Assembly: GCF_045037415.1 (NCBI RefSeq)
Contig: NZ_CP173438.1
DNA: 64,000 nt
Source of the DNA: Escherichia coli
Lineage (GTDB): Bacteria > Pseudomonadota > Gammaproteobacteria > Enterobacterales > Enterobacteriaceae
Direction: 5' to 3' (one strand)
The notes under the pieces are model-generated. The model saw only the letters and a list, made by a program, of their open reading frames with translations, was not told the DNA's origin and did no database searches. Within the stretch, counting starts at the first letter, position 1. The number at the start of each line of letters is the position of its first letter. Below are positions 1 to 64,000 of this stretch, piece by piece. Both the position numbers and the translations under genes were made by a program.

Positions 1-2
1 AG

Positions 3-1625
3 CGTCAGTCGTTCGAGCCGCACTGGCGCGAGTTGAGTGATTACATCAACCCGCGTGGTTCCCGCTTTCTGACTTCTGAGGCCAACCGTAACGATCGGCG
101 CAATACACGCATTATTGATTCGACCGGGACTATGGCGGCGCGCACTCTCGCCAGCGGCATGATGTCAGGCATCACAAGCCCCGCGCGTCCGTGGTTTCGC
201 CTGGCTACGCCAGATCCTGAAATGATGGATTATGGCCCTGTTAAGTTGTGGCTTGAGGCGGTGCAGAACCGCATGAACGATATGTTCAATAAGTCGAATC
301 TCTATCAGTCTCTGCCGCAGTTATACGGAAGCCTCGGCACATACAGCACTGGTGCAATGGCAGTGCTGGAGGATGACGAGGACATCATTCGCACAATGCC
401 ATTCCCGATAGGCAGTTACTACCTGGCTAACTCACCTCGTGGCAGTGTGGACACCTGTTTTCGCAAGTTCTCTATGACTGTTCGTCAGCTTGTTCAGGAG
501 TTCGGGCTAAATAACGTCAGCGAATCCGTAAAAAGCATGTGGGAAAGCGGCACCTACGAGAAGTGGATTGACGTGATGCATTCGGTTTACCCGAACATTG
601 ACCGCGATACATCGAAGCTGGATAGCAAGAACAAGCCATTCAAATCGGTTTATTACGAGGTTGGTGGCGATAACGACAAGTTGTTGCGTGAGTCCGGATT
701 TGATGAGTTTCCAATTATGGCTCCGCGCTGGGAAGTTAACGGCGAAGATGTTTATGGATCATCATGCCCGGGTATGCTGGCGCTTGGACCTGTTAAGGCA
801 TTGCAGCTTCTCCAGAAGCGCAAGTCGCAGTTGATTGATAAAGCCACCAATCCGCCGATGGTTGCTCCGACTTCCCTCAAGAATCAGCGCGCCTCCCTTC
901 TTCCTGGCGACATCACGTATATCGATCAGATTACTGGTCAGGATGGCTTCAGGCCTGCTTATCTGGTTAACCCCAGTACAGCAGATTTGGTAGCAGACAT
1001 TCAGGACACTCGTCAAATCATTAACAGCGCCTACTTTGTCGATCTGTTCATGATGTTGCAGAACATCAATACCCGCTCGATGCCTGTTGAAGCGGTGATC
1101 GAAATGAAAGAAGAAAAACTTCTGATGTTGGGGCCGGTTCTGGAGCGCCTGAACGACGAATGTCTTAATCCTCTCATTGACCGCGCTTTCTCGATGATGG
1201 TGCGTAAAAACATGCTGCCGCCACCGCCAGACGTGATGGAAGGTATGCCCCTGAAGGTCGAATACATTTCCGTCATGGCTCAGGCGCAGAAGTCTATCGG
1301 CCTGTCCAGTCTGGCGTCCACGGTTAACTTCATTGGTCAACTTGCGCAAGCGAAACCAGAAGCTCTCGACAAACTCAACGTTGATCAGGCGATCGATGCA
1401 TTCGCTGATATGTCCGGAGTGTCTCCAACCGTCATTGTTCCGCAGGAACAGGTTGAGCAGGCTCGCCAGCAACGGGCACAGCAGCAACAGCAACAACAAA
1501 TGATGGCGGTGGGGATGGCGGCGGCACAGGGTGCCAAGACGCTAAGCGAAGCTAAAACTTCGGATCCGAGTGTTTTGACAGCTATGGCGAATGCAGTTAG
1601 TGGTCAGGGTGGGCAATCACAATGA
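3..1625 (+). CDS. Portal (head-to-tail connector) protein, 5' end outside window
   Basis: Frame is open to the window edge; at least 540 aa; sits just upstream of scaffold and capsid genes; Gln-rich C-terminus. Confidence 0.7.
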   Translation, partial: RQSFEPHWRELSDYINPRGSRFLTSEANRNDRRNTRIIDSTGTMAARTLASGMMSGITSPARPWFRLATPDPEMMDYGPVKLWLEAVQNRMNDMFNKSNLYQSLPQLYGSLGTYSTGAMAVLEDDEDIIRTMPFPIGSYYLANSPRGSVDTCFRKFSMTVRQLVQEFGLNNVSESVKSMWESGTYEKWIDVMHSVYPNIDRDTSKLDSKNKPFKSVYYEVGGDNDKLLRESGFDEFPIMAPRWEVNGEDVYGSSCPGMLALGPVKALQLLQKRKSQLIDKATNPPMVAPTSLKNQRASLLPGDITYIDQITGQDGFRPAYLVNPSTADLVADIQDTRQIINSAYFVDLFMMLQNINTRSMPVEAVIEMKEEKLLMLGPVLERLNDECLNPLIDRAFSMMVRKNMLPPPPDVMEGMPLKVEYISVMAQAQKSIGLSSLASTVNFIGQLAQAKPEALDKLNVDQAIDAFADMSGVSPTVIVPQEQVEQARQQRAQQQQQQQMMAVGMAAAQGAKTLSEAKTSDPSVLTAMANAVSGQGGQSQ

Positions 1626-1918
1626 CAGATTACGAAGACGATCAACTGAAAGAAGAAAACGCCCGTAAGCAACGTGACATGGCGCAGCGTGAAATTGATG
1701 ACATTCGCTTTGTCATGAGCAGTGAACAAGGGCGTCGCGTTGTCTGGTCGGTGCTGGAGAAAGGCCGTGTGTTTTCCGCTATCTCACCGATGGACGCTAT
1801 GGCAATGGCATTTAATGAGGGGCAACGCAATCTGGCGCTGGAACTGTTTCAGCGCGTTATGGCGCATTGCCCTGAACAGTATTTGAAGATGGCCAAAGAG
1901 GCCAGTGAACAGGAGTGA
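1622..1918 (+). CDS. Hypothetical phage protein (98 aa)
   Basis: ATGA overlap with portal stop; co-oriented in the late operon. Confidence 0.6.
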   Translation: MTDYEDDQLKEENARKQRDMAQREIDDIRFVMSSEQGRRVVWSVLEKGRVFSAISPMDAMAMAFNEGQRNLALELFQRVMAHCPEQYLKMAKEASEQE

Positions 1919-1920
1919 TC

Positions 1921-2616
1921 ATGAATTTATTTGAGCGTTTGCTGTATCGCCGTCTTTGCAATGAGCAACCAGTCGATGGTGGAGCAGCTCCGGCTGCGTC
2001 AGAACCGTCAGCGCCTGCAGGTGATAACCCTGCTCCAGTTGGTGATCCATCACAACCGGAAGGTGATAAGCCACAACCTGTTGCTGATGGCGATAAACCT
2101 GCTGATGACAAAAAGCCTGAAAACGATAAGCAGGGTGAAAAAAAGGACGGCGATAAACCAGAGGGTGCGCCTGAGAAGTACGAGTTTCAGGCTGCCGAAG
2201 GCGTAGAGCTGGATACAGAAGCGTTGAAGGAATTCGAGCCGGTGGCGCGAGAACTTAACCTGACCAACGAGCAAGCGCAAAAGCTGGTTGATGCTTATCC
2301 GAAGATTCTGGCAGGTGTTCAGCAGCGCCAGGCAGAAGCCTGGCAGAAAACAACCGAGCAGTGGGCTGCGGATGTAAAAGCTGACAAAGAAATCGGTGGC
2401 GGCAAGTTGATTTCTAACCTTAGCGTCGCACAGCGTGCGCTTGACCAGTTCGGGACACCTGAACTCAAAGAATATCTGAACACCACCGGGCTGGGTAATC
2501 ACCCTGATCTGGTCAAAACGTTCGTGAGAATCGGAAAGGCGATGTCTGAAGATGGCATGGTCACCGGTGGTAATGAAGGCCAGCGTAGTGCGGCCGAAGT
2601 GCTCTATGGCAAATAA
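1921..2616 (+). CDS. Putative scaffolding protein
   Basis: AGGAG RBS then ATG at 1921; acidic Pro/Lys/Asp-rich N-terminus then helical region; position between portal and capsid. Confidence 0.6.
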   Translation: MNLFERLLYRRLCNEQPVDGGAAPAASEPSAPAGDNPAPVGDPSQPEGDKPQPVADGDKPADDKKPENDKQGEKKDGDKPEGAPEKYEFQAAEGVELDTEALKEFEPVARELNLTNEQAQKLVDAYPKILAGVQQRQAEAWQKTTEQWAADVKADKEIGGGKLISNLSVAQRALDQFGTPELKEYLNTTGLGNHPDLVKTFVRIGKAMSEDGMVTGGNEGQRSAAEVLYGK

Positions 2617-2624
2617 GAGAGGAA

Positions 2625-3617
2625 ATGACAATGGCTGTTAAAGGCTTAACTGCGCTAACGCTGGCTGACTGGGGTAAGCGCGTCGATCCAAACGGGAAAG
2701 TCGATAAGATTATCGAGCTTCTCGGTCAAACAAACCCGATCCTTCAGGATATGCCTTTTGTCGAAGGGAACCTTCCTACCGGACACCGAACCACCATTCG
2801 TTCTGGTTTACCTTCAGCTACCTGGCGTTTGCTGAACTATGGCGTACAGCCAAGCAAATCAACCACAGTGCAGGTAACCGATTACGTTGGCATGCTGGAA
2901 ACCTATGCTGAAGTCGATAAGTCACTGGCTGATCTGAACGGTAATACTGCCGAATTCCGCCTGTCTGAAGACCGCGCATTTATTGAAGCGATGAATCAGC
3001 AGATGGCGCAGACACTGTTTTATGGTGATTCCAGCGTTAACCCTCAGCAGTTTATGGGACTGTCCTCCCGCTATTCCAGCCTGTCTGCGGGTAATGCTCA
3101 GAACATCATTGATGCTGGTGGCACGAGTACAGATAACACCTCAATCTGGTTAGTGGTGTGGGGCGAAAACACCGTGCATGGCATCTTCCCGAAAGGGCAG
3201 AAGGCTGGCATCCAGATGGAAGATAAAGGCCAGGTGACACTGGAAGATGCGAATGGCGGCAAGTACGAAGGCTACCGTACCCATTACAAATGGGACAACG
3301 GACTTGCTCTGCGTGACTGGCGTTATGTTGTTCGCATTGCAAACATCGATGTCAGCAATCTTTCAGAACCTTCCTCTGCCGCAAATATTGCGAAGTTGAT
3401 GGTTAAAGCACTGCATCGCATTCCAAATCGTGGCATGGGTCGCCCGGTGTTCTACATGAACCGCACTGTAGGCCAGGCTCTTGATCTGCAATCTCTGGAG
3501 AAAACATCTCTGGCGATCAGCGTAAAAGAGACAGAAGGCGAGTGGTGGACTTCATTCCGTGGTGTACCAATCCGTGAAACTGATGCGCTTCTGGAAACAG
3601 AAGCCCGCGTGGTGTAA
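2625..3617 (+). CDS. Major capsid protein (about 330 aa)
   Basis: Position after scaffold; size typical of HK97-fold capsid proteins; ATG at 2631 has the better RBS spacing; stem-loop immediately downstream. Confidence 0.7.
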   Translation: MTMAVKGLTALTLADWGKRVDPNGKVDKIIELLGQTNPILQDMPFVEGNLPTGHRTTIRSGLPSATWRLLNYGVQPSKSTTVQVTDYVGMLETYAEVDKSLADLNGNTAEFRLSEDRAFIEAMNQQMAQTLFYGDSSVNPQQFMGLSSRYSSLSAGNAQNIIDAGGTSTDNTSIWLVVWGENTVHGIFPKGQKAGIQMEDKGQVTLEDANGGKYEGYRTHYKWDNGLALRDWRYVVRIANIDVSNLSEPSSAANIAKLMVKALHRIPNRGMGRPVFYMNRTVGQALDLQSLEKTSLAISVKETEGEWWTSFRGVPIRETDALLETEARVV

Positions 3618-3668
3618 CGCCTGTTATTAACCTGTGGGTCGTAACAGACCCACTAATGGAGAAAGAAG

Positions 3669-4106
3669 ATGATCACCGACAAACTGTTGATGTTCTCCGA
3701 AGCTCAGGCGGTTACGAATACCGCGGCTTCTACTGACGTAATCGATCTCGGTCCAATTGACGGAAAACGTCGTGATATCGGCGTGGGTTATCCGCTTGAG
3801 TTTTGGGTGCTGGTTAACGAAGCCGCCACGGCAAGTGGTGAGGAAACTGTAAACATCCAGTTGCAGACGAGTGAGAATAACAGCTCATGGTCCACTATTT
3901 ATGATAGTGGCGCACTGGCAAAGGATACCCTGACAGCAGGTAAACGAGTTGTTTCTGCAAAGGTGCCTGCCGGTGTTCAGCGATATCTGCGTGTTAACTA
4001 CTCCGTCGCAACTGGCCCACTAACGGCTGGCGAATTCACTGCTGGTATCAGTCTTGATGTTGATGCCAATACGCCGTATCCGATCCGCTCAAAAGTAACT
4101 GGTTAA
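3669..4106 (+). CDS. Hypothetical virion protein (145 aa)
   Basis: ORF with RBS (GGAGAAAG) in late operon. Confidence 0.55.
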   Translation: MITDKLLMFSEAQAVTNTAASTDVIDLGPIDGKRRDIGVGYPLEFWVLVNEAATASGEETVNIQLQTSENNSSWSTIYDSGALAKDTLTAGKRVVSAKVPAGVQRYLRVNYSVATGPLTAGEFTAGISLDVDANTPYPIRSKVTG

Positions 4107-4116
4107 GGTGATATTT

Positions 4117-4452
4117 ATGTCAGGTGAGAAACCAAGATACCGCGTTCTGCGCCTCTCTCATATCCATAACACTCTGTGGCCGGAGGGGGCAGAAATCGAA
4201 TACGAAGGTGAGCCTGGTAGCGCACTGGAACCTGTTAACGATGCAGCCAGACAGGCAAAAGCAAAGGTAGCAGGAAAGGTGTCTATGGCAGCAACCAGCA
4301 CCAAAATCATCAACGATGTGTCAGATGATGGTGAACTGGATAAGCTCCGTGAAGAGTACGAATTGCTCTTTAACGAGAAGCCACACCATAACGCCAAAGC
4401 AGAAACGCTCCGCGAGAAGATCGCAGATAAGCGTAAAGAACTGGGCGTGTAA
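4117..4452 (+). CDS. Hypothetical phage protein (about 111 aa)
   Basis: ORF in late operon; ATG at 4117 preceded by AAGGTG. Confidence 0.55.
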   Translation: MSGEKPRYRVLRLSHIHNTLWPEGAEIEYEGEPGSALEPVNDAARQAKAKVAGKVSMAATSTKIINDVSDDGELDKLREEYELLFNEKPHHNAKAETLREKIADKRKELGV

Positions 4453-4502
4453 GCCTCGCGGATGAGACAAGGGGCTTCGGCCCCTTTATTGCAGGAGTGT
4501 AT

Positions 4503-4826
4503 ATGGAACTCGTAAACCTCAAAACCGGCACTGACAGCTACCAGGATGAGAGCGGAGAAACCAGAACTCGCGATGAATACCCGTGGGGGCTGTGCATCAC
4601 GCTGAATAACGACACATTGAATAAGCTGAAGGCGCAACCTCAGGGCGTCGGAACAGAAGTGATGATAACTGCAAAGGCTGTTATCCGAGGCCTGTCTGCC
4701 AGAGAAACTGACGATGGCGTTAATCGCAGCGCCGATCTGCAGATCACTGATATGGCGATCGCTCCTGTTTCCGGGGATGTAGAAAAATCAGCGGCTGAAA
4801 CTCTGTACGGTAACGGAGGTGAGTGA
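4503..4826 (+). CDS. Small virion protein, possible capsid decoration protein
   Basis: CAGGAG RBS then ATG at 4503; size and position match a small capsid-associated protein in epsilon15-type layouts (inference). Confidence 0.45.
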   Translation: MELVNLKTGTDSYQDESGETRTRDEYPWGLCITLNNDTLNKLKAQPQGVGTEVMITAKAVIRGLSARETDDGVNRSADLQITDMAIAPVSGDVEKSAAETLYGNGGE

Positions 4827-5431
4827 TGGCCTCTGTAGTAGAGATCTGTAATCGTGCGCTGTCCAATATTGGCAACAGCCGCAGCATTAACAGCCTGACG
4901 GAAGCCAGCAAGGAAGCGGGGGAATGTTCGCTGCACTTTGAGGCCTGCCGTGATGCTGTGCTTTCTGATTTTGACTGGAACTTTGCTACCAAACGCGTGG
5001 CGCTTGCAGATACGAGCAATCCACCGCCTGACTGGGAATATGCGTACCAGTACCCGTCAGATTGTCTGCGCATTACTGAAATTATGCTTCCTGGTGTACG
5101 CAATCCAACAGCAGCAATGCGCGTTCAGTACGAAGTTGGTGCAGACACCAACGGAACAGGAAAATTGATCTACACAGACCAGCCGCAGGCATGGCTCAAG
5201 TATGTCTCTCGCGTTTCAGATGTAAACATGTTTGATGCCATTTTTATGGAGGCGCTGGCCTGGCGTCTTGCGGCAGCCATTAACATGGCGCTGACTGGGA
5301 ATGCGGATCTCGGTACATTTGCTCTCAATATGTACAATCGCGTGATTCTTAGTGCTGGCTCGCATAGCCAGAATGAATCACAGGAACCACAGCCACCGGT
5401 TGACGAGTTTACCATTGCGAGGTTGTCCTGA
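4826..5431 (+). CDS. Tail tubular protein A-like adaptor (about 200 aa)
   Basis: GGAGG RBS; size and position before a roughly 820-aa protein as in T7 gp11/gp12. Confidence 0.55.
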   Translation: MASVVEICNRALSNIGNSRSINSLTEASKEAGECSLHFEACRDAVLSDFDWNFATKRVALADTSNPPPDWEYAYQYPSDCLRITEIMLPGVRNPTAAMRVQYEVGADTNGTGKLIYTDQPQAWLKYVSRVSDVNMFDAIFMEALAWRLAAAINMALTGNADLGTFALNMYNRVILSAGSHSQNESQEPQPPVDEFTIARLS

Positions 5432-7902
5432 TGGCTATCAGTTGGATCCAGCCCAGCTTTGCCGGTGGTGAGATTGGACCGTCGTTGTACGGGCGTATTG
5501 ACATGGCGAAGTACCAGGTGGCATTGCGCAAGTGCGATAACTTTATCGTGCGGCAGTATGGCGGCGTTGAGAATCGACCAGGTACGCGTTTTGTCGGTGC
5601 CGCCAAATACCCAAATCGGAAATGCCGCCTGATCCCGTTCCAGTTCTCGACGGTTCAGACCTATGCTCTGGAGTTCGGACACCAGTACATGCGCGTTATC
5701 AAAGATGGTGCGTTGGTGCTGAACAGCAGCAATGTTATTTATGAAATTGCCACGCCATATACTGAAGCCGATCTGTTCCGAATTAAATTCACGCAAAGCG
5801 CCGACGTGCTTACGCTTGTTCATCCGGCATACCCGCCGAAAGAGTTGCGTCGCTATGCGCATGACAACTGGCAACTGGTTGATGTGGTAACGAAGAACGG
5901 ACCATTTGAAGATATCAATATTGACGAGTCAGTGACGGTTTATGCCAGCGCCAGCACCGGGACAATTACGTTAACGGCAAGCGCCTCTATTTTTGGCGCG
6001 GAGCAGGTAGGCAAATTGTTCTATCTGGAACAGCCTGCAGTGGATTCTGTGCCGGTATGGGAAACCAGTAAGAGTACGTCAATTGGCGATATTCGCCGTG
6101 CAGACAGTAACTACTATCGCGCCGTTACAGTAGGCAAAACAGGCACTTTGCGCCCTTCGCATACAGAAGGCACATCATGGGATGGCTGGGGCGGATCCGG
6201 TGATGATGATACCGGCATTGAGTGGGAGTATCTGCACAGTGGTTTTGGCATTGCCCGTATCTCTGCTGCAAATGGAACTACTGCAACTGCCGAGGTGATT
6301 TCCTATATCCCTTCGCAGGTAGTTGGCGAGGATAATGCCAGCTATAAATGGGCTAAATATGCCTGGAACAGTGTTAATGGTTATCCTGGCACTGTTGTTT
6401 ATTATCAACAACGTCTTTACTTCGCCGCATCGACTGCGTTTCCTCAGACTATCTGGGCCAGCCGTACCGGGGATTATAAGGATTTTGGCAAAAGCAATCC
6501 TACGCAGGATGACGACAGAATTATCTACACCTATGCCGGGCGTCAGGTTAATGAGATCCGCCACCTGATTGATGTTGGTTCGCTGGTGGCGCTGACTTCC
6601 GGAGGTGAGTACGTCATCACTGGCGACCAGAACAAAGTGCTTACCCCATCATCATTTGCATTCAGCTCTCAGGGATCAAATGGCTCGAGCAATGTCCCAC
6701 CAATTGCCGTGGCGAATATTGCTCTGTTCGTCCAAGAGAAAGGCAGTGTTGTCCGTGATCTGGCCTACTCATTCGATGTTGACGGCTATCAGGGGAACGA
6801 CCTGACCATCCTTGCCAATCATCTTTTTCAGAAGCACAGCATTGTTGACTGGTGCTTCTCGATAGTCCCTTACTCCAGCGCCTTCTGCATTCGTGATGAC
6901 GGTAAATTACTGGTGATGACCTATTTGCGTGATCAGCAGGTTTTTGCATGGGCACCACAATCCAGTACCGGAAAATATGAAAGCACATGCAGTATCAGCG
7001 AAGGAAATGAAGATGCGGTGTATTTCGTCGTTAACCGAACCGTTAACGGGCAAACAGTGAGATACATCGAGCGACTGTCCAGCCGTTTATTTACCAGCGA
7101 TGAAGATGCTTTCTTTGTTGATTCTGGCCTTAGCTATGATGGAAGAAATACGTCTGACAGAACGATGATCATCACTGGTGGTTCTGGCGAATGGGATTAC
7201 CGCGAGGAATATACAATCAGTGTTTCTGGTGGTGCGTACTTCACCAGTAGTGATATCGGTGCCCAACTACAGTTCCCTTATACCGGAACTGATCCTGATA
7301 CTGGCGATGAAGTGTCAAAAGAATTACGTTGCGACATTATTTCTGTAACCAGCAATACCGCTGTAGTGGTTCGTGCTAACAGGAACGTCCCGCCATCCCT
7401 CAGGAATGTGGCCACCACGAACTGGCAGATGGCGCGCCGGACATTTGGAGGCCTGTCTCATCTTGAAGGCCAGACCGTAAACATTCTCTCTGATGCGAAC
7501 GTGGAACCACAGAAAGTGGTTTCCGGAGGTGCCGTCACGCTGGAATCTCCGGGGGCTGTAGTGCACATCGGCCTGCCAATAACTGCTGAATTCGAAACAC
7601 TGGATATCAACATTAACGGACAGGAAACGCTGCTGGACAAAAAACAGGTGATCCCCTCCGTTACTCTGGTTGTGAATGCCAGTCGCGGCATCTGGGCGAC
7701 TACGCCCGGCGGTAAATGGTACGAATATCCACAGCGTGAATTCGAGTTCTACGATGATCCTGTTGATGATGCTACCGGAAAAGTAGAAGTGAAACTGGAC
7801 AGTAACTGGGGCAAAAACGGACGTGTAAAAATCCGTCAGCTTGATCCGTTGCCGCTGTCTGTTCTTGCCGTTATTCCTCGCCTTACTGTTGGGGGATTCT
7901 GA
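5431..7902 (+). CDS. Tail tubular protein B-like nozzle protein (823 aa)
   Basis: ATGA overlap with upstream gene; size and position equivalent to T7 gp12. Confidence 0.55.
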   Translation: MAISWIQPSFAGGEIGPSLYGRIDMAKYQVALRKCDNFIVRQYGGVENRPGTRFVGAAKYPNRKCRLIPFQFSTVQTYALEFGHQYMRVIKDGALVLNSSNVIYEIATPYTEADLFRIKFTQSADVLTLVHPAYPPKELRRYAHDNWQLVDVVTKNGPFEDINIDESVTVYASASTGTITLTASASIFGAEQVGKLFYLEQPAVDSVPVWETSKSTSIGDIRRADSNYYRAVTVGKTGTLRPSHTEGTSWDGWGGSGDDDTGIEWEYLHSGFGIARISAANGTTATAEVISYIPSQVVGEDNASYKWAKYAWNSVNGYPGTVVYYQQRLYFAASTAFPQTIWASRTGDYKDFGKSNPTQDDDRIIYTYAGRQVNEIRHLIDVGSLVALTSGGEYVITGDQNKVLTPSSFAFSSQGSNGSSNVPPIAVANIALFVQEKGSVVRDLAYSFDVDGYQGNDLTILANHLFQKHSIVDWCFSIVPYSSAFCIRDDGKLLVMTYLRDQQVFAWAPQSSTGKYESTCSISEGNEDAVYFVVNRTVNGQTVRYIERLSSRLFTSDEDAFFVDSGLSYDGRNTSDRTMIITGGSGEWDYREEYTISVSGGAYFTSSDIGAQLQFPYTGTDPDTGDEVSKELRCDIISVTSNTAVVVRANRNVPPSLRNVATTNWQMARRTFGGLSHLEGQTVNILSDANVEPQKVVSGGAVTLESPGAVVHIGLPITAEFETLDININGQETLLDKKQVIPSVTLVVNASRGIWATTPGGKWYEYPQREFEFYDDPVDDATGKVEVKLDSNWGKNGRVKIRQLDPLPLSVLAVIPRLTVGGF

Positions 7903-8366
7903 TGATCGATGTTCAAATTATTCCCGCAACCGAAGAGCATCTTCAGATGATTTTGCCGGATGTTCGTCAGGCTGATATTGACGAACTGTATGCGGTATCA
8001 CTGATGACTACCGAAGATGCGCTGCGTGTTGGTCTGCGTACTGCGACTATGGCCTGGTCAGGATTTGCGAACGGAGAACTGGTAACCATGTTTGGCGTAT
8101 CTCCGGCGTCAATGATCGGTGGCAATGGTACGCCATGGCTGGTAGGAACCAGCCGTATTGAAAAATATCAGAAGACATTTCTTCGCCACTGCCGCCCTGT
8201 ATTGCAGCAGATGCTGGCAGTTTATCCGCGTCTGGAAAACTACGTCGACGAGCGAAACCATGTTGCCAAAGCATGGCTCCACTGGCTTGGATTCAGGCTT
8301 GAAGAAGCCGCGCCTTATGGTGCTCTTGGTCTTAATTTCCACAGATTTCACATGGAGAGAAAATAA
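7902..8366 (+). CDS. Hypothetical virion protein (154 aa)
   Basis: Overlapping start and stop in late operon. Confidence 0.55.
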   Translation: MIDVQIIPATEEHLQMILPDVRQADIDELYAVSLMTTEDALRVGLRTATMAWSGFANGELVTMFGVSPASMIGGNGTPWLVGTSRIEKYQKTFLRHCRPVLQQMLAVYPRLENYVDERNHVAKAWLHWLGFRLEEAAPYGALGLNFHRFHMERK

Positions 8367-8905
8367 TGTGTAACCCAGCCATCGCTTTGGTTGCCGTCAC
8401 AGTGGCATCCACAGCCGCGTCAATGTACAGCCAGAGCAAGCAGGCAAAATACCAGTCAGCCATAGCTGATCGGAATGCTGAAATTGCTGAAGCTCAGGCA
8501 CAGGATTCAATCAATCGTGGGAATATTGAAGCGGATCAGCGTCGTCGTGAAATGCGTCAACGCTCAGGCACTGCGGCGGCCACTATGGGGGCTACCGGTG
8601 CGGAATTAAGTAGCGGAACAGCTCTTGACGTTTTTGCGGATAATGCTCAGTTCGGCGCTCTTGATGCGTTAACGACAGTGAATAATGCTCAGCGTGAGGC
8701 ATATGGGTATCAGGTTCAGGGAATGAATGCTCAGGCACAGGGGGCTGCTGCTCAGTCGGCTGCTAAATCATCGATGACCAGCACTTTGTTAACAGCACCA
8801 CTAAAAGCATACGGTGCATACCAGATGGGCGGAGGAACGTGGAGCCCATTCTCTCAGAAGGCTGCGCCGATTTCTGCTGCTGTTGGCACTCCAACCGGTC
8901 GATAA
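8366..8905 (+). CDS. Internal virion protein with hydrophobic N-terminus (179 aa)
   Basis: TAATG overlap; hydrophobic N-terminal segment; position equivalent to T7 gp14. Confidence 0.5.
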   Translation: MCNPAIALVAVTVASTAASMYSQSKQAKYQSAIADRNAEIAEAQAQDSINRGNIEADQRRREMRQRSGTAAATMGATGAELSSGTALDVFADNAQFGALDALTTVNNAQREAYGYQVQGMNAQAQGAAAQSAAKSSMTSTLLTAPLKAYGAYQMGGGTWSPFSQKAAPISAAVGTPTGR

Positions 8906-8917
8906 GGGGATAATAAG

Positions 8918-11431
8918 ATGCCAGTTGTACCAACAACATCGGGCCGTCAGGTTCAGAGCAGAGGGATTTCGACGCAGGGATTCTCATCGTTTCAGACGCC
9001 AAATGTCGGTGATGTACTTGGCGATGTTGCAGAGCAATATGCAGGTATTATTGCGCAGGCAAAACAGCGTGCGAATGTTGCTATGGCTCAGGATGCTTCT
9101 CTTAGCTTAAGCCAGATAAGCAGCGATCTGCTGAATAACCCTGAAACAGGTTTGCTTAACCTGAAAGGGAAAAATGCTATTGGAAAAGGTCAGGAGTATA
9201 CGCAGCAGTTTGATGCCCAGGTCGAGCAACTGGCTATGTCGCTGCCGGATGAACAGGCTCGTAATGCTTTCATGCAGCAGGCGCAGCAGCAGCGCATTCA
9301 GTTCACTACGCAGGCCGGGCGGCACGAGATAGGGCAAATAAATGCCTACGAAGAAGGCCAGTTTCAGGCGACGCTGCTGAACAATGGTAAAAATGCCGCA
9401 GCATTGTATGGCGACAACGCCGCATACGTATTGGCTAATAAGCAAACTTTCCAGCAAATTGAGGATTACGGCATTGCGCATGGCTGGAGCGACGAGCAAA
9501 TCCAGGCCAAGAAAATCGAGTTTAAAGAGAAGGTTGCTGATGCAGCATTGTCCCAGTGGTCGGCAAACAATGCGACCGCATTCATCCAAAGTAATGGCGA
9601 GTTAAGTGATACTGCTGCTGGAGCTAGCCGTGCTGTAGCAGATAGTGATTCTTCCGAGCGTGCCCGTGGCATACGCAACAATAACCCAGGAAATCTCGAA
9701 TACAGCAAAACCAATCCGTGGGTAGGCCAGACCGGTGATGATGGTCGATTTGCTAAATTCGAAACACCTGAACACGGGATTCGTGCATTAGGGCGGAACC
9801 TGATGTCGTATCAGAGGCAGGGTATTGATACCGTCAGCGAGATAATTAATCGCTGGGCACCGCCTACTGATAAAAATGACACTATGTCGTATATCAAAGC
9901 AGTGTGCGAACAACTTGGCGTTTCTGCTGATGAGCCTCTCGATGCATCTAATCCTGATACCCTGAAGGCGCTTTGTGCAGCCATTATCCATCATGAGAAC
10001 GGTAGCCAGCCATACAGTGATCAGCTGTTAAGTGCTGGTGTCAGTGCAGCACTTGGTTTATCAACAATTCCAACCAACACCAAACGCTATACCGGTAATG
10101 CAGCATTCGATGCGGCATCTCCTGAGGCGCAGGCAAGTTTTATGCGACAGGCGGATCAACTGCGTCGGCAGCAGCAGGCTGAATATAAAACGATGATTGA
10201 CAGCCAAGTTCGCGATGCGACAGCTGCGTATATGCGTGGCGTTGAATTTCCTAACCCACCTGGTGAGGCTGATTTTATTGCAGCTTATGGAGTCAGAGAA
10301 GGAAACCTGCGATATACCGAGTTCAGAAATACGCAAATCGCCGGACAGTATATAGGCTCTTTCCGCAACATGCCGACAAGCAGCATTACAGCATATGTTG
10401 AGCAATTACGCCCGGATACTGGTGAGACAGGGGAGGGTTATGCGGCACGAGCCGCTCTTTATGACAACGTTGTGTCGGCTGCAAGTCAGGTGATAAAGCA
10501 GCGACAGGCTGATCCTGTACAGTTCTCTCTTGCCGCCGGACAGGCAAAGCCTATCGACATGAGCAATAAGGATAACTTTGGACAGAGCGTTGCCTTGCGT
10601 GCTGCTCAGGTCAGTGACCTTGCTAAGTCATATGGCACTCCACTGACGTTCTTTTCCAAAGACGAGGCCAATCAGATCGGTGTTTTCTTTCGTAATGCGC
10701 CCGTTTCCCAACAGGCAGCATATCTCGATACCATCAGGCAGAGCACTGGTGGTGGGCAGGTGTATATGTCAGCACTACAGCAGATCAGTGCCAACGCTCC
10801 ATCTGCTGCCGTTGCCGGGATACTGATGGATAAGCCAGGTGGTATTTTGGCAGAAAAAAACTGGTTTAATCCGGATGTTTCCGTGTCTCCTGAAACCGCT
10901 GCGCAGACAATTCTTGCTGGCGCGGCGGCTCGTAAAGGTACTGATGACGCGAAAGGTATTCCGATGCCTAAAGATGCTGATCTTCGCCTTGAGTTTTCTG
11001 ACATGGTGAAGGATGCATTTGCTGGTGATGCTCAGGGGGCATCAATGGCATACGAGATCGCAAAGGACTATTACGCTGGTGTGATGGCGAAAAAAGGCGT
11101 GGTATCAGGCGAAATTGACAATGATATCTGGAAACAGGCTGTTAACGTAGCTACAGGTGGCGTGCATGACTATAACGGAATGGGGAATGTTCTTTTGCCT
11201 TGGGGAATGTCTGCAGAGCAATTCGATAAGCAGGTTAATCAGGTTTGGAATGAACAAGTTGTTGGCACAGGGATAAAAACACCGCCTGGTCAGTATGGTT
11301 TGCAAAGTTACGGCGATAGTCAGTACCTGGTGAAACTTGGTACTGGTTATCTGCTAAAAGATGATGGTTCTCCCGTTGTTCTTGATCTGACACAGAAGCG
11401 TCAGAGATTCTCCGGAGATATTCCGCAATGA
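8918..11431 (+). CDS. Large internal virion (ejection/core) protein, 837 aa
   Basis: RBS AAGGGGA; first of three consecutive large proteins equivalent to podovirus core proteins; contains a GIRNNNPGNL motif block. Confidence 0.6.
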   Translation: MPVVPTTSGRQVQSRGISTQGFSSFQTPNVGDVLGDVAEQYAGIIAQAKQRANVAMAQDASLSLSQISSDLLNNPETGLLNLKGKNAIGKGQEYTQQFDAQVEQLAMSLPDEQARNAFMQQAQQQRIQFTTQAGRHEIGQINAYEEGQFQATLLNNGKNAAALYGDNAAYVLANKQTFQQIEDYGIAHGWSDEQIQAKKIEFKEKVADAALSQWSANNATAFIQSNGELSDTAAGASRAVADSDSSERARGIRNNNPGNLEYSKTNPWVGQTGDDGRFAKFETPEHGIRALGRNLMSYQRQGIDTVSEIINRWAPPTDKNDTMSYIKAVCEQLGVSADEPLDASNPDTLKALCAAIIHHENGSQPYSDQLLSAGVSAALGLSTIPTNTKRYTGNAAFDAASPEAQASFMRQADQLRRQQQAEYKTMIDSQVRDATAAYMRGVEFPNPPGEADFIAAYGVREGNLRYTEFRNTQIAGQYIGSFRNMPTSSITAYVEQLRPDTGETGEGYAARAALYDNVVSAASQVIKQRQADPVQFSLAAGQAKPIDMSNKDNFGQSVALRAAQVSDLAKSYGTPLTFFSKDEANQIGVFFRNAPVSQQAAYLDTIRQSTGGGQVYMSALQQISANAPSAAVAGILMDKPGGILAEKNWFNPDVSVSPETAAQTILAGAAARKGTDDAKGIPMPKDADLRLEFSDMVKDAFAGDAQGASMAYEIAKDYYAGVMAKKGVVSGEIDNDIWKQAVNVATGGVHDYNGMGNVLLPWGMSAEQFDKQVNQVWNEQVVGTGIKTPPGQYGLQSYGDSQYLVKLGTGYLLKDDGSPVVLDLTQKRQRFSGDIPQ

Positions 11432-13230
11432 GTTACTTTGGCCTTAATCCAGTAAACCAGAATCAGCAGCTTGACGAAGCAGCATCAAATCCAGCTGGCT
11501 TTAACAGCGATGTTGGTTTTTTCGACAATGCTGTAGGAGCGGCATTGTCTGGTTTGTACTCCGGGCTGGTGGCAAAGCCAGATCAGTTGCTCTGGGCAGG
11601 GATGGATAAAATCGTATCCCCGATTGCTCAGTTTGTTAACGAAAACACCTCGCTCAATGACACTTCAGTTTCATACATTGCCGAGCAGAGAAAACTAGCA
11701 GAGCAGCAGGTTAAGCGGCTGACGCCTGATGCCGCGACAACCGGAACCGCCGGGCAGGTTCTTTATGGGTTGTTCGATATGGGCGGGCAGGCTGTTGTCG
11801 GTACAACGCTCGGTGGTCCTGTCGGAGGTGCAGCGGCGGTAACTTCGCTACAGGGTTTTTCTGAGTTTGAACGGCTGACAGCACAGGGTGTTGATTTCAG
11901 GACAGCGCAGGAAGCGGGATTAGTGCAGGGCATTACTGCTGGGGCCGGGACATTGATCCCTATGAGCCTCGGGTTACGTGCTGGTGGTGCGCTGGCGGAA
12001 GGTGTGGCGGCTCAGCTCGCGCGGACGGGTGAGAGTTCAGTGCGACGCGCCGCAGCAACAGCAGTACGTGCAACGCCAGATATTGCCTATGCCGCAGGTA
12101 CAAATATTGCGTTCGGTATGGCACAGCGTGGGCTTACTGCAAAAACGCTTCGTGATGGTGGCTATAGCGAAATGGCTAACCAGTATGATGTGTTGGATCG
12201 ACAGGCAATTGCTATTGATGCTGTTCTTGGGGTGGCGTTTGGTGGTGTCGGCAGATTTATTAACTCTCGCGGCGAGTCTACAAGCGCACCAAATTTTTCA
12301 CAAGTTGATGTTGATGCTGCACTGGCGGCGAATGCCGCTCATCATGCTGAAATTGATATTGCGCCCGGCGTGCCGATCAACGTGCTTTCGCGCAATTCTC
12401 ACATTCAGGCTCTGCGAAAAGCTATGTCTGATGTTAGCCAAGGGAGACCTGTAGACGTTGCCAGCATTGTTGAGTCTGCATCTTTCAGTGAAATTCCTGG
12501 GCGCAAGAGTCTGCTGTCTCAGGCAGTTAATGAGGCTCTGTCATCTGTAGATGATGGAGTAACGGCGCGCTCTATAGAAAATCGGTTGCTTGAAGAACAG
12601 GCCGCGCAGCTTTTGCCGCGTGGAGATAGACAGGTTTACCAGTCTGAAATCGCTAATAGCCAACGAATTATTGAAAATCTCACTGAACAGCGTGCACAAA
12701 TTCTTGCAGAAGATCCAACCGGTAGCGGTAAAGCTTTGTCTCGTGCTCGATCAGATAAACAGGCCAGACTTCGCGATATTGATCAACGAATCCGGCAGGC
12801 ACAAGAACGCCTGGAATTTTCCCGTAACGCGTTGGCACCGCACGAGCCTGGCGGTCAGTTTTTTGAAGCTCGAGCAGAACTGGCTCGGAGACAGCAGGCA
12901 GAAAGTGAACTTAATGCTCAGGCTGTTTCATTCTATAAAACAGCAGAGGTCAGGACGCCAGACGAAGTAGCTCCTTTTGAGCCTGATAAAATATTGCAAC
13001 AGGCAGAACAAAAAATGATGGCGGATCAGGCGGGAGATATTGATCTGCGCATAGCTGAAGACTCGCTGCTTGAATCACCTGACATGATAATCACCGTGCT
13101 GGATGATGATGGTAATCCACAATCGCGCAGCGCGCGTGAAGTACTGGATGAAGCGAACAGGGAAAGTGAGCAGGCAATACAGGATTCAAGCCTGTTTGAT
13201 GTAGCTGTGGCGTGTTTCTTGAGAGGTTAA
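11428..13230 (+). CDS. Internal virion protein, 600 aa
   Basis: ATGA overlap; Ala/Gly-rich N-terminal half, coiled-coil-like C-terminal half. Confidence 0.55.
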   Translation: MSYFGLNPVNQNQQLDEAASNPAGFNSDVGFFDNAVGAALSGLYSGLVAKPDQLLWAGMDKIVSPIAQFVNENTSLNDTSVSYIAEQRKLAEQQVKRLTPDAATTGTAGQVLYGLFDMGGQAVVGTTLGGPVGGAAAVTSLQGFSEFERLTAQGVDFRTAQEAGLVQGITAGAGTLIPMSLGLRAGGALAEGVAAQLARTGESSVRRAAATAVRATPDIAYAAGTNIAFGMAQRGLTAKTLRDGGYSEMANQYDVLDRQAIAIDAVLGVAFGGVGRFINSRGESTSAPNFSQVDVDAALAANAAHHAEIDIAPGVPINVLSRNSHIQALRKAMSDVSQGRPVDVASIVESASFSEIPGRKSLLSQAVNEALSSVDDGVTARSIENRLLEEQAAQLLPRGDRQVYQSEIANSQRIIENLTEQRAQILAEDPTGSGKALSRARSDKQARLRDIDQRIRQAQERLEFSRNALAPHEPGGQFFEARAELARRQQAESELNAQAVSFYKTAEVRTPDEVAPFEPDKILQQAEQKMMADQAGDIDLRIAEDSLLESPDMIITVLDDDGNPQSRSAREVLDEANRESEQAIQDSSLFDVAVACFLRG

Positions 13231-13235
13231 ATTAA

Positions 13236-15710
13236 ATGAGACAGGAATGTATACAAGCGGTCCAGCAGGCGGCGCAGCGCACGTTAACGGCGCGAGAAAT
13301 ACAGAACATTGAAGACCGCATTTATCGAAATATGCGCTCCATTGCTCGTGATGACCCGATGTCGTGGAGACAACTTTCCGAATCAGAGCGGCTATATCGT
13401 GCAGCACAATTGGCATCTGAAGAATTACAGCGAGAAGCGGCATTAAAGAAACGTCGTGTGGCCCTCACTATAGCCGCACGTCAGAGATTGGATAAATTTA
13501 TCAATAGCTATCAAGGGGCTGATGGGAAACTTGGCGCTCTTAACCGTACTATTGCTTTTAATGCAGACGGTAAATCGAATTTCCTCTCTGTTGAGTCCAG
13601 AACAAAAGCCACTCGTGATTATGCATTGAGTCAATTGCAAGAGGCATTTGAAGCAGTTGATCCTCGCTTTTTTGGCCTGTTTGAAGATGAAGCTGGCGTG
13701 CGTGACCTGGTATATGAAATGCGAGGGCAAAATACTGGCAATGCTAAAGCAAGAAAAGGTGCTAAGGCGTGGAGAGAAGTTACAGAGCTGCTGCGCCGCC
13801 GGTTTAATGATGCTGGTGGGGACATTGGCTATCTCGAAAACTGGGGGATCCCTCAACATCATTCTATGGAAAAGGTTGGGGCGGTATCAAAGGATAAGTG
13901 GGTTGGCGATGTTATAGGTAAGCTGGATCGCAAATATTATACCCGAGCCGATGGACAACTGATGAACGATGCCGAGTTGTCTGCATTTCTTGGAGAGGCT
14001 TATAACACGATAGCTACTGGTGGGCTGAATAAGCTTACTGATACCGGAATGCGAATTTCCGGCGCACGTGCTAACCGTGGTAATGCATCACGACAGATAC
14101 ATTTCAAAAATGCAGATTCCTATCTCCAATATCAACAACTTTATGGTGATCGCTCTCTATGGGAAATCATGGTCGGTCACCTGGAAGGTATCAGTAAAGA
14201 TATTGCTCTGGTGGAAACATATGGTCCAAACCCCGATCATGTTTTCCGCTCCCTTCTTGATCAGGTGAAGGCAGAAACGGCAACAGCTAACCCGAGTAAA
14301 ACCGGTAAAGTCGAGCGGCTGGCGAACAACACAGAGAATCTGTACAACTTTATTTCCGGAAAGACACAGCCTGTAGCGAATCCGCACATCGCGCGATGGT
14401 CTGACAATATCCGCAACTGGCTGGTTGCCAGCAGACTCGGATCCGCGTTGCTGTCATCGTTCTCTGATCTTGGAACCATGTATCTGTCTGCGAAGGTTAC
14501 CAACCTTCCAATGAACCAGTTATTCCGCAACCAGCTTGAAGCTATGGACCCAACGAACCGTACAGAACTTGCGCGGGCGCGCCGCGCTGGTCTGGCGATG
14601 GAATCTCTACTTGGCAGCGTTAACCGCTGGGCGATGGATAATATGGGGCCGTCTGTGTCTCGTTGGGCTGCAACGGCGGTAATGCGTGCCAGTGGGCTTA
14701 CAGCATGGTCAGATGCGCACAAGCGCGCCTATGGCGTAACCATGATGGGAAGCCTGGGAGAAGTAGTGTCACGGACACCAGACCTTCGTAGCCTCGATGA
14801 TTCTGATTTTCGTATCCTGAAAAGCAAAGGGATTACTGACACAGACTGGAGCGTATGGAAGCTGGCGCAACAGGAGGACTGGGGGAACGGCAATAATACG
14901 ATGCTGACACCGGAAAGCATTATGCGTATCCCTGATTCAGCAGTTAAACATCTTGGTGAGCCTGAACGCGTGAAATTTGAGGCAATGCGTAAACTGCTCG
15001 GTGCCGTAACTGAAGAAGTTGATATGGCTGTTATTACACCGGGAGCACGTGAGCAACTGATAACCGGTTCTGGTATTCAGCGTGGAACATGGAAAGGTGA
15101 ATTAACGAGAAGTGTTTTCCTGTTTAAATCGTTCCCTATCTCGGTGGTTATGCGTCACTGGTCACGCGCTATGGGTATGCCGTCTGCTGGTGGGCGTGCG
15201 GCATATATTGCGACGTTTATTGCCAGTACGACCATTCTTGGCGCTTTGTCGCAGCAACTTAACGACCTTGCGTCTGGTCGTAATCCTCGCGAGATGACAG
15301 GAGAAGATGCTGCTAAATTTTGGCTTGGTGCTCTACTGAAAGGTGGTGGTCTTGGCCTTTACGGTGACTTTTTATTGTCAGATCACACTAGGTACGGAAG
15401 CGGCGCGCTGGCGTCGATGCTTGGCCCGGTAGCTGGTCTGGTTGATGACGTAGTGAAGATTGCTCAGGGCATACCGTTAAATGCTGTGGAAGGGAAGAGT
15501 GAGCAGACTGGTGGTGATCTGGTGAAGCTGGGGAAAGGTTTGATGCCTGGTGCGAATCTCTGGTACTTGAAGGCGGCTCTCGATCACATGATCTTTAACC
15601 AGATGCAGGAGTATTTTTCACCAGGCTATTTGCGTAAAATGGAGCAACGTTCGAAGAAAGAGTTTAACCAGACATACTGGTGGCGACCACAGGATGTCAC
15701 TCCGCAATAA
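13236..15710 (+). CDS. Large internal virion (core/ejection) protein, 824 aa
   Basis: Third large protein of the internal-protein block. Confidence 0.6.
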   Translation: MRQECIQAVQQAAQRTLTAREIQNIEDRIYRNMRSIARDDPMSWRQLSESERLYRAAQLASEELQREAALKKRRVALTIAARQRLDKFINSYQGADGKLGALNRTIAFNADGKSNFLSVESRTKATRDYALSQLQEAFEAVDPRFFGLFEDEAGVRDLVYEMRGQNTGNAKARKGAKAWREVTELLRRRFNDAGGDIGYLENWGIPQHHSMEKVGAVSKDKWVGDVIGKLDRKYYTRADGQLMNDAELSAFLGEAYNTIATGGLNKLTDTGMRISGARANRGNASRQIHFKNADSYLQYQQLYGDRSLWEIMVGHLEGISKDIALVETYGPNPDHVFRSLLDQVKAETATANPSKTGKVERLANNTENLYNFISGKTQPVANPHIARWSDNIRNWLVASRLGSALLSSFSDLGTMYLSAKVTNLPMNQLFRNQLEAMDPTNRTELARARRAGLAMESLLGSVNRWAMDNMGPSVSRWAATAVMRASGLTAWSDAHKRAYGVTMMGSLGEVVSRTPDLRSLDDSDFRILKSKGITDTDWSVWKLAQQEDWGNGNNTMLTPESIMRIPDSAVKHLGEPERVKFEAMRKLLGAVTEEVDMAVITPGAREQLITGSGIQRGTWKGELTRSVFLFKSFPISVVMRHWSRAMGMPSAGGRAAYIATFIASTTILGALSQQLNDLASGRNPREMTGEDAAKFWLGALLKGGGLGLYGDFLLSDHTRYGSGALASMLGPVAGLVDDVVKIAQGIPLNAVEGKSEQTGGDLVKLGKGLMPGANLWYLKAALDHMIFNQMQEYFSPGYLRKMEQRSKKEFNQTYWWRPQDVTPQ

Positions 15711-15721
15711 AAGGAGATATG

Positions 15722-15844
15722 ATGGTTCAAATAACTTTTATTGTACTAATATGTGCAGCGTTTTTATGCTATTCATACATTTTGATAAAAATGGGTTTCA
15801 ATTGGAATCTCTGTTGCGTGCAGCGGCATGGTTCGGCTTTGTAG
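15722..15844 (+). CDS. Possible small hydrophobic protein (40 aa) in AT-rich moron
   Basis: AAGGAG RBS at 15711-15716 with 5-nt spacer to ATG; hydrophobic product; a competing 62-aa ORF (15694-15882) uses another frame. Confidence 0.3.
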   Translation: MVQITFIVLICAAFLCYSYILIKMGFNWNLCCVQRHGSAL

Positions 15845-15929
15845 TATTAGGAATTGTATTGTTCGGAAGAATAATAAAATAACTAGTTAATTTGTGGATT
15901 GGTGCTGTTTTTCCATGATAGGGGTAATT

Positions 15930-16310
15930 ATGAGAAAAGTATTTTTGATTTTTGGATTTATGCTTCTCGTTGGATGCCAGTCAGCTGCACAGTTTGAAAG
16001 AAATATGCTTACGTGGCGCGGGCAGAGTATAGACGCAATGGTTCAGCAGTGGGGGTATCCTCAGGGAGAGCTTACATCTCCAGATGGAAACAGAGTGTAT
16101 GTTTACTCAAGCTCTGGTAGTTATAACGTACCACAAACCACAACGTATAATACTACGTCTAATCTAATTGGTAATACTATATATTCAAACACATACGCAA
16201 CAACTGATGGCGGTTATACACTCCATTTCAGTTGCTCTGTTTACGTTGAGTTTGGTGCTGATAAGATTATTAAAAATGTTACATGGCGCGGTAATAATTG
16301 CGTTGCGTGA
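15930..16310 (+). CDS. Lipoprotein (moron), 126 aa
   Basis: Signal peptide MRKVFLIFGFMLLVGC with lipobox LLVGC; AT-rich context; terminator directly downstream. Confidence 0.7.
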   Translation: MRKVFLIFGFMLLVGCQSAAQFERNMLTWRGQSIDAMVQQWGYPQGELTSPDGNRVYVYSSSGSYNVPQTTTYNTTSNLIGNTIYSNTYATTDGGYTLHFSCSVYVEFGADKIIKNVTWRGNNCVA

Positions 16311-16319
16311 CATGTCACA

Positions 16320-16343
16320 GGCCGCTTTCGCGGCCTTGTTTTT
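16320..16343 (+). terminator. Rho-independent terminator after lipoprotein gene
   Basis: GGCCGC-TTTC-GCGGCC hairpin followed by TTGTTTTT. Confidence 0.7.
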
Positions 16344-16503
16344 AACGAATGCCACCGCCACCCGGGCGGGAATCCGCAGAACGCCCACCGCAGCGGGAGC
16401 CGTCAGCAGCAGTGTCGCTGTCGTGCTGACAACGACCGGCAAAGGCCTGAGTTGAAGCTACCAGAGACAACAAAACGAACAGTGCAGCAAATGCTTTTTT
16501 CAT
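16342..16503 (-). CDS. Possible small secreted peptide (53 aa)
   Basis: Signal-peptide-like N-terminus MKKAFAALFVLLSLVASTQAFA; GC-rich low-complexity mature part with two Cys; weak RBS. Confidence 0.3.
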   Translation of the reverse strand: MKKAFAALFVLLSLVASTQAFAGRCQHDSDTAADGSRCGGRSADSRPGGGGIR

Positions 16504-16575
16504 TGTGAAATTTCCATCTATAAGCCACCTCAATGTGGCGTCAATGAGTGTAGCACTGACTTTTGTTTCGTCCAC

Positions 16576-16597
16576 AAAAAAGCCCGCGCTGCGGGCT
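16576..16597 (-). terminator. Rho-independent terminator of the reverse cassette
   Basis: GCCCGC-GCT-GCGGGC hairpin followed by a U-run on the minus strand, directly after the 16602 stop. Confidence 0.7.
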
Positions 16598-16601
16598 TCT
16601 A

Positions 16602-17234
16602 TTAATGCAGTTTATCTTTGCTTATAACCAGTAGTCTGTGGGTATGCACATCTTTATCACTGCCCCAACAGAAATCAGCCCACTGGCTATAGAAATCATC
16701 CCATGATGTCATGAAGCTAAGAGGTCTATCTTCTTCAGAGCCATCTGAAACGTATACATTATATCCTGGGGTGTTTATAGCCCAAGAAATCATTCTTTCC
16801 CAGAATCTTCTCCCATCGATTGTTTGTTGCTCATCAGATACAACGATCGCATATTGCTCTAGGAAGAACTGAAAAAAAATCTGAGGCAAACCATGAACAG
16901 CACGGTCATGAATAACATTAGGCGTACGCCATACCATGATCTGCGTACATGTTCTTTTGGCTTCGACGATATCTTCCCGAAAGATTAACTTAACCGCATA
17001 CACCGTTTCTGGAGTATCGCTGGTAGTAATCATTCTGTAATGATCGCCATTACAAGATTTTACAAGGCGATAACCATAAGGTGTTGTGAATCCCGGAAGA
17101 ACGAAATCAACCACACCTTTCGCTAAGTAGCTTTCGGTGTGACTAGTGTTCTTCTCAGACATGTTCAGTTTTCTATCGAAATCTGCTTCTGGGATAATGT
17201 ATGGCATCGCTTTTCTTGTTGTATTTGTTCTCAT
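16602..17234 (-). CDS. Uncharacterised cargo protein, 210 aa
   Basis: Strong RBS GGGAGG 5 nt before ATG; own sigma70-like promoter and operator upstream; no family recognised; AT-rich. Confidence 0.75.
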   Translation of the reverse strand: MRTNTTRKAMPYIIPEADFDRKLNMSEKNTSHTESYLAKGVVDFVLPGFTTPYGYRLVKSCNGDHYRMITTSDTPETVYAVKLIFREDIVEAKRTCTQIMVWRTPNVIHDRAVHGLPQIFFQFFLEQYAIVVSDEQQTIDGRRFWERMISWAINTPGYNVYVSDGSEEDRPLSFMTSWDDFYSQWADFCWGSDKDVHTHRLLVISKDKLH

Positions 17235-17293
17235 TTCGTCCTCCCATGTTTGGCTACAGGACGCGTTTTGAAGGGAAGATTAAAAATGCTTTC

Positions 17294-17308
17294 TTACCCT
17301 TGAGGTAA
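17294..17308. promoter_or_regulatory. Operator-like palindrome TTACC-N5-GGTAA (copy 1) overlapping the start region of the 16602-17234 gene
   Basis: Perfect 5-bp inverted repeat with 5-bp spacer; abuts the predicted -10. Confidence 0.5.
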
Positions 17309-17336
17309 TAGTACGCTATTCACCCCCAGTCTGCAA
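17308..17336 (-). promoter_or_regulatory. Sigma70-like promoter for the 210-aa gene
   Basis: Minus-strand TTGCAG-N17-TACTAT, about 75 nt upstream of the ATG. Confidence 0.45.
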
Positions 17337-17380
17337 TCTGTACAGAATTATTTAAAGGCACATCCCTGTGCCGCCGCCCG

Positions 17381-18037
17381 TCAGAAGAACCCTGCCTTGT
17401 CGTTGATGTACTCCGCGTGCGTCTGGATATCACGCAGGCATTTGCTCACACCAACGATGTAGCAGAACATGGTGGTCAGCTCCGCCGCCGCGCCCGATAC
17501 GTCGTGCCCGTCGTCCTGTAACTGGTTCAGCAGATTCATCAGCAGTGAGTTCTCCGTCAGGCCGAGAACACCAGACGGCGAGTGAATCAGGCTGCGGTAG
17601 CCGGGCTTCAGTGGGGCACTGTATTCTTTTTTGTCTTCCAGCTTGATCGCCTCCATAATGGCGGGCATGAAGCCTGACAAGACCTTCTCCACTTTTGTTT
17701 CTTGTTGTCTTAAACGTTTCTCGCATTCAATGAAGTAGCGTCGCACCTGGCGACCTTTTTCGTTACGCTCGACCATCGCCAGCTCTTTGGCTGTATCAAG
17801 GGTGAGGTGGTACTCTTTGCGGTTGTGGCCGCCTCTACCAGATGTTTGCTTTCCCAAATTGGAAAGCAAAATATAGTCTTGATTTTCAATGAATTCGTAT
17901 TCTGATATGCGATTTGTAATCCATGCTGCAAACACCTTTTTAACACCTAAAAAAGCGTGCAGATCGCGGGCATTACAAAGTAGGGCTGTTTCGTTAGATA
18001 TAGTGCCGTTGAATACGGGGATGAGTTGAGCGTTCAT
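17381..18037 (-). CDS. Antirepressor-like protein: AntA-type N-terminal domain plus C-terminal domain paralogous to the small SOS-controlled protein
   Basis: GGAG RBS; N-terminal motif [27 protein letters not shown] typical of AntA/AntB antirepressor domains; C-terminal 70 aa about 40% identical to the 18357-18614 product. Confidence 0.65.
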
Positions 18038-18196
18038 GATGGCGTCTCCACTTAGCGAATTACATCACCACCGCTGAGAACCAATCAGATGGTGGTGAAC
18101 TGAACGGAGTTGGTCTTACCGGCCTAAGTGGTACCGGCGTCCTTTCGGACCCCCATTCAGCCCACCATAATTCTGGCATGACTGTGCTATACGCAT

Positions 18197-18218
18197 AAAA
18201 AAACCACGTCTGGCGTGG
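18197..18218 (-). terminator. Putative rho-independent terminator between the small SOS-controlled gene and the antirepressor gene
   Basis: CCACG-N5-CGTGG hairpin followed by seven U on the minus strand; short stem. Confidence 0.4.
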
Positions 18219-18308
18219 TATGCGCCACTTAGTAATCCGGGAGAACCAATCCCGGCACTGGATTTTGCCAGTGCCCGATTACTATGGCACAAGAGGAGTG
18301 CGATGTAA

Positions 18309-18327
18309 ATTTACCGCAAAGGTAAAT
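18309..18327. promoter_or_regulatory. Operator-like palindrome ATTTACC-N5-GGTAAAT (copy 2)
   Basis: 7-bp inverted repeat with 5-bp spacer, same core as copies 1 and 3. Confidence 0.45.
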
Positions 18328-18356
18328 ATAAGCACTCCATTTGGTAATTTCAAACC

Positions 18357-18614
18357 TTATCTGGTTTGTTTTCGTAATTGTTCGGCACAATAGTCGAGAT
18401 GTGTTTGCAGATCCTGCATAGACATCTGTGAGCTGGTGACGTAGTTAATCAGTGCAGTCAGTTCGGCAAGTGGGCCATCGACATTAAATCCATCCTTATC
18501 GAGATCCCGGAGTAATTTCATCAAGTGCGATCCCTCCACCAGTGACCTGACGCCTCCCGGCGTGTGAATCCTTTCGGTAAATCCGTCTTCCAGTGGATAG
18601 TGATACTGCTGCAT
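18357..18614 (-). CDS. Small SOS-box-controlled protein (about 85 aa), candidate SOS-inducible antirepressor
   Basis: GGAGAA RBS before ATG at 18614; LexA box 19 nt upstream; homologous to C-terminus of the adjacent AntA-like protein; ORF track extends to 18737 but upstream part covers promoter and operator. Confidence 0.6.
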   Translation of the reverse strand: MQQYHYPLEDGFTERIHTPGGVRSLVEGSHLMKLLRDLDKDGFNVDGPLAELTALINYVTSSQMSMQDLQTHLDYCAEQLRKQTR

Positions 18615-18633
18615 CTTATCTTCTCCATGCAAT

Positions 18634-18653
18634 AACTGTATATTTATACAGTA
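18634..18653. promoter_or_regulatory. LexA (SOS) box
   Basis: AACTGTATATTTATACAGTA matches the E. coli LexA consensus TACTGTATATATATACAGTA at 18 of 20 positions, with CTGT-N8-ACAG intact. Confidence 0.75.
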
Positions 18654-18689
18654 GCAAATAATTTGTTTGCTATCCAGCACGTTTTGCAA

Positions 18690-18706
18690 ATTACCTGAAA
18701 GGTAAT
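18690..18706. promoter_or_regulatory. Operator-like palindrome ATTACC-N5-GGTAAT (copy 3) upstream of the LexA box
   Basis: Perfect 6-bp inverted repeat with 5-bp spacer. Confidence 0.5.
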
Positions 18707-18809
18707 ATCTATTCGTATTTACAGCCTTTCTATCCATATGTGGTTTTCCAGGTAATAGAATAACCAGATATGCGGCGCAACGGGTGCTGCGACTATCTGG
18801 AGATTTAAC

Positions 18810-21461
18810 ATGACGGTTTCAACCGAAGTTGACCACAACGAATACACCGGTAACGGAGCTACGACATCATTTCCGTATACCTTCCGTATTTTCAAAAAAT
18901 CCGACCTGGTTGTTCAGGTGTCTGACCTGAACGGGAACGTAACAGAATTGGTTCTGGATACTGACTACACAGTAACCAATGCTGGAGGATATAATGGCGG
19001 TAATGTAATTCTGTCGAAGGCGTTGGCTAACGGTTATCATATTTCTATATCACGAGAGCTCCCGGTTACGCAGGATACTGATTTGCGTAATCAGGGTAAG
19101 TTCTTCGCTGAGGTACATGAAGACGCGTTCGATAAACTGACAATGCTTATTCAAAAGTGTTTTTCATGGATGAGGTTAGCACTTATAAAACCAAGCATTC
19201 TGGCTAACTATTATGATGCAAAAAATAATAAGATATCAAATCTAGCAAATGCCACTGACAGAAACGATGCTGTCAATAAAGGTTATGTTGATGATCTTTT
19301 TACTGGAGGTGTAACGCCTACATCTAACAGCGCTAAAAACGATATTTTTACAAATCACCAAAGAAAGATTGTAGCTACGATGCCGCTTCTTTTTCCTGAA
19401 TATGATGCGATTATGGCTGCTAACCCGTCAGCAACTTATATGTATCCTCAAGGATTCTGCGTTAGCGAAGATTTGATATACATCACTTATCCATTTGAGC
19501 CTAAACAGACGAATAATGTCGTCGCAGTATTTAACATATCTGGTATTTATCAAGGTTATTTCTATGTTCAGGCTGGCGGCCCAGGCTTCGCTGCTGAAGG
19601 AATCGTGGTTACGTCAGACTATGGCCCCAAAAAAATGTTTGTTGGTCACACAAACGGAATACTGCGTGAATTTAATATGGAGGGGGCATTATACGGAAGC
19701 AATCTGCCTCTTGTACAAAACCATGATGTTGGATTATTCAACCAGTTCAGCTACAGAAGAGGTATATGGCTCGTTGAGCAGAATGCGCCAGAAGTAGGAC
19801 AGAAAATCACAAGAACTGTACTTGCAGTGTTCGACAGTGGTTTCAATCGCCTGTCAACTATAACGCTGCCGTTACATGATGTTGGGTATGTAACTAAAAG
19901 CACCTCACCTTATGCGCCTTATTTCAACAAGCGTCAGGGTATTGCGGTAGGTGATAACTACTTTGTCTGCGGCTATGGCGGCTTCATAGCTGATGGGGCA
20001 GGAAGCGCAGGATATAACGAATATCAGGGCAGCAAAGTTTTTAACCCTGACGGTACAAAGCGAACTGAATCAATGCTTCATCCTCAGGCCATGATGGATT
20101 TAATGAAAGCCGCAGGATTGAACGTCACTCGCATAGAAAATGAAGGCGTTTGTGTTTCTCAGGATGGAAAATCCATTTATTCACTTTACATTCATCAGGA
20201 AAGAACTGGCTCTGAACCTTACAATTCAGGTTTGGTTATTTTCGAAGATTTCTCCACTGATAAAGATGCTATCGATTTTACACCTGCATCCAGGCTTTAC
20301 CGCGGATTTGATATCGATCACGCGAGCATTGGGGTATATCCCCGTAGTGCGAAGGGGATTGTTAACCCTGTAGATGGTACGTTGTTCACTAACATGACTG
20401 AAATTCTTCGCTATATGCAGGAGATGAGTCAGAAGGCATTTAATTTTTACACAGGGACTGTCAGCATTGCTGATATATCTGGCGTGGCAATCCCTTCCAG
20501 CACATATGTTGAAATACTGAATGCGAATAATCAGACTTTTATAGTCAACTATTATTCATCTGATAGTGGCATTAGTTATTTGGTTGCAACTAATCCTTCT
20601 GGTGACTTTGTATTTGTGCGCCAGCGACCGGCACAGTGGGCATCTAACTTAACCATTCAGCAAAACGCAGATCCTGATACAAACCAATTAAACCGCATCA
20701 CTGCATCATCATATGCCGGTGCAACTACAAACTCTCAGAAAATATTGGTCCTTGACCAGCAGGCTACAGCTAGCGCAAATAGCTTGGTATTGGGCGGTAG
20801 TTCTTCTGTGTTTAGGTCTGCCACCACGGTGGATATTGCATGCAACAGCGACCCGACAGCATTGGGAGGAACCATACGCTGGCGGTTTTATGATACAGGT
20901 CTTCGCCCGTTTGCTGACAATACCTATAATTTTGGTCAGGCATCGTTTCGTATTAAAGACGCCTACTTTGCAAATGCCCCAACCGTTTCATCAGATGCCA
21001 CGCTGAAAACCAATCCCGAGGCAATATCAGATTTAAGTGAAATGCTTTCTTCTGATAGAGACAGCATTCTTGATGCCTGGGGCGATATTTCTGTTGTGGC
21101 GTATCGATGGCTCGACGCTATATCCATGAAGGGCGATGGTGCCAGATGGCATTTTGGCGTCATGGCTCAGCAGGTAAGGGATGTATTCTTGGCGCACGGA
21201 ATTGATGGAACCAGATTTGGCCTTCTTTGCTATGACGAGTGGGATGATATTTTTGAGCCGGTAATCGCGACTAAAGAGATTACCGATACGTCTGGTGAGT
21301 TGGTCACCGTCGAATATGACACCGGAGAACAGAGGCTGGTTAAAAAAGCGGGTAGTTCATGGGGTATACGGCCTGACCAGTGCGCTTGGCTTGAGGCTGC
21401 ATATCAGCGCCGTCGATGCGATCGTATTGAAGAGCGACTCGAACTATTGGAATCAAAATAA
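18810..21461 (+). CDS. Tailspike protein with C-terminal intramolecular chaperone (peptidase S74-like) domain, 883 aa
   Basis: RBS CTGGAG; conserved-looking N-terminal virion-anchor region; C-terminal block (RWHFGVMAQQVRDVF...) resembles the self-cleaving chaperone domain of endosialidases and tail fibres. Confidence 0.75.
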   Translation: MTVSTEVDHNEYTGNGATTSFPYTFRIFKKSDLVVQVSDLNGNVTELVLDTDYTVTNAGGYNGGNVILSKALANGYHISISRELPVTQDTDLRNQGKFFAEVHEDAFDKLTMLIQKCFSWMRLALIKPSILANYYDAKNNKISNLANATDRNDAVNKGYVDDLFTGGVTPTSNSAKNDIFTNHQRKIVATMPLLFPEYDAIMAANPSATYMYPQGFCVSEDLIYITYPFEPKQTNNVVAVFNISGIYQGYFYVQAGGPGFAAEGIVVTSDYGPKKMFVGHTNGILREFNMEGALYGSNLPLVQNHDVGLFNQFSYRRGIWLVEQNAPEVGQKITRTVLAVFDSGFNRLSTITLPLHDVGYVTKSTSPYAPYFNKRQGIAVGDNYFVCGYGGFIADGAGSAGYNEYQGSKVFNPDGTKRTESMLHPQAMMDLMKAAGLNVTRIENEGVCVSQDGKSIYSLYIHQERTGSEPYNSGLVIFEDFSTDKDAIDFTPASRLYRGFDIDHASIGVYPRSAKGIVNPVDGTLFTNMTEILRYMQEMSQKAFNFYTGTVSIADISGVAIPSSTYVEILNANNQTFIVNYYSSDSGISYLVATNPSGDFVFVRQRPAQWASNLTIQQNADPDTNQLNRITASSYAGATTNSQKILVLDQQATASANSLVLGGSSSVFRSATTVDIACNSDPTALGGTIRWRFYDTGLRPFADNTYNFGQASFRIKDAYFANAPTVSSDATLKTNPEAISDLSEMLSSDRDSILDAWGDISVVAYRWLDAISMKGDGARWHFGVMAQQVRDVFLAHGIDGTRFGLLCYDEWDDIFEPVIATKEITDTSGELVTVEYDTGEQRLVKKAGSSWGIRPDQCAWLEAAYQRRRCDRIEERLELLESK

Positions 21462-21558
21462 GACCAAATTTAGGTAATTATTATCCGTAAATGGTTTATT
21501 GTGTATGATGGACCTCATCTTCTAAGGGGGTTTTTATGCACAATAAACGGTGGTTACC

Positions 21559-21960
21559 ATGAATGGCACGGTTACGGCGGATTCACTGAATCAAGGGTTA
21601 AGCTTGGGTGCGCTGGCCTCTGTCGTCTACGGCGTTCCGCCAGAGGTGGCTCTCGGTGCTCTGGCTGGTGCGGTAATATTTGTTACCTCTGCTGTAGAGT
21701 ATCCTGTTCGTCGTCGTGTACTCTTGTCGATACTCAGCTTTCTTTGTGGTCTTCTCTTTTACAAACCAACAACATCAATTCTTATCGGAATAGCCAGCAT
21801 GATACCTACCATCACGCAGGACTCTTTCGAGAAAGGGATTGTTTTCTCTGCTGGCGCATTCGTGTCAGCAATTGTCGCAGTGCGAATTGGTATATGGCTC
21901 TATCACCGTTCTGATAATCCACGCCAGTTAATTCCTGGGAGAAAAGGCGATGGTAACTAA
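21559..21960 (+). CDS. Membrane protein with about four TM segments (holin or antiholin candidate)
   Basis: Hydrophobic helices; immediately upstream of holin-like and endolysin genes. Confidence 0.45.
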   Translation: MNGTVTADSLNQGLSLGALASVVYGVPPEVALGALAGAVIFVTSAVEYPVRRRVLLSILSFLCGLLFYKPTTSILIGIASMIPTITQDSFEKGIVFSAGAFVSAIVAVRIGIWLYHRSDNPRQLIPGRKGDGN

Positions 21961-22258
21961 TGAGCTTGTTTTGCTTATCACCAATGCAATTATTTGTACT
22001 GGCATAGCAATTCGCGTTGTCACATTCCGGCGTAACGGCTCTCAACATCGAAGATGGGGAGGGTGGCTTGCTTATTTCCTTATTGTTGCTGCGGCCAGTA
22101 TTCCTGTTCGTGTCGCCTATGCAATCTGGTTACGTACGCCAATGGCTGTGGATTTATCTGAGGTCATTATCAACGCTGTCATGCTTGCCGCGGTTATTAA
22201 AACACGCGGTAACGTTGTTCAGATTTTCAAAACATCGAGGTCTAAACATGGAGATTAA
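21950..22258 (+). CDS. Putative holin (102 aa, about three TM segments)
   Basis: Small membrane protein with charged C-terminus directly before the endolysin. Confidence 0.55.
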
Positions 22259-22877
22259 ACAATTCCAGCGAGCTGCTGGTATTAGCGAGGCTCTGGCCGC
22301 ACGCTGGTTCTCGCATATAACTTCTGCGATGAAAGAGTTTGGTATCAGAAAACCCGAAGATCAGGCAATGTTTATTGCTCAGGTCGGGCATGAGTCTGGT
22401 GGCTTCACCAGGTTGCAGGAGAATTTCAATTACAGCGTCACCGGACTGGCTAACTTCGTTCGTGCCGGTCGTCTTACTCAGGGACAGGCTAACGCATTGG
22501 GTCGTCGTGCAGGCGAGCCACCATTGCCACCTGAGCGCCAGCGTGCGATTGCCAATCTGGTGTACAGCAAACGCATGGGGAACAATGCCTCTGGTGATGG
22601 CTGGAATTACCGTGGCCGCGGACTTATCCAGATTACCGGTTTGAATAACTATCGTGATTGCGGAAACGGCCTGAAAGTGGACCTGCTGGAGAATCCTGAA
22701 CTGTTGGCGCAGGACGAATACGCGGCTCGTAGCGCGGCGTGGTTCTTCTCCAGCAAAGGTTGCATGAAGTATACCGGCGATATTGCACGTGTAACTCTGA
22801 TTATCAATGGTGGCAGGAATGGCATCGACGACCGGCGCGTGCGGTACATCACTGCCAGTAAGGTGCTGGCGGTATGA
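22248..22877 (+). CDS. Endolysin, glycoside hydrolase family 19-like
   Basis: GAGG RBS then ATG at 22248; motif [12 protein letters not shown] and [12 protein letters not shown] typical of GH19 lysozymes; ORF track start at 22017 is an in-frame upstream extension. Confidence 0.75.
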
Positions 22878-23371
22878 TCTGGGCATTCGCAAAAGCATAC
22901 CGGAAACAGTTGGTTGTCATGGCGATGCTTGCTGTTCTGGTCATATCAGGAGTTGTTGCCTGGAATGTGCATGGCAGCCGCCAGTACGATGCCGGGTATG
23001 CTCAGGCGAAGGAAGATCAGAAACAGGCTGATGATAAGTTAAGGTCACAGCGTGAGCAGGAGAAAACACAAATTGAACGTGAAGCACAATCCCGTATCGA
23101 TGCGGCGCGTGCTGATGCTGAGTATGCTAATTCCGCTGCTGACAGCATGCGCGCCGAGCTTGACAAAACCAGGCGGCTCGCCGAACACTATACCGGATCT
23201 TTCCCCCCTGGCACGCCAGCCAGCAAGGTCATCGGTGTGCTCGCCGACATGCTTGAAGAAAGCAACCGAGTTTACAACGCAACAGCAGCTGAGGCTGAAA
23301 AGTATCGTATCGCAGGGGAATTCTGCGAGCAGCAATACGATTCACTGAAGAAGCAAAAATCGTGGCACTGA
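22874..23371 (+). CDS. Rz-like i-spanin
   Basis: ATGA overlap with endolysin; N-terminal TM segment then charged coiled-coil region. Confidence 0.65.
23100..23348 (+). CDS. Rz1-like o-spanin lipoprotein embedded in the Rz gene (+1 frame)
   Basis: Lipobox LLTAC followed by a Pro-rich sequence; fully embedded in the spanin gene; start codon uncertain. Confidence 0.5.
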   Translation: MRRVLMLSMLIPLLTACAPSLTKPGGSPNTIPDLSPLARQPARSSVCSPTCLKKATEFTTQQQLRLKSIVSQGNSASSNTIH

Positions 23372-23458
23372 TTTCCGGTGACGGTATATAAAACGGTACG
23401 GTGAAAATCAGGTTACAGAAAGTTGTTACCAGTCAATTGGTTATGCATGCCGTAAATA

Positions 23459-23473
23459 ATTGAGTGGGAATGA
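23459..23473 (+). other. guaA: Retained 3' end of guaA (IEWE-stop) at the prophage-host junction; probable att core region
   Basis: ATTGAGTGGGAATGA encodes IEWE plus stop, matching the GMP synthase C-terminus as I recall it; an in-frame TAA sits 2 codons upstream, so the guaA body is not present here. Confidence 0.6.
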
Positions 23474-23501
23474 TTTGACCCTGCACTATGAATGAACAAA
23501 A

Positions 23502-23527
23502 CCCTCTGTTACTACAGAGGGTTTTTT
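23502..23527 (+). terminator. Rho-independent terminator (guaA terminator)
   Basis: CCCTCTGT-TACT-ACAGAGGG hairpin followed by TTTTTT. Confidence 0.8.
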
Positions 23528-23565
23528 ATCCTAAAGAATTATAGGTTTGAAGTTACTAACATCGT

Positions 23566-24105
23566 TTAGTTAAACCAGCTATCTGATTTATTCTCTTCTG
23601 CTTTACCCACGCTTTTCATCAGATCGCGACCGCCTTCAGTCATATTTCTGTTTGCGTCAGCTTCAGATTGCACCACATCGGTTTGCGCAGCTTTGTGCTT
23701 CAGTTCCTGATCGATAAATTCGTTTTCGCGCTTAACGCGGGCTTCTTCTTTCGCCAGCGCCAGTTTTTGTTTCTGAATCTCTAAGCTACGTAGCTCATCT
23801 TCATAACTTTGATCGCGTTTTTTGTCCGCAGTGGCTTCGGCGTCCAGTTTATCCTGACGAGCTTTCTTATTCGCTGCTGCCGTTGCCGCTCTTTTATTAG
23901 CCGCGGCCTGGGCGTTTGCGCGACGTTGCTTCTCTTGCTGGATTTCCCTGTTGCGCTCCGCGACCCATTCGTCATGCTGCCTTTGCTCTTCATTTTTACC
24001 TTGCTGTTCCGCTTCTGCGACAGCCGAGAGTTGATCCTGCAATGATGAGGCGATAGCCGGATAGCTTAAGGAGGCTAAGATGGCGCAAAGAAAAACTTTC
24101 TTCAT
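23566..24105 (-). CDS. yfgI: Uncharacterised protein YfgI
   Basis: 179-aa product with signal peptide and charged coiled-coil; matches K-12 neighbourhood. Confidence 0.85.
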   Translation of the reverse strand: MKKVFLCAILASLSYPAIASSLQDQLSAVAEAEQQGKNEEQRQHDEWVAERNREIQQEKQRRANAQAAANKRAATAAANKKARQDKLDAEATADKKRDQSYEDELRSLEIQKQKLALAKEEARVKRENEFIDQELKHKAAQTDVVQSEADANRNMTEGGRDLMKSVGKAEENKSDSWFN

Positions 24106-24120
24106 GACTCCTCCTGATTA

Positions 24121-24639
24121 TTAGCTCTTTTCAGGACATTTGGTATTTGGCTGAATACGCGTTTCGTTATACGTCGTGGTAATAACAACGGCTAAACCTG
24201 TCGTAAACTGGCACTCTTTACCCACTTGGGTGGAGGTATACACTTTGGTGCCTTCCTTATATGTTAAAGAAACACCTTCCACTAAGGTTTTATCATTCAC
24301 CATAGAACCCGCTGCCGCGCCTACAGCTCCGCCGCCAACTGCACCTGCCGTCGTTCCGGAATTGCTGCCAGACCCGACGTTGTGGCCGATAACACCGCCA
24401 GCGACAGCGCCAATAAGCGCGCCGAAGGCTTGTGCGTTCCGTTTATTTTGGGCGTTGTCTACGGCAACTTTTGCGGGAAGAATGGAAATAATATTAACGG
24501 TTTTAGTTTCTTGTTTGGTATTCAGTTGATCGGTTTGATAAACATCGGCGGCATGATCATCAGCATTTGACTGGCATCCTGCCAGAGTGAATGACGCTAA
24601 CATTGCCACAGGCAGAAGACATTTTTTAAATTTCATCAC
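24121..24639 (-). CDS. yfgH: Glycine-zipper outer-membrane lipoprotein YfgH
   Basis: 172 aa, lipobox LAGC, Gly-rich zipper region. Confidence 0.85.
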   Translation of the reverse strand: MMKFKKCLLPVAMLASFTLAGCQSNADDHAADVYQTDQLNTKQETKTVNIISILPAKVAVDNAQNKRNAQAFGALIGAVAGGVIGHNVGSGSNSGTTAGAVGGGAVGAAAGSMVNDKTLVEGVSLTYKEGTKVYTSTQVGKECQFTTGLAVVITTTYNETRIQPNTKCPEKS

Positions 24640-24940
24640 TATTCCTTGTTATACACATTACGAAAAATAAGACATTTAAGATCATCAAAAGAGGAAAGTA
24701 AATGTATTGCGTATAAAGGAATAGATTAAATTTATTAAAATTCATGTGGGGAATAATTTATAAAAATACATCATCACAACATATGTATTAATGATGTATT
24801 TATTTCGCAGCCGAACTGCAGTCAGAACAAAGACGTAAAATTTAAGATGAAAGAATATCTGCCGCTTTGATAATCTCAAAGAGCAAAAGCATCCGACAGC
24901 GAGGTGCCGTTATGTTCTGTGAGAGTGGAGAAGGTAACCG

Positions 24941-25132
24941 CTAACGTTGTACCGGTGATTCGACGGAGAGTGTGGATTGCTGAGCTTCTTTTTTGCTCTG
25001 ATGGTGCTGCCAGGCACCGACGGACGAGTAGATAAAACGGCCAAAGAAGAAGATAAAGCTGATGAGCAGTACGATACGGGTCATGCGACTGTTAAATCGG
25101 TGTCGTTTTCGCATACTGGTTGCCTGACTCAC
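24941..25132 (-). CDS. yfgG: Small protein YfgG (63 aa)
   Basis: Size, TM segment and position between yfgH and the c-di-GMP phosphodiesterase gene. Confidence 0.75.
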   Translation of the reverse strand: MSQATSMRKRHRFNSRMTRIVLLISFIFFFGRFIYSSVGAWQHHQSKKEAQQSTLSVESPVQR

Positions 25133-25483
25133 AAAAGGTTCCTTGAAGTATGTCCCACGCCGTGGACGGTACTTACATTAAGGCACAACAGGACAAAATG
25201 GTCAATTCTTCGTTATGTAAAGAAGCGTCAGTGAATACATATTTTAATGTTATGGAAGTTAATTTAATTATTTACAATGATGATGTAATAATGATGAGTT
25301 AACATGATAAACGTAATAATTCATTAATCAGGGTTATTTTGTTTGATATATATCAATTGGAACTTTCATATGACACTTAGAATCATTGCTCTCTATAGTG
25401 ATGAATAATCATCATTCGAAGTCAGGTGGGATGCCTGTCTGAATACACCTCCTTCAGGATGTGGGGGATTCTGCTGAGCATCT

Positions 25484-27727
25484 ATGAAACTGAATGCAAC
25501 TTATATAAAAATACGTGATAAATGGTGGGGGCTTCCGCTGTTCCTGCCTTCTTTAATCTTGCCCATTTTCGCCCACATTAATACTTTCGCGCATATTTCT
25601 TCCGGTGAAGTTTTTCTCTTTTATCTGCCACTGGCACTGATGATCAGCATGATGATGTTTTTCAGCTGGGCGGCATTGCCAGGGATCGCCTTAGGGATTT
25701 TTGTCCGCAAATATGCAGAGCTGGGTTTTTACGAAACGCTCTCATTAACGGCTAATTTTATTATCATTATCATTCTCTGTTGGGGCGGTTACAGGGTTTT
25801 TACCCCCCGGCGTAACAACGTTTCACATGGTGATAGCCGTTTAATTTCCCAGCGACTATTCTGGCAGATTGTGTTTCCTGCAACGCTGTTTCTGATACTT
25901 TTCCAGTTTGCTGCGTTTGTAGGGTTACTGGCGAGCAGAGAAAATCTGGTCGGCGTCATGCCCTTTAACCTCGGGACCTTAATCAATTATCAGGCCTTGC
26001 TGGTGGGTAATCTGATTGGTGTCCCGCTGTGCTACTTTATCATTCGGGTGGTGCGAAATCCGTTTTATTTACGTAGCTATTATTCGCAATTAAAACAGCA
26101 GGTTGATGCCAAAGTTACCAAAAAAGAGTTCGCAATCTGGCTACTGGCATTAGGTGCCTTATTGTTGCTGTTATGCATGCCGTTAAATGAAAAAAGCACG
26201 ATTTTTAGCACCAATTACACCTTGTCATTATTGCTGCCCCTGATGATGTGGGGAGCGATGCGCTATGGTTATAAGTTGATTTCATTGCTCTGGGCGGTCG
26301 TGTTGATGATCAGCATCCATAGCTATCAAAATTACATTCCCATTTATCCTGGCTATACCACGCAGCTGACCATAACCTCCTCCAGTTATCTGGTATTCTC
26401 TTTTATTGTCAATTATATGGCTGTACTGGCAACCCGTCAGCGAGCTGTAGTCAGACGCATTCAGCGGCTTGCGTATGTGGACCCGGTGGTTCATCTGCCA
26501 AATGTTCGCGCCCTGAATCGCGCGTTGCGTGATGCCCCCTGGTCTGCGCTATGCTATTTACACATCCCTGGCATGGAAATGCTGGTTAAGAACTATGGCA
26601 TCATGCTGCGGATTCAATACAAGCAAAAACTTTCTCACTGGCTGTCACCATTGCTGGAACCGGGTGAAGATGTTTATCAGCTTTCGGGTAACGATCTCGC
26701 GCTGCGGCTGAATACAGAATCGCACCAGGAGCGCATTACCGCACTGGATAGCCATCTCAAGCAATTTCGTTTCTTTTGGGATGGAATGCCGATGCAACCG
26801 CAGATTGGCGTCAGTTACTGCTATGTGCGCTCGCCAGTGAATCATATCTACCTGCTGCTGGGAGAGCTAAATACGGTGGCCGAACTTTCCATCGTGACCA
26901 ACGTCCCGGAAAATATGCAGCGTCGCGGAGCAATGTATTTGCAACGCGAATTGAAAGATAAAGTCGCGATGATGAATCGACTACAGCAGGCGCTGGAACA
27001 CAACCATTTTTTCCTGATGGCCCAGCCGATTACCGGTATGCGTGGTGATGTTTACCATGAAATTCTTCTGCGCATGAAGGGTGAGAATGATGAGCTGATC
27101 AGCCCCGATAGCTTCTTACCGGTCGCGCACGAATTTGGTTTATCGTCGAGTATCGACATGTGGGTCATTGAGCATACGCTGCAATTTATGGCTGAAAACA
27201 GAGCGAAGATGCCCGCTCACCGTTTTGCTATTAATCTGTCTCCAACCTCGGTATGTCAGGCTCGTTTTCCTGTTGAAGTCAGTCAGCTGCTGGCTAAATA
27301 TCAGATTGAAGCGTGGCAACTTATTTTTGAAGTCACCGAAAGTAATGCTCTGACCAATGTTAAGCAGGCGCAAATCACCTTGCAGCATCTTCAGGAATTA
27401 GGCTGCCAGATTGCGATTGATGATTTCGGCACCGGCTACGCCAGCTATGCGCGGCTTAAAAATGTGAATGCCGATCTGCTTAAAATTGACGGCAGTTTTA
27501 TCCGCAATATTGTGTCAAATAGTCTGGATTATCAGATAGTGGCGTCGATTTGCCACCTGGCGCGAATGAAGAAAATGCGGGTAGTGGCAGAGTACGTTGA
27601 AAACGAAGAGATCCGCGAGGCGGTGCTCTCTTTGGGGATCGATTATATGCAGGGTTATCTTATTGGTAAGCCGCAACCGTTAATTGATACGCTGAATGAA
27701 ATCGAACCCATTCGCGAAAGTGCCTGA
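25484..27727 (+). CDS. pdeF: Membrane-anchored cyclic-di-GMP phosphodiesterase PdeF (YfgF)
   Basis: 747 aa; multi-TM N-terminus, degenerate GGDEF and EAL domain (EVTES...DDFGTGYAS). Confidence 0.9.
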   Translation: MKLNATYIKIRDKWWGLPLFLPSLILPIFAHINTFAHISSGEVFLFYLPLALMISMMMFFSWAALPGIALGIFVRKYAELGFYETLSLTANFIIIIILCWGGYRVFTPRRNNVSHGDSRLISQRLFWQIVFPATLFLILFQFAAFVGLLASRENLVGVMPFNLGTLINYQALLVGNLIGVPLCYFIIRVVRNPFYLRSYYSQLKQQVDAKVTKKEFAIWLLALGALLLLLCMPLNEKSTIFSTNYTLSLLLPLMMWGAMRYGYKLISLLWAVVLMISIHSYQNYIPIYPGYTTQLTITSSSYLVFSFIVNYMAVLATRQRAVVRRIQRLAYVDPVVHLPNVRALNRALRDAPWSALCYLHIPGMEMLVKNYGIMLRIQYKQKLSHWLSPLLEPGEDVYQLSGNDLALRLNTESHQERITALDSHLKQFRFFWDGMPMQPQIGVSYCYVRSPVNHIYLLLGELNTVAELSIVTNVPENMQRRGAMYLQRELKDKVAMMNRLQQALEHNHFFLMAQPITGMRGDVYHEILLRMKGENDELISPDSFLPVAHEFGLSSSIDMWVIEHTLQFMAENRAKMPAHRFAINLSPTSVCQARFPVEVSQLLAKYQIEAWQLIFEVTESNALTNVKQAQITLQHLQELGCQIAIDDFGTGYASYARLKNVNADLLKIDGSFIRNIVSNSLDYQIVASICHLARMKKMRVVAEYVENEEIREAVLSLGIDYMQGYLIGKPQPLIDTLNEIEPIRESA

Positions 27728-27732
27728 ATAAT

Positions 27733-27759
27733 GCGGGCCGACATTTCTCGTCGGCCCGC
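27733..27759. terminator. Bidirectional terminator between pdeF and ppx
   Basis: GCGGGCCGAC-N7-GTCGGCCCGC hairpin between convergent genes. Confidence 0.6.
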
Positions 27760-27765
27760 AAAGCA

Positions 27766-31378
<3,613 letters not shown>

Positions 31379-31549
31379 TACCACTTTTACTCCGTTTTAT
31401 TCACGGGACACTGCCTGGATATTATGGCGAGCAATATTGGCAGATGTCCAACTATGCCAGAAAAGGGGGAAAAAAACTGCTGGAGCTTGCGATTTACAGG
31501 TGAATTGAAAAACGCCAGCGGCAGAGCTGGCGCTTTAACTACGGGGGCA

Positions 31550-32187
31550 TTACTCGTCGGCAGCGTAGCCCTGCGGCGGCAGACGTTGACCATCCAGCCA
31601 CGCGGCGTTTTCGTGCATTTTCAGACGACCATCGGCAAACCAGCTAATCACCAGTGGATAAATAGCGTGTTCCTGGGTTTGCACGCGGGCGGTGATGTCA
31701 TCTTCCGTATCACCAGCAAATACCGGGACTTTCGCCTGTAAAATAACCGGGCCACCGTCCAGTTCATCGGTGACGAAATGCACCGATGTACCGTGCTCTT
31801 CATCGCCATTTTCCAGCGCCTGACGATGGGTGTGTAATCCGGGATATTTCGGCAGCAGAGAAGGGTGAATGTTCAGCAAACGCCCAGCATAGTGGGAGAC
31901 AAACGCCGGGCTGAGAATGCGCATAAAACCAGCCAGCACGACCACATCGGGTGCGTACATGTCGATTTCATGAATCAACTCCCGGTCATAGGCTTCACGA
32001 CTGTCAAACGCGCTGGTGATGAGCGTATGCGTTGCAATACCCGCCTGGCGGGCGCGTTCAAGGCCGAACGCGTCGGCCTTATTGCTGAAAACTGCCCGTA
32101 CGGTGCCTTTAATTTTGTTGGTTTTGCAGGCGTCAATAATTGCCTGCAAATTACTTCCGTTGCCGGAAATAAGCACCACAATATTCA

Positions 32188-32188
<1 letters not shown>
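31550..32188 (-). CDS. purN: Phosphoribosylglycinamide formyltransferase
   Basis: 212 aa PurN. Confidence 0.95.
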
Positions 32189-33243
<1,055 letters not shown>

Positions 33244-33288
33244 TTACTTGCGGTAGAAAAATAAAATTCGGCGCAATTCTAACAGGGA

Positions 33289-33304
33289 AAGCAAACGTTT
33301 GCGA
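33289..33304. promoter_or_regulatory. PurR operator (PUR box) of purMN
   Basis: AAGCAAACGTTTGCGA with palindromic core GCAAACGTTTGC upstream of purM. Confidence 0.75.
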
Positions 33305-33501
33305 GACTGCTTTACACAACCTTTTTGCACGTCTTTTCCCCAGGCGCGCGGCGAAAGAATACTTGTACCAGGGCAAAGGATCGTTTTCGGATGGAATAAT
33401 CTTCTTTCATAACTATTTGAATATAAAATAACTTTATCTCAAACCGTTATCATTTTGACTAAAGTCAACGAAAATAATATTGCCGCCTTGAAGAAAGGAG
33501 G

Positions 33502-33523
33502 TATAATCCGTCGATTTTTTTTG
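33502..33523 (+). promoter_or_regulatory. upp promoter -10 and UTP-sensitive initiation region
   Basis: TATAAT followed by GATTTTTTTTG, the T-tract start region described for reiterative transcription at upp. Confidence 0.75.
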
Positions 33524-33549
33524 TGGCTGCCCCTCAAAGGAGAAAGAGT

Positions 33550-34176
33550 ATGAAGATCGTGGAAGTCAAACACCCACTCGTCAAACACAAGCTGGGACTG
33601 ATGCGTGAGCAAGATATCAGCACCAAGCGCTTTCGCGAACTCGCTTCCGAAGTGGGTAGCCTGCTGACTTACGAAGCGACCGCCGACCTCGAAACGGAAA
33701 AAGTAACTATCGAAGGCTGGAACGGCCCGGTAGAAATCGACCAGATCAAAGGTAAGAAAATTACCGTTGTGCCAATTCTGCGTGCGGGTCTGGGGATGAT
33801 GGACGGTGTGCTGGAAAACGTTCCGAGCGCGCGCATCAGCGTCGTCGGTATGTACCGTAATGAAGAAACGCTGGAGCCGGTACCGTACTTCCAGAAACTG
33901 GTTTCTAACATCGATGAGCGTATGGCGCTGATCGTTGACCCAATGCTGGCAACCGGTGGTTCCGTTATCGCGACCATCGACCTGCTGAAAAAAGCGGGCT
34001 GCAGCAGCATCAAAGTTCTGGTGCTGGTAGCTGCACCAGAAGGTATCGCTGCGCTGGAAAAAGCGCACCCGGACGTCGAACTGTATACTGCATCGATTGA
34101 CCAGGGACTGAACGAGCACGGATACATTATTCCGGGCCTCGGCGATGCCGGTGACAAAATCTTTGGTACGAAATAA
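33550..34176 (+). CDS. upp: Uracil phosphoribosyltransferase
   Basis: 208 aa from [14 protein letters not shown]; ORF track start is upstream in frame. Confidence 0.95.
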
Positions 34177-34191
34177 AGAATAAAAATAATT

Positions 34192-34221
34192 AAAGCCGAC
34201 TTTAAGAGTCGGCTTTTTTTT
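34192..34221 (+). terminator. Hairpin terminator/attenuator between upp and uraA
   Basis: AAAGCCGAC-N8-GTCGGCTTT followed by T-run. Confidence 0.7.
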
Positions 34222-34261
34222 GAGTAAAGCGCCTATAACACATAATACAGAGGATAATACT

Positions 34262-35551
34262 ATGACGCGCCGTGCTATCGGGGTGAGTGAAAGACCGCCA
34301 CTTTTACAGACAATCCCGCTTAGTTTGCAACATTTGTTCGCCATGTTTGGTGCAACCGTCCTGGTGCCCGTCTTATTTCATATTAACCCGGCGACTGTAC
34401 TGTTATTTAACGGTATAGGAACACTGCTGTATCTCTTCATCTGTAAAGGGAAAATTCCGGCTTATCTTGGTTCCAGCTTTGCCTTTATTTCACCGGTATT
34501 GTTACTGTTGCCGTTGGGGTATGAAGTCGCGCTGGGCGGCTTTATTATGTGCGGCGTGCTGTTCTGCCTGGTTTCTTTTATCGTGAAGAAAGCGGGGACC
34601 GGCTGGCTGGACGTGCTGTTTCCACCTGCGGCAATGGGCGCAATCGTTGCCGTCATCGGTCTGGAGCTGGCGGGCGTAGCTGCCGGTATGGCGGGTTTAC
34701 TCCCGGCTGAAGGGCAAACGCCAGACTCCAAAACCATCATCATCTCTATTACCACCCTGGCGGTCACGGTTTTAGGTTCCGTGCTGTTTCGTGGTTTCCT
34801 GGCAATTATCCCGATTTTAATTGGCGTGCTGGTGGGGTACGCGCTCTCTTTCGCAATGGGAATTGTCGATACCACGCCGATTATTAATGCTCACTGGTTT
34901 GCGCTGCCGACCCTCTATACGCCGCGCTTCGAGTGGTTTGCCATTCTGACTATTCTGCCAGCGGCGTTAGTGGTTATTGCCGAACACGTAGGGCACCTGG
35001 TAGTAACGGCTAATATCGTCAAAAAAGATCTGCTGCGCGATCCAGGTCTGCACCGTTCGATGTTTGCTAACGGCTTGTCGACCGTGATCTCCGGCTTCTT
35101 TGGCTCCACGCCAAACACCACTTACGGAGAAAACATTGGCGTGATGGCGATCACCCGTGTTTACAGTACCTGGGTTATCGGCGGTGCGGCGATTTTCGCT
35201 ATCCTGCTTTCCTGCGTCGGTAAACTGGCTGCTGCTATCCAGATGATTCCATTGCCGGTGATGGGCGGCGTTTCGCTGCTGCTTTACGGTGTCATCGGTG
35301 CTTCCGGTATTCGTGTGTTGATCGAATCGAAAGTGGATTACAACAAAGCACAGAACCTGATCCTGACTTCCGTGATTTTGATCATCGGCGTCAGTGGCGC
35401 GAAGGTAAACATTGGGGCGGCGGAGCTGAAAGGTATGGCGCTGGCGACCATCGTCGGTATCGGCTTAAGTTTGATCTTCAAACTGATTAGTATGCTGCGC
35501 CCTGAAGAAGTGGTGCTGGACGCAGAAGACGCGGATATAACAGACAAATAA
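34262..35551 (+). CDS. uraA: Uracil:proton symporter
   Basis: 429 aa from [15 protein letters not shown]; NCS2 family. Confidence 0.95.
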
Positions 35552-35645
35552 TGTACCGACCGGGCAGTGTTGCTGCCCGGTTCAAACATCATGGGATTCT
35601 GTGGTAAACTTCTCGCGATTTTGTGAAATCCTGGTTGAGGTATCT

Positions 35646-36347
35646 CTGAACACACCGGCACAGCTCTCTTTGCCACTTTATCTTCCTGACGACGAAACCT
35701 TTGCAAGTTTCTGGCCGGGGGATAACTCCTCTTTACTGGCCGCGCTGCAAAACGTGCTGCGTCAGGAACATAGCGGTTACATCTATCTCTGGGCACGCGA
35801 AGGCGCGGGGCGCAGCCATCTGCTGCACGCGGCTTGCGCGGAATTGTCGCAGCGTGGCGATGCGGTGGGCTATGTCCCGCTGGATAAACGCACCTGGTTT
35901 GTTCCGGAAGTGCTCGACGGTATGGAGCATTTGTCGCTGGTCTGTATTGACAACATTGAGTGTATTGCCGGCGATGAGTTGTGGGAGATGGCGATTTTCG
36001 ATCTCTACAATCGAATTCTGGAATCGGGCAAAACACGGTTGTTGATCACCGGCGATCGTCCACCGCGGCAGTTGAATCTGGGATTACCGGATCTCGCGTC
36101 GCGTCTCGACTGGGGGCAGATCTACAAATTGCAGCCACTTTCTGATGAAGATAAGTTGCAGGCGCTACAGTTACGCGCGCGTTTGCGTGGTTTTGAACTG
36201 CCGGAAGATGTGGGGCGTTTCTTGCTGAAGCGGCTCGACAGAGAAATGCGCACGTTGTTTATGACGCTGGATCAGCTGGATCGTGCGTCGATTACCGCGC
36301 AACGCAAGCTGACCATTCCTTTTGTGAAAGAAATTCTGAAGTTGTAG
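35646..36347 (+). CDS. hda: DnaA-inactivating protein Hda
   Basis: AAA+ protein; start placed at the CTG codon (LNTPAQ...) per the published revised start; an in-frame GTG lies at 35601. Confidence 0.85.
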
Positions 36348-36360
36348 ATAAGGTGTTTAT

Positions 36361-36459
36361 TGTCGGATGCGGCGCGAACGCCTTATCCGACCTACGCGAA
36401 GTTAATCCATAGTATTCGTAGGCCGGATAAGACGCGGCAAGCGTCGCATCCGGCAATGT
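36361..36459. repeat. REP/BIME element (two inverted REP units)
   Basis: GCCGGATGCGGCG...CGCCTTATCCGGCCTAC-type palindromic units. Confidence 0.8.
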
Positions 36460-36484
36460 GCTTCAACTAGCGATGGAGCACATC

Positions 36485-36844
36485 TTAACCCACGATTTCC
36501 AGTACCTGCTCCGGTGGACGACCAATCCGTGCTTTGCCATTCGCGACCACAATCGGGCGTTCCATTAGTTTCGGATTATCCACCATCGCCTGAATCAGCG
36601 CCTCTTCGCTAAGTGAACTGTCAGCCAGGTTCAGTTCTTTATAAAGATCCTCTTTTTGGCGCATCAATTCACGAGCGCTATTCATCCCCAGCATTTTCAG
36701 CAAATCACGCAGCGTTGCCGCATCGGCGGGTGTCTCAAGGTAGAGCACCACTTCTGGCTCCACGCCGTTTTCTTTCAGCAGGTTCAGCGTTTCCCGGCTC
36801 TTTGAACAGCGTGGGTTATGGTAGATTTTTACCTGTTTGGTCAT
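36485..36844 (-). CDS. yfgD: ArsC-family protein YfgD
   Basis: 119 aa; CSKSR thioredoxin-like motif. Confidence 0.9.
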   Translation of the reverse strand: MTKQVKIYHNPRCSKSRETLNLLKENGVEPEVVLYLETPADAATLRDLLKMLGMNSARELMRQKEDLYKELNLADSSLSEEALIQAMVDNPKLMERPIVVANGKARIGRPPEQVLEIVG

Positions 36845-36864
36845 TGTTCTTCCTTTAATGCGAA

Positions 36865-38328
36865 TTACATCTTGGTATAAGGCTTAAAGCGTTCCTGCAG
36901 CTGGCGCAACTGGTCGATGCGCGCATCGTAACGCGCTTGTTGCAGGCTGCCTAATTTCACCTGCGAACTGGCGCTACTCAACAAGGAAATAGCCTGATCG
37001 AGTCGCCCGGCGAGCGCATAACCTTCTGCTCGCGCAGCCAGTTCCTGATCGCGGTTATTTAGTGCGGCTTCCGCCTGTGCCAGTAAATCCCAGCCGTTGC
37101 TGTCATCTTTATTGTTAAAAGTGTAGCGATTCAGAATATTGGCCGCTTCCTGTGGTTGCCCCCCTTGCAGATAAGCGTTCGCCAGGTTGAGCTGCAACAC
37201 CGGATTGGTGCGCAAATCGCGGGCATTTTTCAGGCGATTGATAGCGTCATTGGCTTTGTTTTGCCCAAGATCGATATCGGTAGCCAGATCGAGATACCAT
37301 GCGTTGCCAGGTTCTGCTGCCAGTAACGGTTGCAGCGTTTTACGCGCTTCGTCGTATTTATTGGCTTCCATCGCCTGTAGAGCACGACCATATTGCGCCG
37401 CTCGTTGCTGACGAACGTTTCCTTTCGCCCATTCATCCAGCAAATCACTGGTGAGCTGGTTACGTCCGGAATTATACATCCCCAGTGTGCGCGCTTTCGC
37501 CAGATAGAAATCTTCCGACGACTGCACCACCATCGGGCGCATCTGATTAGCACGGTTGCGGGCATCTGCCAGACGACTTTCCGGCAACGGGTGAGTCAAT
37601 AAAATTTCCGGCGGACGCGAGGAGTAACGCGCCTGATCGAGTAATTTTTCGAGGAAGGTCGGCATCGCCTGCGGATCGAATCCCGAGCGTTGCAGCACCT
37701 GAATACCAATGCGGTCCGCTTCCTGTTCATTTTGCTGGGTGAAACTGATCATCCCCTGGCGCGTTCCCGCCAGTGTACCGGTCAGCGCCGCCATCCCCGC
37801 CTGCGGACTGGCCATCGCCAGTAAAATAGAACCTAACGCGCCGACCCAGGTCAGCGGCGCGCTGCGCTGCTGATCTTCCATCGCTCGCGCCAGGTGACGT
37901 TGGGTGACGTGGGAGATTTCGTGCGCCATAACTGAAGCCAGTTGACTTTCGTTATCGGAATAACGGAACAGGGCAGAGTGCAGCACCACGTTGCCGCCAA
38001 AGAAAGCAAAGGCGTTAATTTCGTCGTTGTTGATCAGAAAGAAATGAAACGGTGTCTTAACCGAATTGGCATGCGAAACCAGACGCATTCCTAGCGAATT
38101 AATATATTGCGTTAATAGCGGGTCATTAATTAACGGCGCGCTGCCGCGTAACTGGCGGACATAATAGTCGCCCATCTGCATTTCCTGACCAATGGAAAGT
38201 GTGCTTCCTGCGGAGGTTCCCATATCCGGCAAGGTGTCTGCGCTGTCGGCAAACGCCGGGGCTACCTGACCAATGGTCATAGCAGCAATGAGGGTTGCAA
38301 CCAGGTTTTTTTTCAACTGCCTGAACAT
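36865..38328 (-). CDS. bepA: Beta-barrel assembly-enhancing protease BepA (YfgC)
   Basis: 487 aa; signal peptide, HEISH zinc motif (M48) and TPR region. Confidence 0.95.
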
Positions 38329-38540
38329 AACCTCTATCCTGTATTTCTGGAGATAGTCATTTGACCGATACTGTGAAATATCGTTCCCACCGCGCCGCCT
38401 TTGAGTGTAACGACGAAGATTAGCCCACTCAAATAACTTTTCAGTTTCCTGAATCCGTCATAAAAAGCGAAGTCTTTTTTGTGACATTTCGATACAATTG
38501 CGGATCGCAATCCCGCTCTTGAGGTTCAGGTAAGGTCTGT

Positions 38541-39602
38541 ATGCTCGAAATGTTGATGCAATGGTATCGCCGCCGTTTTAGCGACCCGGAAGCGATTGCC
38601 TTGCTGGTTATTTTAGTCGCCGGATTTGGCATTATCTTTTTCTTTAGTGGCCTGCTTGCTCCGTTGCTGGTGGCTATTGTGCTGGCCTATTTGCTGGAGT
38701 GGCCAACCGTGCGCCTGCAATCTATTGGCTGTTCCCGCCGCTGGGCGACGTCGATTGTATTGGTGGTTTTCGTCGGTATATTGCTACTGATGGCGTTCGT
38801 GGTTCTGCCTATTGCCTGGCAGCAGGGCATCTACTTAATCCGCGATATGCCGGGGATGCTCAATAAGCTTTCTGACTTTGCCGCCACGTTGCCGCGCCGC
38901 TATCCGGCGTTAATGGATGCGGGCATTATTGATGCAATGGCCGAAAATATGCGCAGTCGGATGCTGACCATGGGCGATTCGGTGGTGAAAATTTCCCTCG
39001 CCTCGTTGGTCGGTTTGCTGACCATTGCCGTCTATCTGGTGCTGGTGCCATTGATGGTCTTCTTCCTGCTGAAAGACAAAGAGCAGATGCTGAACGCCGT
39101 TCGCCGGGTGCTGCCGCGCAACCGTGGACTGGCAGGACAGGTGTGGAAGGAGATGAATCAACAAATCACCAACTATATCCGCGGCAAAGTGCTGGAGATG
39201 ATCGTGGTAGGGATCGCCACCTGGCTGGGGTTCTTGCTCTTTGGGCTGAACTATTCGCTGCTGCTGGCGGTGCTGGTCGGCTTCTCGGTACTTATTCCGT
39301 ACATTGGCGCATTTGTGGTGACCATTCCGGTGGTTGGCGTGGCGCTATTCCAGTTTGGTGCTGGCACGGAATTCTGGAGCTGCTTCGCGGTGTATCTGAT
39401 TATTCAGGCGCTGGACGGCAACCTGTTAGTACCGGTGTTGTTCTCCGAAGCGGTTAACCTGCATCCTCTGGTGATTATTTTATCGGTGGTGATCTTCGGT
39501 GGTTTGTGGGGATTCTGGGGCGTATTCTTCGCTATTCCATTGGCGACGCTGATCAAAGCCGTGATTCACGCCTGGCCTGATGGGCAAATCGCGCAAGACT
39601 GA
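38541..39602 (+). CDS. perM: AI-2E family permease PerM (YfgO)
   Basis: 353 aa polytopic membrane protein. Confidence 0.9.
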   Translation: MLEMLMQWYRRRFSDPEAIALLVILVAGFGIIFFFSGLLAPLLVAIVLAYLLEWPTVRLQSIGCSRRWATSIVLVVFVGILLLMAFVVLPIAWQQGIYLIRDMPGMLNKLSDFAATLPRRYPALMDAGIIDAMAENMRSRMLTMGDSVVKISLASLVGLLTIAVYLVLVPLMVFFLLKDKEQMLNAVRRVLPRNRGLAGQVWKEMNQQITNYIRGKVLEMIVVGIATWLGFLLFGLNYSLLLAVLVGFSVLIPYIGAFVVTIPVVGVALFQFGAGTEFWSCFAVYLIIQALDGNLLVPVLFSEAVNLHPLVIILSVVIFGGLWGFWGVFFAIPLATLIKAVIHAWPDGQIAQD

Positions 39603-39699
39603 CCTTCAGCGAAAAATTTGAAACGAGTGTTGCAGGGCAGTGAGAAGATTTGAGATGTGCTGGCCGCAAGCGCAGCCAGCACGGAATGGAGCAAAGTAA

Positions 39700-40170
39700 T
39701 CAGGCGTGTTCTTTCAGCCAGTTCAGCACAACGTCGTGGTGATTGCTGGTTTTGAAATCGTCAAAGACATGTTCGATTTTGCCATCAGCGTCAATCAGGA
39801 AGCTGATGCGATGAATACCATCGTAGGTTTTGCCCATGAAGGACTTTTCACCCCAGACGCCGAATTGTTCGCACACCTGGTGGTCCTCATCAGACAGGAG
39901 CGTAAAGTTAAGCAGCTCTTTTTCCGCAAAACGGGAGAGTTTTTCGGGTTTATCGGTGCTGATACCCAGCACATCAACGCCCGCTTTTTTCAACTCATCC
40001 ATGTTATCGCGTAAGCCGCAGGCCTGTACGGTACAGCCGGGGGTCATGGCTTTCGGGTAGAAATAAACCAGAACACGCTGTCCCTGGAAGTCGGTCAAAT
40101 TAACTTGTTCTCCGTCTTGATCCGGCAAGCTAAATTTCGGTGCGATATCACCGGCTTTCAGTGGATTCAT
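39700..40170 (-). CDS. bcp: Thiol peroxidase Bcp (peroxiredoxin)
   Basis: 156 aa; catalytic Cys context MTPGCT. Confidence 0.95.
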   Translation of the reverse strand: MNPLKAGDIAPKFSLPDQDGEQVNLTDFQGQRVLVYFYPKAMTPGCTVQACGLRDNMDELKKAGVDVLGISTDKPEKLSRFAEKELLNFTLLSDEDHQVCEQFGVWGEKSFMGKTYDGIHRISFLIDADGKIEHVFDDFKTSNHHDVVLNWLKEHA

Positions 40171-40742
40171 TACTTAACTCCATCCTGTTCATCATGTTGG
40201 GAATAATTGACGACGTTAATACTGCCTTGTGCATTGAGTTCTGTACATAGGGCTTTGAACGCTTGCTCAATATTTGCTGCGTCCGCAGATGCGGGGCTGT
40301 GGGCAGTTATCTGAATATGTAACTGCGCAGCCCGTTCATTTTCAGCAGGTTGCGTGCGCGACACCAGCTCCGCAATGTTCATATGATGCGCGTCGAAAAG
40401 TGCTGTGAAGCGTTCAATTAAATGCGGGGAGTCTGCCACATCGACCTGAACCCAGACAGATGCTGGCATTGGTGGACGCGGACGCGCCGTCGTGCGCTTC
40501 ATCACGATTAAAAGATCCAGTTCGGCACCTTTCAACGGTAACGTTGATTCAATCAGGGTGATTGCATTCCATGAACCGGAAAGCAGCATGATAAACGTGA
40601 ACTCTTCTCCCAGCATCGCCAGGCGACTGTCTTCAATATTACAGCCGCAACTACTGACATGACGGGTGATGGTGTTCACTATTCCAGGGCGATCGGCACC
40701 CAACGCAGTGATCACCAGATAATGTTGCGATGACAGTGTCAA
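40170..40742 (-). CDS. gcvR: Glycine cleavage system transcriptional repressor GcvR
   Basis: 190 aa from TTG start (TLSSQHYLVITALGADRPG); stop overlaps bcp start. Confidence 0.9.
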   Translation of the reverse strand: MTLSSQHYLVITALGADRPGIVNTITRHVSSCGCNIEDSRLAMLGEEFTFIMLLSGSWNAITLIESTLPLKGAELDLLIVMKRTTARPRPPMPASVWVQVDVADSPHLIERFTALFDAHHMNIAELVSRTQPAENERAAQLHIQITAHSPASADAANIEQAFKALCTELNAQGSINVVNYSQHDEQDGVK

Positions 40743-40887
40743 ACTGGTTATTCCTTCAAGGGGTGAGTTGTTCTTAAGGAAAGCATAAAAAAAACATGCA
40801 TACAACAATCAGAACGGTTCTGTCTGCTTGCTTTTAATGCCATACCAAACGTACCATTGAGACACTTGTTTGCACAGAGGATGGCCC

Positions 40888-41766
40888 ATGTTCACGGGAA
40901 GTATTGTCGCGATTGTTACTCCGATGGATGAAAAAGGTAATGTCTGTCGGGCTAGCTTGAAAAAACTGATTGATTATCATGTCGCCAGCGGTACTTCGGC
41001 GATCGTTTCTGTTGGCACCACTGGCGAGTCCGCTACCTTAAATCATGACGAACATGCTGATGTGGTGATGATGACGCTGGAGCTGGCTGACGGGCGCATT
41101 CCGGTGATTGCCGGGACCGGTGCTAACGCTACTGCGGAAGCCATTAGCCTGACGCAGCGCTTCAATGACAGCGGTATCGTCGGCTGCCTGACGGTAACCC
41201 CTTACTACAATCGTCCGTCGCAAGAAGGTTTGTATCAGCATTTCAAAGCCATCGCTGAACATACTGACCTGCCGCAAATTCTGTATAATGTGCCGTCCCG
41301 TACTGGCTGCGATCTGCTCCCGGAAACGGTGGGCCGTCTGGCGAAAGTAAAAAATATTATCGGAATCAAAGAGGCAACAGGGAACTTAACGCGTGTAAAC
41401 CAGATCAAAGAGCTGGTTTCAGATGATTTTGTTCTGCTGAGCGGCGATGATGCGAGCGCGCTGGACTTCATGCAATTAGGCGGTCATGGGGTTATTTCCG
41501 TTACGGCTAACGTCGCAGCGCGTGATATGGCCCAGATGTGCAAACTGGCAGCAGAAGGGCATTTTGCCGAGGCACGCGTTATTAATCAGCGTCTGATGCC
41601 ATTACACAACAAACTATTTGTCGAACCCAATCCAATCCCGGTGAAATGGGCATGTAAGGAACTGGGTCTTGTGGCGACCGATACGCTGCGCCTGCCAATG
41701 ACACCAATCACCGACAGTGGTCGTGAGACGGTCAGAGCGGCGCTTAAGCATGCCGGTTTGCTGTAA
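40888..41766 (+). CDS. dapA: 4-hydroxy-tetrahydrodipicolinate synthase
   Basis: 292 aa from [17 protein letters not shown]. Confidence 0.95.
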
Positions 41767-41782
41767 AGTTTAGGGAGATTTG

Positions 41783-42817
41783 ATGGCTTACTCTGTTCAA
41801 AAGTCGCGCCTGGCAAAGGTTGCGGGTGTTTCGCTTGTTTTATTACTCGCTGCCTGTAGTTCTGACTCACGCTATAAGCGTCAGGTCAGTGGTGATGAAG
41901 CCTACCTGGAAGCGGCACCGCTTGCGGAGCTTCATGCCCCGGCTGGAATGATTTTGCCGGTGACCTCCGGCGATTATGCAATCCCGGTGACCAACGGTAG
42001 TGGTGCTGTCGGTAAGGCGCTGGACATTCGTCCACCAGCCCAGCCGTTGGCACTGGTTTCTGGCGCGCGTACCCAGTTCACGGGCGATACCGCTTCATTG
42101 CTGGTGGAAAATGGTCGTGGCAATACTCTGTGGCCGCAGGTGGTTAGCGTGCTGCAGGCGAAAAACTACACCATCACCCAACGTGATGATGCTGGTCAGA
42201 CACTGACCACCGATTGGGTACAATGGAACCGTCTGGACGAAGACGAGCAGTATCGTGGTCGTTATCAAATCTCTGTTAAGCCGCAGGGTTATCAGCAGGC
42301 GGTTACGGTTAAACTGCTGAACCTGGAACAGGCGGGCAAACCGGTTGCAGACGCGGCGTCCATGCAGCGTTACAGCACGGAGATGATGAACGTTATTTCC
42401 GCCGGTCTGGATAAATCTGCCACTGACGCCGCGAACGCTGCGCAAAATCGTGCCTCCACCACTATGGACGTACAAAGTGCAGCTGATGACACCGGTTTAC
42501 CAATGCTGGTCGTACGCGGGCCGTTCAATGTGGTTTGGCAACGTCTGCCAGCTGCGCTGGAAAAAGTGGGCATGAAAGTGACCGACAGCACCCGTTCGCA
42601 GGGCAACATGGCCGTAACTTATAAGCCGCTGTCTGACAGCGAATGGCACGAACTGGGCGCGAGCGATCCAGGTCTGGCATCCGGTGACTATAAACTGCAG
42701 GTTGGCGATTTAGATAACCGCAGCAGCCTACAGTTCATCGATCCGAAAGGTCATACTCTGACTCAGAGTCAGAACGACGCGCTGGTAGCTGTCTTCCAGG
42801 CTGCGTTTAGCAAGTAA
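41783..42817 (+). CDS. bamC: Outer-membrane protein assembly factor BamC (NlpB)
   Basis: 344 aa lipoprotein, lipobox LLAAC. Confidence 0.95.
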
Positions 42818-42860
42818 AAATACAGGGCTGGAGTCATCCGGCCCTTTTTTCTGATATGAT

Positions 42861-42876
42861 ACGCAAACGTGTGCGT
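42861..42876. promoter_or_regulatory. PurR operator-like site upstream of purC
   Basis: ACGCAAACGTGTGCGT, close to the PUR-box consensus. Confidence 0.65.
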
Positions 42877-42920
42877 CGGCAGAAAAACGCGATTTTAGCG
42901 GTAATTCGCACGAAATTTGT

Positions 42921-42975
<55 letters not shown>

Positions 42976-43029
42976 ACACCAGACAGCAAAAGATTTTAAA
43001 ACGTTAATTCACACCCAGGAGTGATAAAG

Positions 43030-43743
43030 ATGCAAAAGCAAGCTGAGTTGTATCGTGGTAAAGCGAAAACCGTATACAGCACGGAAAACCCGGACCTGTT
43101 GGTGCTCGAATTCCGCAATGATACGTCAGCAGGGGATGGCGCGCGCATTGAGCAGTTTGATCGCAAAGGTATGGTGAACAACAAGTTCAACTACTTCATT
43201 ATGAGCAAACTGGCTGAAGCGGGTATCCCGACTCAAATGGAGCGTCTGCTCTCCGATACCGAATGTCTGGTGAAAAAGCTGGATATGGTGCCGGTTGAGT
43301 GTGTCGTGCGTAACCGTGCTGCTGGCTCTCTGGTGAAACGTCTTGGAATCGAAGAAGGTATTGAGCTGAACCCGCCGCTGTTCGATCTGTTCCTGAAAAA
43401 CGACGCCATGCACGATCCGATGGTCAACGAATCTTACTGCGAAACCTTTGGCTGGGTGAGCAAAGAGAACCTGGCGCGTATGAAAGAGCTGACCTACAAA
43501 GCGAACGACGTGCTGAAAAAACTGTTCGATGATGCTGGTCTGATTCTGGTCGACTTCAAGCTGGAGTTTGGTCTGTACAAAGGCGAAGTGGTTCTGGGCG
43601 ATGAGTTCTCCCCGGACGGCAGCCGCCTGTGGGACAAAGAAACGCTGGAGAAAATGGACAAAGACCGTTTCCGCCAGAGCCTCGGTGGCCTGATCGAAGC
43701 CTATGAAGCCGTCGCCCGCCGCCTGGGTGTACAGCTGGACTGA
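43030..43743 (+). CDS. purC: SAICAR synthetase
   Basis: 237 aa from [16 protein letters not shown]. Confidence 0.95.
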
Positions 43744-43910
43744 TTTTTCTGTTCATCATCTTGCCGTGCTGCTGGCACGGCAAGACAACCGCTCTCATAA
43801 GATGAGTATTGAACGCTCATTCCTCCGCCATTTCATCCCGCTTTCCTGTGGTAATCTTCCTCTGAACCACCTACGATCATTTCTATAATGAATATAATGT
43901 TGAGGTATCT

Positions 43911-44774
43911 ATGCGTTGGCAAGGGCGACGTGAAAGTGACAATGTTGAAGACAGGCGCAATAGCTCCGGCGGTCCGTCAATGGGCGGTCCCGGTTTTCGC
44001 CTGCCAAGCGGTAAAGGCGGGCTGATTTTACTGATAGTCGTGCTGGTTGCAGGCTACTATGGCGTTGATTTAACCGGGTTGATGACCGGACAGCCGGTTT
44101 CCCAACAGCAATCAACGCGGTCAATTAGCCCTAATGAAGACGAAGCCGCAAAATTCACCTCGGTGATTCTGGCAACCACGGAAGACACCTGGGGACAGCA
44201 ATTCGAGAAGATGGGTAAAACCTATCAGCAACCGAAGCTGGTCATGTACCGTGGAATGACGCGTACCGGCTGCGGGGCGGGCCAGTCCATAATGGGGCCA
44301 TTCTATTGCCCGGCGGATGGCACAGTTTATATCGATCTCTCCTTCTATGATGACATGAAAGACAAACTTGGCGCGGATGGCGATTTTGCCCAGGGGTACG
44401 TTATCGCTCATGAAGTCGGTCATCATGTGCAGAAACTGTTAGGCATCGAGCCGAAAGTTCGTCAACTGCAACAAAACGCGACGCAGGCGGAAGTAAACCG
44501 CTTATCTGTGCGTATGGAACTCCAGGCCGACTGTTTTGCCGGTGTCTGGGGGCATAGTATGCAGCAGCAAGGTGTTCTGGAAACCGGCGATCTGGAAGAG
44601 GCGCTGAACGCGGCGCAGGCCATCGGCGATGACCGTTTACAACAGCAAAGTCAGGGGCGAGTAGTACCAGACAGTTTCACTCATGGCACTTCTCAGCAAC
44701 GCTACAGCTGGTTTAAACGTGGTTTCGACAGCGGCGATCCGGCACAATGCAATACTTTTGGTAAAAGCATTTAA
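43911..44774 (+). CDS. ypfJ: Putative zinc metallopeptidase-like protein YpfJ
   Basis: 287 aa; TM anchor; HEVGHH motif. Confidence 0.9.
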
Positions 44775-44788
44775 CTTCCGGGGCAGGG

Positions 44789-46804
44789 ATGGCTGAACTG
44801 ACTGCGCTTCACACATTAACAGCGCAAATGAAACGTGAAGGGATCCGCCGCTTGCTGGTGTTGAGCGGGGAAGAGCGTTGGTGTTTTGATCATGCGCTTA
44901 AGTTGCGTGATGCCTTACCTGGCGACTGGCTGTGGATTTCGCCGCAGCCAGATGCTGAAAACCACTGTTCTCCCTCGGCACTACAAACTTTACTTGGGCG
45001 CGAGTTCCGGCATGCGGTATTCGACGCCCGCCACGGCTTTGATGCCGCTGCCTTTGCGGCACTTAGCGGAACGTTGAAAGCGGGAAGCTGGCTGGTGTTG
45101 TTACTCCCTGTATGGGATGAGTGGGAAAACCAACCTGATGCCGACTCGCTGCGCTGGAGTGATTGCCCTGACCCTATTGCGACGCCGCATTTTGTCCAGC
45201 ATTTCAAACGCGTACTTACGGCGAATAACGACGCTATCCTCTGGCGGCAAAACCAGCCGTTCTCGTTGGCGCATTTTACTCCCCGTACTGACTGGCACCC
45301 CGCTACCGGCGCACCACAACCAGAACAACAGCAACTCTTACAGCAGCTACTGACCATGCCGCCGGGTGTGGCAGCGGTAACTGCTGCGCGTGGGCGCGGT
45401 AAGTCGGCGTTGGCAGGGCAACTCATTTCTCGTATTGCGGGCAGTGCGATTGTCACCGCTCCCGCAAAAGCGGCAACGGATGTACTGGCACAATTTGCGG
45501 GCGAGAAGTTTCGCTTTATTGCGCCGGATGCCTTGTTAGCCAGCGATGAGCAAGCCGACTGGCTGGTGGTCGATGAAGCCGCAGCTATACCTGCGCCGTT
45601 GTTGTATCAACTGGTATCGCGTTTTCCTCGAACGTTGTTAACTACTACGGTGCAGGGCTACGAAGGCACCGGACGTGGTTTTTTGCTGAAATTTTGCGCT
45701 CGCTTTCCGCATTTACACCGTTTTGAACTACAACAGCCGATCCGTTGGGCGCAGGGATGCCCGCTGGAAAAAATGGTTAGTGAGGCACTGGTGTTTGACG
45801 ATGAAAACTTCACCCATACACCACAAGGCAATATCGTTATTTCCGCATTTGAACAGACGTTATGGCGAAGCGAGCCAGAAACGCCGTTAAAGGTTTATCA
45901 GTTATTGTCTGGTGCGCACTACCGGACCTCGCCGCTGGATTTACGCCGCATGATGGATGCACCAGGTCAACATTTTTTACAGGCGGCTGGCGGAAACGAG
46001 ATTGCCGGAGCGCTGTGGCTGGTGGATGAGGGCGGATTATCTCAAGAACTCAGTCAGGCGGTATGGGCGGGTTTTCGTCGCCCGCGGGGTAATCTGGTGG
46101 CCCAGTCGCTGGCGGCGCACGGCAGCAATCCACTGGCGGCGACATTGCGCGGACGGCGGGTTAGCCGGATAGCAGTTCATCCGACTCGTCAGCGGGAAGG
46201 CACAGGGCGACAGCTTATTGCTGGTGCTTTGCAATATATTCATGACCTCGACTATCTTTCGGTGAGTTTTGGTTACACCGAGGAGTTATGGCGTTTCTGG
46301 CAACGCTGCGGTTTTGTGCTGGTGCGAATGGGTAATCATCGTGAAGCCAGCAGCGGTTGCTATACGGCGATGGCGCTGTTACCGATGAGTGATGCGGGTA
46401 AACAGCTGGCTGAACGTGAGCATTACCGTTTACGTCGCGATGCGCAAGCTCTCGCGCAGTGGAATGGCGAAATGCTTCCTGTTGATCCACTAAACGATGC
46501 CGTCCTTTCTGACGACGACTGGCTTGAACTGGCCGGTTTTGCTTTCACTCATCGTCCGCTATTAACGTCGTTAGGTTGCTTATTGCGTCTGCTACAAACC
46601 AGCGAACTGGCATTACCGGCGCTGCGTGGGCGTTTACAGAAAAACGCCAGTGACGCGCAGTTATGTACCACACTTAAACTTTCAGGCCGTAAGCTGTTAC
46701 TGGTTCGCCAGCGGGAAGAGGCCGCGCAGGCGCTATTCGCACTTGATGATGTTCGCACTGAGCGTCTGCGCGATCGCATAACGCAATGGCAATTTTTTCA
46801 CTGA
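44789..46804 (+). CDS. tmcA: tRNA(Met) cytidine acetyltransferase TmcA
   Basis: 671 aa; helicase-like and GNAT regions. Confidence 0.9.
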   Translation: MAELTALHTLTAQMKREGIRRLLVLSGEERWCFDHALKLRDALPGDWLWISPQPDAENHCSPSALQTLLGREFRHAVFDARHGFDAAAFAALSGTLKAGSWLVLLLPVWDEWENQPDADSLRWSDCPDPIATPHFVQHFKRVLTANNDAILWRQNQPFSLAHFTPRTDWHPATGAPQPEQQQLLQQLLTMPPGVAAVTAARGRGKSALAGQLISRIAGSAIVTAPAKAATDVLAQFAGEKFRFIAPDALLASDEQADWLVVDEAAAIPAPLLYQLVSRFPRTLLTTTVQGYEGTGRGFLLKFCARFPHLHRFELQQPIRWAQGCPLEKMVSEALVFDDENFTHTPQGNIVISAFEQTLWRSEPETPLKVYQLLSGAHYRTSPLDLRRMMDAPGQHFLQAAGGNEIAGALWLVDEGGLSQELSQAVWAGFRRPRGNLVAQSLAAHGSNPLAATLRGRRVSRIAVHPTRQREGTGRQLIAGALQYIHDLDYLSVSFGYTEELWRFWQRCGFVLVRMGNHREASSGCYTAMALLPMSDAGKQLAEREHYRLRRDAQALAQWNGEMLPVDPLNDAVLSDDDWLELAGFAFTHRPLLTSLGCLLRLLQTSELALPALRGRLQKNASDAQLCTTLKLSGRKLLLVRQREEAAQALFALDDVRTERLRDRITQWQFFH

Positions 46805-46877
46805 CTCCTTCAATTTTCTCCCATGGTCATTGTGAGTCAGCGGCGTAAAATTAATGACATCAGTTAAGGAGTTCGCC

Positions 46878-47576
46878 ATGAAACATGACCATTTTGTTGT
46901 TCAAAGCCCGGATAAACCAGCACAACAGTTGTTACTGCTTTTCCACGGTGTCGGGGATAACCCGGTGGCAATGGGGGAAATAGGTAGCTGGTTTGCGCCG
47001 CTGTTTCCTGATGCGCTGGTGGTGAGTGTCGGTGGCGCGGAGCCGAGCGGTAATCCGGCGGGGCGTCAGTGGTTTTCGGTGCAGGGTATTACGGAAGATA
47101 ATCGCCAGGCGCGTGTGAATGCCATCATGCCGACGTTTATTGAGACGGTGCGCTACTGGCAGAAACAAAGCGGAGTAGGGGCTAACGCCACGGCGCTAAT
47201 CGGTTTCTCACAAGGCGCGATTATGGCGCTGGAGAGCATTAAAGCCGAACCGGGCCTTGCTTCGCGCGTCATTGCCTTCAACGGACGCTACGCGAGCCTG
47301 CCGGAAACCGCGTCTACAGCCACAACAATTCACTTGATTCATGGCGGTGAAGATCCGGTTATCGATCTGGCGCATGCGGTTGCGGCGCAGGAAGCGTTAA
47401 TCAGTGCCGGTGGTGACGTGACGCTGGATATCGTGGAGGATTTAGGCCATGCGATCGACAATCGCAGTATGCAATTTGCCCTGGATCACTTGCGTTATAC
47501 CATTCCGAAACATTATTTCGACGAAGCGCTAAGCGGCGGTAAGCCTGGCGATGATGATGTGATTGAAATGATGTAA
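46878..47576 (+). CDS. ypfH: Esterase YpfH
   Basis: 232 aa from MKHDHFVVQSPDKP; alpha/beta hydrolase with GFSQG serine motif. Confidence 0.9.
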   Translation: MKHDHFVVQSPDKPAQQLLLLFHGVGDNPVAMGEIGSWFAPLFPDALVVSVGGAEPSGNPAGRQWFSVQGITEDNRQARVNAIMPTFIETVRYWQKQSGVGANATALIGFSQGAIMALESIKAEPGLASRVIAFNGRYASLPETASTATTIHLIHGGEDPVIDLAHAVAAQEALISAGGDVTLDIVEDLGHAIDNRSMQFALDHLRYTIPKHYFDEALSGGKPGDDDVIEMM

Positions 47577-47616
47577 TAATAGCCGGGTAGGTCTGATAAG
47601 ACTGTATCAGGCATCA

Positions 47617-47652
47617 TGGCCGGATGCGGCGTTAACGCCTTATCCGGCCACT
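47617..47652. repeat. REP element
   Basis: GCCGGATGCGGCGTTAACGCCTTATCCGGCC. Confidence 0.8.
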
Positions 47653-47656
47653 TAGC

Positions 47657-47857
47657 TTACTTCTTCGGTTGATCCTTTTTCGGCCAGTCGTCGTCATCGT
47701 CCCACTTATCGTTGAAATCACGATGCGGGGGAAGCTCCGGCTTGTTGGCGAGAAATTTCTTATGGTCGACGCGCTTGAGATCTTTAATCACGTTCAGCAG
47801 GACGCCTACCAAAAAGACAATCACCAGAATCCACCAATATTTAGCCAGCCAGTCCAT
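47657..47857 (-). CDS. ypfN: Small membrane protein YpfN (66 aa)
   Basis: [21 protein letters not shown]... with acidic/basic tail. Confidence 0.85.
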
Positions 47858-47884
47858 GCTTATTTCCTCTTGCAGAACCACTCA

Positions 47885-49012
47885 TCAGGCGACGAGCTGT
47901 TCCATGATACGTTGATACATACGGGCAAGTAGCTGCAGGTCGGCAGCGTTCACACATTCATTGATTTTATGAATCGTGGCATTGACCGGCCCGAGTTCCA
48001 CCACCTGCGCCCCCATGCGGGCAATAAAGCGCCCGTCGGACGTTCCGCCTGTGGTCAGTAGCTGCGGTTTAATTTCATTATAGTGCTCAACCGCGTTAAC
48101 GACCGCATCCACCAGTTTACCGCGCGCGGTCAAAAATGGCTGCCCGGAAAGCCACCAATCCACCGTATAGCGCAGTTGATGTTTTTCAAGCAGGGCAAGC
48201 ACCTGCGCTTTGATCATCTCATCCGTCAGTTCGGTGCTAAAGCGGAAGTTAAACTGCACAAACAGTTCACCTGGAATAACGTTGTTACTGCCCGTTCCCG
48301 CCTGAATATTGGCAATCTGCATACTGGTCGCCGGGAAGAAGTCATTACCCTGATCCCACTCAATAGCCACTAATTCATTAATGAAAGGTGCTGCGCGATG
48401 TACCGGATTGTCAGCCAGATGTGGGTAGGCAACATGCCCCTGAACGCCATGAATGGTAAGGTTGCAGGTTAACGATCCGCGACGACCATTTTTCACCACA
48501 TCACCTACCACTTCGATACTCGACGGTTCGCCAACCAGACAGTAATCGAGACGCTCATTACGCGCCATTAACGCTTCGACGACTTTTACCGTACCGTTGT
48601 GGGCACTAGCTTCTTCATCAGAGGTGATCAGAAATGCCAGTCGCCCTGTATGGTTGGGATGTTGTGCGACAAAGCGTTCTGCCGCTACCACCATCGCCGC
48701 CAGCGAGCCTTTCATATCTGCCGCACCTCGCCCAAATAACATGCCGTCACGAATGGTTGGTTCAAATGGTGGATTGATCCAACGGTCGGCGTCGCCAGGC
48801 GGCACCACGTCGGTATGCCCGGCAAAGGCTAACGTTTCACCCTGCCCGCGCCATGCCCAAAAATTCTGCGTATCGGCAAAGTCCATGCGTTCAACGGTAA
48901 AACCGATCGCCTGCAAACGTTCAATCAACAAAGCCTGGCATCCTGCGTCATCAGGACTCAGGGAAGGGCGGCGAATAAGCTGTTGTGTCAGCTCAATAAC
49001 CGGGCACGACAT
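47885..49012 (-). CDS. dapE: Succinyl-diaminopimelate desuccinylase
   Basis: 375 aa M20 peptidase-family enzyme. Confidence 0.95.
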
Positions 49013-49015
49013 AGA

Positions 49016-49390
<375 letters not shown>

Positions 49391-49752
49391 TTATGAGAAT
49401 AAATACTCATTTAAGGGTGAAAACATTTTGCCTGCAAATGATTATCAGGAAATATAACATTATCGAAGTATTCAAATTAACAACTATTAAATAACATTAA
49501 ACATTTTTAACGTAAACATTAAGAATATTCATCTTGTTATCTGTCTGTATTTTAACCAGAATTAAATCAGTATTAGATGCCGTATGAATATCTCGAAATG
49601 TTGCGGTGTATCACATACAAATCATCACCGCAGGACCATAGTATTTACATAAGGTTTGTCCCCCGGAGGTAGTCATCGCAGCAATCGAGTAAATTAGCTT
49701 CACCACGGTATATTGTTTCCGTAGAATACCCATAATTATAAGAGAGGTTGTT

Positions 49753-49812
49753 ATGATTGAACGTGAACTGGGGAACTGGAAAGACTTTATCGAAGTTATG
49801 CTTCGTAAGTAA
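49753..49812 (+). CDS. ypfM: Small protein YpfM (19 aa)
   Basis: AGAGAGG RBS then ATG; MIERELGNWKDFIEVMLRK; not in ORF track because below size cutoff. Confidence 0.7.
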   Translation: MIERELGNWKDFIEVMLRK

Positions 49813-49877
49813 TTCCTGAGACAAAGTACAAACAGCAAGAACCCGCTGAGCAGGTTCTTAATCGGAAAGTTGAAAAG

Positions 49878-49905
49878 GGCGACACATTGGCATGTCGCCT
49901 TTTTT
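49878..49905 (+). terminator. Rho-independent terminator between ypfM and the 3' end of acrD
   Basis: GGCGACA-N8-TGTCGCC hairpin followed by TTTTTT. Confidence 0.75.
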
Positions 49906-49910
49906 ATTGC

Positions 49911-52900
49911 TTATTCCGGGCGCGGCTTCAGCGGGAAGCGGCGGCGCACCAGCACAAAGAACAGCGGCACGAAGTAAATAGCCAGAATAGTGGCCGAAAT
50001 CATCCCGCCCATTACGCCAGTACCCACCGCATGCTGACCACCGGAACCGGCACCTGTGCTGGTTGCCATTGGCAATACGCCGAAGATAAATGCCAGCGAG
50101 GTCATCAGAATCGGGCGTAAACGCTGACGGCAGGCGTGGAGCGTCGCTTCAAACAGGTCGTGGCCTTTTTGGTTCATCTCGTTAGCAAACTCGACGATCA
50201 GGATGGCGTTTTTCGCCGATAAACCAATGACCGTTAACAGGCCCACCTGGAAGTAAACATCGTTTTCCAGCCCGCGCATCCAGGTTGCCAGCAGCGCGCC
50301 GATAACCCCCAGCGGCACGACCAGCATTACCGAGAACGGCACCGACCAGCTTTCATACAGCGCAGCCAGACACAGGAATACCACCAGCAAGGAAATGGCG
50401 TACAGCGCCGGAGCCTGCGCGCCGGAAAGCCGCTCCTGATACGACATCGCCGTCCACTCCAGACCAAAGCCGTTTGGCAACTGCTTCACTAACGATTCCA
50501 TAATATCCATCGCCGTACCGGTACTGACCCCCGGTGCGGCTTCCCCAACAATCTCAACCGCAGAATAACCGTTATAGCGTTCCAGACGCGGCGAGCCTGT
50601 CTCCCAGCGTGAGGTCGCGAAAGCAGAGAAGGGCACCATGCCGCCATCTTTATTTCGGACATACCAGAGATTGATGTCATCTGGCAGCATGCGATACGGC
50701 GCAGCTGCCTGCACATAGACTTTCTTCACGCGACCGCGATCCATAAAGTCATTCACATAGCTCGAACCCCAGGCGGTTTGCAGTGTGTCGTTAATATCGT
50801 CGATAGCAACGCCCAGCGCCTGAGCTTTACGCTGGTCGATATCAATCTGCAACTGCGGACTGTCGTCGAGGCCGTTATGGCGCACACGGGTTAGCTCCGG
50901 GTTTTCCGCTGCCAGCGCCAGCAACTGGTTTCGTGCTGCCATCAGCGCATCGTGACCCGCTCCAGCGTGGTCCTGCAACTCCATATCAAAACCCGCAGAA
51001 CTACCAAGACCGCTAATTGCTGGCGGGCTGCTGGCGATAACGCGAGCTTCTTTAATCTTGTTAAACGCCTTCGTTGCACGCTCGATAATGGCAAACGAGG
51101 TGCCGGTCTTACTGTCGCGTTCGCTCCAGTCTTTCAGGCGGATAAACATTCGCGCCACGTTTTGCCCGTTCCCCCCAGGGCCAGAACCCACGGTGGCAAA
51201 CACCGACATGATGTTGTCTTTTTCATGGGTGAAGTAATATTTCTCGATTTGCTCAACGACTTTCAGGGTCTGTTGCTGGGTTGAACCGCTGGGCAACTGT
51301 ACCGAGGTAGTAAACATGCCACGGTCTTCCAGCGGTAAGAACGACGTCGGCAAACGCAGGAACAGGAACACCATGCCGCCAAGCAGCAGGACATAAATCA
51401 CAATCCAGCGCAGGCTACGGTGGAGAATTTTCGCCACCCCTTTTTCGTAGCGTTCGGCGTTGCGGTTAAACATCTGGTTAAACCAGGCAAAAAAGCCTTT
51501 TTGCCCGTGATGCTCACCTTTTTTCAGTGGCTTAAGTAGTGTGGCACACAGAGCCGGAGTGAGGATCATCGCTACCAGTACTGACAGCACCATCGCCGCA
51601 ACAATGGTAATAGAGAACTGGCGATAGATGGCACCGGTGGTGCCGCCGAAGAAGGCCATTGGCACAAATACCGCCGAAAGCACCATCGCAATCCCGACCA
51701 GTGCCCCCTGGATCTGCCCCATCGATTTACGTGTGGCTTCGCGAGGAGTGAGTCCTTCCTCACTCATAATACGTTCGACGTTTTCCACCACCACGATGGC
51801 ATCATCCACCAGCAGACCGATCGCCAGCACCATCGCGAACATGGTTAAGGTGTTGACGCTATAGCCGAAGGCATAAAGCACCGAGAAGGTTCCCATCAAC
51901 ACCACCGGCACGGCGATAGTGGGTATCAGCGTGGCGCGGAAGTTTTGCAGGAACAGATACATAACGAGGAAAACCAGGGCGATAGCTTCCAGAAGCGTTT
52001 TCACCACGTCTTCAATGGAGGCTTTTACAAAAGAGGTGGTTTCATACGCCACCTTGTATTCCAGTCCGTGTGGAAAATACTGCGCCAGCTCGTCGAGACG
52101 ATTGAGCACCAGCTCCGCTGTCGCCATTTCGTTCGCGCCGGAGGCCAGTTTTACCCCCAGCCCGGAGGCTGGCTTACCATTGAAGCGGCTAAGATAATCG
52201 TATTTCTCCGCCCCCATTTCGACGGTGGCGACATCGCCCAGCCTTACCTCTGAGCCGTCCTGATTCACCCGCAAGGTGATATCGCGGAACTGTTCTGGTG
52301 TTTGCAGCAGTGACTGGGCGTTAATGGTGGCGTTGAGCGCCTGCTTATCGACGGAAGGCGTACCACCAAGTTGCCCAACCGCAATCTGCGCGTTCTGTGA
52401 TTCAATGGCATCGGTGACATCTTTAGCCGTCATCTGGAAACTGTTGAGTTTCGCCGGGTCCAGCCAGATACGCATGGAATATTGCGAACCATAGGCATCG
52501 ATATCCCCGACGCCATTCACGCGGCTTAACGGGTCCTGAATATTACTGGCAACATAATCGGCAATATCCTGTTTATCCATCGAACCATCGGTAGAGACGA
52601 AGGCAATGGTCAGAATGTTGGTATCGCCGGTTTTACGCACCGTCACGCCCTGATTTTGCACCGCCTGCGGTAACTTTCGCATGGCTGATTGCAGCTGGTT
52701 TTGTACTTGCTGCACGGCTTCGTCCGGATCGGTGCCTGCTTTAAAACTTAACGTGACAGATGCCTGACCGGTGCCGCTGCTCTGAGATGACATATACATC
52801 AGATTATCGAGGCCGGTCATATTTTGCTCGATAACCTGGGTCACGGTGTTTTCCAGCGTCTGGGCCGATGCGCCGGGATAGTTAGCGGTCACTCGCACAT

Positions 52901-53024
52901 TCGGTGGCGCGAGATCGGGGTATTGTTCAACGGGCAATGAAAAAATCGCCAGGGTACCTGTCAGACACAACAGGATTGCCAGCACCCAGGCAAAAATGGG
53001 GCGATCAATAAAGAAATTCGCCAT
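49911..53024 (-). CDS. acrD: RND aminoglycoside efflux pump AcrD
   Basis: 1037-aa RND transporter. Confidence 0.95.
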
Positions 53025-53094
53025 TAAAAGAGGACCTCGTGTTTCTGCGTATCGTTGTAGGCTTGGCTTGCTTCACTGTAGCGGCAAGGTACGA

Positions 53095-53112
53095 GCCAAT
53101 CGTGGAGAAAAA
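53095..53112 (-). promoter_or_regulatory. BaeR-binding site upstream of acrD
   Basis: Minus-strand TTTTTCTCCACGATTGGC, one mismatch to the reported BaeR consensus TTTTTCTCCATDATTGGC. Confidence 0.7.
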
Positions 53113-53187
53113 AAGGAGTTAATGTAAATTATCATGCCCTTTTATACTGAACCTTAAGTGCCACTATTCTTTGGTCAATAAGAGGCA

Positions 53188-54888
53188 TTACATCAGCTGA
53201 CTTTCCTCACCCTCCGCAGAGCGAAAGCTAATACTCACTAACGTGCCGCCGCCGGAAGGTTGTGAAAAAGTCAGCGTCCCACCCAATCTTTCCGCGCGTT
53301 CGCGCATGATATTCAGACCATAATGGCCTTCGGGTTCTTTCGGTTCACCGATGCCAATCCCGTTGTCGCGAATATAGACTGTGTGATTGCCATCCGGCGC
53401 GGTGACGCAGCTAACGGCGATTTCGCTGGCGTTGGCGTGCTTCATCGCATTCAGCACCGCTTCGCGAATAATTTGCAACAAATGCACCTGCATTTGCGCA
53501 TCCAGCGCCAGGGTTGGCAGACGGCAGTCGAGGGTCAGTTTGGCGCTGGTTTGATTTTGTAACGTATCCAGCATTTCCCTCAACGCGGAGGGGAGATCCG
53601 CCTGCTGCAGCGTCAGGCGGAAAGTAGTCAACAGCTCGCGTAACTGCCGATAAGCATCATTCAACGCCTGGGAAAAATCGGCCATGATACTTTGTGCGGT
53701 GGCGTTATCTTCCGGTATCGAACGCTTCAGTAACGTCAACTGGATACGTAAGTAAGAAAGTACCTGAGCCAGCGAGTCGTGCAATTCGCGGGCGATGGTC
53801 GCACGTTCTTCCATCAACAATAACTGCTGAAAATGCTTCTGCGCCTGATTAAAGTACAAACCGCGTCCCAGCATCGACGAAACGCTGTTAAGCAGCGGTT
53901 CTGATGATGAAACGTGACTATTTTGCCAGTGCAGTTCTCCGTAAACCGTCTCTTGCATTGTCACCGGTAAAATCTGCATCGGCAATTCCGGGTTTGGCTG
54001 CCCTTCGCTAATCCGCCAGTTGTCACCGACATTTAACTCCAGATATTCAGCCGCTTCATTGTCGCGAACAATCTGCAAAATATGGCGGAAACAATGCACA
54101 TCAATCTGGCTGGTGTTTAGCGCCTGCGAACACTGATACAACACCTCCAGACGACGCTTGGCCTCGTGGAGATCGCGGGTCTTTTCTTCTACTGACGCCT
54201 CCAGCGAACGGTACAATTTATGCAGCTCGCTCGACATCTGGTTAAAGGTTTTTGCAAGCAGGCCAAGCTCATTCGGCAGGCTGGTATCCAGCGGCGGCGA
54301 GTCGAACTGCCCGTGTTCAATACGCTGACTGGCGGTAACCAGCTGATTCAGCGGGGCAACCACCTGATGGCGTATGCGGCGCAAAGTAAAAAAGACCAGC
54401 GTGAAAATACCGATGCCGCCAGCCAGGGAAATTGCCACCACCAGCAGCATTTTGCGTTCAGCGTAGTGCTGTAAAGCCAGCACGAACAGGTCTATCTGAT
54501 TAACATAATTATTAATATTGGCCTGATACCACGGCAAGTCGCCCTTGCTGAGCCGATTATTCATCTCCAGCCAGTTGGCATTCAGATGCGCATAGCGGGT
54601 TTTTACTGCCTCTGGCACATACCAGACGTTGAGATTGGTTAATACCGGTGAATGCAGTGCCTGCTGAAATAACTGGCGATGTGCATTGAGTTGTGGACTG
54701 CCACTTTGCAAGTCGTAGCCCAGGCGGTAACTCTGCATACGCAGCGATCCGGCAATATTGATAGCCTCAGCGTCGCGTAAACTGCTCGCCAGCGTTAGCA
54801 GAGCGATACCCGTGGAAAGAATCGACAGCAGCACAATGTAAAAAAAGGCCCGGGCCAGACTGGCCGAGACGGGTCGTTTAACAATCAC
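53188..54888 (-). CDS. narQ: Nitrate/nitrite sensor histidine kinase NarQ
   Basis: 566 aa from GTG start (IVKRPVSASLARAFFYIV). Confidence 0.95.
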   Translation of the reverse strand: MIVKRPVSASLARAFFYIVLLSILSTGIALLTLASSLRDAEAINIAGSLRMQSYRLGYDLQSGSPQLNAHRQLFQQALHSPVLTNLNVWYVPEAVKTRYAHLNANWLEMNNRLSKGDLPWYQANINNYVNQIDLFVLALQHYAERKMLLVVAISLAGGIGIFTLVFFTLRRIRHQVVAPLNQLVTASQRIEHGQFDSPPLDTSLPNELGLLAKTFNQMSSELHKLYRSLEASVEEKTRDLHEAKRRLEVLYQCSQALNTSQIDVHCFRHILQIVRDNEAAEYLELNVGDNWRISEGQPNPELPMQILPVTMQETVYGELHWQNSHVSSSEPLLNSVSSMLGRGLYFNQAQKHFQQLLLMEERATIARELHDSLAQVLSYLRIQLTLLKRSIPEDNATAQSIMADFSQALNDAYRQLRELLTTFRLTLQQADLPSALREMLDTLQNQTSAKLTLDCRLPTLALDAQMQVHLLQIIREAVLNAMKHANASEIAVSCVTAPDGNHTVYIRDNGIGIGEPKEPEGHYGLNIMRERAERLGGTLTFSQPSGGGTLVSISFRSAEGEESQLM

Positions 54889-55093
54889 ACGCGTCTTCTC
54901 CACAAAAAATCATTAATCTTCCAGTTCGCTGAAACGCAATTTAGTCAGTGATGGGATTATTTGATCTGCCACAGTTTATAGCGAAATAGTTACTTATTCT
55001 GGGCACATGAACATTGCCGATTCCCCTGTAAGTCGGGTAATAACAACACTCATATAAAGAATAAGGTTTTTACAACCAAAAAAGAAGGTCGTT

Positions 55094-57073
55094 ATGAATC
55101 GTTTTATTATGGCCAACAGTCAGCAATGTCTGGGTTGTCATGCTTGTGAAATCGCCTGTGTCATGGCTCACAATGACGAGCAACATGTCCTGAGCCAACA
55201 CCATTTTCATCCCCGAATTACGGTTATCAAACATCAGCAGCAACGTAGTGCCGTGACCTGTCACCATTGTGAAGATGCGCCCTGCGCCCGTAGCTGCCCT
55301 AATGGCGCAATCAGCCACGTTGATGACAGCATTCAGGTCAATCAGCAAAAGTGTATTGGCTGTAAATCCTGCGTGGTGGCCTGTCCATTTGGTACGATGC
55401 AAATCGTTCTGACACCCGTTGCGGCAGGAAAAGTAAAAGCCACGGCGCATAAATGCGACCTTTGTGCAGGGCGCGAAAACGGTCCTGCCTGTGTCGAAAA
55501 TTGCCCGGCGGACGCGCTGCAACTGGTCACTGACGCCGCACTCTCCGGCATGGCGAAATCCCGCCGCTTGCGCACCGCACGTCAGGAACATCAACCGTGG
55601 CATGCCAGTACCGCGGCGCAAGAAATGCCGGTAATGAGTAAAGTCGAGCAAATGCAGGCAACGCCCGCGCGTGGCGAGCCAGATAAACTGGCGATTGAAG
55701 CGCGCAAAACCGGTTTTGATGAAATTTATCTGCCATTCCGTGCCGATCAGGCACAACGGGAAGCCTCGCGCTGCCTTAAGTGCGGCGAGCACAGCGTTTG
55801 TGAATGGACCTGCCCGCTGCATAACCATATACCGCAGTGGATTGAACTGGTGAAAGCCGGAAACATCGACGCCGCCGTCGAGCTTTCTCACCAGACCAAC
55901 ACCCTGCCGGAAATTACCGGACGCGTTTGCCCGCAAGACCGTTTGTGTGAAGGTGCCTGTACTATTCGCGATGAGCACGGCGCAGTAACTATCGGTAACA
56001 TTGAACGCTACATTTCAGATCAGGCGTTGGCGAAAGGTTGGCGTCCTGACTTAAGCCATGTCACCAAAGTGGACAAGCGGGTGGCGATTATCGGTGCGGG
56101 TCCGGCAGGGCTGGCCTGTGCAGATGTTCTGACCCGCAATGGCGTGGCGGTGACGGTGTACGATCGCCATCCAGAAATCGGTGGCTTGCTCACTTTCGGC
56201 ATTCCTTCTTTCAAACTGGATAAATCCCTGCTGGCACGCCGTCGGGAAATCTTCAGCGCGATGGGGATTCACTTCGAACTCAATTGTGAAGTGGGTAAAG
56301 ATGTCTCTTTGAATTCGCTTTTGGAACAATACGACGCGGTCTTCGTTGGCGTAGGCACTTACCGTTCCATGAAAGCGGGTTTACCCAATGAAGATGCGCC
56401 GGGCGTTTATGACGCGCTGCCGTTCCTCATCGCCAACACTAAACAGGTGATGGGACTCGAAGAGCTACCGGAAGAGCCGTTTATCAATACCGCCGGACTT
56501 AACGTCGTGGTACTGGGCGGCGGCGACACCGCGATGGACTGTGTGCGTACCGCGCTGCGCCATGGCGCGAGTAACGTCACCTGCGCTTATCGTCGTGATG
56601 AAGCTAACATGCCAGGCTCGAAGAAAGAGGTGAAGAACGCCCGTGAAGAGGGGGCCAACTTCGAATTTAACGTCCAGCCGGTGGCGCTTGAGCTGAATGA
56701 ACAAGGTCACGTCTGCGGGATTCGTTTCCTGCGCACGCGTCTTGGCGAGCCGGATGCCCAGGGACGTCGGCGTCCAGTGCCGGTGGAAGGCAGTGAATTT
56801 GTCATGCCAGCCGATGCGGTGATTATGGCGTTTGGCTTCAATCCGCACGGGATGCCGTGGCTGGAGTCGCACGGTGTAACGGTAGACAAATGGGGCCGCA
56901 TCATCGCGGATGTGGAAAGCCAGTACCGTTACCAGACCACGAATCCGAAAATCTTCGCCGGTGGTGACGCCGTGCGTGGTGCGGATCTGGTGGTTACCGC
57001 AATGGCAGAAGGACGTCATGCGGCACAGGGGATCATTGACTGGCTGGGCGTAAAATCAGTCAAATCTCACTGA
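55094..57073 (+). CDS. aegA: Fe-S/FAD oxidoreductase AegA (glutamate-synthase small-subunit-like)
   Basis: 659 aa; N-terminal 4Fe-4S ferredoxin Cys clusters; NAD(P)-binding GAGPAG. Confidence 0.95.
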   Translation: MNRFIMANSQQCLGCHACEIACVMAHNDEQHVLSQHHFHPRITVIKHQQQRSAVTCHHCEDAPCARSCPNGAISHVDDSIQVNQQKCIGCKSCVVACPFGTMQIVLTPVAAGKVKATAHKCDLCAGRENGPACVENCPADALQLVTDAALSGMAKSRRLRTARQEHQPWHASTAAQEMPVMSKVEQMQATPARGEPDKLAIEARKTGFDEIYLPFRADQAQREASRCLKCGEHSVCEWTCPLHNHIPQWIELVKAGNIDAAVELSHQTNTLPEITGRVCPQDRLCEGACTIRDEHGAVTIGNIERYISDQALAKGWRPDLSHVTKVDKRVAIIGAGPAGLACADVLTRNGVAVTVYDRHPEIGGLLTFGIPSFKLDKSLLARRREIFSAMGIHFELNCEVGKDVSLNSLLEQYDAVFVGVGTYRSMKAGLPNEDAPGVYDALPFLIANTKQVMGLEELPEEPFINTAGLNVVVLGGGDTAMDCVRTALRHGASNVTCAYRRDEANMPGSKKEVKNAREEGANFEFNVQPVALELNEQGHVCGIRFLRTRLGEPDAQGRRRPVPVEGSEFVMPADAVIMAFGFNPHGMPWLESHGVTVDKWGRIIADVESQYRYQTTNPKIFAGGDAVRGADLVVTAMAEGRHAAQGIIDWLGVKSVKSH

Positions 57074-57140
57074 TAGCCTGCGCAGACAAACCCGACTTCA
57101 CAGCGTAAGATAATTGTTCATTTCGCGCTGTGGAGTCGGT

Positions 57141-57716
57141 ATGACGCAACAAATCACCCTCGTTAAAGACAAAATTCTCTCCGATAACTATTTCACCCTG
57201 CACAACATTACTTACGATCTCACGCGCAAAGATGGCGAAGTTATCCGCCATAAACGTGAAGTTTACGATCGCGGTAATGGTGCGACGATCCTCCTGTACA
57301 ACGCGAAGAAAAAGACCGTGGTTCTGATTCGCCAGTTCCGCGTCGCTACCTGGGTTAATGGCAATGAAAGCGGGCAACTGATTGAAACCTGCGCCGGGCT
57401 GCTGGATAACGACGAACCGGAAGTGTGCATTCGCAAAGAAGCGATTGAAGAGACGGGCTATGAAGTTGGCGAAGTCCGCAAATTATTTGAACTGTATATG
57501 TCGCCAGGCGGTGTGACTGAGCTAATCCACTTTTTTATCGCCGAATACAGTGACAGCCAGCGCGCTAACGCCGGTGGTGGTGTCGAAGATGAAGATATTG
57601 AAGTGCTTGAGCTGCCGTTCAGCCAGGCGCTGGAGATGATTAAAACCGGCGAGATACGTGACGGTAAGACGGTGTTATTGCTTAACTATTTGCAAATGTC
57701 ACATTTAATGGACTGA
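57141..57716 (+). CDS. nudK: GDP-mannose pyrophosphatase NudK
   Basis: 191 aa from [13 protein letters not shown]; Nudix box. Confidence 0.9.
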
Positions 57717-57841
57717 AAAATAACAATAATATTTCGTTGTTTATTATTGGCTCAATCCGACAAATCCGATTGAGCCGCGCTACCTGCGCAACGAAGATAC
57801 GACTTGTGCTGTTTGTTTGAACTTCTGGGGTCGTACCGTCC

Positions 57842-58886
57842 ATGCGATATCGCATTTTCCTTCTCTTTTTTTTCGCTTTGTTGCCGATGTCTTTGGTGTG
57901 GGCGGCACCAGCGCAACGGGCGTTTTCCGACTGGCAGGTCACCTGTAATAATCAAAATTTCTGTGTAGCGCGCAATACGGGCGATCATAATGGACTGGTG
58001 ATGACCCTGAGCCGCAGCGCCGGGGCGCATACCGATGCCGTTTTACGTATTGAGCGCGGCGGGTTGAAGTCGCCGGATGCGTCAGAAGGGGAGATAGCGC
58101 CACGGCTGCTGTTAGATGGTGAGCCGTTGGCGTTAAGTGGTGACAAGTGGCGGATTTCACCATGGTTATTAGTAACCGATGATACGGCAACCATCACCGC
58201 GTTTTTGCAGATGATTCAGGAAGGGAGGGCGATCACCTTACGCGACGGCAATCAGACTATTTCTCTGAGTGGCTTAAAAGCGGCGTTGTTGTTTATTGAT
58301 GCCCAGCAAAAGCGCGTTGGCAGTGAGAACCGCGTGGATAAAGAAAGGGGACGAACCGCCGCTCAGCGTACCGCCAGCGCCTGCGCTGAAAGAGGTCGCG
58401 GTGGTTAACCCAACGCCGACGCCACTCTCACTCGAAGAACGTAACGATTTGCTGGATTATGGAAACTGGCGGATGAATGGTCTGCGCTGTTCGCTTGATC
58501 CGTTACGTCGTGAGGTGAATGTCACTGCGCTGACCGATGATAAAGCGCTGATGATGATTAGCTGTGAGGCAGGGGCCTATAACACCATTGATTTGGCATG
58601 GATTGTGTCGCGTAAAAAGCCGCAGGCCTCGCGCCCGGTACGGTTGCGTTTGCCGTTCAACAACGGTCAGGAGACCAATGAACTGGAACTGATGAACGCA
58701 ACATTCGATGAAAAATCGCGTGAACTGGTGACCTTAGCAAAAGGGCGCGGATTAAGCGATTGTGGCATTCAGGCGCGCTGGCGCTTTGACGGTCAGCGTT
58801 TTCGCCTGGTGCGTTACGCCGCAGAACCCACCTGCGATAACTGGCATGGGCCAGACGCCTGGCCCACGTTGTGGATCACCCGTTAA
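57842..58886 (+). pseudogene. ypfG: ypfG (DUF1176 periplasmic protein) apparently interrupted by a frameshift
   Basis: Two overlapping ORFs in different frames (57842-58408 and 58296-58886) together span the expected length of about 347 aa; switch point near GATAAAGAAAGGGG (58338-58352). Confidence 0.6.
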
Positions 58887-58905
58887 ACAAAATGGCGGGG
58901 ACATG

Positions 58906-58955
58906 TAGACCGGATAAGACGCACCAGCGTCACATCCGACAATCAGCATCCGGCG
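58906..58955. repeat. REP element
   Basis: GACCGGATAAGACGCACCAGCGTCACATCCGACA palindromic unit. Confidence 0.7.
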
Positions 58956-58962
58956 ATCACCA

Positions 58963-60966
58963 TCAGGCACCTTTCACTCCCAGTACCTTATGCGCTTTTG
59001 CCACAATATTCTCGGCGGTAAAGCCAAAGAACGGGAACAGCTTATCCGCCGGAGCTGATTCCCCATAACCTGTCATCCCGACAATTGCCCCTTTCAGGCC
59101 AACATATTTGTACCAGTAATCGGCAATACCCGCTTCTACTGCCACGCGGGCAGAAACATTTGAAGGCAGTACCGACTCCCGATATTTCTCATCCTGGGCA
59201 TCGAAAATATCGGTCGAGGGCAGGGAAACTACGCGAACATTGCGACCTTCTCCCGCTAATTTCTCTGCCGCTTGCAGGGTGATTTCCATCTCTGAACCGG
59301 TGGCAATCAGAATAATATCTGGCTTACCGCCGCTGTCTTTCAGCACATAACCGCCACGAGCAATCTCTTTAACCTGATCCGGTGTTCGTTCTACCTGTGC
59401 CAGATTCTGCCTGGAGAGGATCAGTGCTGTCGGTCCGTTGTGGCGCTCAACCGCCAGCTTCCAGCCAACCGCCGCTTCCACCTGATCGCACGGTCGCCAG
59501 GTGCTGAAATTTGGCGTTAAGCGCAGACTAGCCAGTTGCTCAACAGCCTGGTGCGTCGGACCATCTTCGCCCAGACCAATTGAGTCGTGGGTATAAACCA
59601 TAATCTGCCGCGCTTTCATCAGTGCCGCCATCCGCGCGGCGTTACGGGCGTATTCAACAAACATCAGGAACGTCGCGGTATACGGCACAAAGCCGCCGTG
59701 GTGCGCGATGCCGTTGGCGATAGCGGTCATACCAAATTCACGCACCCCGTAGTGAATGTAGTTGCCCGCCGGATCTTCCTTCAGCGAAACAGAACCTTTC
59801 CAGATGGTCAGGTTGCTGGGAGCCAGATCCGCCGAACCGCCGAGCAACTCAGGCAGCATCGGCCCGTAAGCGTTAAGCGTATTTTGCGAAGCCTTACGGG
59901 TAGCGATTTTCGCCGGATTCGCCTGCAACTCATTGATATATTTCTGAGTCGTTTTCTCCCAGTCCTTCGGCAAACCGCCGCTCATCCGACGGGTAAACTC
60001 TTCTGCCAGTTGCGGATGAGCCTTTTTATAGGCGGCAAACTTCTCATTCCAGCTCTGCTGCGCTTTTTCGCCTTTTTCGCGGGCATCCCAGGCGTGATAA
60101 ATCTCTTTAGGGATCTCAAATGGCGGATGGTGCCAGCCCAGTTTTTGCCGTGCCAGAGCTACTTCTTCTTCCCCCAGCGGTGCGCCGTGCGCCTCTTCCT
60201 TACCTGCTTTATTCGGCGAACCAAAGCCAATCACCGTACGGCAGATAATCAGCGACGGCTTATCTTTCACGCTTTGCGCTTCAAGGATCGCTTCCTTCAC
60301 CGCCTGCGGATCGTGGCCGTCGATCTCGTGGACCACATGCCAGTGATAGGCTTCAAAACGTTTTGCCGTATCGTCGGTAAACCAGCCTTCGGTTTCACCG
60401 TCGATGGAAATACCGTTGTGATCGTAAAAACCAATCAGCTTGCCCAGCCCCAGCGTGCCCGCCAGCGAACAGACTTCGTGAGAGATACCTTCCATCAGGC
60501 AGCCGTCGCCCATAAACACATAGGTGAAGTGATCGACAATTTCATGATCCGGCTGATTAAATTGCGCCGCCAGCGTACGCTCTGCTATCGCCAGCCCGAC
60601 GGCGTTCGCCAAACCTTGTCCAAGAGGACCGGTGGTGGTTTCAACACCTGGCGTATAACCGATTTCCGGGTGACCAGGGGTTTTCGAATGCAACTGACGG
60701 AAGTTCTTCAGTTCTTCCAGTGGCAGGTCGTAACCGGTCAGATGCAGCAAACTGTAGAGCAGCATCGACGCGTGACCGTTGGAAAGAATAAAGCGGTCGC
60801 GATCATACCAGGTTGGGTCGGTAGGGTTATGTTTAAGAAAATCGTTCCACAGCACTTCGGCAATATCAGCCATGCCCATCGGCGCGCCGGGATGACCAGA
60901 ATTGGCTTTTTGTACCGCATCCATACTGAGTGCGCGAATCGCATTGGCAAGGTCTTTTCGGGACAT
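58963..60966 (-). CDS. tktB: Transketolase 2
   Basis: 667 aa from [18 protein letters not shown]; ORF track start is an upstream in-frame extension. Confidence 0.95.
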
Positions 60967-60985
60967 ATAACACTCCGTGGCTGGT

Positions 60986-61936
60986 TTATAGTTTGGCGGC
61001 AAGAAGATCTTCCAGTTTGCGTTGATCAACGGCGAACAGACGAATGCCTTCAGACAGTTTTTCTACCGCCATCGCATCCTGATTGTGCTCCCAACGGAAC
61101 TCTGCTTCGCTCATGGGAGCTGGGCGTGGGAACGTCTGAGAAGGTGGGATTAATTTACGTACCACTGGCGAAACTTTTTCCTGTAGCTCCTTCAGCAAAT
61201 TCGGTGCGATAGTCAGTCGGTCGCAGCCGGTTAAGGCGAGGATTTGTTCGGTGCGACGGAAGCTCGCGCCCATCACAATGGTTTCATAGTGGTGTTGCTT
61301 ATAGTAGTCGTAGATATTGCGTACTGATTTAACGCCTGGATCTTCTTCCACCACATACGGGTCCATCGGCTTGCGTGCCTGATACCAGTCATAAATACGC
61401 CCGACAAATGGCGAAATCAGAAAAACGCCTGCTTCTGCACAGGCCCGCGCCTGTGCAAAAGAAAACAGCAGCGTCAGGTTGCAGTTAATACCTTCTTTTT
61501 CCAGCTCTTCTGCCGCGCGAATTCCTTCCCAGGTCGAAGCCAGCTTGATCAGAATGCGCGATTTCTCAACGCCTTGTTGCTGATACAAATCCACCAGATG
61601 GCGCGCCTTCTCAATACTCTTTTCTTTATCAAAAGAGAGGCGTGCATCAACTTCTGTTGACACGCGACCGGGTACGATTTTGAGAATTTCAGCACCGAAA
61701 TTGACCGCCAGTTTGTCACACGCTGCGACCACCTGTTGTTCCTGGGTCTTGCCATTTTTTTTACCCCAGGCGATAGCATCGTCTATTAAATGCTCATATT
61801 GTGATAATCCGGCAGCCTTGAGTAACAGCGAAGGATTGGTGGTGGCATCCTGGGGATGATAATGGCGAATGGACTCAATATCGCCGCTGTCTGCCACGAC
61901 AGTGGTGAACTGTTTGATGCCGTCTAACTCGTTCAT
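60986..61936 (-). CDS. talA: Transaldolase A
   Basis: 316 aa. Confidence 0.95.
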
Positions 61937-62224
61937 AGGAAATACTCCTTGAAAAGTAAAGTGTTAGATGAGTGCGTTAATTCACACTTCTGAGAAATTT
62001 CGCTAAACGCATCAAAAAAGCATAGCAGACAGGCATGGTATTGCTGGATTAAGCAGGTAACATCAGTGTTATATGATTATTACCAAAACATTATATTAAT
62101 GGTGAGAGTTTGGACTTGCTCAAAGTCTGTAGACTCCGGCAGGGTAATAATGTGCGCCACGTTGTGGGCAGGGGCTGTTGCCCACACAATTTATTTGTGA
62201 ACGTTACGTGAAAGGAACAACCAA

Positions 62225-64000
62225 ATGGATGACCAGTTAAAACAAAGTGCACTTGATTTCCATGAATTTCCAGTTCCAGGGAAAATCCAGGTTTCTCCAA
62301 CCAAGCCTCTGGCAACGCAGCGCGATCTGGCGCTGGCCTACTCACCAGGCGTTGCCGCACCTTGTCTTGAAATCGAAAAAGACCCGTTAAAAGCCTACAA
62401 ATATACCGCGCGCGGTAACCTGGTAGCGGTGATCTCTAACGGTACGGCGGTGCTGGGGTTAGGCAACATTGGCGCGCTGGCAGGCAAACCGGTGATGGAA
62501 GGCAAGGGCGTTCTGTTTAAGAAATTCGCCGGGATTGATGTATTTGACATTGAAGTTGATGAACTCGACCCGGACAAATTTATTGAAGTCGTCGCTGCGC
62601 TCGAACCGACCTTCGGCGGCATCAACCTCGAAGACATTAAAGCGCCAGAATGTTTCTATATTGAACAGAAACTGCGCGAGCGGATGAATATTCCGGTATT
62701 CCACGACGATCAGCACGGCACGGCAATTATCAGCACTGCCGCCATCCTCAACGGCTTGCGCGTGGTGGAGAAAAACATCTCCGACGTGCGGATGGTGGTT
62801 TCTGGCGCGGGTGCCGCAGCAATCGCCTGTATGAACCTGCTGGTAGCGCTGGGTCTGCAAAAACATAACATCGTGGTTTGCGATTCAAAAGGCGTTATCT
62901 ATCAGGGCCGTGAGCCAAACATGGCGGAAACCAAAGCCGCATATGCGGTGGTGGATGACGGCAAACGAACCCTCGATGATGTGATTGAAGGCGCGGATAT
63001 TTTCCTCGGCTGTTCCGGCCCGAAAGTGCTGACCCAGGAAATGGTGAAGAAAATGGCCCGTGCGCCAATGATCCTGGCGCTGGCGAACCCGGAACCGGAA
63101 ATTCTGCCGCCGCTGGCGAAAGAAGTGCGTCCGGATGCCATCATCTGTACCGGTCGTTCCGACTACCCGAACCAGGTGAACAACGTCCTTTGCTTCCCGT
63201 TTATCTTCCGTGGCGCGCTGGACGTTGGCGCAACCGCCATCAACGAAGAGATGAAACTGGCGGCGGTACGCGCGATTGCAGAACTGGCCCATGCGGAACA
63301 GAGTGAAGTGGTGGCTTCAGCGTATGGCGATCAGGATCTGAGCTTTGGTCCGGAATACATCATTCCAAAACCGTTTGATCCGCGCTTGATCGTTAAGATC
63401 GCTCCTGCGGTGGCGAAAGCGGCGATGGAGTCGGGCGTGGCGACGCGTCCGATTGCTGATTTCGACGTCTACATCGACAAGCTGACGGAGTTCGTTTACA
63501 AAACCAACCTGTTTATGAAGCCGATTTTCTCCCAGGCTCGCAAAGCGCCGAAGCGCGTAGTTCTGCCAGAAGGGGAAGAGGCGCGCGTTCTACATGCCAC
63601 TCAGGAACTGGTAACGCTGGGACTGGCGAAACCGATCCTTATTGGTCGTCCGAACGTGATCGAAATGCGCATTCAGAAACTGGGCTTGCAGATCAAGGCG
63701 GGCGTTGATTTTGAGATCGTCAATAACGAATCCGATCCGCGCTTTAAGGAGTACTGGACCGAATACTTCCAGATCATGAAGCGTCGCGGTGTCACTCAGG
63801 AGCAGGCGCAGCGTGCGCTGATCAGTAACCCGACAGTGATCGGCGCGATCATGGTTCAGCGTGGCGAAGCCGATGCAATGATTTGCGGTACGGTGGGCGA
63901 TTATCATGAACACTTTAGCGTGGTGAAAAATGTCTTTGGTTATCGCGATGGCGTTCACACCGCAGGTGCAATGAACGCGCTGCTGTTGCCGAGTGGTAAC
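62225..64000 (+). CDS. maeB: NADP-dependent malic enzyme, 3' end outside window
   Basis: Open frame from ATG at 62225 to the window end (592 codons): [23 protein letters not shown]...; absent from ORF track because no stop in window. Confidence 0.9.

Follow-up and report, generated by a model that had tools for sequence, protein, structure and literature searches.

The 64,000-nt stretch of Escherichia coli DNA analysed here (the window) opens within a run of phage late genes, which raised the question of the phage lineage to which these genes belong and of whether the prophage that carries them is complete.

Affiliation, extent and completeness of the element

When the region was compared with phage genomes by megablast, identities of 96.2% to phiV10 (over 77% of the region), 97.8% to phiv142-3 (79%), 98.0% to ZX5 (68%) and 75.6% to epsilon15 (34%) were obtained; taken as a group, the isolated phages phiV10, phiv142-3, ZX5, HEMP4 and PAS61 share about 96-98% nucleotide identity over about 75-79% of the region, with the individual ZX5 entry at 68%. 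The gene order equals that of phiV10 and epsilon15, gene for gene, and between portal and 824-aa protein, both included, 13 of the 14 proteins share 95-100% identity with their phiV10 counterparts (the other one 64%), the corresponding range for epsilon15 being 28-88%. The intergenomic similarity of the whole element was 76.5% to phiV10, below the species line of 95%, and 36% to epsilon15. The late-gene order and sizes from portal to tailspike and lysis genes that had been read from the open reading frames in a preliminary description were found as described, and the epsilon15/phiV10 assignment that it drew from them is borne out by megablast identity, synteny and the published attachment core. 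The proteins matched no other phage lineage.

The right end of the prophage is attR. Its 17-bp core, ATTGAGTGGGAATGATT, occurs once in the window (0 copies expected by chance), and it starts at 23459, so that the end previously placed at 23458 was correct to the base. A nearly identical complete genome, with 3 differences in the 27 kb shared (99.99% identity), has a second core 40,004 bp leftward, at the stop codon of guaA. The left edge of the window falls 57 nt into the portal gene, and positions 1-23475 are the right-hand 23.4 kb of a ~40-kb Uetakevirus prophage (Table 1). Taken together, these data make it very probable that this segment is the virion and lysis (late) half of a phiV10/epsilon15-type phage, temperate and short-tailed, that a tyrosine integrase inserted at the 3' end of guaA.

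The lysogenic end does lie outside the window, as had been noted. Nevertheless, intactness, which had been considered impossible to judge, can be assessed, because the near-identical genome contains the full left part; the content of these 16.5 kb is deduced from that genome, whose identity in the 27 kb common to both is 99.99%. It carries an integrase, an HTH repressor-like regulator, replication genes and terS/terL to the left of the late region. Since both att cores and all these genes are present there, the prophage is not truncated at its left end, and on sequence grounds the element is apparently complete.

Table 1. Features of the late half of the prophage (positions in the window).
Feature	Position	Strand	Evidence or remark
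Portal	1..1625	+	5' end cut by window edge; 540/559 codons present, frame starts at base 3
Bbp19-like small protein, 98 aa	1622..1918	+	Pfam PF25181 Phage_Bbp19, E=2.8e-17
Acidic protein, probable scaffold, 231 aa	1921..2616	+	Between portal and capsid genes
Major capsid protein, BPP-1/epsilon15 gp7 type, 328 aa	2631..3617	+	Pfam PF20911 GP7, E=2.9e-148
Bbp16-type capsid cement protein, 145 aa	3669..4106	+	Pfam PF21190 Bbp16, E=2.6e-47
epsilon15 gp9 homologue, 111 aa	4117..4452	+	phrog_590
epsilon15 gp10-type capsid "staple" protein, 107 aa	4503..4826	+	Pfam PF21628 Gp10-like, E=1.1e-51
Head-to-tail adaptor, T7 gp11 fold, 201 aa	4826..5431	+	PDB Carin-1 "Connector protein" 8ck1_E, E=2.9e-26
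Tail nozzle, 823 aa	5431..7902	+	PDB Carin-1 "Tail Nozzle" 8ck1_A, E=1.2e-217
Internal virion protein, in the position of T7 gp13, 154 aa	7902..8366	+	phrog_308 internal virion protein
Internal core protein, T7 gp14 family, 179 aa	8366..8905	+	Pfam PF24072 T7_gp14, E=3.3e-8
Putative internal/ejection protein, 837 aa	8918..11431	+	Peptidoglycan-hydrolase domain at residues ~249-399; PDB and PHROG matches
Putative virion internal protein, epsilon15 gp16 homologue, 600 aa	11428..13230	+	Homology
Putative virion internal protein, epsilon15 gp17 homologue, 824 aa	13236..15710	+	phrog_684 virion structural protein
Predicted lipoprotein, cargo gene, 126 aa	15930..16310	+	Signal peptide with lipobox LLVGC
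Cargo peptide, secreted or membrane-associated, 53 aa	16342..16503	-	phrog_14503 "membrane associated protein" moron
Cargo protein, 210 aa	16602..17234	-	phrog_1349 unknown
Ant antirepressor, 218 aa	17381..18037	-	Pfam PF08346 AntA, E=4.2e-26; phrog_377 anti-repressor Ant
C4-type antisense RNA, upstream of ant	18088..18172	-	Rfam RF01695, full-length
IsrK-like small RNA	18197..18274	-	Rfam RF01394, full-length
phiV10p24/epsilon15 gp19 homologue, 85 aa	18357..18614	-	97.6% identity to phiV10p24, 51% to epsilon15 gp19
Tailspike, 883 aa	18810..21461	+	N-terminal anchor of epsilon15 type, exchanged receptor-binding part, intramolecular chaperone at the C-terminus
Holin-like membrane protein, 133 aa	21559..21960	+	Pfam PF16931 Phage_holin_8, E=8.7e-12
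Holin, 102 aa	21950..22258	+	Pfam PF05449 Phage_holin_3_7, E=7.5e-27
GH19 endolysin, 209 aa	22248..22877	+	Pfam PF00182 Glyco_hydro_19, E=1e-9
Rz-type inner-membrane spanin, 165 aa	22874..23371	+	Pfam PF10721 DUF2514, E=4.6e-21
Rz1-type outer-membrane lipoprotein spanin, 82 aa	23100..23348	+	Lipobox LLTAC; inside Rz, +1 frame
attR core, 17 bp, ATTGAGTGGGAATGATT	23459..23475	+	Identical to the att core published for phiV10, epsilon15 and ZX5 (PMC9782041)

Virion proteins and their relation to T7

The late genes from portal through tailspike to lysis are tightly packed on the + strand, and by their families and the published epsilon15, T7 and Carin-1 structures a single rightward operon would make the virion and lysis proteins. 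The portal, whose first 19 codons are lost at the window edge, falls in the T7 gp8 family (Pfam PF12236 Head-tail_con, E=1.3e-183), is 98.5% identical to phiV10p07 and 80.8% to epsilon15 gp4, and in the PDB matched the Carin-1 portal (8ck0, E=4.5e-173) and that of the T7-like cyanophage P-SCSP1u (E=2e-5). The Bbp19-like protein is 99% identical to phiV10p08. The next protein had been called the scaffold, a plausible label, and databases name it "peptidase" or "protease" (phrog_458 "protease"); Pfam and NCBIfam scans gave no family. Its first ~85-95 residues are rich in P, A, D, E and K and variable in length, its pI is 4.65 (4.31 for T7 gp9), and a low-confidence model (pLDDT 43) has a disordered part followed by an all-helical one devoid of strands. 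Position, composition and this model suggest that it is probably the scaffold. The capsid protein, 99% identical to that of phiV10 and 43% to that of epsilon15, matched BPP-1 (3j4u, E=4e-127), Carin-1 (8cjz, E=6e-86) and epsilon15 gp7 (3j40, E=3e-84); the 111-aa protein is 100% identical to phiV10p12 and 40% to epsilon15 gp9. The head proteins would be a T7-type portal, the probable scaffold, an HK97-fold capsid protein, and cement and staple decoration proteins.

The adaptor and nozzle would be of the gp11 and gp12 types, respectively. An AlphaFold model of the adaptor (pLDDT 82.6) retrieved with Foldseek 8ck1_E (1.6e-16), LME-1 (3e-10) and T7 gp11 (7box_M, 6.7e-7, TM 0.55). The nozzle is 88% identical to epsilon15 gp12, had a profile match to 23sh_T "nozzle gp13" (E=5.4e-6), and aligned by hhalign with T7 gp12 (E=6e-4, same region in both proteins). 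A weak hhalign match, second of 150 pairs, links the 154-aa protein to T7 gp13 (E=1.2e-3 over 77 columns). The 179-aa protein scored 34.1 bits against PF24072 (cut-off 27) and, being only 64% identical to its phiV10 and 68% to its epsilon15 counterpart, is the most divergent structural gene product.

The roles of the three large proteins are suggested by homology to epsilon15 virion proteins and by one hydrolase domain. The latter lies in the 837-aa protein, whose residues 249-399 matched Gp29 (9vvp_L, E=1.2e-38) and the endolysin 7q47 (E=3e-17) and which also matched phrog_992 (head protein) and phrog_7182 (tail injection transglycosylase). The 600-aa protein, without match in Pfam and PDB scans, is 98% identical to phiV10p19 and 32% to epsilon15 gp16, and the 824-aa protein, without match in the PDB search, is 99% identical to phiV10p20 and 28% to epsilon15 gp17. 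Together with the gp13-like and gp14-family proteins they would form an internal core that is ejected and bridges the cell envelope, the 837-aa protein supplying the cell-wall hydrolase domain. In epsilon15, a T7-like internal core sits above the portal, and a trans-envelope tube is formed on infection (PMC5850374).

The preliminary description had likened this layout to T7 genes 8 to 17 almost gene for gene. In the tail and internal proteins there is a distant kinship with T7, and the parallel is real but remote. The order of portal, scaffold position, capsid, adaptor, nozzle, gp13-like, gp14-family and large internal proteins and fibre or spike is shared, as is an internal protein with a cell-wall hydrolase domain (gp16 in T7), and profile or fold searches linked the portal to gp8, the adaptor to gp11, the nozzle to the gp12 type and the 179-aa protein to gp14; besides the weak gp13 link, a match of the tailspike N-terminus to gp17 remained below threshold. 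The three large proteins had no detectable similarity to gp15 or gp16. Gene-for-gene equivalence does not hold, since the prophage has four head genes without T7 counterpart (Bbp19-like, Bbp16-type cement, gp10-type staple and the 111-aa gene), three large internal proteins instead of two, a lysogeny-control block interrupting the late genes, and terminase genes upstream rather than downstream of the portal; moreover, its tailspike has a chaperone domain, whereas T7 has a fibre.

The leftward block, tailspike and lysis genes

The gene order first proposed ran straight to the tailspike. Between the tailspike and the 824-aa gene it passed over 3.1 kb (15.7-18.8 kb) that are coded mostly on the - strand. 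Three cargo genes lie here. The 126-aa lipoprotein gene, with a terminator-like stem nearby at 16319-16336, is absent from phiV10 and epsilon15 and occurs in only 3 phage records, one of them ZX5 (100% identical); the 53-aa peptide has a signal-peptide-like N-terminus; and the 210-aa gene, also in only 3 phage records, gave no match in Pfam, NCBIfam and PADLOC scans. The C4 RNA scored 61.2 bits (gathering 45) and the IsrK-like RNA, which has a terminator-like stem at 18219-18203, 60.9 bits (gathering 50). With the leftward Ant, these RNAs would form a switch in the style of P1 immI that keeps ant silent in the lysogen.

The tailspike is a composite. Its identity is 76% to phiV10 over residues 1-161 and 61% to epsilon15 over residues 1-228, the N-terminal anchor also matching Carin-1 in the PDB (E=2e-25), whereas residues 165-883 have no counterpart in phiV10 and share 70.7% identity with two lytic Kayfunavirus phages; the C-terminal part matched Peptidase_S74 (Pfam, E=2.9e-12) and 3gw6 (PDB, E=4e-39). 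The receptor-binding part would have been exchanged with lytic T7-like phages, and six trimeric tailspikes, attached through the anchor, would most likely bind and cut a polysaccharide of the cell surface, probably an O antigen. Lysis would use the holin(s), the endolysin (95% identical to phiV10p29) and the Rz/Rz1 spanins. Rz is 52% identical to phiV10 Rz, and Rz1, embedded in it and missing from the earlier list of lysis genes, is weakly similar to the Rz1 frames of phiV10 and epsilon15.

Alternative readings and comparison with known phages

Membership of the T7 family proper (Autographiviridae), beyond a shared architecture, would account for T7-type portal, adaptor, nozzle and gp14-family proteins in T7 order, but pairwise BLAST gave no significant similarity to any T7 protein, the terminase lies upstream of the portal, and the capsid is of the BPP-1/epsilon15 type with decoration proteins. 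The lack of a phage RNA polymerase gene among the annotations of the 40-kb element and the presence of a lysogeny module, the element being temperate with integrase and att sites, refute this reading, which retains practically no probability. Nor is there any appreciable chance that the late genes form a module of P22 type (Lederbergvirus) or of some other unrelated podovirus whose genes merely have similar sizes. Prophages like P22 are frequent in E. coli and Salmonella, and they too have tailspikes and Ant antirepressors; however, all structural proteins here match phiV10 or epsilon15, the portal belongs to the Pfam family of T7 gp8, the hits of the adaptor and nozzle were to Carin-1, LME-1 and T7-type tails, and P22-type families are absent from all family scans, measured similarities that refute this affiliation.

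The prophage could also be phiV10-like and yet defective (cryptic), unable to make infectious particles, which we consider unlikely. Many prophages decay, and in the near-identical strain 447 the early region contains one partial DUF551 pseudogene, while the tailspike gene has an extra base pair inserted at codon 4, because of which PGAP shortened its tailspike call. Against decay, the portal through lysis genes in the window align full-length and without frameshifts to their phiV10 counterparts, the tailspike frame is intact from the ATG at 18810, both att cores are perfect, and the near-identical genome has genes for an integrase, a repressor-like regulator, replication and terminase. Moreover, the phages 96-98% identical to this element are viable isolates that can lysogenise their host by integration at guaA (PMC9782041).

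The Uetakevirus prophage beside E. coli guaA is an ordinary representative of a well-known type. Its closest solved structures are those of the Cobetia marina podovirus Carin-1 (cryo-EM 8cjz/8ck0/8ck1) and of Bordetella phage BPP-1 (3j4u), which shares the capsid and the Bbp16 and Bbp19 families; these phages have other hosts, and the kinship is at the protein level only. Salmonella phage epsilon15 (NC_004775) has the identical late order from gp4 to gp17, gp20 and the lysis cassette, the same att core, and portal, adaptor and nozzle proteins 81-88% identical, but its capsid, cement, staple and 600- and 824-aa counterparts are only 28-43% identical, the ant/C4/IsrK block is missing, and it carries O-antigen polymerase serotype-conversion genes where the prophage has none. 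With phiV10 (Uetakevirus phiV10, NC_007804) the prophage shares the portal-to-Rz/Rz1 order, att core, guaA integration, and an antirepressor gene with the C4 and IsrK-like RNAs on its upstream side. In contrast, the tailspikes diverge beyond residue ~160, the tailspike and holin genes are not separated by the O-acetyltransferase gene oac of phiV10, an AntA-type antirepressor stands in place of the Bro-N type, three cargo genes are extra (15.9-17.2 kb), and the gp14-family protein and Rz are divergent. The best nucleotide matches are the isolated temperate Uetakeviruses phiv142-3 and vB_EcoP_ZX5. Both lack the receptor-binding part of this tailspike and the 210-aa gene, but phiv142-3 has the same Ant gene and ZX5 the identical lipoprotein gene, and integration of ZX5 at the guaA 3' end through the same 17-bp core was shown experimentally (PMC9782041).

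Lineage and boundaries of the prophage

The element is an ordinary and apparently complete phiV10-like prophage at guaA and would be a new species of a well-described group (features in the table below). The preliminary description had assigned it to the phiV10/epsilon15 lineage by gene order and size, and the assignment was upheld by megablast, protein identities and intergenomic similarity; the late gene order and sizes were likewise the same in the ORF list, a densely packed series of plus-strand genes. Against 50,697 phage records, megablast matched the region to phiv142-3 (97.8% identity over 79% of the region), phiV10 (96.2% over 77%), Enterobacter phage Tyrion (81% over 78%) and epsilon15 (75.6% over 34%). 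The proteins from the portal to the 824-aa protein were 95-100% identical to those of phiV10 over their full length, with the exception of the gp14-family protein (64%), and identities to epsilon15 ranged from 28% to 88% with the same gene order. In this synteny with phiV10 and epsilon15, each gene had one full-length counterpart, in unchanged order, through the tailspike, the lysis cassette and attP. For the whole element (40,004 bp, as it occurs in the near-identical genome of E. coli strain 447), intergenomic similarity was 76.5% to phiV10 and 36.3% to epsilon15. Membership of the genus Uetakevirus requires a nucleotide intergenomic similarity of at least about 70% to a member (ICTV guideline), and the species line is 95%; therefore, the element belongs to this genus and would be a separate species. 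At least 80% of the region was present in 64 of 5,426 complete E. coli genomes. These results indicate that a reading of order and size alone can put a prophage in the correct lineage, and they have little significance beyond correct annotation.

Features of the prophage region and its right flank (window coordinates)
Feature	Position	Strand	Remarks
Portal	3-1625	+	window begins 57 nt into the gene
Genes after the portal, in order		+	98, 231 aa; capsid, 328 aa; 145, 111, 107 aa; adaptor, 201 aa; nozzle, 823 aa; 154, 179 aa; 837, 600, 824 aa
231-aa protein	1921-2616	+	
Capsid, cement, gp9-like and staple genes	2631-4826	+	
gp14-family core protein	8366-8905	+	
Predicted lipoprotein, 126 aa	15930-16310	+	lipobox LLVGC; followed by a strong terminator-like stem
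53-aa protein	variable block	-	signal peptide
210-aa protein	16602-17234	-	no family match
AntA-type antirepressor, ant	18037-17381	-	PF08346
C4 antisense RNA	18088-18172	-	Rfam RF01695, 61.2 bits, full-length, above gathering score
IsrK-like RNA	within 18088-18274	-	Rfam RF01394, 60.9 bits, full-length, above gathering score; in tandem with C4
85-aa protein	variable block		phiV10p24 homologue
Tailspike	18810-21461	+	883 aa; set off from the 824-aa gene by a gap
Rz	22874-23371		
Lysis cassette	ends at 23371		
attR core	23459-23475		17 bp
Terminator-like hairpin	23497-23530		

The att core of phiV10, epsilon15 and ZX5 is ATTGAGTGGGAATGATT (PMC9782041). This 17-bp core was found as a single copy in the window, with 0 copies expected by chance, and it begins 1 base past the end coordinate of the preliminary description, so that the right boundary of the prophage is now fixed to the base. 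To its right lie ordinary core genes, from yfgI to maeB. The window was 99.99% identical to the genome of strain 447 (NZ_CP183089), with only 3 differences in the 27 kb compared (at 18079, 18819 and 19323), two of them 1-bp indels. Strain 447 carries a second core copy (attL) 40,004 bp leftward, overlapping the stop codon of guaA, and a gene for a P4-type tyrosine integrase 190 bp beyond the attL core. The genes between the two cores in this strain encode the tyrosine integrase, recombination proteins, an HTH repressor-like protein, and DnaT-like and P replication proteins, followed by terS, terL, a tRNA-Arg gene and then the genes seen in the window. Truncation at the left end, which the preliminary description had named as one outcome that would speak against it, can thus be discarded, since strain 447 possesses the left part with both cores and the genes from integrase to terminase. 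Integration has therefore occurred at the guaA 3' end, by way of the 17-bp core and beside an integrase gene, the left side being read from strain 447, and the location of the integrase at the far (attL) end is that expected because, in the phage genome, attP is flanked by the lysis cassette and int.

Several further observations were made along the region. A strong terminator-like hairpin, AAAACCCTCTGTTACTACAGAGGGTTTTTT, stands just to the right of attR and probably represents the native terminator of guaA, split from its gene by the 40-kb prophage. The tRNA-Arg gene is on the minus strand between terL and the portal gene, about 780 bp left of the window start (20526-20602 in sequence L002), and a tRNA occupies the corresponding position in phiV10 (Rfam match, 2856-2929 in sequence L001). 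Within a late region otherwise 95-100% phiV10-like, the gp14-family core protein and Rz (52% identity) are strikingly divergent, which suggests local gene replacement. Outside the prophage, and unrelated to it, lies the host pseudogene ypfG (about 57842-58886), which is seen as two overlapping ORFs, one of 188 aa and one of 196 aa, and has a frameshift in the annotation of strain 447.

Variable block, antirepressor and tailspike

The order and sizes given in the preliminary list of late genes stood, but the list had passed over a block at 15.7-18.8 kb. The GC content, about 0.51, drops to 0.43-0.46 over 16-22 kb, a zone of variable genes. The C4 RNA lies 50 nt upstream of ant and in the same orientation, as in the c4-ant pair of P1 immI, and the tandem C4 and IsrK-like RNAs ahead of ant are thus a P1 immI-style arrangement. 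In phiV10 the same RNA pair precedes a different (Bro-N) antirepressor, whereas epsilon15 is devoid of both RNAs. The genes of the 126-aa lipoprotein, identical in phage ZX5, and of the 210-aa protein are each present in 3 phage records only and are absent from phiV10 and epsilon15. Pfam and NCBIfam gave no match for the 126-, 53- and 210-aa cargo proteins, and PADLOC found no defence-system match among the five proteins of the variable block.

The tailspike gene is intact in the window (ATG at 18810), whereas in the assembly of strain 447 an additional C at codon 4 (window 18819) causes a frameshift; because of this 1-bp insertion, the PGAP product in strain 447 is shorter (847 aa) and starts at a later ATG. 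The match to phiV10 and epsilon15 is restricted to the N-terminal ~160-230 residues of the tailspike. Residues 165-883 (window 19300-21461) instead share 70.7% identity with two lytic T7-like Kayfunavirus phages of wastewater origin, and they end in a C-terminal intramolecular-chaperone domain (Pfam Peptidase_S74; PDB 3gw6, E=4e-39). The receptor-binding part, which was present in 18 of 5,426 complete E. coli genomes, has been exchanged between podoviruses of temperate and lytic type, and this exchange with T7-like phages bears on host-range prediction and on the choice of depolymerases.

The O-acetyltransferase of phiV10 gives its lysogens superinfection immunity. Its gene, oac, is absent here, where the interval between the tailspike gene and the first of the holin-like genes is just 97 bp. 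That one of the cargo genes (126-aa or 210-aa) might encode a new factor for superinfection exclusion or surface modification, paired with the swapped tailspike, is an idea that we regard as rather improbable.

The 231-aa protein, the head shell and the internal proteins

In NCBI, PHROGs and RefSeq, and in the majority of the named entries listed, the 231-aa protein goes under the name 'peptidase' or 'protease', a label that appears to derive from an early remark on similarity in the record of epsilon15; searches of Pfam and NCBIfam matched no family. The gene is located between those of the portal and the 328-aa capsid protein. Residues 1 to 85-95 form a segment of high Pro, Ala, Asp, Glu and Lys content whose length differs between homologues, and the protein is acidic, with a pI of 4.65 vs 4.31 for T7 gp9. 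Its predicted model, with a mean pLDDT of 43 that is too poor for a fold search, is disordered and then all helix, with 0 strands. Moreover, the 328-aa capsid protein and the capsid chains of Bordetella phage BPP-1 and epsilon15 are similar in size and align over their entire length, which leaves little space for a cleaved N-terminal propeptide. Taken together, position, composition, pI, helical model and capsid alignment favour a scaffold over a peptidase, so that scaffold is the more likely reading, and the name 'peptidase' has neither family nor fold support.

The capsid protein matched that of BPP-1 (E=4e-127) better than epsilon15 gp7 (E=3e-84). The capsid, cement, gp9-like and staple proteins show 35-43% identity to epsilon15, in contrast to 81-88% for the portal, adaptor and nozzle. 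This difference, together with the BPP-1-like capsid, indicates that the head-shell genes and the portal/tail genes have a different history. For the 600- and 824-aa internal proteins, nothing was found in Pfam or NCBIfam, and a PDB sequence search gave chance-level matches or none; these proteins of a widespread phage group are still without solved or recognizable relatives.

Relationship with T7

Pairwise tblastn against T7 genes 6-19.5 gave no match below E=0.5, and the link to T7 was therefore tested by profiles and folds. The portal corresponds to T7 gp8 through Pfam PF12236 (E=1.3e-183, 474 of 489 profile positions), and it also matches a T7-like cyanophage portal (E=2e-5). The model of the 201-aa adaptor (pLDDT 82.6) matched T7 gp11 in Foldseek (7box_M, E=6.7e-7, TM 0.55), as well as Carin-1, a Cobetia marina podovirus (1.6e-16), LME-1 (3e-10) and many further T7-like adaptors. 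The 823-aa nozzle, the counterpart of T7 gp12, matched the Carin-1 'Tail Nozzle' (E=1e-217; PDB 8CK1 could be assigned to Carin-1 from the Foldseek description and the paper on Dpo31), and its 26-sequence profile matched 'nozzle gp13' (23sh_T, E=5.4e-6); compared with T7 gp12 by hhalign, this profile aligned the same region in both proteins at E=6e-4, but with a probability of only 28%.

For the smaller proteins, the 179-aa protein corresponds to T7 gp14 (Pfam PF24072, 34.1 bits, cut-off 27) and the 154-aa protein, weakly, to gp13 (hhalign E=1.2e-3). The tailspike N terminus resembles gp17 at most weakly, with PF03906 at 21.6 bits, under the cut-off of 25.2, and hhalign at E=0.03 over matching positions. 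When 15 families were compared with 10 T7 proteins by all-against-all hhalign (150 pairs, 3-sequence profiles, weak signals), the top three pairs were all syntenic, namely portal-gp8, 154 aa-gp13 and 179 aa-gp14, and tailspike N terminus-gp17 was the seventh. These 3-sequence profiles gave no signal for the 231-aa protein vs gp9, the capsid vs gp10, or the 837-, 600- and 824-aa proteins vs gp15/gp16. The sole parallel to gp15/gp16 is a peptidoglycan-hydrolase domain at residues 249-399 of the 837-aa protein, and T7 gp16 likewise bears such a domain. In epsilon15, a T7-like internal core is located above the portal, and a trans-envelope tube is formed on infection (PMC5850374).

All of these results indicate that the virion architecture is T7-like and partly homologous to that of T7. 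As to family, the Autographiviridae encode their own single-subunit RNA polymerase and are strictly lytic; membership of this family was ruled out, since the 40-kb element has no annotated RNA polymerase and possesses att sites, an integrase gene and a repressor-like gene. Compared with T7, the element is temperate, lacks an RNA polymerase gene, has its terminase genes upstream of the portal gene, and carries four extra head genes, which encode a Bbp19-like protein, a Bbp16 cement protein, a gp9 homologue and a gp10 staple.

Follow-up and report, generated by a model that had tools for sequence, protein, structure and literature searches.

The window, which is the whole stretch of 64,000 nucleotides that was analysed, starts within a prophage, and its first ~ 23 kb correspond to the right part of that prophage. 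The prophage is phiV10-like (genus Uetakevirus, epsilon15 group), with 97-98% identity to Escherichia phage phiV10 and its kin. All features described below are located on the plus strand. The major capsid protein gene, a member of the epsilon15 GP7 family, extends through positions 2631-3617 (Pfam PF20911 GP7, E = 2.9e-148; RefSeq annotation of the twin locus L089, described below; list of open reading frames). It has an alternative ATG at 2625 and ends with a TAA stop codon at 3615-3617. The gene is followed by a 16-nt spacer, CGCCTGTTATTAACCT (3618-3633), by a hairpin with a 7-bp stem, a 6-nt loop and no U-tract (3634-3653, hairpin 1), and by the ribosome-binding region TAATGGAGAAAGAAG (3654-3668) of the next gene, in which a GGAG Shine-Dalgarno sequence is found at 3658-3661. 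This next gene, at 3669-4106 with its ATG at 3669, codes for a capsid cement protein of the Bbp16 family (Pfam PF21190 Bbp16, E = 2.6e-47; RefSeq name in L089) and matches bbp16 of Bordetella phage BPP-1 in a tblastn search. The initial annotation had linked the hairpins of this region to capsid/scaffold stoichiometry; however, no scaffold gene is involved, the downstream gene being that of the cement protein. Further downstream comes a small ORF (4117-4452), the equivalent of epsilon15 gp9 according to the annotation of L089 and phiV10, for which the Pfam search returned no family. It is the last gene before a second hairpin with a U-rich tail (4469-4491, hairpin 2), a predicted intrinsic terminator placed after the block of capsid gene, cement gene and small ORF. 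The first gene after hairpin 2 specifies a gp10-like capsid staple protein (4503-4826; Pfam PF21628 Gp10-like, E = 1.1e-51; "capsid staple protein" in RefSeq).

A 301-bp segment across hairpin 1 is 100% identical to L089, a locus in E. coli A1.S1.18. Fifteen structural genes of this twin locus, beginning at the portal region and ending with the last large tail gene, overlap or are separated by gaps of ≤ 14 nt. There are two exceptions: a spacer of 51 nt separates the capsid gene from the cement gene, and one of 50 nt precedes gp10. Hairpins 1 and 2 occupy these two spacers, the only ones longer than 15 nt in the annotated 16-kb structural operon. The 301-bp segment is present in 518 of 5,426 complete E. 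coli genomes (about 10%), with a median of one copy per genome, and all matches listed fall under the capsid and cement genes. A host REP/BIME repeat was rejected as an explanation on the basis of this median and of the single copy of the hairpin 1 palindrome in the window. Since no phage RNA polymerase gene is annotated within 40 kb around the locus, it is presumably transcribed by the host enzyme.

Two other candidate features of the junction were considered and rejected. An internal promoter in the spacer (TTAACC ... ACTAAT) would have a 19-nt spacing, and its transcript would miss the Shine-Dalgarno sequence. For programmed frameshifting or readthrough, no slippery heptamer is present 5-9 nt upstream, and the zero frame runs into a further TAA after 8 codons. 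A shortened capsid gene was observed in one viral contig (IMGVR_UViG_3300007747_000006; L016 and L172), where it stops 11 codons early with respect to all relatives (…GVPIREM*, just upstream of position 1501 in L016), with the spacer and hairpin 1 intact.

Structure and conservation of hairpin 1

Hairpin 1 is formed by the arms GTGGGTC (3634-3640) and GACCCAC (3647-3653), which enclose the loop GTAACA (3641-3646). There are 16 nt between the capsid TAA and the hairpin, and the stem begins 17 nt past the last base of the stop codon, in agreement with the sequence and position reported in the initial annotation. Five of the seven pairs are G-C, and the G+C-rich hairpin of intrinsic terminators is in this respect present. 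Its energy is -12.4 kcal/mol, with a probability of 0.99 for each pair in a 420-nt context. On the 3' side the hairpin continues into TAATGGAGAAAG, without a U-tract, and the flank UAAUGGAGAAAG is the Shine-Dalgarno sequence of the cement gene. An Rfam scan of window positions 1-12000, with E values up to 10, gave no match overlapping hairpin 1 or hairpin 2, and hairpin 1 is absent from the annotation of all inspected named-phage records and of the L089 locus.

A single hairpin of this kind is not remarkable by itself, and its significance comes from conservation. Dinucleotide shuffles contain, per 64 kb, about 6.7 perfect 7-bp stems with at least five G/C pairs, while 28 were observed, nested ones included; the chance of finding such a stem in this particular 51-nt spacer is ~ 0.005. 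As a control, we followed an equally perfect 7-bp G+C-rich hairpin, GCCAGGC-AGAA-GCCTGGC, located inside the protease gene at 2327-2344. It is lost in the relatives Tyrion and Klebsiella phi3.2, and is probably a chance palindrome.

Conservation in related phages, suggested as a check in the initial annotation, was assessed on capsid-cement spacers collected from named phages, 80 close IMG/VR relatives, one GTDB genome per species, and 80 more distant viral contigs. Spacers from Enterobacterales collapse to 23 distinct sequences, in which the stem is kept with compensatory changes. In this set, 95.7% of pair cells are paired, and compensatory double changes are found at five of the seven pairs; for instance, the sixth pair changes from U-A to C-G within E. 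coli, and the first from G-C to A-U. Neither the paired fraction nor the covariation score was attained in any of 500 column shuffles, and sliding the partners by 1-3 columns drops pairing to 18-53%. RNAalifold applied to the 23-sequence alignment returns exactly the same seven pairs and no others. An extended helix between the upstream spacer and the Shine-Dalgarno side, which appears in some single-sequence folds, is missing from this consensus and was discarded. Stem arms have 59-68% identity to the window, compared with 74-78% in the flanks, and pairing is still kept. In addition, eight cells are G.U, equivalent to C.A mismatches on the opposite strand, against only one C.A cell. These strand-specific wobble pairs indicate that the folded molecule is the mRNA (sense) strand. 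On this comparative evidence, hairpin 1 is under selection as a sense-strand RNA structure.

We therefore give almost no credence to the alternative in which compensatory changes, strand-specific wobbles and stable RNA tetraloops would have to be accommodated by a hairpin without RNA function, be it a palindrome that arose by chance or a site acting at the DNA level, for example an operator for a dimeric protein. The number of perfect 7-bp G+C-rich stems expected by chance (~ 7 per 64 kb) and a stem mismatch in ~ 3% of E. coli-clade copies are in line with it. On the other side, unrelated hairpins are substituted at the same place and spacer lengths are sharply split, as described in the following section, while the control hairpin of the protease gene decays in relatives.

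Hairpins at the capsid-cement junction of distant relatives

In relatives with 50-70% capsid identity, unrelated G+C-rich hairpins are located at the same junction. Bordetella phage BPP-1 carries CGGGGGCGG-GCGA-CCGCCCCCG after bbp17, delta-proteobacterial MAGs GGGGCCGGC-ACGA-GTCGGCCCC, a Verrucomicrobia MAG GGGCGGC-GTAATA-GCCGCCC, and the viral contig L124 CCCTCCCC-TTCG-GGGGAGGG; a hairpin is present at the capsid-cement junction of Burkholderia phage BcepC6B, too. The length of the spacer separates junctions with and without hairpins. The 67 unique capsid-to-cement spacers include 24 with a length of ≤ 38 nt, all of them without a hairpin, and 43 with a length of ≥ 44 nt, of which 36 have a simple hairpin and most others imperfect ones. 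Judged from these sequences, the spacer apparently serves to hold the hairpin. About half of the related phages are without hairpin 1, for example epsilon15, with a gap of 12 nt between the capsid gene and gp8.

Outside enterics, the hairpin mostly begins 5-9 nt past the capsid stop, against 15-17 nt in enterics, whereas the distance from the hairpin to the next start varies from 10 to 56 nt overall and from 12 to 56 nt outside enterics. From these distances, the hairpin is tied to the 3' end of the capsid cistron and not to the start of the cement gene. It is accordingly quite unlikely, in our estimation, that hairpin 1 serves the cement gene, either as a 5' stem-loop that would shield cement mRNA cut within the upstream spacer, or as an insulator or standby element of the ribosome-binding site. 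In the latter variant, the site would be kept free and cement translation would be uncoupled from capsid translation. The stem does end 2-6 nt before GGAG in all enterobacterial versions, and the upstream spacer, which is A/U-rich and conserved, could contain a cleavage site. However, the ribosome-binding site is predicted to be unpaired with a probability of 0.58 whether the hairpin is intact, compensated or deleted, and of 0.48-0.59 in arm mutants, the sole dip to 0.48 being seen in one context length only. Outside enterics the hairpin adjoins the capsid stop at 12-56 nt from the next start, and relatives without the hairpin have equally strong Shine-Dalgarno sequences. The ribosome-binding region itself shows 78% identity across divergent relatives, and its TGGAGA motif is invariant in the 23 relatives.

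Frequent loops are of the GNRA (GAAA, GGAA, GUAA, GCAA, GCGA), UNCG (UUCG, UCCG) and N-UAAY-N types, and in one relative (L090) a GAAA loop is placed on the unchanged stem. Because loops are swappable and of stable types, selection seems to act on stability and not on a recognition sequence. The N-UAAY-N hexaloops GUAACA, UUAACU, GUAAUA, and UUAAUU recur on unrelated stems (3641-3646 in the window; L100, L108, L116, L155, and L156). An identical GUAACA loop caps a hairpin after the cement gene in L108, L116 has an N-UAAY-N loop on a U-tract terminator, and L091 has a true UAAC tetraloop version. N-UAAY-N is probably a favourable GNRA-like loop. A listing of non-coding hairpins under a crude ORF mask lost several known ones and was left out of the counts.

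In the 16-nt spacer that leads from the capsid stop to the hairpin (3618-3633), identity across divergent relatives is 74%, compared with 41-55% at 4-fold degenerate sites of the capsid gene, and the spacer is by this measure conserved above the neutral rate. Distant relatives have CGCCAACC or CCTTAAC in place of its motif. Conservation of the spacer, together with the recurrence of N-UAAY-N or GNRA-like loops on unrelated stems in several lineages, could be explained by a specific protein-binding site composed of hairpin 1 and the spacer, acting as a translational operator or in nut/put-like antitermination past hairpin 2. We consider this extremely unlikely. Loops and stems are freely exchanged (GAAA, GGAA, TGAT, ACGA, TTCG), the same loop types also cap ordinary terminators and hairpins that follow other genes, and are probably just stable loops, and the spacer motif differs in distant relatives. 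Stem and loop sizes do not resemble boxB. Moreover, terminators of the hairpin 2 type exist without hairpin 1, which means that hairpin 1 is not needed to pass hairpin 2.

The beginning of the spacer, CGCCTGTTA, loosely resembles the boxA of lambda, CGCTCTTA. A nut site composed of boxA and boxB was nevertheless rejected as a candidate. The stem of 7 bp and the loop of 6 nt differ from the 5-bp stem and GNRA-like pentaloop, the spacer sequence CGCCTGTTATTAACC is only loosely boxA-like, with other motifs in distant relatives, and the locus lies in the late structural operon, while a nut site is expected in an early one.

A broader proposal combines hairpin 1, the conserved spacer and the recurrent loops into a distinct regulatory device of BPP-1/phiV10-type head modules. 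Such a device would be a specific RNA-protein operator, or else an mccA-like ribosome-coupled terminator that would sense capsid translation and in this way set the capsid:cement ratio; we regard its existence as very unlikely.

Hairpin 2 and the U-tract contrast

Hairpin 2 is composed of AAGGGGC (4469-4475), the loop TTCG (4476-4479) and GCCCCTT (4480-4486), followed by TATT. The core of five G-C pairs, extended by two A-U pairs and closed by the UUCG loop, has an energy of -12.1 kcal/mol. Read from the G-C core, the tail is UUUAUUG, with five U among seven nucleotides, as in intrinsic terminators. The second hairpin with a U-rich tail, described in the initial annotation, is thus present in the sequence, its stem covering 4469-4486. 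The absence of a clear U-tract after hairpin 1, also stated there, holds as well: the tail UAAUGGA has two U among seven nucleotides, short of the U-tract of intrinsic terminators, and the Shine-Dalgarno sequence is found instead. The HUB model of bubble-edge dinucleotides (GC at -11/-10, RU at -2/-1; bioRxiv 10.64898/2026.05.29.728758) was also compared with the two elements, and with a phasing that was guessed the stem of hairpin 1 ends in AC and the core of hairpin 2 in CC.

Hairpin 2 (GGGGC-UUCG-GCCCC-UUUAUUG) is nearly invariant in enteric relatives. When a terminator of this type is defined as a G+C-rich hairpin with at least five T in the next 8 nt, one is found ~ 650-850 nt past the cement start, after the small ORF, in 77 of 96 unique loci. 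Terminators of the hairpin 2 type are also present in BPP-1, Pseudomonas phages AF and Ab31, Acinetobacter phage 4316, and epsilon15. Of the distinct combinations that include such a terminator, 25 have hairpin 1 and 16 lack it (e.g. epsilon15, AF, and Ab31), in a two-by-two table that is indicative only, all cases with neither element being collapsed to one row. A close relative, Escherichia phage EC.W1-9 (L008, 2641-2698), has no gp10 capsid staple gene, and its tail-tubular-A-like gene comes directly after the hairpin 2 terminator. The staple protein thus seems to be dispensable in the presence of the Bbp16-type cement protein.

With the same operons and the same polymerase, a U-tract is used at one junction and consistently omitted at the other, suggesting that hairpin 1 is meant to be read through. 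The two hairpins are different kinds of element. Treating them as one class, as was done initially, does not hold, although hairpin 2 by itself is terminator-like, as proposed.

It is on balance unlikely that hairpin 1 is a weak or conditional terminator or a pause site, perhaps aided by NusA/NusG or by the ribosome at the capsid stop. A fraction of polymerases would stop there, giving extra capsid transcripts with a monocistronic end. The G+C-rich stem comes directly after the most abundantly needed gene, and stems outside enterics begin 5-9 nt past the stop, close enough to touch a ribosome that terminates there. T-rich tails are seen in a few relatives, ATTTCTCT in L112 and GTTATTAC in the L152 group. 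In the window, however, the tail UAAUGGAGA has two U in 9 nt, and in 27 of 36 elements of the hairpin 1 type only 1-2 T are found in the 8 nt after the stem, while large-scale mapping identifies the U-tract as a defining feature of terminators (bioRxiv 10.64898/2026.05.29.728758). A proper U-tract is used at hairpin 2 in the same operons. A consensus scan for promoters and terminators found no promoter in the spacer and called neither hairpin as a terminator; hairpin 2 was missed only because the scan counts the first two U's of its tail as part of the stem.

Known systems can be cited on both sides of this question. In the mccA-mccB operon (PMC4231749), as in hairpin 1, a spacer hairpin without a textbook U-tract follows a highly needed cistron. 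Termination at mccA-mccB depends on the ribosome, and the 3' ends map to adenines that come after the stem-loop and precede an A/T-rich region. The excess of the upstream message comes there from termination and stabilisation, and both termination and its dependence on ribosome binding were demonstrated by experiment. Furthermore, mccA is a 7-codon ORF, in contrast to the long and heavily translated capsid gene. In phages T7 and LUZ100, a terminator comes right after the capsid gene, ahead of the tail-tubular genes (PMC6938266; PMC10134795), and it is hairpin 2 that lies in the corresponding place here. The T7 terminator Tphi acts on the phage's own single-subunit polymerase, unlike the host enzyme presumed for this locus, and hairpin 1 is without the U-tract that terminators of both the Tphi and the host type have.

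Possible role of hairpin 1 in the capsid mRNA

We favour, tentatively and at somewhat less than an even chance, a reading in which hairpin 1 is a protective 3' stem-loop for the capsid mRNA and hairpin 2 is a separate, leaky terminator. The initial annotation had offered stabilisation of the capsid mRNA or partial termination as general functions. Stabilisation fits all that was computed and is the preferred reading, while termination at hairpin 1 is the less likely part of that proposal, given the lack of a U-tract.

According to the preferred reading, the stem-loop would fold in the sense strand of late mRNA between the capsid and cement genes. RNA polymerase would transcribe through it, and the cement gene would be translated from its own strong Shine-Dalgarno sequence just 3' of the hairpin. 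An endonuclease would cut the long structural transcript downstream of hairpin 1, 3'-to-5' exonucleases (PNPase, RNase II) would halt at the G+C-rich stem, and the capsid mRNA segment ending at the hairpin would outlast the distal transcript. The process would be one of selective RNA processing and stabilisation (SRPS), as at malE-malF. Hairpin 2, located 830 nt further, would act as an intrinsic terminator, canonical yet leaky, at the end of the head-shell block (capsid, cement, and small ORF), with the gp10 staple gene, the tail-tubular-A-like gene and further genes coming after it. We infer the exonuclease-barrier function and, with it, any effect that hairpin 1 may have on protein ratios.

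Two features of SRPS elements are found at this locus. A stable stem-loop without a terminator motif is located between two cistrons, 3' of the favoured gene, and the structure is kept in orthologous operons, as seen from covariation in the 23 sequences and from the unrelated hairpins that distant relatives carry at this junction. The protective 3' structures known from operons of E. coli are kept across Enterobacteriaceae (E. coli, Salmonella, and Enterobacter) and can be serial (PMC5927463). It is also documented that stalling of PNPase scales with stem-loop stability in E. coli, and that a stem-loop with an RNase E site between two reporters leads to higher expression of the upstream gene (PMC10667835).

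Several observations count against a barrier or are left aside by it. With -12.4 kcal/mol, hairpin 1 is only moderately stable, and in reporter work a stem of -9.3 kcal/mol was weak and one of -25.4 kcal/mol strong (PMC10667835). No convincing RNase E motif was identifiable downstream of hairpin 1. Conservation of the 16-nt spacer is left unexplained by a protective barrier. In BPP-1, the Bbp16-type cement protein is reportedly used in a ratio of ~ 1:1 with the capsid protein, which makes the gain from favouring the capsid mRNA not obvious; for the same reason, the stoichiometry argument of the initial annotation is not obviously needed. A search of the accessible literature returned no transcript maps, 3'-end or half-life data for phiV10, epsilon15 or Uetakevirus.

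The closest parallels are malE-malF and menBCE (PMC5927463; PMC10667835). Like hairpin 1, they have a stable stem-loop without a terminator motif after the more needed gene of a polycistronic operon, and related hosts keep the structure in their orthologous operons. A stepwise gradient is described for menBCE, and hairpin 2, as a second structure, could give a similar one. Differences are seen in the origin and placement of the elements. The structure at malE-malF consists of REP repeats that are found across the host genome, whereas hairpin 1 is unique to the phage spacer. Protective structures reported by Dar and Sorek are mostly within coding sequence, whereas hairpin 1 has a spacer of its own. 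Hairpin 1 belongs to a well-known kind of element and is in this sense ordinary; the understanding of phage gene expression is unchanged by it. If the proposed role is true, it would represent a clear example, and a relatively well-supported one, of a phage that tunes its most needed structural gene post-transcriptionally in a long operon transcribed by the host polymerase. In practical terms, the two hairpins can assist in the annotation of a very common prophage family and could be used as small natural intercistronic parts for engineering.

The arrangement of two elements, in which the capsid gene is followed by a hairpin that would be non-terminating and the shell block by what would be a true terminator, recurs from E. 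coli prophages to Bordetella phage BPP-1. The equivalent of hairpin 2 in epsilon15 is annotated as a rho-independent terminator between gp9 and gp10 (NC_004775, stem_loop 7647-7686). It lies at the same junction and shares the G+C-rich stem and the U-tract. Hairpin 1 has no equivalent in epsilon15, in which the capsid-gp8 gap is 12 nt long. The epsilon15 terminator (3148-3187 in L006) differs in sequence and is bidirectional, with an A-tract upstream, whereas hairpin 2 of the phiV10 type is unidirectional.

Follow-up and report, generated by a model that had tools for sequence, protein, structure and literature searches.

A predicted Enc34/PHA02564-type muralytic domain within an internal virion protein of an epsilon15-like prophage of Escherichia coli

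The window (the whole stretch of Escherichia coli DNA that was analysed, 64,000 nucleotides of contig NZ_CP173438.1) carries an epsilon15/phiV10-like temperate podovirus, a Uetakevirus prophage of E. coli; a tRNA scan for the attachment site found none in the window. The open reading frame (ORF) for an 837-aa protein, as claimed in the preliminary description, is present; its start is preceded at 9 nt by AAGGGG, a plausible ribosome-binding site, and it has a stop codon that overlaps the start of the next gene as ATGA. Antisense ORFs within the gene (e.g. 9107-9589, minus strand) were judged spurious, since the plus-strand protein has conserved full-length homologs. At the DNA level the gene is 97-98% identical to those of vB_EcoP_ZX5 (ZX5) and phiV10 (phiV10, approximately 98%), and the protein is 59% identical overall, and approximately 86% identical inside the domain described below, to gp15 of Salmonella phage epsilon15 (AAO06078.1). 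The gene order gp11-gp17 is identical to that of epsilon15; the gene follows those for tubular tail B and the gp13-like and gp14-like proteins, and it occupies the position of an IVP-C gene, downstream of the IVP-A and IVP-B genes and upstream of the IVP-D gene. Hardies et al. (PMC4819975) regarded epsilon15 gp15 and gp16 as IVP-C candidates and gp17 as IVP-D. The genes considered were as follows:

7902-8366, plus strand: 154-aa homolog of T7 gp13 / IVP-A (epsilon15 gp13, acetyltransferase-like; PHROG 308 "internal virion protein"; weak PF11090 match; PMC4819975)
8366-8905, plus strand: 179-aa homolog of T7 gp14 / IVP-B (PF24072 T7_gp14, 3.3e-8; PHROG 418 "internal virion protein")
8918-11431, plus strand: 837-aa ORF for an internal virion (ejection) protein and candidate IVP-C; orthologous to epsilon15 gp15 and to the "virion protein" of phiV10/ZX5 (PHROG 992 over the full length)
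11428-13230, plus strand: 600-aa epsilon15 gp16-like protein, second IVP-C candidate (PMC4819975)
13236-15710, plus strand: 824-aa epsilon15 gp17-like protein, IVP-D / T7 gp16 homolog according to Hardies et al. (PHROG 684, synteny; PMC4819975)
21950-23371, plus strand: separate lysis cassette, consisting of a holin (21950-22258), a GH19 endolysin inside ORF 22017-22877 and an Rz-like DUF2514 protein (22874-23371)

The Pfam matches in the lysis cassette were PF05449 (7.5e-27), PF10721 (4.6e-21) and PF00182 (2.8e-9); the GH19 endolysin of epsilon15 has been the subject of a separate characterisation. With the 600-aa and 824-aa neighbours as queries, no meaningful match was found among PDB sequences.

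The layout of the 837-aa protein was assigned from structure models and alignments, with residues of the catalytic signature numbered after Enc34 (PMC8943055) and their conservation evaluated in two alignments, one of 52 domain homologs (A1) and the other of 31 full-length homologs (A2):

8918-9046, plus strand: predicted disordered N-terminus, aa 1-43 (pLDDT <50 in the full-length model)
9026-9595, plus strand: N-terminal helical scaffold, aa 37-226, common to TL-2011b gp37 and Carin1 gp33 (which have an SLT domain instead)
9632-9664, plus strand: flexible linker before the enzymatic domain, aa 239-249 (pLDDT <50; BLASTP similarity to TL-2011b gp37 stops at aa 248)
9662-10057, plus strand: Enc34/PHA02564-type muralytic domain, aa 249-380, mostly helical with a short beta-hairpin (limits from structure models)
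9665-9694, plus strand: family motif RGIRNNNPGN, aa 250-259 (G251, R253, N256, G258 and N259 invariant)
9854-9856, plus strand: Trp313, equivalent to Enc34 Trp79 (substrate positioning); at least 90% conserved among the 52 domain homologs
9890-9892, plus strand: Tyr325, equivalent to Enc34 Tyr95; invariant in A1 and A2
9995-9997, plus strand: Glu360 (in HHENGS), equivalent to Glu131, the residue proposed as catalytic in Enc34; invariant in both alignments
10100-10837, plus strand: helical middle region, aa 395-640 (full-length structure model)
10865-11398, plus strand: C-terminal alpha/beta module, aa 650-827 (structure model; PHROG 35810 on aa 637-837)

A second flexible linker follows the domain in the structure model (aa 381-394). 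The full-length AF2 model (pLDDT 82.7) shows long helices outside the domain and a C-terminal alpha/beta domain, and thus has, outside the enzymatic domain, the extensive alpha-helicity expected of an IVP-C/T7 gp15-like protein. The preliminary description had taken the remainder of the protein to be of low complexity, a view that was abandoned: the remainder is rich in Ala, Gln, Gly and Ser (entropy in 40-aa windows, 3.4-3.8 bits vs. 3.8-4.1 bits in the domain), and the flanks are confidently predicted to form the above-mentioned helices and alpha/beta domain. No transmembrane or signal-anchor segment was found in the protein (maximum KD19 hydropathy, 1.02). The region of aa 531-837 is mosaic, with approximately 25% identity to epsilon15 gp15. 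Foldseek with the full-length model gave a weak likeness to T7 gp15 (7k5c_A and 6yt5_A; E of approximately 9e-3, probability 0.92 and 0.87, TM of only 0.15-0.19). However, hhalign of the 31-sequence profile with T7 gp15 and T7 gp16 gave no match (probability for T7 gp15, 0.5%); thus, we do not claim homology from this likeness.

The preliminary description had noticed a conserved-looking block at about aa 250-370. Its position was right, and the models extend it slightly, to about aa 249-380; the quoted strings were all found where described, namely GIRNNNPGNL at aa 251-260 (nt 9668-9697), WVGQ at aa 268-271, RFAKFETPEHGIRALGRNLMSYQR at aa 277-300 and IINRWAPPTDKNDTMSYIKAV at aa 309-329. The block is conserved far beyond chance, the mean identity to the query being 0.44-0.62 over aa 241-390 vs. 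0.18-0.32 in the flanks (31 full-length homologs). In the comparison with epsilon15 gp15, dN was lowest in the domain (0.086), with 0.14-0.18 for the parts next to it and 0.94 for the C-terminus (dN alone was used because dS was saturated and dN/dS was unreliable). A search with the 160-aa segment returned 13,200 clusters at E ≤ 1e-3 among 1.84 billion representatives (50% identity clusters), and the domain family was found in 817 phage records.

The region of aa ~249-380 folds as a discrete domain and belongs to the Enc34/PHA02564 ("PM2 P5-like") muralytic family. With phmmer against the PDB, the protein matched Gp29 of 9vvp (9vvp_L; E=1.2e-38, aa 249-399) and the Enc34 endolysin (7q47_A; E=3e-17, aa 249-366), and the profile of 31 homologs matched the same two at 4.6e-62 and 1.7e-39, respectively. 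The domain has the distinctive helical fold of 7Q47 and is 43% identical to the Enc34 muralytic enzyme. The invariant E360 and Y325 extend to diverse homologs, including those of the same architecture. The catalytic domain of Enc34 ORF39 (ORF39deltaC; PDB 7Q47), the first structure of this domain type to be solved, was muralytic in turbidity assays and caused lysis of E. coli, P. aeruginosa and H. alvei cells whose outer membranes had been permeabilised (PMC8943055); its bond specificity, that of an N-acetylglucosaminidase, was itself deduced, and HPLC of M4Lys products suggested a glucosaminidase plus an endopeptidase. Thus, the earlier suggestion of a folded enzymatic domain of the cell-wall type was borne out, in that the domain is discrete, belongs to a family whose founder is muralytic and retains the catalytic signature; the fold to which it maps is enzymatic rather than purely structural. 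Note that Pfam and NCBIfam scans of the 837-aa protein and of the isolated domain matched no family (Pfam, even at E ≤ 1), so that InterPro is probably of little help for this domain.

The preliminary description had also drawn an analogy with T7 gp16, which proved closer than was guessed. The gp16 of Kayfunavirus CLB_P1 is 53% identical to T7 gp16 over aa 125-1295, and its first ~124 aa are an Enc34-type domain, exactly at the place that SLT takes in T7 gp16 (Pfam, aa 15-127, 1.7e-31). Gp29 of 9VVP, which was identified by tblastn as a K1F-like gp16, is annotated as a DNA ejectosome component and is resolved in the deposited structure; a literature search on this PDB entry found no relevant paper. 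In the scaffold of the 837-aa protein the opposite is seen: TL-2011b gp37, whose gene is in synteny, has 46% identity over aa 1-248 and a Pfam SLT domain at aa 263-342 (3.6e-7), and Carin1 gp33 is 29% identical over aa 1-224 and has a Pfam SLT domain at aa 276-379 (8.5e-20). These SLT-bearing relatives were found by tblastn of phage genomes; a word-indexed homolog search with the N-terminal 240 aa gave short gene fragments only. The two natural swaps support a role as an entry lysin and functional equivalence to the T7 gp16 transglycosylase.

Taken together, we predict, with a probability of roughly 0.85, that the domain is a passenger inside an internal virion (ejection) protein and a catalytically competent peptidoglycan glycosidase of the Enc34/PHA02564 type. 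Since the gene lies in the internal-virion-protein operon and the element encodes a holin, a GH19 endolysin and Rz in a separate cassette, we take the domain most likely to be an entry lysin borne by the virion, which would open the wall to the incoming DNA. According to Hardies et al. (PMC4819975), tail lysozyme domains are a variable feature of internal virion proteins, and a 2025 paper that cites Guichard 2013 places gp15 among the components of the epsilon15 injection apparatus. One review credits the epsilon15 core to gp17 alone; gp15 may therefore be placed in the internal core or in the tail hub/tube.

The SLT domains that fill the same slot in TL-2011b and Carin1 also raise the question whether the domain itself is an SLT/GH23-type lytic transglycosylase, cutting the MurNAc-GlcNAc bond to 1,6-anhydroMurNAc as the N-terminal part of T7 gp16 does. 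In GenBank, AAO06078.1 is annotated as "putative lytic transglycosylase" (with an HHpred match to SltB, 4anr), some homolog fragments in databases bear the name "lytic transglycosylase", and the Enc34 authors argued that Enc34 and GH23/GH73 descend from a remote common ancestor and have a Glu/Tyr/aromatic signature in common. We consider this assignment very unlikely, because neither the Pfam SLT family (PF01464) nor the GH23 fold was recovered for the domain and no Pfam family matched at E ≤ 1, while T7 gp16, TL-2011b and Carin1 scored SLT in the same scan; moreover, the core of Enc34 shows a circular permutation when compared with GH23/GH73, and the structure most closely related to it is that of a GH73 N-acetylglucosaminidase. 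Still less probable is a catalytically inactive module that binds peptidoglycan or is purely structural, e.g. one that anchors or positions the ejection tube in the wall, although the Enc34 authors did not obtain sugar-bound crystals and the activity of the T7 virion lysin is, according to a review, dispensable under many conditions. The Glu and Tyr are invariant, and the Trp nearly so, in both diverse and same-architecture homologs, the domain is 43% identical to an enzyme of measured muralytic activity, it is under the strongest purifying selection within the protein, and it is interchangeable with SLT domains.

The least probable of these explanations is that the domain acts at the end of infection, as the endolysin or a second lysin, rather than at entry. 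The family founders (Enc34 ORF39, M4Lys and lysins of Chi-like phages) are true endolysins in lysis cassettes, and PHROG families that overlap the 837-aa protein are labelled "endolysin". However, the domain here is in the middle of an 837-aa structural protein encoded in the tail/internal-protein operon, a complete lysis cassette is present elsewhere in the element, the protein lacks a transmembrane or signal-anchor segment, and the same domain is found in the K1F-like gp16 of 9vvp, an annotated DNA ejectosome component. The architecture of an Enc34-type endolysin was rejected for the protein as a whole on the same features (no hydrophobic segment, internal domain, structural operon and lysis cassette elsewhere).

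For the entry lysin that we favour, we infer that the protein is packaged and ejected, that its domain is an active enzyme, which bond it cuts and in what order the steps take place; activity, bond specificity and timing are equally putative for any Uetakevirus gp15 domain. The 837-aa protein would be packaged in the capsid alongside the other internal proteins, would be expelled at infection through the portal-tail channel after the gp14-like protein, and would refold in the periplasm. There the enzymatic domain, held between the two flexible linkers, would cut glycan strands locally, with Glu360 as the putative acid catalyst and with Tyr325 and Trp313 predicted to position the substrate; by analogy with Enc34 and GH73, the activity is probably that of a beta-N-acetylglucosaminidase. 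With the gp16-like and gp17-like proteins, the helices on either side of the domain may then form a trans-envelope DNA conduit through the wall.

A muralytic domain on a podovirus ejection protein is an ordinary, expected and already recognised arrangement, and the value of the present assignment lies mainly in annotation: the family is very large and is characterised in structure and biochemistry, yet it is unmatched by Pfam and NCBIfam. Because there is no such model, the gene is labelled "hypothetical protein" in the best 10 E. coli matches (of 418 complete genomes carrying the gene), and phage-record labels for the domain conflict ("head protein", "structural protein P5", "endolysin" and "lytic transglycosylase"). 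In addition, the two swaps suggest ready-made chimeras for probing the contribution of the lysin domain to entry. SLT and Enc34-type domains have replaced each other at homologous positions in two unrelated ejection-protein scaffolds. Such replacement could be adaptive rather than neutral mosaicism, if the Enc34-type domain (a probable glucosaminidase, with a possible extra endopeptidase activity by analogy with M4Lys) might breach walls that resist lytic transglycosylases; we regard this as unlikely. The resistance could stem from modifications of the peptidoglycan, such as O-acetylation, or from lysozyme and transglycosylase inhibitors in the periplasm, and in that case the choice of lysin domain would help to determine the range of hosts or of growth phases.

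Among the known systems, Hafnia phage Enc34 ORF39 (PDB 7Q47; NCBI CDD PHA02564; also Salmonella phage BSPM4 M4Lys and corticovirus PM2 P5) shares with the present domain the RGIRNNNPGN motif and the Trp/Tyr/Glu signature, here W313/Y325/E360. It differs in being an endolysin of the lysis cassette, 26 kDa in size, that ends in a membrane domain of two helices, whereas the domain here is internal (aa 249-380) to a helical virion protein without a membrane segment, and the endolysin is a separate GH19 enzyme. The GenBank label of epsilon15 gp15, "putative lytic transglycosylase", names another enzyme family than the one that the evidence supports. T7 gp16, phiKMV gp36 and the SP6/K1-5 gp15-like proteins likewise have a muralytic domain that rides on an internal ejection protein and breaches peptidoglycan at DNA entry, in phiKMV and SP6/K1-5 on a gp15-like protein; however, these are GH23 SLT or lysozyme domains and are placed N- or C-terminally, not internally. 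In T7, the N-terminus of gp16 decorates the tunnel on its outside, and transglycosylase mutants of gp16 reveal their delay in the cold (20 °C) and on stationary-phase cells. The Kayfunavirus (K1F-like) gp16 / IVP-D (9VVP Gp29; CLB_P1) does have an Enc34-type domain on a podovirus ejection protein, but N-terminally on a 1295-aa IVP-D ortholog, while the domain here is internal and its protein takes the place of gp15 (IVP-C). Escherichia phage TL-2011b gp37 and Cobetia phage Carin1 gp33 share the N-terminal scaffold (~240 aa), the synteny and the muralytic slot at ~aa 260-380, and differ in that this slot is filled with Pfam SLT and not with an Enc34-type domain.

The gene of the 837-aa protein has an AAGGGG ribosome-binding site 9 nt ahead of its start, and its stop overlaps the start of the next gene (ATGA). 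Its features were assigned as follows.

8918-11431, + strand: 837-aa ORF (ORF call)
9662-10057, + strand: Enc34/PHA02564-type domain, aa 249-380 (domain limits from structure models)
9668-9697, + strand: GIRNNNPGNL, aa 251-260 (sequence string)
aa 1-43: disordered N-terminus (structure prediction, as for the lines below)
aa 37-226: long helices
aa 239-249 and 381-394: flexible linkers bracketing the domain
aa 395-640: long helices
aa 650-827: alpha/beta module

Every string quoted in the preliminary description was found, the blocks after GIRNNNPGNL extending to aa 329, and the conserved-looking block noted there was borne out by an alignment of 31 full-length homologs, in which the identity, calculated relative to the 837-aa protein as query, was 0.44-0.62 at aa 241-390 vs 0.18-0.32 elsewhere. 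Against epsilon15 gp15, with synonymous sites saturated, dN was 0.086 in the domain, 0.14-0.18 in the adjacent regions, and 0.94 in the C-terminal 300 aa. The flanks had been described as low-complexity; they are rich in Ala, Gln, Gly, and Ser, yet are confidently predicted (full-length pLDDT, 82.7). Comparison of the flanks with T7 gp15 gave a Foldseek probability of ~0.9 but TM <0.2, and hhalign was negative. A membrane segment was absent. As judged from sequence comparison, the gene is a mosaic.

Pfam and NCBIfam scans of the protein and of the domain gave no match. A sequence search of PDB chains with the 837-aa protein gave 9vvp_L ("Gp29"; E = 1.2e-38) and 7q47_A ("Endolysin"; E = 3e-17), both confined to aa 249-399. 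The structure 7Q47 shows the catalytic domain of an endolysin from Hafnia phage Enc34, a member of family PHA02564 (Cernooka et al. 2022, PMC8943055). This domain lysed E. coli, P. aeruginosa, and H. alvei cells with permeabilised outer membranes, and its fold is all-helical with a distant likeness to the alpha-lobe of lysozymes; its authors proposed Glu131, together with Trp79 and Tyr95, as catalytic, and a specificity for N-acetylglucosaminidase activity of the GH73 kind (PMC8943055). For the related M4Lys protein, HPLC suggested endopeptidase products in addition. Counted through the alignment, Glu131, Trp79, and Tyr95 of Enc34 are E360 (in HHENGS), W313 (in RWAPP), and Y325. E360 and Y325 were invariant in 52 diverse domain homologs and in the 31 same-architecture homologs, and W313 and the RGIRNNNPGN motif were at least 90% conserved in the 52 domain homologs. 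The proposal of a folded cell-wall-remodelling domain in an ejection protein, made by analogy with T7 gp16, is thus supported by the PDB matches and the kept catalytic residues, and can be made specific as Enc34/PHA02564-type.

The gene order in the window, with the lysis genes, was as follows.

portal, capsid (first in the order)
tubular tail A, then tubular tail B (823 aa)
154-aa gp13-like protein (IVP-A)
179-aa gp14-like protein (IVP-B; Pfam T7_gp14, 3e-8)
837-aa protein (epsilon15 gp15)
600-aa protein (epsilon15 gp16-like)
824-aa protein (epsilon15 gp17-like)
tailspike
21950-22258: holin
within 22017-22877: GH19 endolysin
22874-23371: Rz-like gene

At the DNA level, the 837-aa gene matched phages vB_EcoP_ZX5 and phiV10 at 97-98% identity and Salmonella phage epsilon15 at 75% (genus Uetakevirus); the protein identity with epsilon15 gp15 was 59%, and the gene order was identical. 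DNA similarity to phiV10 begins only at query nt 138, the encoded aa 1-240 still being 84% identical (region 8918-9055); similarity to epsilon15 collapses past aa ~530 to ~25% identity (region 10508-11431), and the last 200 aa make up a PHROG of their own (35810). The phage element is a prophage, because host genes begin near 25.5 kb (25484) with a MASE1-EAL protein. Among 5,426 complete E. coli genomes, 418 had the gene; in the best 10 of these 418 matches its label was always "hypothetical protein". Directly after the internal-protein operon, a 138-aa ORF (15894-16310) combines a lipoprotein-like signal with a lipobox (...MLLVGC QSAA...) and gave no match in Pfam; it may be a moron or superinfection-exclusion lipoprotein. 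Two small genes at the prophage end (23566-24639, - strand), just ahead of the host genes, encode a DUF5384 protein and a glycine-zipper/TraT-like protein, and are probably lysogenic-conversion cargo. A scan of the whole window found no tRNA gene.

The GenBank annotation of epsilon15 gp15 is lytic transglycosylase, from an HHpred match to SltB; an SLT-type (lytic transglycosylase domain) assignment was rejected for the 837-aa protein, which failed the SLT membership test while positive controls passed. The architecture of the Enc34 endolysin, with its C-terminal membrane domain, was also ruled out, since the 837-aa protein has no such domain and lies outside the lysis cassette. Its gene sits in the internal-virion-protein operon. 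Hardies et al. (PMC4819975) assigned epsilon15 gp13, gp14, and gp17 as IVP-A, IVP-B, and IVP-D, with gp15 and gp16 as IVP-C candidates, and concluded that these proteins "variably host tail lysozyme domains"; in reviews, muralytic domains on ejection proteins are also described for T7 gp16 (SLT), phiKMV gp36, and SP6/K1-5 gp15-like proteins (lysozyme). The separate holin, GH19 endolysin (characterised separately in the literature for epsilon15), and Rz-like genes, the lack of a membrane segment, the operon, the IVP assignments, and these analogous lysins argue for entry rather than lysis. We infer that the 837-aa protein would be packaged in the virion, follow the gp14-like outer-membrane protein out through the portal-tail channel, and refold in the periplasm, where the linker-tethered Enc34-type domain would cut glycan strands locally, with Glu360 as acid catalyst and the substrate positioned by Tyr325 and Trp313; a trans-envelope conduit would then be built from its helical parts together with both proteins encoded downstream.

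The domain search gave 13,200 clusters at E<=1e-3 in a 50%-identity representative library, many members being 800-950-aa proteins with the domain at aa ~240-400. The domain was found in 817 phage records. In Chi-like phages it belongs to endolysins of the lysis cassette, and in Mu-like Pseudomonas phages to structural proteins; it is also present in corticovirus and autolykivirus-like phages (PM2 P5, from which the label "structural protein P5" comes) and in Kayfunavirus "internal virion protein D". Among the metagenomic relatives P0135, P0136, P0193, and P0238, some have it as 2-4 matched stretches per protein (four in P0136, 762 aa), and one has it within a 3,773-aa protein. In practical terms, what chiefly remains is a gap in annotation, as a family that is very large and characterised has no Pfam or NCBIfam match.

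Table 1 of an ejection-protein review (PMC8954989) gives epsilon15 gp11 (229 aa), gp12 (499 aa), and gp13 (708 aa) as gp14/15/16 homologs; at that position, which corresponds to window 8366-15710, the epsilon15 GenBank record has gp14 (180 aa), gp15 (842 aa), gp16 (634 aa), and gp17 (918 aa). The tabulated sizes look P22-like, and a mistaken assignment may lie behind the review's claims on "small" epsilon15 ejection proteins. The E. coli O157 typing phages 7 (KP869105.1, 167340-167724; 167.7 kb) and 8 (KP869106.1, 107-491; 89 kb) share, at the very end or start of their records, 385 nt of the 3' end of the 837-aa gene at 99.5% identity. This piece has the look of carry-over during assembly from typing phages 9 and 10, which are phiV10-like. 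The entire gene is present in "phage PH444", a 114.9-kb record without annotation.

Known ejection proteins provide two SLT/Enc34-type pairs. 9vvp Gp29, which shares 99% identity with the "DNA ejectosome component" of phage ZCEC02, is the gp16 protein of a K1F-like Kayfunavirus. In CLB_P1 gp16 (1295 aa), everything from aa 125 onward is 53% identical to T7 gp16, and the ~124 aa before it form an Enc34-type domain that does not align to T7; Pfam detects SLT at aa 15-127 of T7 gp16 and has no match in CLB_P1 gp16. The scaffold formed by the N-terminal 240 aa of the 837-aa protein also occurs in the syntenic gp37 of Escherichia phage TL-2011b (46% identity, the alignment stopping at aa 248) and in Cobetia phage Carin1 gp33 (29% identity), in which SLT (Pfam; aa 263-342 and 276-379, respectively) occupies the slot filled by the Enc34-type domain in the 837-aa protein. 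This non-orthologous displacement, seen in two different scaffolds, is strong indirect evidence that the Enc34-type domain would have the same job as SLT, a proven entry lysin type, and the swap pairs could be put to experimental use. Past the gp14-like gene, TL-2011b (L005, 6001-11732) encodes just two large proteins, one of 905 aa with SLT followed by one of 1004 aa, against three in the window and in epsilon15; phages with a common gp15-like N-terminal scaffold thus differ in how many large internal proteins they have. Both this kind of arrangement and, in essence, this very instance were known before, because epsilon15 gp15 has been flagged as muralytic, a solved structure and assays exist for the domain family, and the deposited structure of the K1F-like ejection protein contains the domain too.

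Follow-up and report, generated by a model that had tools for sequence, protein, structure and literature searches.

A predicted BamE-like lipoprotein encoded in a variable slot behind the ejection genes of an epsilon15-like prophage of Escherichia coli

Directly after the last of its internal virion genes, the prophage studied here carries a short gene for a lipoprotein, which raises the question of what a protein of the cell envelope is doing at the end of a cluster of genes for virion components. An earlier note on this DNA called the locus a 'moron', with a terminator of its own, and likened its product to superinfection-exclusion factors of the Cor and Llp types. The locus was analysed within a window of 64,000 nucleotides of E. 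coli chromosome (contig NZ_CP173438.1), this being the whole stretch of DNA examined, and all positions refer to it. The window is host to a Uetakevirus (epsilon15/phiV10-like podovirus) prophage.

A variable slot at the end of the ejection genes

The genes of the prophage run from portal, capsid and tail genes through the internal virion or ejection proteins of 154, 179, 837, 600 and 824 aa to the slot in which the lipoprotein is encoded (Table 1). Beyond the slot, on the opposite strand, lie genes for a 53-aa secreted peptide, a 210-aa protein and an antirepressor, the last preceded by C4/isrK RNAs; beyond the antirepressor come the tailspike, the lysis cassette and then the host gene yfgI. 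The lysis cassette comprises two holins, a GH19 endolysin, an i-spanin and an embedded o-spanin. The ejection protein of 837 aa matches phrog_1044/873 'endolysin' and phrog_7182 'tail injection transglycosylase', and is the putative muralytic component of the ejection set. The 824-aa gene, which ends with TAA at 15710, forms the left border of the slot; among Salmonella and Shigella prophages with the lipoprotein, its product shows 94% identity. The region 15711-16345 is 100% identical to the corresponding DNA of strain Ec55 and 99.6% identical to that of phage vB_EcoP_ZX5; no Rfam match was found within it, and a repeat search returned short matches at the level of chance only.

Table 1. Features of the slot, its left-hand neighbour and the separate o-spanin gene (positions in the window).
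Feature	Position	Strand	Remarks
Last ejection (internal virion) protein gene, 824 aa	13236..15710	+	ORF; match to phrog_684 'virion structural protein', E = 0
AAGGAG ribosome-binding site	15711-15716	+	5 nt 5' of ATG 15722
40-aa hydrophobic ORF, MVQITFIVLICAAFLCYSYILIKMGFNWNLCCVQRHGSAL	15722-15844	+	transmembrane helix 1 of a small two-helix membrane protein found at this position in sister phages
G_GGT_TTC heptamer, in frame	15793-15799	+	followed by 5 nt, then an 11-bp hairpin (15805-15834)
Second-helix segment, QLESLLRAAAWFGFVVLGIVLFGRIIK	15800..15882	+	-1 frame; within a 62-aa ORF (15694-15882)
Lipoprotein gene, 126 aa	15930-16310	+	predicted signal peptide 1-15, lipobox L-V-G-C16, Gln at +2
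12-bp perfect palindrome, GTGACATGTCAC	16307..16318		includes the lipoprotein stop codon; conserved right edge of the slot
Intrinsic terminator, AGGCCGC-TTTC-GCGGCCT then TGTTTTT	16319..16345 (hairpin 16319-16336)	+	closes the ejection-gene transcription unit
o-spanin, lipobox LLTAC	23052-23348		inside the DUF2514 gene

The contents of this slot differ between otherwise similar phages. Among 5,426 complete E. coli genomes, the lipoprotein cassette occurs in only 33, in copies at least 99% identical to one another, and the carriers include the extraintestinal pathogens APEC O1, IAI39 and CE10. The lipoprotein gene is missing from phiV10 and phiv142-3, with which the prophage has the flanks in common and whose 824-aa genes are nearly identical. 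In phiV10, the slot is occupied by a 46-aa two-helix membrane protein (phiV10p21) alone; in phiv142-3 and the FORC_031 prophage, it contains a 57-aa two-helix protein and a 98-aa polytopic membrane protein; and in a prophage of Raoultella and another enterobacterial prophage, the gene for a two-helix protein of 99-109 aa overlaps the lipoprotein gene by 4 nt. A small envelope protein is what fills the slot in every case seen. The lipoprotein gene is an accessory one, dispensable for the phage and able to move between unrelated backbones. The palindrome GTGACATGTCAC at the right edge occurs once in the window, where no occurrence is expected by chance, and is found 3' of differing cassettes in phiV10, phiv142-3, Salmonella and Klebsiella. 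A direct repeat of 7 nt (ATGTCAC), with one copy at each edge of the slot, was considered as a recombination signal and dropped, as its left copy is not conserved in Salmonella.

The lipoprotein gene had been credited with its own terminator. An intrinsic terminator with a GC-rich stem of 7 bp does lie 3' of the gene, and is common to the convergent 53-aa gene, but the same element closes the slot in all its variants: an identical sequence is annotated as a terminator in phiV10, which is without the lipoprotein, and the right flank that includes it matches several hundred E. coli genomes. A scan for consensus sigma-70 promoters between 15724 and 15930 identified no site, the counts being no higher than those in shuffled sequences, although non-consensus promoters are possible; nor was an upstream sigma-70 promoter above chance detected at the Klebsiella locus. 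In most relatives, namely those of Salmonella, Shigella and metagenomic origin, the lipoprotein gene starts just 10 nt past the stop codon of the 824-aa gene. As no terminator or detectable promoter separates the two, the late ejection operon would at the least include the lipoprotein gene in its transcript. A transcription unit of its own, as the strict sense of 'moron' demands, is not established, because the terminator is common to all variants of the slot. The label is therefore apt in a loose sense, the gene being polymorphic in presence and absence at a fixed junction; no promoter was found, and neither the terminator, which all variants of the slot share, nor the low GC content, which is familial, speaks clearly for or against it.

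The fall in GC content after the 824-aa gene is as the earlier note had described it, with values of 33.3% for 15711-15929 and 40.2% for the lipoprotein gene against 49.5% and 51.2% for the two upstream core genes. Across carrier phages, the GC content of the lipoprotein gene is about 40% where that of the phage is 50-59%, 55-57% where it is 61-66% and 32% where it is 37-40%. Relative to the flanks, the deficit amounts to 7-13 points whether the GC content of the phage is 37%, 50-56% or 61-65%. Because the deficit is similar across all lineages, low GC is a trait of the family and no sign of recent import, and the argument that the gene is AT-rich and hence recently foreign is rejected. The low GC content of the gene fits the composition of the protein, which is rich in Thr, Ser, Asn and Tyr.

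Between the 824-aa gene and the lipoprotein gene lies a small hydrophobic ORF of 40 codons, which was found together with its AAGGAG sequence as the earlier note had reported, with the ATG at 15722. Translation should begin at this codon, for which the ribosome-binding site is ideal. Its positional homologues are phiV10p21 (46 aa, two transmembrane helices) and the 57-aa ORF of phiv142-3 and FORC_031. A second helix, AAAWFGFVVLGIVLFG, is encoded further along, but in the -1 frame, and clearly shares its ancestry with the second helix of the 57-aa protein of phiv142-3 (WFIFVVQGVVL; common pattern WFxFVVxGxVL); judged from these reading frames, the 40-aa ORF is the frameshifted first half of a two-helix membrane protein. 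In a metagenomic variant, a 26-nt deletion brings the start codon into frame with helix 2. The heptamer and hairpin listed in Table 1 may act as a site of -1 frameshifting or may have come together by chance. The fold of 15801-15900 has an energy of -23.7 kcal/mol (z = -2.2), and a heptamer of the form X_XXY_YYZ would, by our own rough estimate, arise by chance in about 15% of 40-codon ORFs. All 33 E. coli copies of the ORF are at least 99% identical and equal in length, and the preservation of the frame state in them carries no weight, because the copies are near-identical. A fixed frameshift mutation, making the small ORF a pseudogene, is a simpler reading than programmed frameshifting; that a programmed -1 shift at G_GGU_UUC yields both a one-helix and a two-helix membrane protein appears highly improbable.

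The lipoprotein family and its predicted fold

The lipoprotein ORF is likewise present where it had been reported, with its lipobox. The N-terminus reads MRKVFLIFGFMLLVG, followed by C16 with Gln at +2, and the signal peptide has the positively charged n-region and hydrophobic core (MRK-VFLIFGFMLL-V-G-C16) of a bacterial lipoprotein processed as an Lgt/Lsp substrate. At least 90% of 76 diverse homologues retain the lipobox Cys, which is nearly invariant along with a WG(Y/P)P motif and a GN motif; C102, G121 and C124 are invariant, and C102 and C124 probably form a disulfide. The residue at +2 is Gln here and Gln or Ala in the homologues, with no Asp seen. Under the avoidance rule of the E. coli Lol system, lipoproteins without Asp at +2 are sorted to the outer membrane, and the protein is predicted to be anchored there, facing the periplasm.

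The gene is real and under purifying selection: pairwise dN/dS values range from 0.05 to 0.13 among pairs with unsaturated dS, and dS is in part near-saturated or saturated. Close relatives, 37 in number, occur in Escherichia, Shigella, Salmonella, Klebsiella, Enterobacter, Citrobacter and Raoultella, and 1,048 cluster representatives were retrieved at E <= 1e-3 from a library of 1.84 billion proteins. Despite this breadth, the family is poorly annotated. Its sole match among the PHROGs is phrog_3716, of unknown function (5e-64), and phage records gave no matches beyond four relatives. No Pfam family matched the query or the 76 homologues, with the sole exception of a weak LPAM_1 match in one homologue; NCBIfam offered no informative match, and the PADLOC defence-system models none at E <= 0.1. 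A literature search found no mention of the family, its accession, Uetakevirus lipoproteins or the function of any member. The multi-repeat matches to P0127 and P0162 (10-12 stretches) are YVTN-type beta-propeller repeats that share 'SPDGxxVYV', and are spurious as a guide to function. An identity as the o-spanin (Rz1-type) is rejected, since the protein is globular and encoded 6.5 kb from the lysis cassette, in which a separate o-spanin is present.

The suspicion that the mature protein resembles BamE/SmpA was borne out for the fold, as modelled, and not for the family. In the AlphaFold2 model (pLDDT 84), the signal-peptide helix is followed by two helices and six strands. The model shows the mature domain as a BamE/BLIP-like core, of two helices and a beta-sheet, extended by long hairpins rich in Thr, Ser, Asn and Tyr, and it contains the alpha-alpha-beta-beta-beta arrangement of BamE and SmpA_OmlA (PF04355). 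The fold matches comprise the N-terminal domain of the Bacillus SCP protein 4ifa (score 9.2), YjgB/DUF4309 (7.5), a BLIP-like protein (7.2), BamE (7.0), the T6SS immunity protein BtiO (6.9) and OsmE (6.5); what they share with the lipoprotein is a small alpha/beta domain of a generic kind, with identities of about 10-20%. In the AFDB50 and BFVD fold searches, all neighbours were uncharacterised lipoproteins. A sequence search of the PDB returned a weak match only, to a CAP-associated N-terminal domain, and the family profile matched the corresponding domain of 4h0a weakly (E = 3.9e-5). Membership of the BamE/SmpA_OmlA family is rejected, as neither the query nor any of the 76 homologues matches PF04355; in an hhalign comparison with E. 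coli BamE, the signal peptide alone aligned, with a probability of 6.6%. Compared with BamE, OmlA and OsmE, the lipoprotein has four extra long beta-strands (residues 55-108), and the Cys pair conserved in its family is not found in BamE. The wider BLIP-like fold also includes CAP_assoc_N (PF14504) and DUF4309, and the BLIP/BamE fold is frequent among periplasmic inhibitor and immunity proteins.

Linkage to ejection genes and spread outside phages

The genomic context of the family was surveyed by scanning the viral contigs of IMG/VR for homologues, which gave 34 loci. In 28 of these, the homologue adjoins or sits inside an ejection-gene cluster: in 25 it lies 3' of the last ejection gene, and in three (high-GC contigs, with homologues of 30-39% identity and the lipobox LSGC) it is tightly packed, on the same strand, between ejection genes similar to those for the 600-aa and 824-aa proteins. 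In Burkholderia phage vB_E332, a homologue of 28% identity is encoded directly beside the last ejection gene, on the other strand. The attachment of this family of lipoproteins, with their predicted BamE-like fold, to the epsilon15-like ejection cluster is striking and previously unremarked. Counting against a link to ejection, the remaining 6 of the 34 viral loci, where the homologue is located elsewhere, beside a DNA methyltransferase and a PAPS-reductase-like gene, and the plasmids described below carry it without ejection genes.

The family is also found in quite different mobile elements. A homologue of 36% identity is the main cargo of 3.2-kb ColE1/Rop plasmids in E. coli and Klebsiella, p64EVA-1 among them, others reside in integrase-bearing islands outside phages, and integron cassettes are represented as judged by UniProt name. 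In Salmonella the family is very common, one variant being indexed in 930 blocks of an assembly collection. Since homologues sit on islands and small plasmids, the function of the lipoprotein is self-contained.

Two further comparisons constrain that function. The E. coli and Klebsiella lipoproteins are 79% identical, whereas the flanking ejection proteins are just 28-31% identical; with the lipoprotein so much better conserved than its neighbours (79% against 28%), a tight, co-evolving interaction with the adjacent ejection proteins is disfavoured. Identical lipoproteins are also encoded alongside differing tailspikes, so that what the protein does is independent of the O-antigen receptor, and a role in receptor or O-antigen specificity is rejected on this ground.

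Candidate functions and known systems

Exported by Sec and anchored by lipid, the protein would be barred from the capsid; as such a protein cannot be packaged, its action would be limited to the envelope of the producing cell. Tentatively, we infer that it is a periplasm-facing exclusion or inhibitor lipoprotein, and this is our leading reading. Speaking for it are the intact and constrained gene, its accessory status, the small envelope proteins that otherwise fill the slot, the linkage to ejection genes, the mobility of the gene and the parallels in P22 and the mEpimmI coliphages given below. Its target, which it would bind and neutralise, would enter the periplasm from outside; for a phage gene so closely linked to ejection genes, a candidate is the apparatus with which a superinfecting short-tailed phage delivers DNA across the periplasm, for example its cell-wall-degrading 837-aa component; alternatively, the target might be an outer-membrane partner, provided by the host, that the delivery apparatus needs. 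The outcome would be superinfection exclusion, and the same activity could spare released progeny from losing their DNA to envelope debris. Against the exclusion reading, no promoter for the prophage state was found, and a phage would gain little from exclusion that operates late in infection alone. A bolder version, which we regard as possible but rather doubtful, is that the family constitutes a new class of single-gene anti-phage protection: an outer-membrane, BamE-fold inhibitor of the podovirus DNA-delivery conduit or its muralytic protein, which would be the first outer-membrane counterpart of P22 SieA, spreading as a cassette among prophages, ColE1-type plasmids and integrons.

Other roles for a lipoprotein in this position have to be weighed against an exclusion or inhibitor function. 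It could serve the fitness or virulence of the host, either through lysogenic conversion, like the serum-resistance protein Bor/Iss of lambda, or as a stress lipoprotein like OsmE. The occurrence of the family on plasmids, islands and integron cassettes and the extraintestinal pathogens among the E. coli carriers favour such a role, but it seems unlikely, given that no promoter for expression in the prophage state was detected and that the strong association with ejection genes, seen at 28 of 34 viral loci, is left unexplained. In addition, phage ZX5, in which the cassette is identical, gave lysogens without a change of phenotype, their growth, biofilm, stress response, serum and antibiotic sensitivity, adhesion to HeLa cells and virulence all being unaltered (PMC9782041). 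We consider it quite unlikely that the protein is an orphan immunity protein or inhibitor carried as cargo and directed at a periplasmic toxin that does not come from phages, for instance a bacteriocin, a lysozyme or an effector delivered by a T6SS against the cell wall: single-gene cargo on many types of mobile element is what this would predict, but no effector or toxin gene was seen beside any homologue examined, the recurrent placement beside ejection genes in distantly related phages would have to be coincidence, and the resemblance to immunity proteins is that of a generic fold at low identity.

A part in the lytic cycle, in which the protein is made late with the ejection proteins and conditions the envelope for lysis or egress, would suit a gene that shares the transcription unit of the late genes, has no detectable promoter, follows at a 10-nt gap in most relatives and, in three contigs, has an ejection gene on either side. 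It is nonetheless decidedly improbable for a gene that the phage can do without, most Uetakeviruses, phiV10 and phiv142-3 included, having no such lipoprotein; the lysis cassette is already complete, and the homologues on the 3-kb plasmids and the non-phage islands have no phage to help. Finally, the low GC content, the frameshift in the adjoining small ORF and the 26-nt deletion in one metagenomic copy might be taken as marks of a decaying, non-functional remnant of a foreign insertion. Almost no credence can be given to this, as the lipoprotein ORF is intact in all copies with the low dN/dS reported above, its lipobox and both cysteines are conserved across the 76 diverse homologues, and the structural model is confident. 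The selection analysis refutes decay for the lipoprotein gene, and it is possible for the small ORF only.

The exclusion or inhibitor reading bears on a step of infection about which little is understood. To our knowledge, post-adsorption exclusion by temperate short-tailed phages is known in molecular detail only for SieA of P22. Here, a widespread family with more than 1,000 cluster representatives, and without a curated Pfam or NCBIfam profile, occupies the locus equivalent to sieA. If exclusion is indeed its function, a single, portable gene would confer a defence at the envelope, one that could restrict both phage therapy against E. coli, Salmonella and Klebsiella and their phage typing. 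The periplasmic stage of DNA delivery by podoviruses, now poorly understood, would also become more accessible to study.

Among known systems, the protein is comparable to Llp of T5, Cor of phi80, N15 and HK022, and Lpp021/Lpp010 of the mEpimmI coliphages in that each is a small lipoprotein of a phage, has a classical lipobox and is encoded within or next to the structural genes. The resemblance to the Cor and Llp types raised in the earlier note goes no further than this, as neither sequence nor structural homology to Cor, Llp or any annotated exclusion or defence family was found in PHROGs, NCBIfam, PADLOC, phage records or fold searches. In the mEpimmI temperate coliphages, lipoprotein genes of the structural cluster exclude phages when expressed alone (PMC11893012), and a preprint describes Llp as binding FhuA from the inner leaflet of the outer membrane (bioRxiv 10.64898/2026.03.26.714494).

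A parallel in gene order is provided by P22, in which the ejection genes 7, 20 and 16 are followed by sieA, by immI with ant and by the tailspike, matching the order in the prophage. SieA is, like the lipoprotein, an envelope protein of a temperate short-tailed phage that is encoded directly past the last ejection gene, and it acts on the conduit that the ejection proteins build, which stops the DNA from being delivered (PMC10883804). The two proteins are not similar in sequence or structure. The P22 gene lies on the opposite strand, has its own promoter and encodes a polytopic protein of the inner membrane; unlike it, the lipoprotein gene is on the late strand with no promoter detected, and its product is predicted to reside in the outer membrane. 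A different kind of precedent is Spackle (Sp) of T4, a virulent myovirus, which is a soluble periplasmic inhibitor of the tail lysozyme gp5 of the incoming phage. The likeness of the lipoprotein to Spackle is functional only, and by this analogy it would neutralise the cell-wall-degrading component of a superinfecting virion.

Borders and small ORF of the variable slot

The region between the last ejection protein gene, encoding 824 aa, and the lipoprotein gene contains a small hydrophobic ORF of 40 aa, in the frame of which a slippery-like heptamer is found, followed 5 nt downstream by a hairpin. Judging from the sequence, a -1 shift at this heptamer would generate a 53-aa membrane protein with two helices, similar to the homologue that phiv142-3 has in intact form. 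On a metagenome contig (ERZ28579977; L032 4001-4135), another version of this cassette has lost 26 nt from within the small ORF, which joins the start codon to the frame of the second helix and gives a 44-aa product; either the small gene is decaying here or the deletion is an artefact of assembly. The right edge of the slot is marked by a perfect palindrome, GTGACATGTCAC, which occurs only once within the 64-kb window and is retained at this edge in every cassette variant, whether from E. coli, Salmonella or Klebsiella phages. Recombination may take place at this junction, or a protein may bind there.

Coordinates of features in the window and in the Klebsiella prophage locus L008
Feature	Position	Strand	Remarks
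Slippery-like heptamer G_GGT_TTC with 11-bp hairpin	15793-15834		Heptamer in frame of 40-aa ORF
12-bp palindrome	16307-16318		Contains lipoprotein stop codon
53-aa protein gene	16345-16503	-	Convergent to lipoprotein gene; phrog_14503 match
210-aa protein gene	16602-17234	-	phrog_1349, function not annotated; between 53-aa gene and ant
Antirepressor gene (ant)	17381-18037	-	Immediately downstream of C4/isrK RNA elements
C4 antisense RNA	18088-18172	-	Rfam, 61 bits
isrK	18197-18274	-	Rfam, 61 bits
c4 a1b1 target element	18234-18287	-	Rfam, 36 bits, under gathering score
DUF2514 i-spanin gene	22874-23371	+	Host of embedded o-spanin
Rz1-type o-spanin	23052-23348	+	Lipobox LLTAC, proline-rich; out of frame within DUF2514 gene
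39-aa hydrophobic ORF, MKSKMITFFLRLTVLAVFILALNIVIYGIPRIFGMPWIN	L008 5855-5974	-	Opposite strand, in spacer

Relatives on other elements

At the Klebsiella locus, the lipoprotein gene is separated from the last ejection gene by a spacer of 142 nt; the 39-aa ORF that this spacer contains is possibly a small membrane peptide or toxin-like gene. Lipoproteins of this kind are also carried by plasmids: the main cargo of p64EVA-1 (NZ_CP138400.1), a 3,167-bp element of the ColE1/Rop type, is a 130-aa lipoprotein 36% identical to that of the window (L068 2391-3138), ahead of which a 70-aa soluble protein is encoded, and similar plasmids are found in Klebsiella and other E. coli. In one otherwise identical IMG/VR prophage (IMGVR_UViG_643348547_000010), the homologue of the 824-aa gene extends from about 4.7 kb to 0.2 kb ahead of the lipoprotein gene; its span of approximately 4.5 kb instead of 2.5 kb suggests that the ejection gene carries an insertion.

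Neighbouring genes and RNA elements

No match to the 210-aa protein was found in NCBIfam or PADLOC searches. In sister phages its place is taken by other genes, encoding a YafO-family toxin in TL-2011b and a DUF2335 protein in Salmonella; the segment that separates ant from the 53-aa gene is a second site of variable cargo. The RNA elements upstream of ant are, by their Rfam matches, an immI RNA switch of the P1/P7 type controlling Ant, here in a Uetakevirus prophage. At higher coordinates in the window, the lysis cassette is completed by the embedded o-spanin.

The 53-aa gene shares a single terminator with the lipoprotein gene and is found at the same position in phiv142-3, TL-2011b and three other E. 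coli prophages that were inspected. Its product has a signal peptide (MKKAFAALFVLLSLVASTQAFA, followed by GRCQHDSD...), and the matching family carries the annotation 'membrane associated protein' and is classed among the morons. As the gene lies on the anti-late strand, like sieA of P22, its product is itself a candidate prophage-expressed factor.

Follow-up and report, generated by a model that had tools for sequence, protein, structure and literature searches.

A conserved 53-codon gene on the minus strand of an Escherichia coli prophage

The stretch of E. coli DNA that was analysed (64,000 nucleotides of contig NZ_CP173438.1, here called the window) is a prophage of the Uetakevirus type, similar to epsilon15 and phiV10. 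An operon of large internal or ejection proteins (up to 13236-15710) is followed by a small lipoprotein gene at 15930-16310 and then by the short minus-strand gene described here. Beyond it lie a gene for a 210-residue protein, an AntA-type antirepressor gene with a C4-like antisense RNA and the tailspike gene at 18810. The short gene is transcribed against the late operon. Its reading frame and coding parts are:

16342-16575, minus strand: open reading frame as listed mechanically, GTG start, 77 amino acids, stop codon TAA at 16344-16342
16342-16503, minus strand: coding sequence (CDS) of the 53-residue precursor, ATG at 16503-16501, TAA at 16344-16342, supported by its translation, by dN/dS and by annotated copies
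16438-16503, minus strand: signal-peptide codons M1 to A22, with MKK, a 13-residue hydrophobic core and STQAFA, in agreement with the (-3,-1) rule
16345-16437, minus strand: codons of the mature peptide G23 to R53, 31 amino acids, containing the conserved mini-domain C25 to G49 and two invariant cysteines 12 residues apart

The 53-codon CDS, MKKAFAALFVLLSLVASTQAFAGRCQHDSDTAADGSRCGGRSADSRPGGGGIR, is the C-terminal end of the mechanically listed frame, read from the ATG at 16503. In diverged homologues an in-frame TAA stands between the positions of the GTG and the ATG, as in ...TGG TAA GTG AAA ATG, and it is a CDS of 162 nt that is annotated in RefSeq and GenBank. For these two reasons the ATG at 16503 and not the GTG is taken as the true start. 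Identical 162-nt CDSs are F365_gp43 of phage TL-2011b, Orf11 of phage phiv142-3 and RefSeq WP_000708858.1. Since the gene is already annotated, the reading frame itself is not a new discovery.

Homologous loci were collected from viral contigs and assemblies for a test of selection, which gave 68 distinct CDSs with the frame intact in all of them. In the conserved core from Cys25 to Gly49, dN/dS was 0.021 at a dS of 1.08. Here 6, 4 and 25 of the 25 sites varied at codon positions 1, 2 and 3, respectively, and each invariant residue was spelled by two to five synonymous codons. The signal-peptide codons had a dN/dS of 0.17 and a dS of 0.65, with 18, 12 and 21 of 22 sites variable at the three positions. 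The rate of evolution of the hydrophobic segment is about 8 times that of the domain behind it. The hydrophilic C-terminal 27-31 residues are thus under very strong purifying selection in a real protein-coding gene. Two overlapping frames, 16168-16455 on the plus strand and 16185-16442 on the minus strand, were rejected because only third positions of the peptide frame vary.

An earlier reading of the letters alone, the sequence-only reading, had proposed a small secreted-peptide gene on this strand and had pointed to relatives for comparison of the frame. The proposal is borne out by the frame-specific selection (dN/dS of 0.02 in the mature core), by an AxA-G site with invariant Ala at -1 and Gly at +1, and by homologues across Enterobacterales and beyond, and the frame is intact in 68 of 68 distinct CDSs across genera. 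The flagged frame is a real and strongly conserved accessory gene of the prophage.

The precursor carries a predicted Sec-type signal peptide with a selected cleavage motif

The features of a substrate for Sec and signal peptidase I were found by inspection. The n-region MKK is followed by the h-region AFAALFVLLSLVA and then by STQAFA with the cleavage site before G, which divides the precursor into MKKAFAALFVLLSLVASTQAFA and, after the predicted cleavage, GRCQHDSDTAADGSRCGGRSADSRPGGGGIR. This agrees with the textbook signal peptide that had been noticed first, since both the three-part layout of n-, h- and c-region and the AFA-G site were recovered by these rules. At position -1, alanine was found in 68 of 68 CDSs with four codons in use, and at +1 glycine likewise in 68 of 68, whereas position -3 was alanine, serine or valine. 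Because the invariant Ala and Gly are each spelled by several codons, selection for the cleavage site is indicated. The remaining sequence of the signal peptide drifts among the 68 CDSs while its hydrophobic character is preserved. A drifting signal peptide with fixed residues at -1 and +1 and a constrained core argues for a cleaved secretory precursor whose exported part is functional. We conclude that the 53-residue precursor is probably cut to a 31-residue, disulphide-bonded peptide in the periplasm.

A bacterial lipoprotein processed by signal peptidase II was also considered and rejected. The lipobox L-[AS]-[GA]-C is absent, the first cysteine stands in the context A-F-A-G-R-C, and in nearly all homologues the cysteine follows the AxA site only after at least two residues (GR, GN or GSGR).

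The mature peptide is a mini-domain of its own

The mature part follows the short consensus C-x12-C-G-x-R-[SA]-A-x-x-R-P-G-G. A consensus built from 155 distant copies extended this to a mini-domain of about 27 residues, G-[NP]-C-x-[YH]-[PS]-x-[DQ]-x-A-x-D-G-S-R-C-G-x-R-[AS]-A-x-x-R-P-G-G. An AlphaFold2 model of the 31-mer reached a moderate pLDDT of 72 and consisted of loops with one beta-bridge within the Cys-Cys loop. When the model of the mature domain was compared with the PDB by Foldseek, no neighbour was found, and a sequence profile had no match in the PDB at E <= 10. In Pfam, there was no match for the peptide at E <= 1 and none for 20 distant members at E <= 0.1. Scans of the peptide and of distant members with NCBIfam and PADLOC returned no family for the domain.

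The GC-rich island in AT-rich surroundings that had drawn attention to the region is there, with a GC content of 0.585 at 16300-16499 and 0.35-0.43 on both sides. The codons of the mature peptide have a GC content of 0.667 between flanks of 0.375 and 0.407. Their GC3 is only 0.548, near the window mean of 0.504, and the island therefore stems from a peptide rich in Gly, Ala, Arg and Pro and does not point to foreign DNA.

The gene is the only gene of a mobile cassette

The sharp ends of homology delimit a cassette in which CDS 16342-16503 is the sole gene. The cassette and the elements at its two ends are:

16306-16597, minus strand: whole mobile cassette of 292 bp, with terminator, promoter candidate, 5' hairpin, CDS and hairpin
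16575-16600, minus strand: intrinsic terminator of the upstream gene 16602-17234 at the right cassette edge, with a 10-bp GC-rich stem and UUUUUU (dG -15.3 kcal/mol, z -3.1)
16319-16336, both strands: GC-rich hairpin common to the convergent genes, on the plus strand a terminator with T-run in the scan, on the minus strand 3' of the peptide stop codon and without a U-tract

In most of 86 loci, the homology shared with other E. coli phages and prophages began and ended at 16305/6 and 16597/8. The upstream edge was bordered by at least 10 different sequences. In many loci the terminator at 16575-16600 stayed part of the cassette, with different sequence beyond it, and this terminator is predicted to insulate the peptide gene from read-through. 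The hairpin at 16319-16336 folded with -17.9 kcal/mol on the minus strand and -16.5 kcal/mol on the plus strand. In phiV10 the equivalent of this hairpin is annotated as a terminator, and this terminator is all that phiV10 has at the cassette site. In all three genome examples that were inspected, the gene occupied the same prophage slot with different neighbours. Taken together, this is a self-contained accessory cassette of a Uetakevirus-like prophage, in a fixed slot with variable neighbours, and we hold this with high confidence. Lying between the ejection-protein operon and the ant/tailspike region, the slot presumably matches the location of sieA in P22.

Promoter, leader and ribosome-binding site

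Three elements were compared upstream of the start codon:

16547-16574, minus strand: best conserved candidate for a sigma-70 promoter, -35 box TGGACG at 16574-16569, 16-nt spacer, -10 box TACACT at 16552-16547
16517-16544, minus strand: promoter candidate TTGACG-N16-TATAGA of the sequence-only reading, TTGACG at 16544-16539 and TATAGA at 16522-16517, overlapping the conserved hairpin
16524-16539, minus strand: 5-bp hairpin GCCAC-ATTGAG-GTGGC some 20 nt upstream of the start codon, where the mRNA is predicted to begin

The conserved hexamer TACACT lies about 30 nt upstream of the -10 box that had been proposed earlier. In 20 of 20 diverged upstream regions the T, the A and the final T of TAnnnT were invariant, with the variants TACAAT, TATGAT, TATAAA and TACGCT among the diverged homologues. 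A promoter consensus scan did not report TGGACG-N16-TACACT. With modest evidence it is the better-supported promoter candidate. The letters of TTGACG-N16-TATAGA are indeed present, and yet their role as a promoter is doubtful: the -35 box is not conserved, the -10 position reads TA[CT]A[CG]A in diverged homologues and so lacks the final T, and the leader would measure only about 7 nt.

A transcript from the conserved upstream candidate would start at the hairpin at 16539-16524. This hairpin appeared in both the minimum free energy and the centroid folds, and also in the RNAalifold consensus of the 20 diverged upstream regions. Compensatory changes were seen in two of the five pairs, CG to UA in five sequences and AU to GC in one. 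Since the stem is short (5 bp), the evidence for the hairpin is modest. Rfam gave no family match in the region.

The Shine-Dalgarno sequence GGAA, 11-14 nt before the ATG, is weak, as had been stated before. This weakness is conserved throughout the family and hence does not point to decay. A 5-codon upstream frame in the E. coli lineage (ATG at 16517 to TGA at 16500, with an ATGA overlap with the start) was not accepted as a conserved feature, because several diverged homologues have ACG in place of its ATG. As a partner of the peptide leader, the nearby C4 antisense RNA was tried and rejected; the duplex had -20.0 kcal/mol and shuffled sequences a mean of -19.6.

Distribution and the wider family

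Of 5426 complete E. coli genomes, 536 carry the cassette, about 1 in 10, and almost always on the chromosome. It is common in human and animal isolates, blood-culture strains included. The protein is known in RefSeq as WP_000708858.1, "hypothetical" or "transmembrane anchored protein", and in PHROGs as phrog_14503 of the moron category, whose profile matched residues 1-53 of 53 with an E value of 2.3e-40. The names given by PHROG and NCBI are "transmembrane anchored" and "membrane associated". Identity was 100% over 53 amino acids with F365_gp43 of TL-2011b (YP_007001994.1), Orf11 of phiv142-3 (QGF19617.1) and WP_000708858.1, which occupy the same prophage slot. Our literature search found no paper mentioning the protein.

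Viral contigs contained 307 matches. Twelve GenBank phages carry the gene, all of them from E. coli or Klebsiella, and those whose annotation was viewed are Uetakevirus-like. Further carriers are prophages of Klebsiella, Pectobacterium and Microvirga and a second type of E. coli phage. Close homologues with 70-100% identity, mostly labelled "transmembrane anchored protein", are found in E. coli, Shigella, Salmonella, Citrobacter, Klebsiella, Cronobacter, Pectobacterium, Dickeya and others. Among 1.84 billion representative proteins, a profile search picked out 343 clusters. A second profile search returned 1763 proteins and reached Pseudomonas, Mesorhizobium, Methylobacterium, Microvirga and the cyanobacterium Dolichospermum.

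About half of the family consists of a signal peptide and the domain standing alone, and all of the stand-alone forms with visible context belong to phages or phage-like elements of several types. In other members a C-terminal extension continues the domain behind a signal peptide, or the domain is present in two to three copies. In about 50 distant members it forms the C-terminus of a longer protein, right after a hydrophobic segment. Most copies follow a signal peptide or a membrane helix, and some of the larger proteins have lipoprotein signals. Many members end just after ...R-P-G-G-x. A few have two hydrophobic segments before the domain, which would then, if their gene models are correct, lie in the cytoplasm.

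A four-cysteine relative, with a helix, GNCPCPYNxASNGSRCGGRSAYSRPGGxxPLCY and another helix, occurs in secreted proteins of about 95 residues. Some of these relatives are fused to SH3_3 (SH3b) or to the peptidoglycan-binding domain PG_binding_1. Three of them lie amid genes typical of mobile or accessory DNA, namely those for a Toprim primase, a resolvase and kinases.

Comparison with known systems

The protein called "transmembrane anchored protein" by NCBI and phrog_14503 by PHROGs is the same protein. The name is an annotation label, whereas the sequence argues for a cleaved and soluble periplasmic peptide. As in the lambdoid definition of a moron, the cassette forms a separate insert: homology breaks off sharply at its boundaries, each end has a hairpin or terminator, and it carries a promoter-like element and has variable neighbours. 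It differs from a moron in that its base composition is explained by the amino acids of the peptide and not by foreign origin, and in that the downstream hairpin has no U-tract on the gene's own strand.

Superinfection-exclusion proteins of phages that act in the envelope, and which the peptide may resemble in its action, are Sp and Imm of T4, SieA of P22, Llp of T5 and Cor of phi80. The peptide gene is likewise borne by a temperate phage, stands alone near the ejection-protein and immunity region, and encodes a product with predicted export to the envelope. In contrast, there is no similarity in sequence or fold, and the mature peptide is far smaller with its 31 residues.

In the HXS defence system, the periplasmic effector HxsA blocks the entry of phage DNA (PMC13128918). 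Both HxsA and, by prediction, the peptide are small periplasmic effectors with a signal peptide, and some of the four-cysteine relatives carry PG_binding_1 as HxsA does. The peptide has no His-x-Ser repeats, however, and the single HDS of the E. coli form is not conserved. No radical-SAM genes (HxsB/C) lie near the peptide gene, and the NCBIfam model HxsA3 scored 12.9 bits against a cut-off of 65. Membership of HxsA was rejected on the sub-threshold score, the one non-conserved HDS and the missing HxsB/C neighbours. Since the net charge of the mature peptide is only about +1, an electrostatic grip on DNA like that of HxsA is not obvious.

The Excalibur motif (PF05901) reads DxDxDGxxCE. Both it and the peptide are short extracellular Asp/Gly loops bracketed by cysteine, the peptide with ...D-x-D-x-x-x-D-G-S-R-C-G. 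The spacing differs, and only two acidic positions are conserved across the peptide family. Membership of Excalibur was rejected because Pfam gave no match, at E <= 1 for the peptide and at E <= 0.1 for 20 distant members. Two further classes were tried and rejected. A class II microcin or bacteriocin does not fit the Sec-type leader and the single-gene cassette with its variable neighbours, in which no immunity or ABC-exporter genes are linked. For an arbitrium peptide of the AimP type, no partner gene of the AimR type comes with the cassette, and the whole 27-residue domain is constrained.

Discussion

Sec export of the precursor, its cleavage by signal peptidase I behind Ala22 of AFA and a Cys25-Cys38 disulphide in the 31-residue peptide once it is in the periplasm are all very likely from the features of the sequence, and the gene probably has its own sigma-70 promoter. 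Transcription from this predicted promoter would be insulated by the upstream terminator and the downstream hairpin, so that the gene could be expressed in the lysogen. The peptide's place of action may be the periplasm or the cell wall, to the benefit of the mobile element. An action at the envelope on behalf of the prophage seems probable, with some reserve, because of the stand-alone design, the contexts in temperate phages and mobile DNA, the wall-binding fusions of relatives and the slot beside ejection-protein and immunity genes. By binding a target in the envelope or associated with peptidoglycan, the peptide might hinder the entry of an incoming phage or DNA. Such exclusion is the most likely specific role, and as such it is put forward tentatively; its nearest functional parallels are Sp and Imm of T4, SieA of P22 and the recently described HxsA, to none of whose families the peptide belongs. 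As the best explanation overall, we lean slightly towards a Sec-exported periplasmic peptide that would work at the envelope to the prophage's advantage, perhaps through entry exclusion. Points that weigh against this explanation are the lack of a PADLOC match, the weak Shine-Dalgarno sequence, a promoter candidate that is only a conserved consensus match, the absence of orf11 from the serum-induced genes listed for the phiv142-3 lysogen, the few family members with two hydrophobic segments and the low net charge of the mature peptide. A bolder reading, speculative and on balance unlikely, is that the mini-domain DGSRCG-x-R-[SA]-A-x-x-RPGG would define a new family of periplasmic effectors of mobile elements. 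These would attach to the cell wall or to a trans-envelope entry apparatus, thereby excluding phages or DNA, and the E. coli 31-mer would be the minimal stand-alone form.

A moron-type cassette that encodes an exported peptide has the same anatomy whether it excludes phages or serves lysogenic conversion. As a conversion factor for host fitness or virulence, the peptide would alter the envelope of the lysogen and affect serum or stress resistance, cell-wall turnover or signalling. The prophage phiv142-3 with its identical Orf11 improves the serum survival of avian pathogenic E. coli, to which the neighbouring small gene orf10 contributes (PMC7724020), and the cassette is frequent in human and animal isolates, including those from blood cultures. 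In a transcript survey of the phiv142-3 lysogen, however, orf10 was listed among the serum-induced genes and orf11, the identical copy, was not (PMC7724020). Also, the family extends to Microvirga, Mesorhizobium, Methylobacterium and Dolichospermum, and the presence of soil and plant bacteria and of a cyanobacterium argues against a role specific for animal hosts. Conversion is the likeliest of the rival readings, though on balance unlikely. Rather improbable is a small protein that stays uncleaved, with the N-terminal helix tethering the 31-residue domain to the periplasmic face of the inner membrane. The database names imply such an anchor, and a tethered form exists in the roughly 50 distant members with the C-terminal domain after a hydrophobic segment. 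Behind the names, on the other hand, no paper was found. The hydrophobic core of 13 residues is too short, which makes a stable anchor unlikely. The segment has about 8 times the evolutionary rate of the domain, and positions -1 and +1 of the cleavage motif are invariant in 68 CDSs with several codons each.

A small exported Gly/Ser-rich peptide of temperate phages could leave the cell, whole or as a C-terminal fragment, as an arbitrium-like signal or as a microcin or bacteriocin, and the many members ending after ...R-P-G-G-x loosely resemble the C-terminal mature arbitrium peptides. Such a release is quite improbable: constraint covers the whole 27-residue domain and not merely a short tail, the leader is of the Sec type and not of the double-glycine type of a microcin, the 292-bp cassette brings no receptor, immunity or export gene along, and the domain is also found inside larger envelope proteins. 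A small membrane peptide resembling a type I toxin such as Hok, controlled by RNA structure or an antisense RNA, would be likewise small, prophage-borne and equipped with a weak ribosome-binding site. The conserved hairpin in the 5' leader would suit it, and the N-terminal helix with a Cys-containing tail resembles Hok. Selection, however, acts on the hydrophilic tail and the cleavage site and not on the helix, and larger proteins carry this domain behind true signal peptides and lipoprotein signals. Moreover, the scan found no antisense promoter-like site over the leader or the start codon, and Rfam had no match, so that a toxin of this type is very improbable. That the frame might be a decayed remnant, as the sequence-only reading had allowed, or a non-functional or chance frame in a GC-rich spacer, was suggested by the low-complexity look of the mature part, the weak Shine-Dalgarno sequence and the lack of a domain database match. 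This can practically be dismissed. The dN/dS of 0.02 at saturating dS, the variation confined to third positions of the peptide frame, about 1760 homologues and a frame intact across genera speak against it, and the part that looked to be of low complexity is the most conserved one and recurs as a mini-domain in larger proteins.

The family is uncharacterised and widespread, with about 1760 proteins and neither a Pfam model nor a solved structure. Small exported proteins of prophages are often missed or left as "hypothetical". This gene is well suited to study, as it is a single gene of 162 nt, is present in about one tenth of the complete E. coli genomes and has a mature part that is almost invariant across genera. 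Were it to have no phenotype, it would be an ordinary annotated hypothetical gene. If the peptide does block the entry of phages or DNA or alters the envelope, it would be a very small and widespread addition to the host modifications encoded by prophages, with relevance for the host range in phage therapy.

Surroundings of the peptide gene

The peptide gene (16342-16503, minus strand) lies in a 292-bp cassette that is bounded by hairpins. At the upstream edge, the stem of the terminator hairpin 16575-16600 was kept across the cassette carriers, in the window and in the homologous loci, and its 3-nt loop varied freely among them (AGC, GCT, GCC, ACT, GTT, AAC). In a few homologous loci, this hairpin was wholly replaced. 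The flanking genes and a short upstream ORF (uORF) were:

15930-16310, plus strand: 126-aa protein, lipoprotein signal (MRKVFLIFGFMLLVGC...), phrog_3716
16500-16517, minus strand: five-codon uORF, ATG GAA ATT TCA CAA TGA
16602-17234, minus strand: 210-aa protein, phrog_1349 (E 3e-113)

The 210-aa product had no Pfam, NCBIfam or PADLOC match, and its slot is taken by a YafO-family toxin or a DUF2335 protein in other prophages. On the other side, the 15930-16310 gene is convergent with the peptide gene, and one hairpin is common to both. Its 126-aa product belongs to no Pfam family. The gene is thus a second variable accessory gene, its slot being occupied by different genes in other prophages.

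In phiv142-3, where an identical cassette copy is found, the cassette adjoins orf10 (L003 3443-3601). This hypothetical gene for 52 aa has been reported to make an avian pathogenic E. coli more resistant to serum and to increase its expression of capsule genes (PMC7724020). In the window, the orf10 position is taken by another gene, 16602-17234.

The TGA stop of the uORF overlaps the start codon of the peptide gene as ATGA. The uORF was found in the E. coli lineage; it is probably incidental, since the ATG is an ACG in several diverged homologues.

The Rap1a domain is a type VI secretion amidase-immunity fold. In the Klebsiella prophage locus that carries a homologue of the peptide gene, a Rap1a-domain protein is encoded two genes from this homologue (L004 6711-7094); both lie in the accessory region that follows the ejection-protein genes.

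An immunity module in the prophage

Further upstream, an antirepressor gene and RNA elements were detected:

17381-18037: AntA-domain antirepressor gene
18088-18172, minus strand: C4 antisense RNA (Rfam RF01695, 61 bits)
18197-18274, minus strand: isrK Hfq-binding RNA (Rfam RF01394, 61 bits)
18234-18287, minus strand: c4 a1/b1 target element (Rfam match below threshold)

All three RNA matches, including the sub-threshold c4 target, lie immediately upstream of the antirepressor gene. Together with this gene, the RNAs at 18088-18287 are a P1/P7-type immI module inside a Uetakevirus-like prophage.
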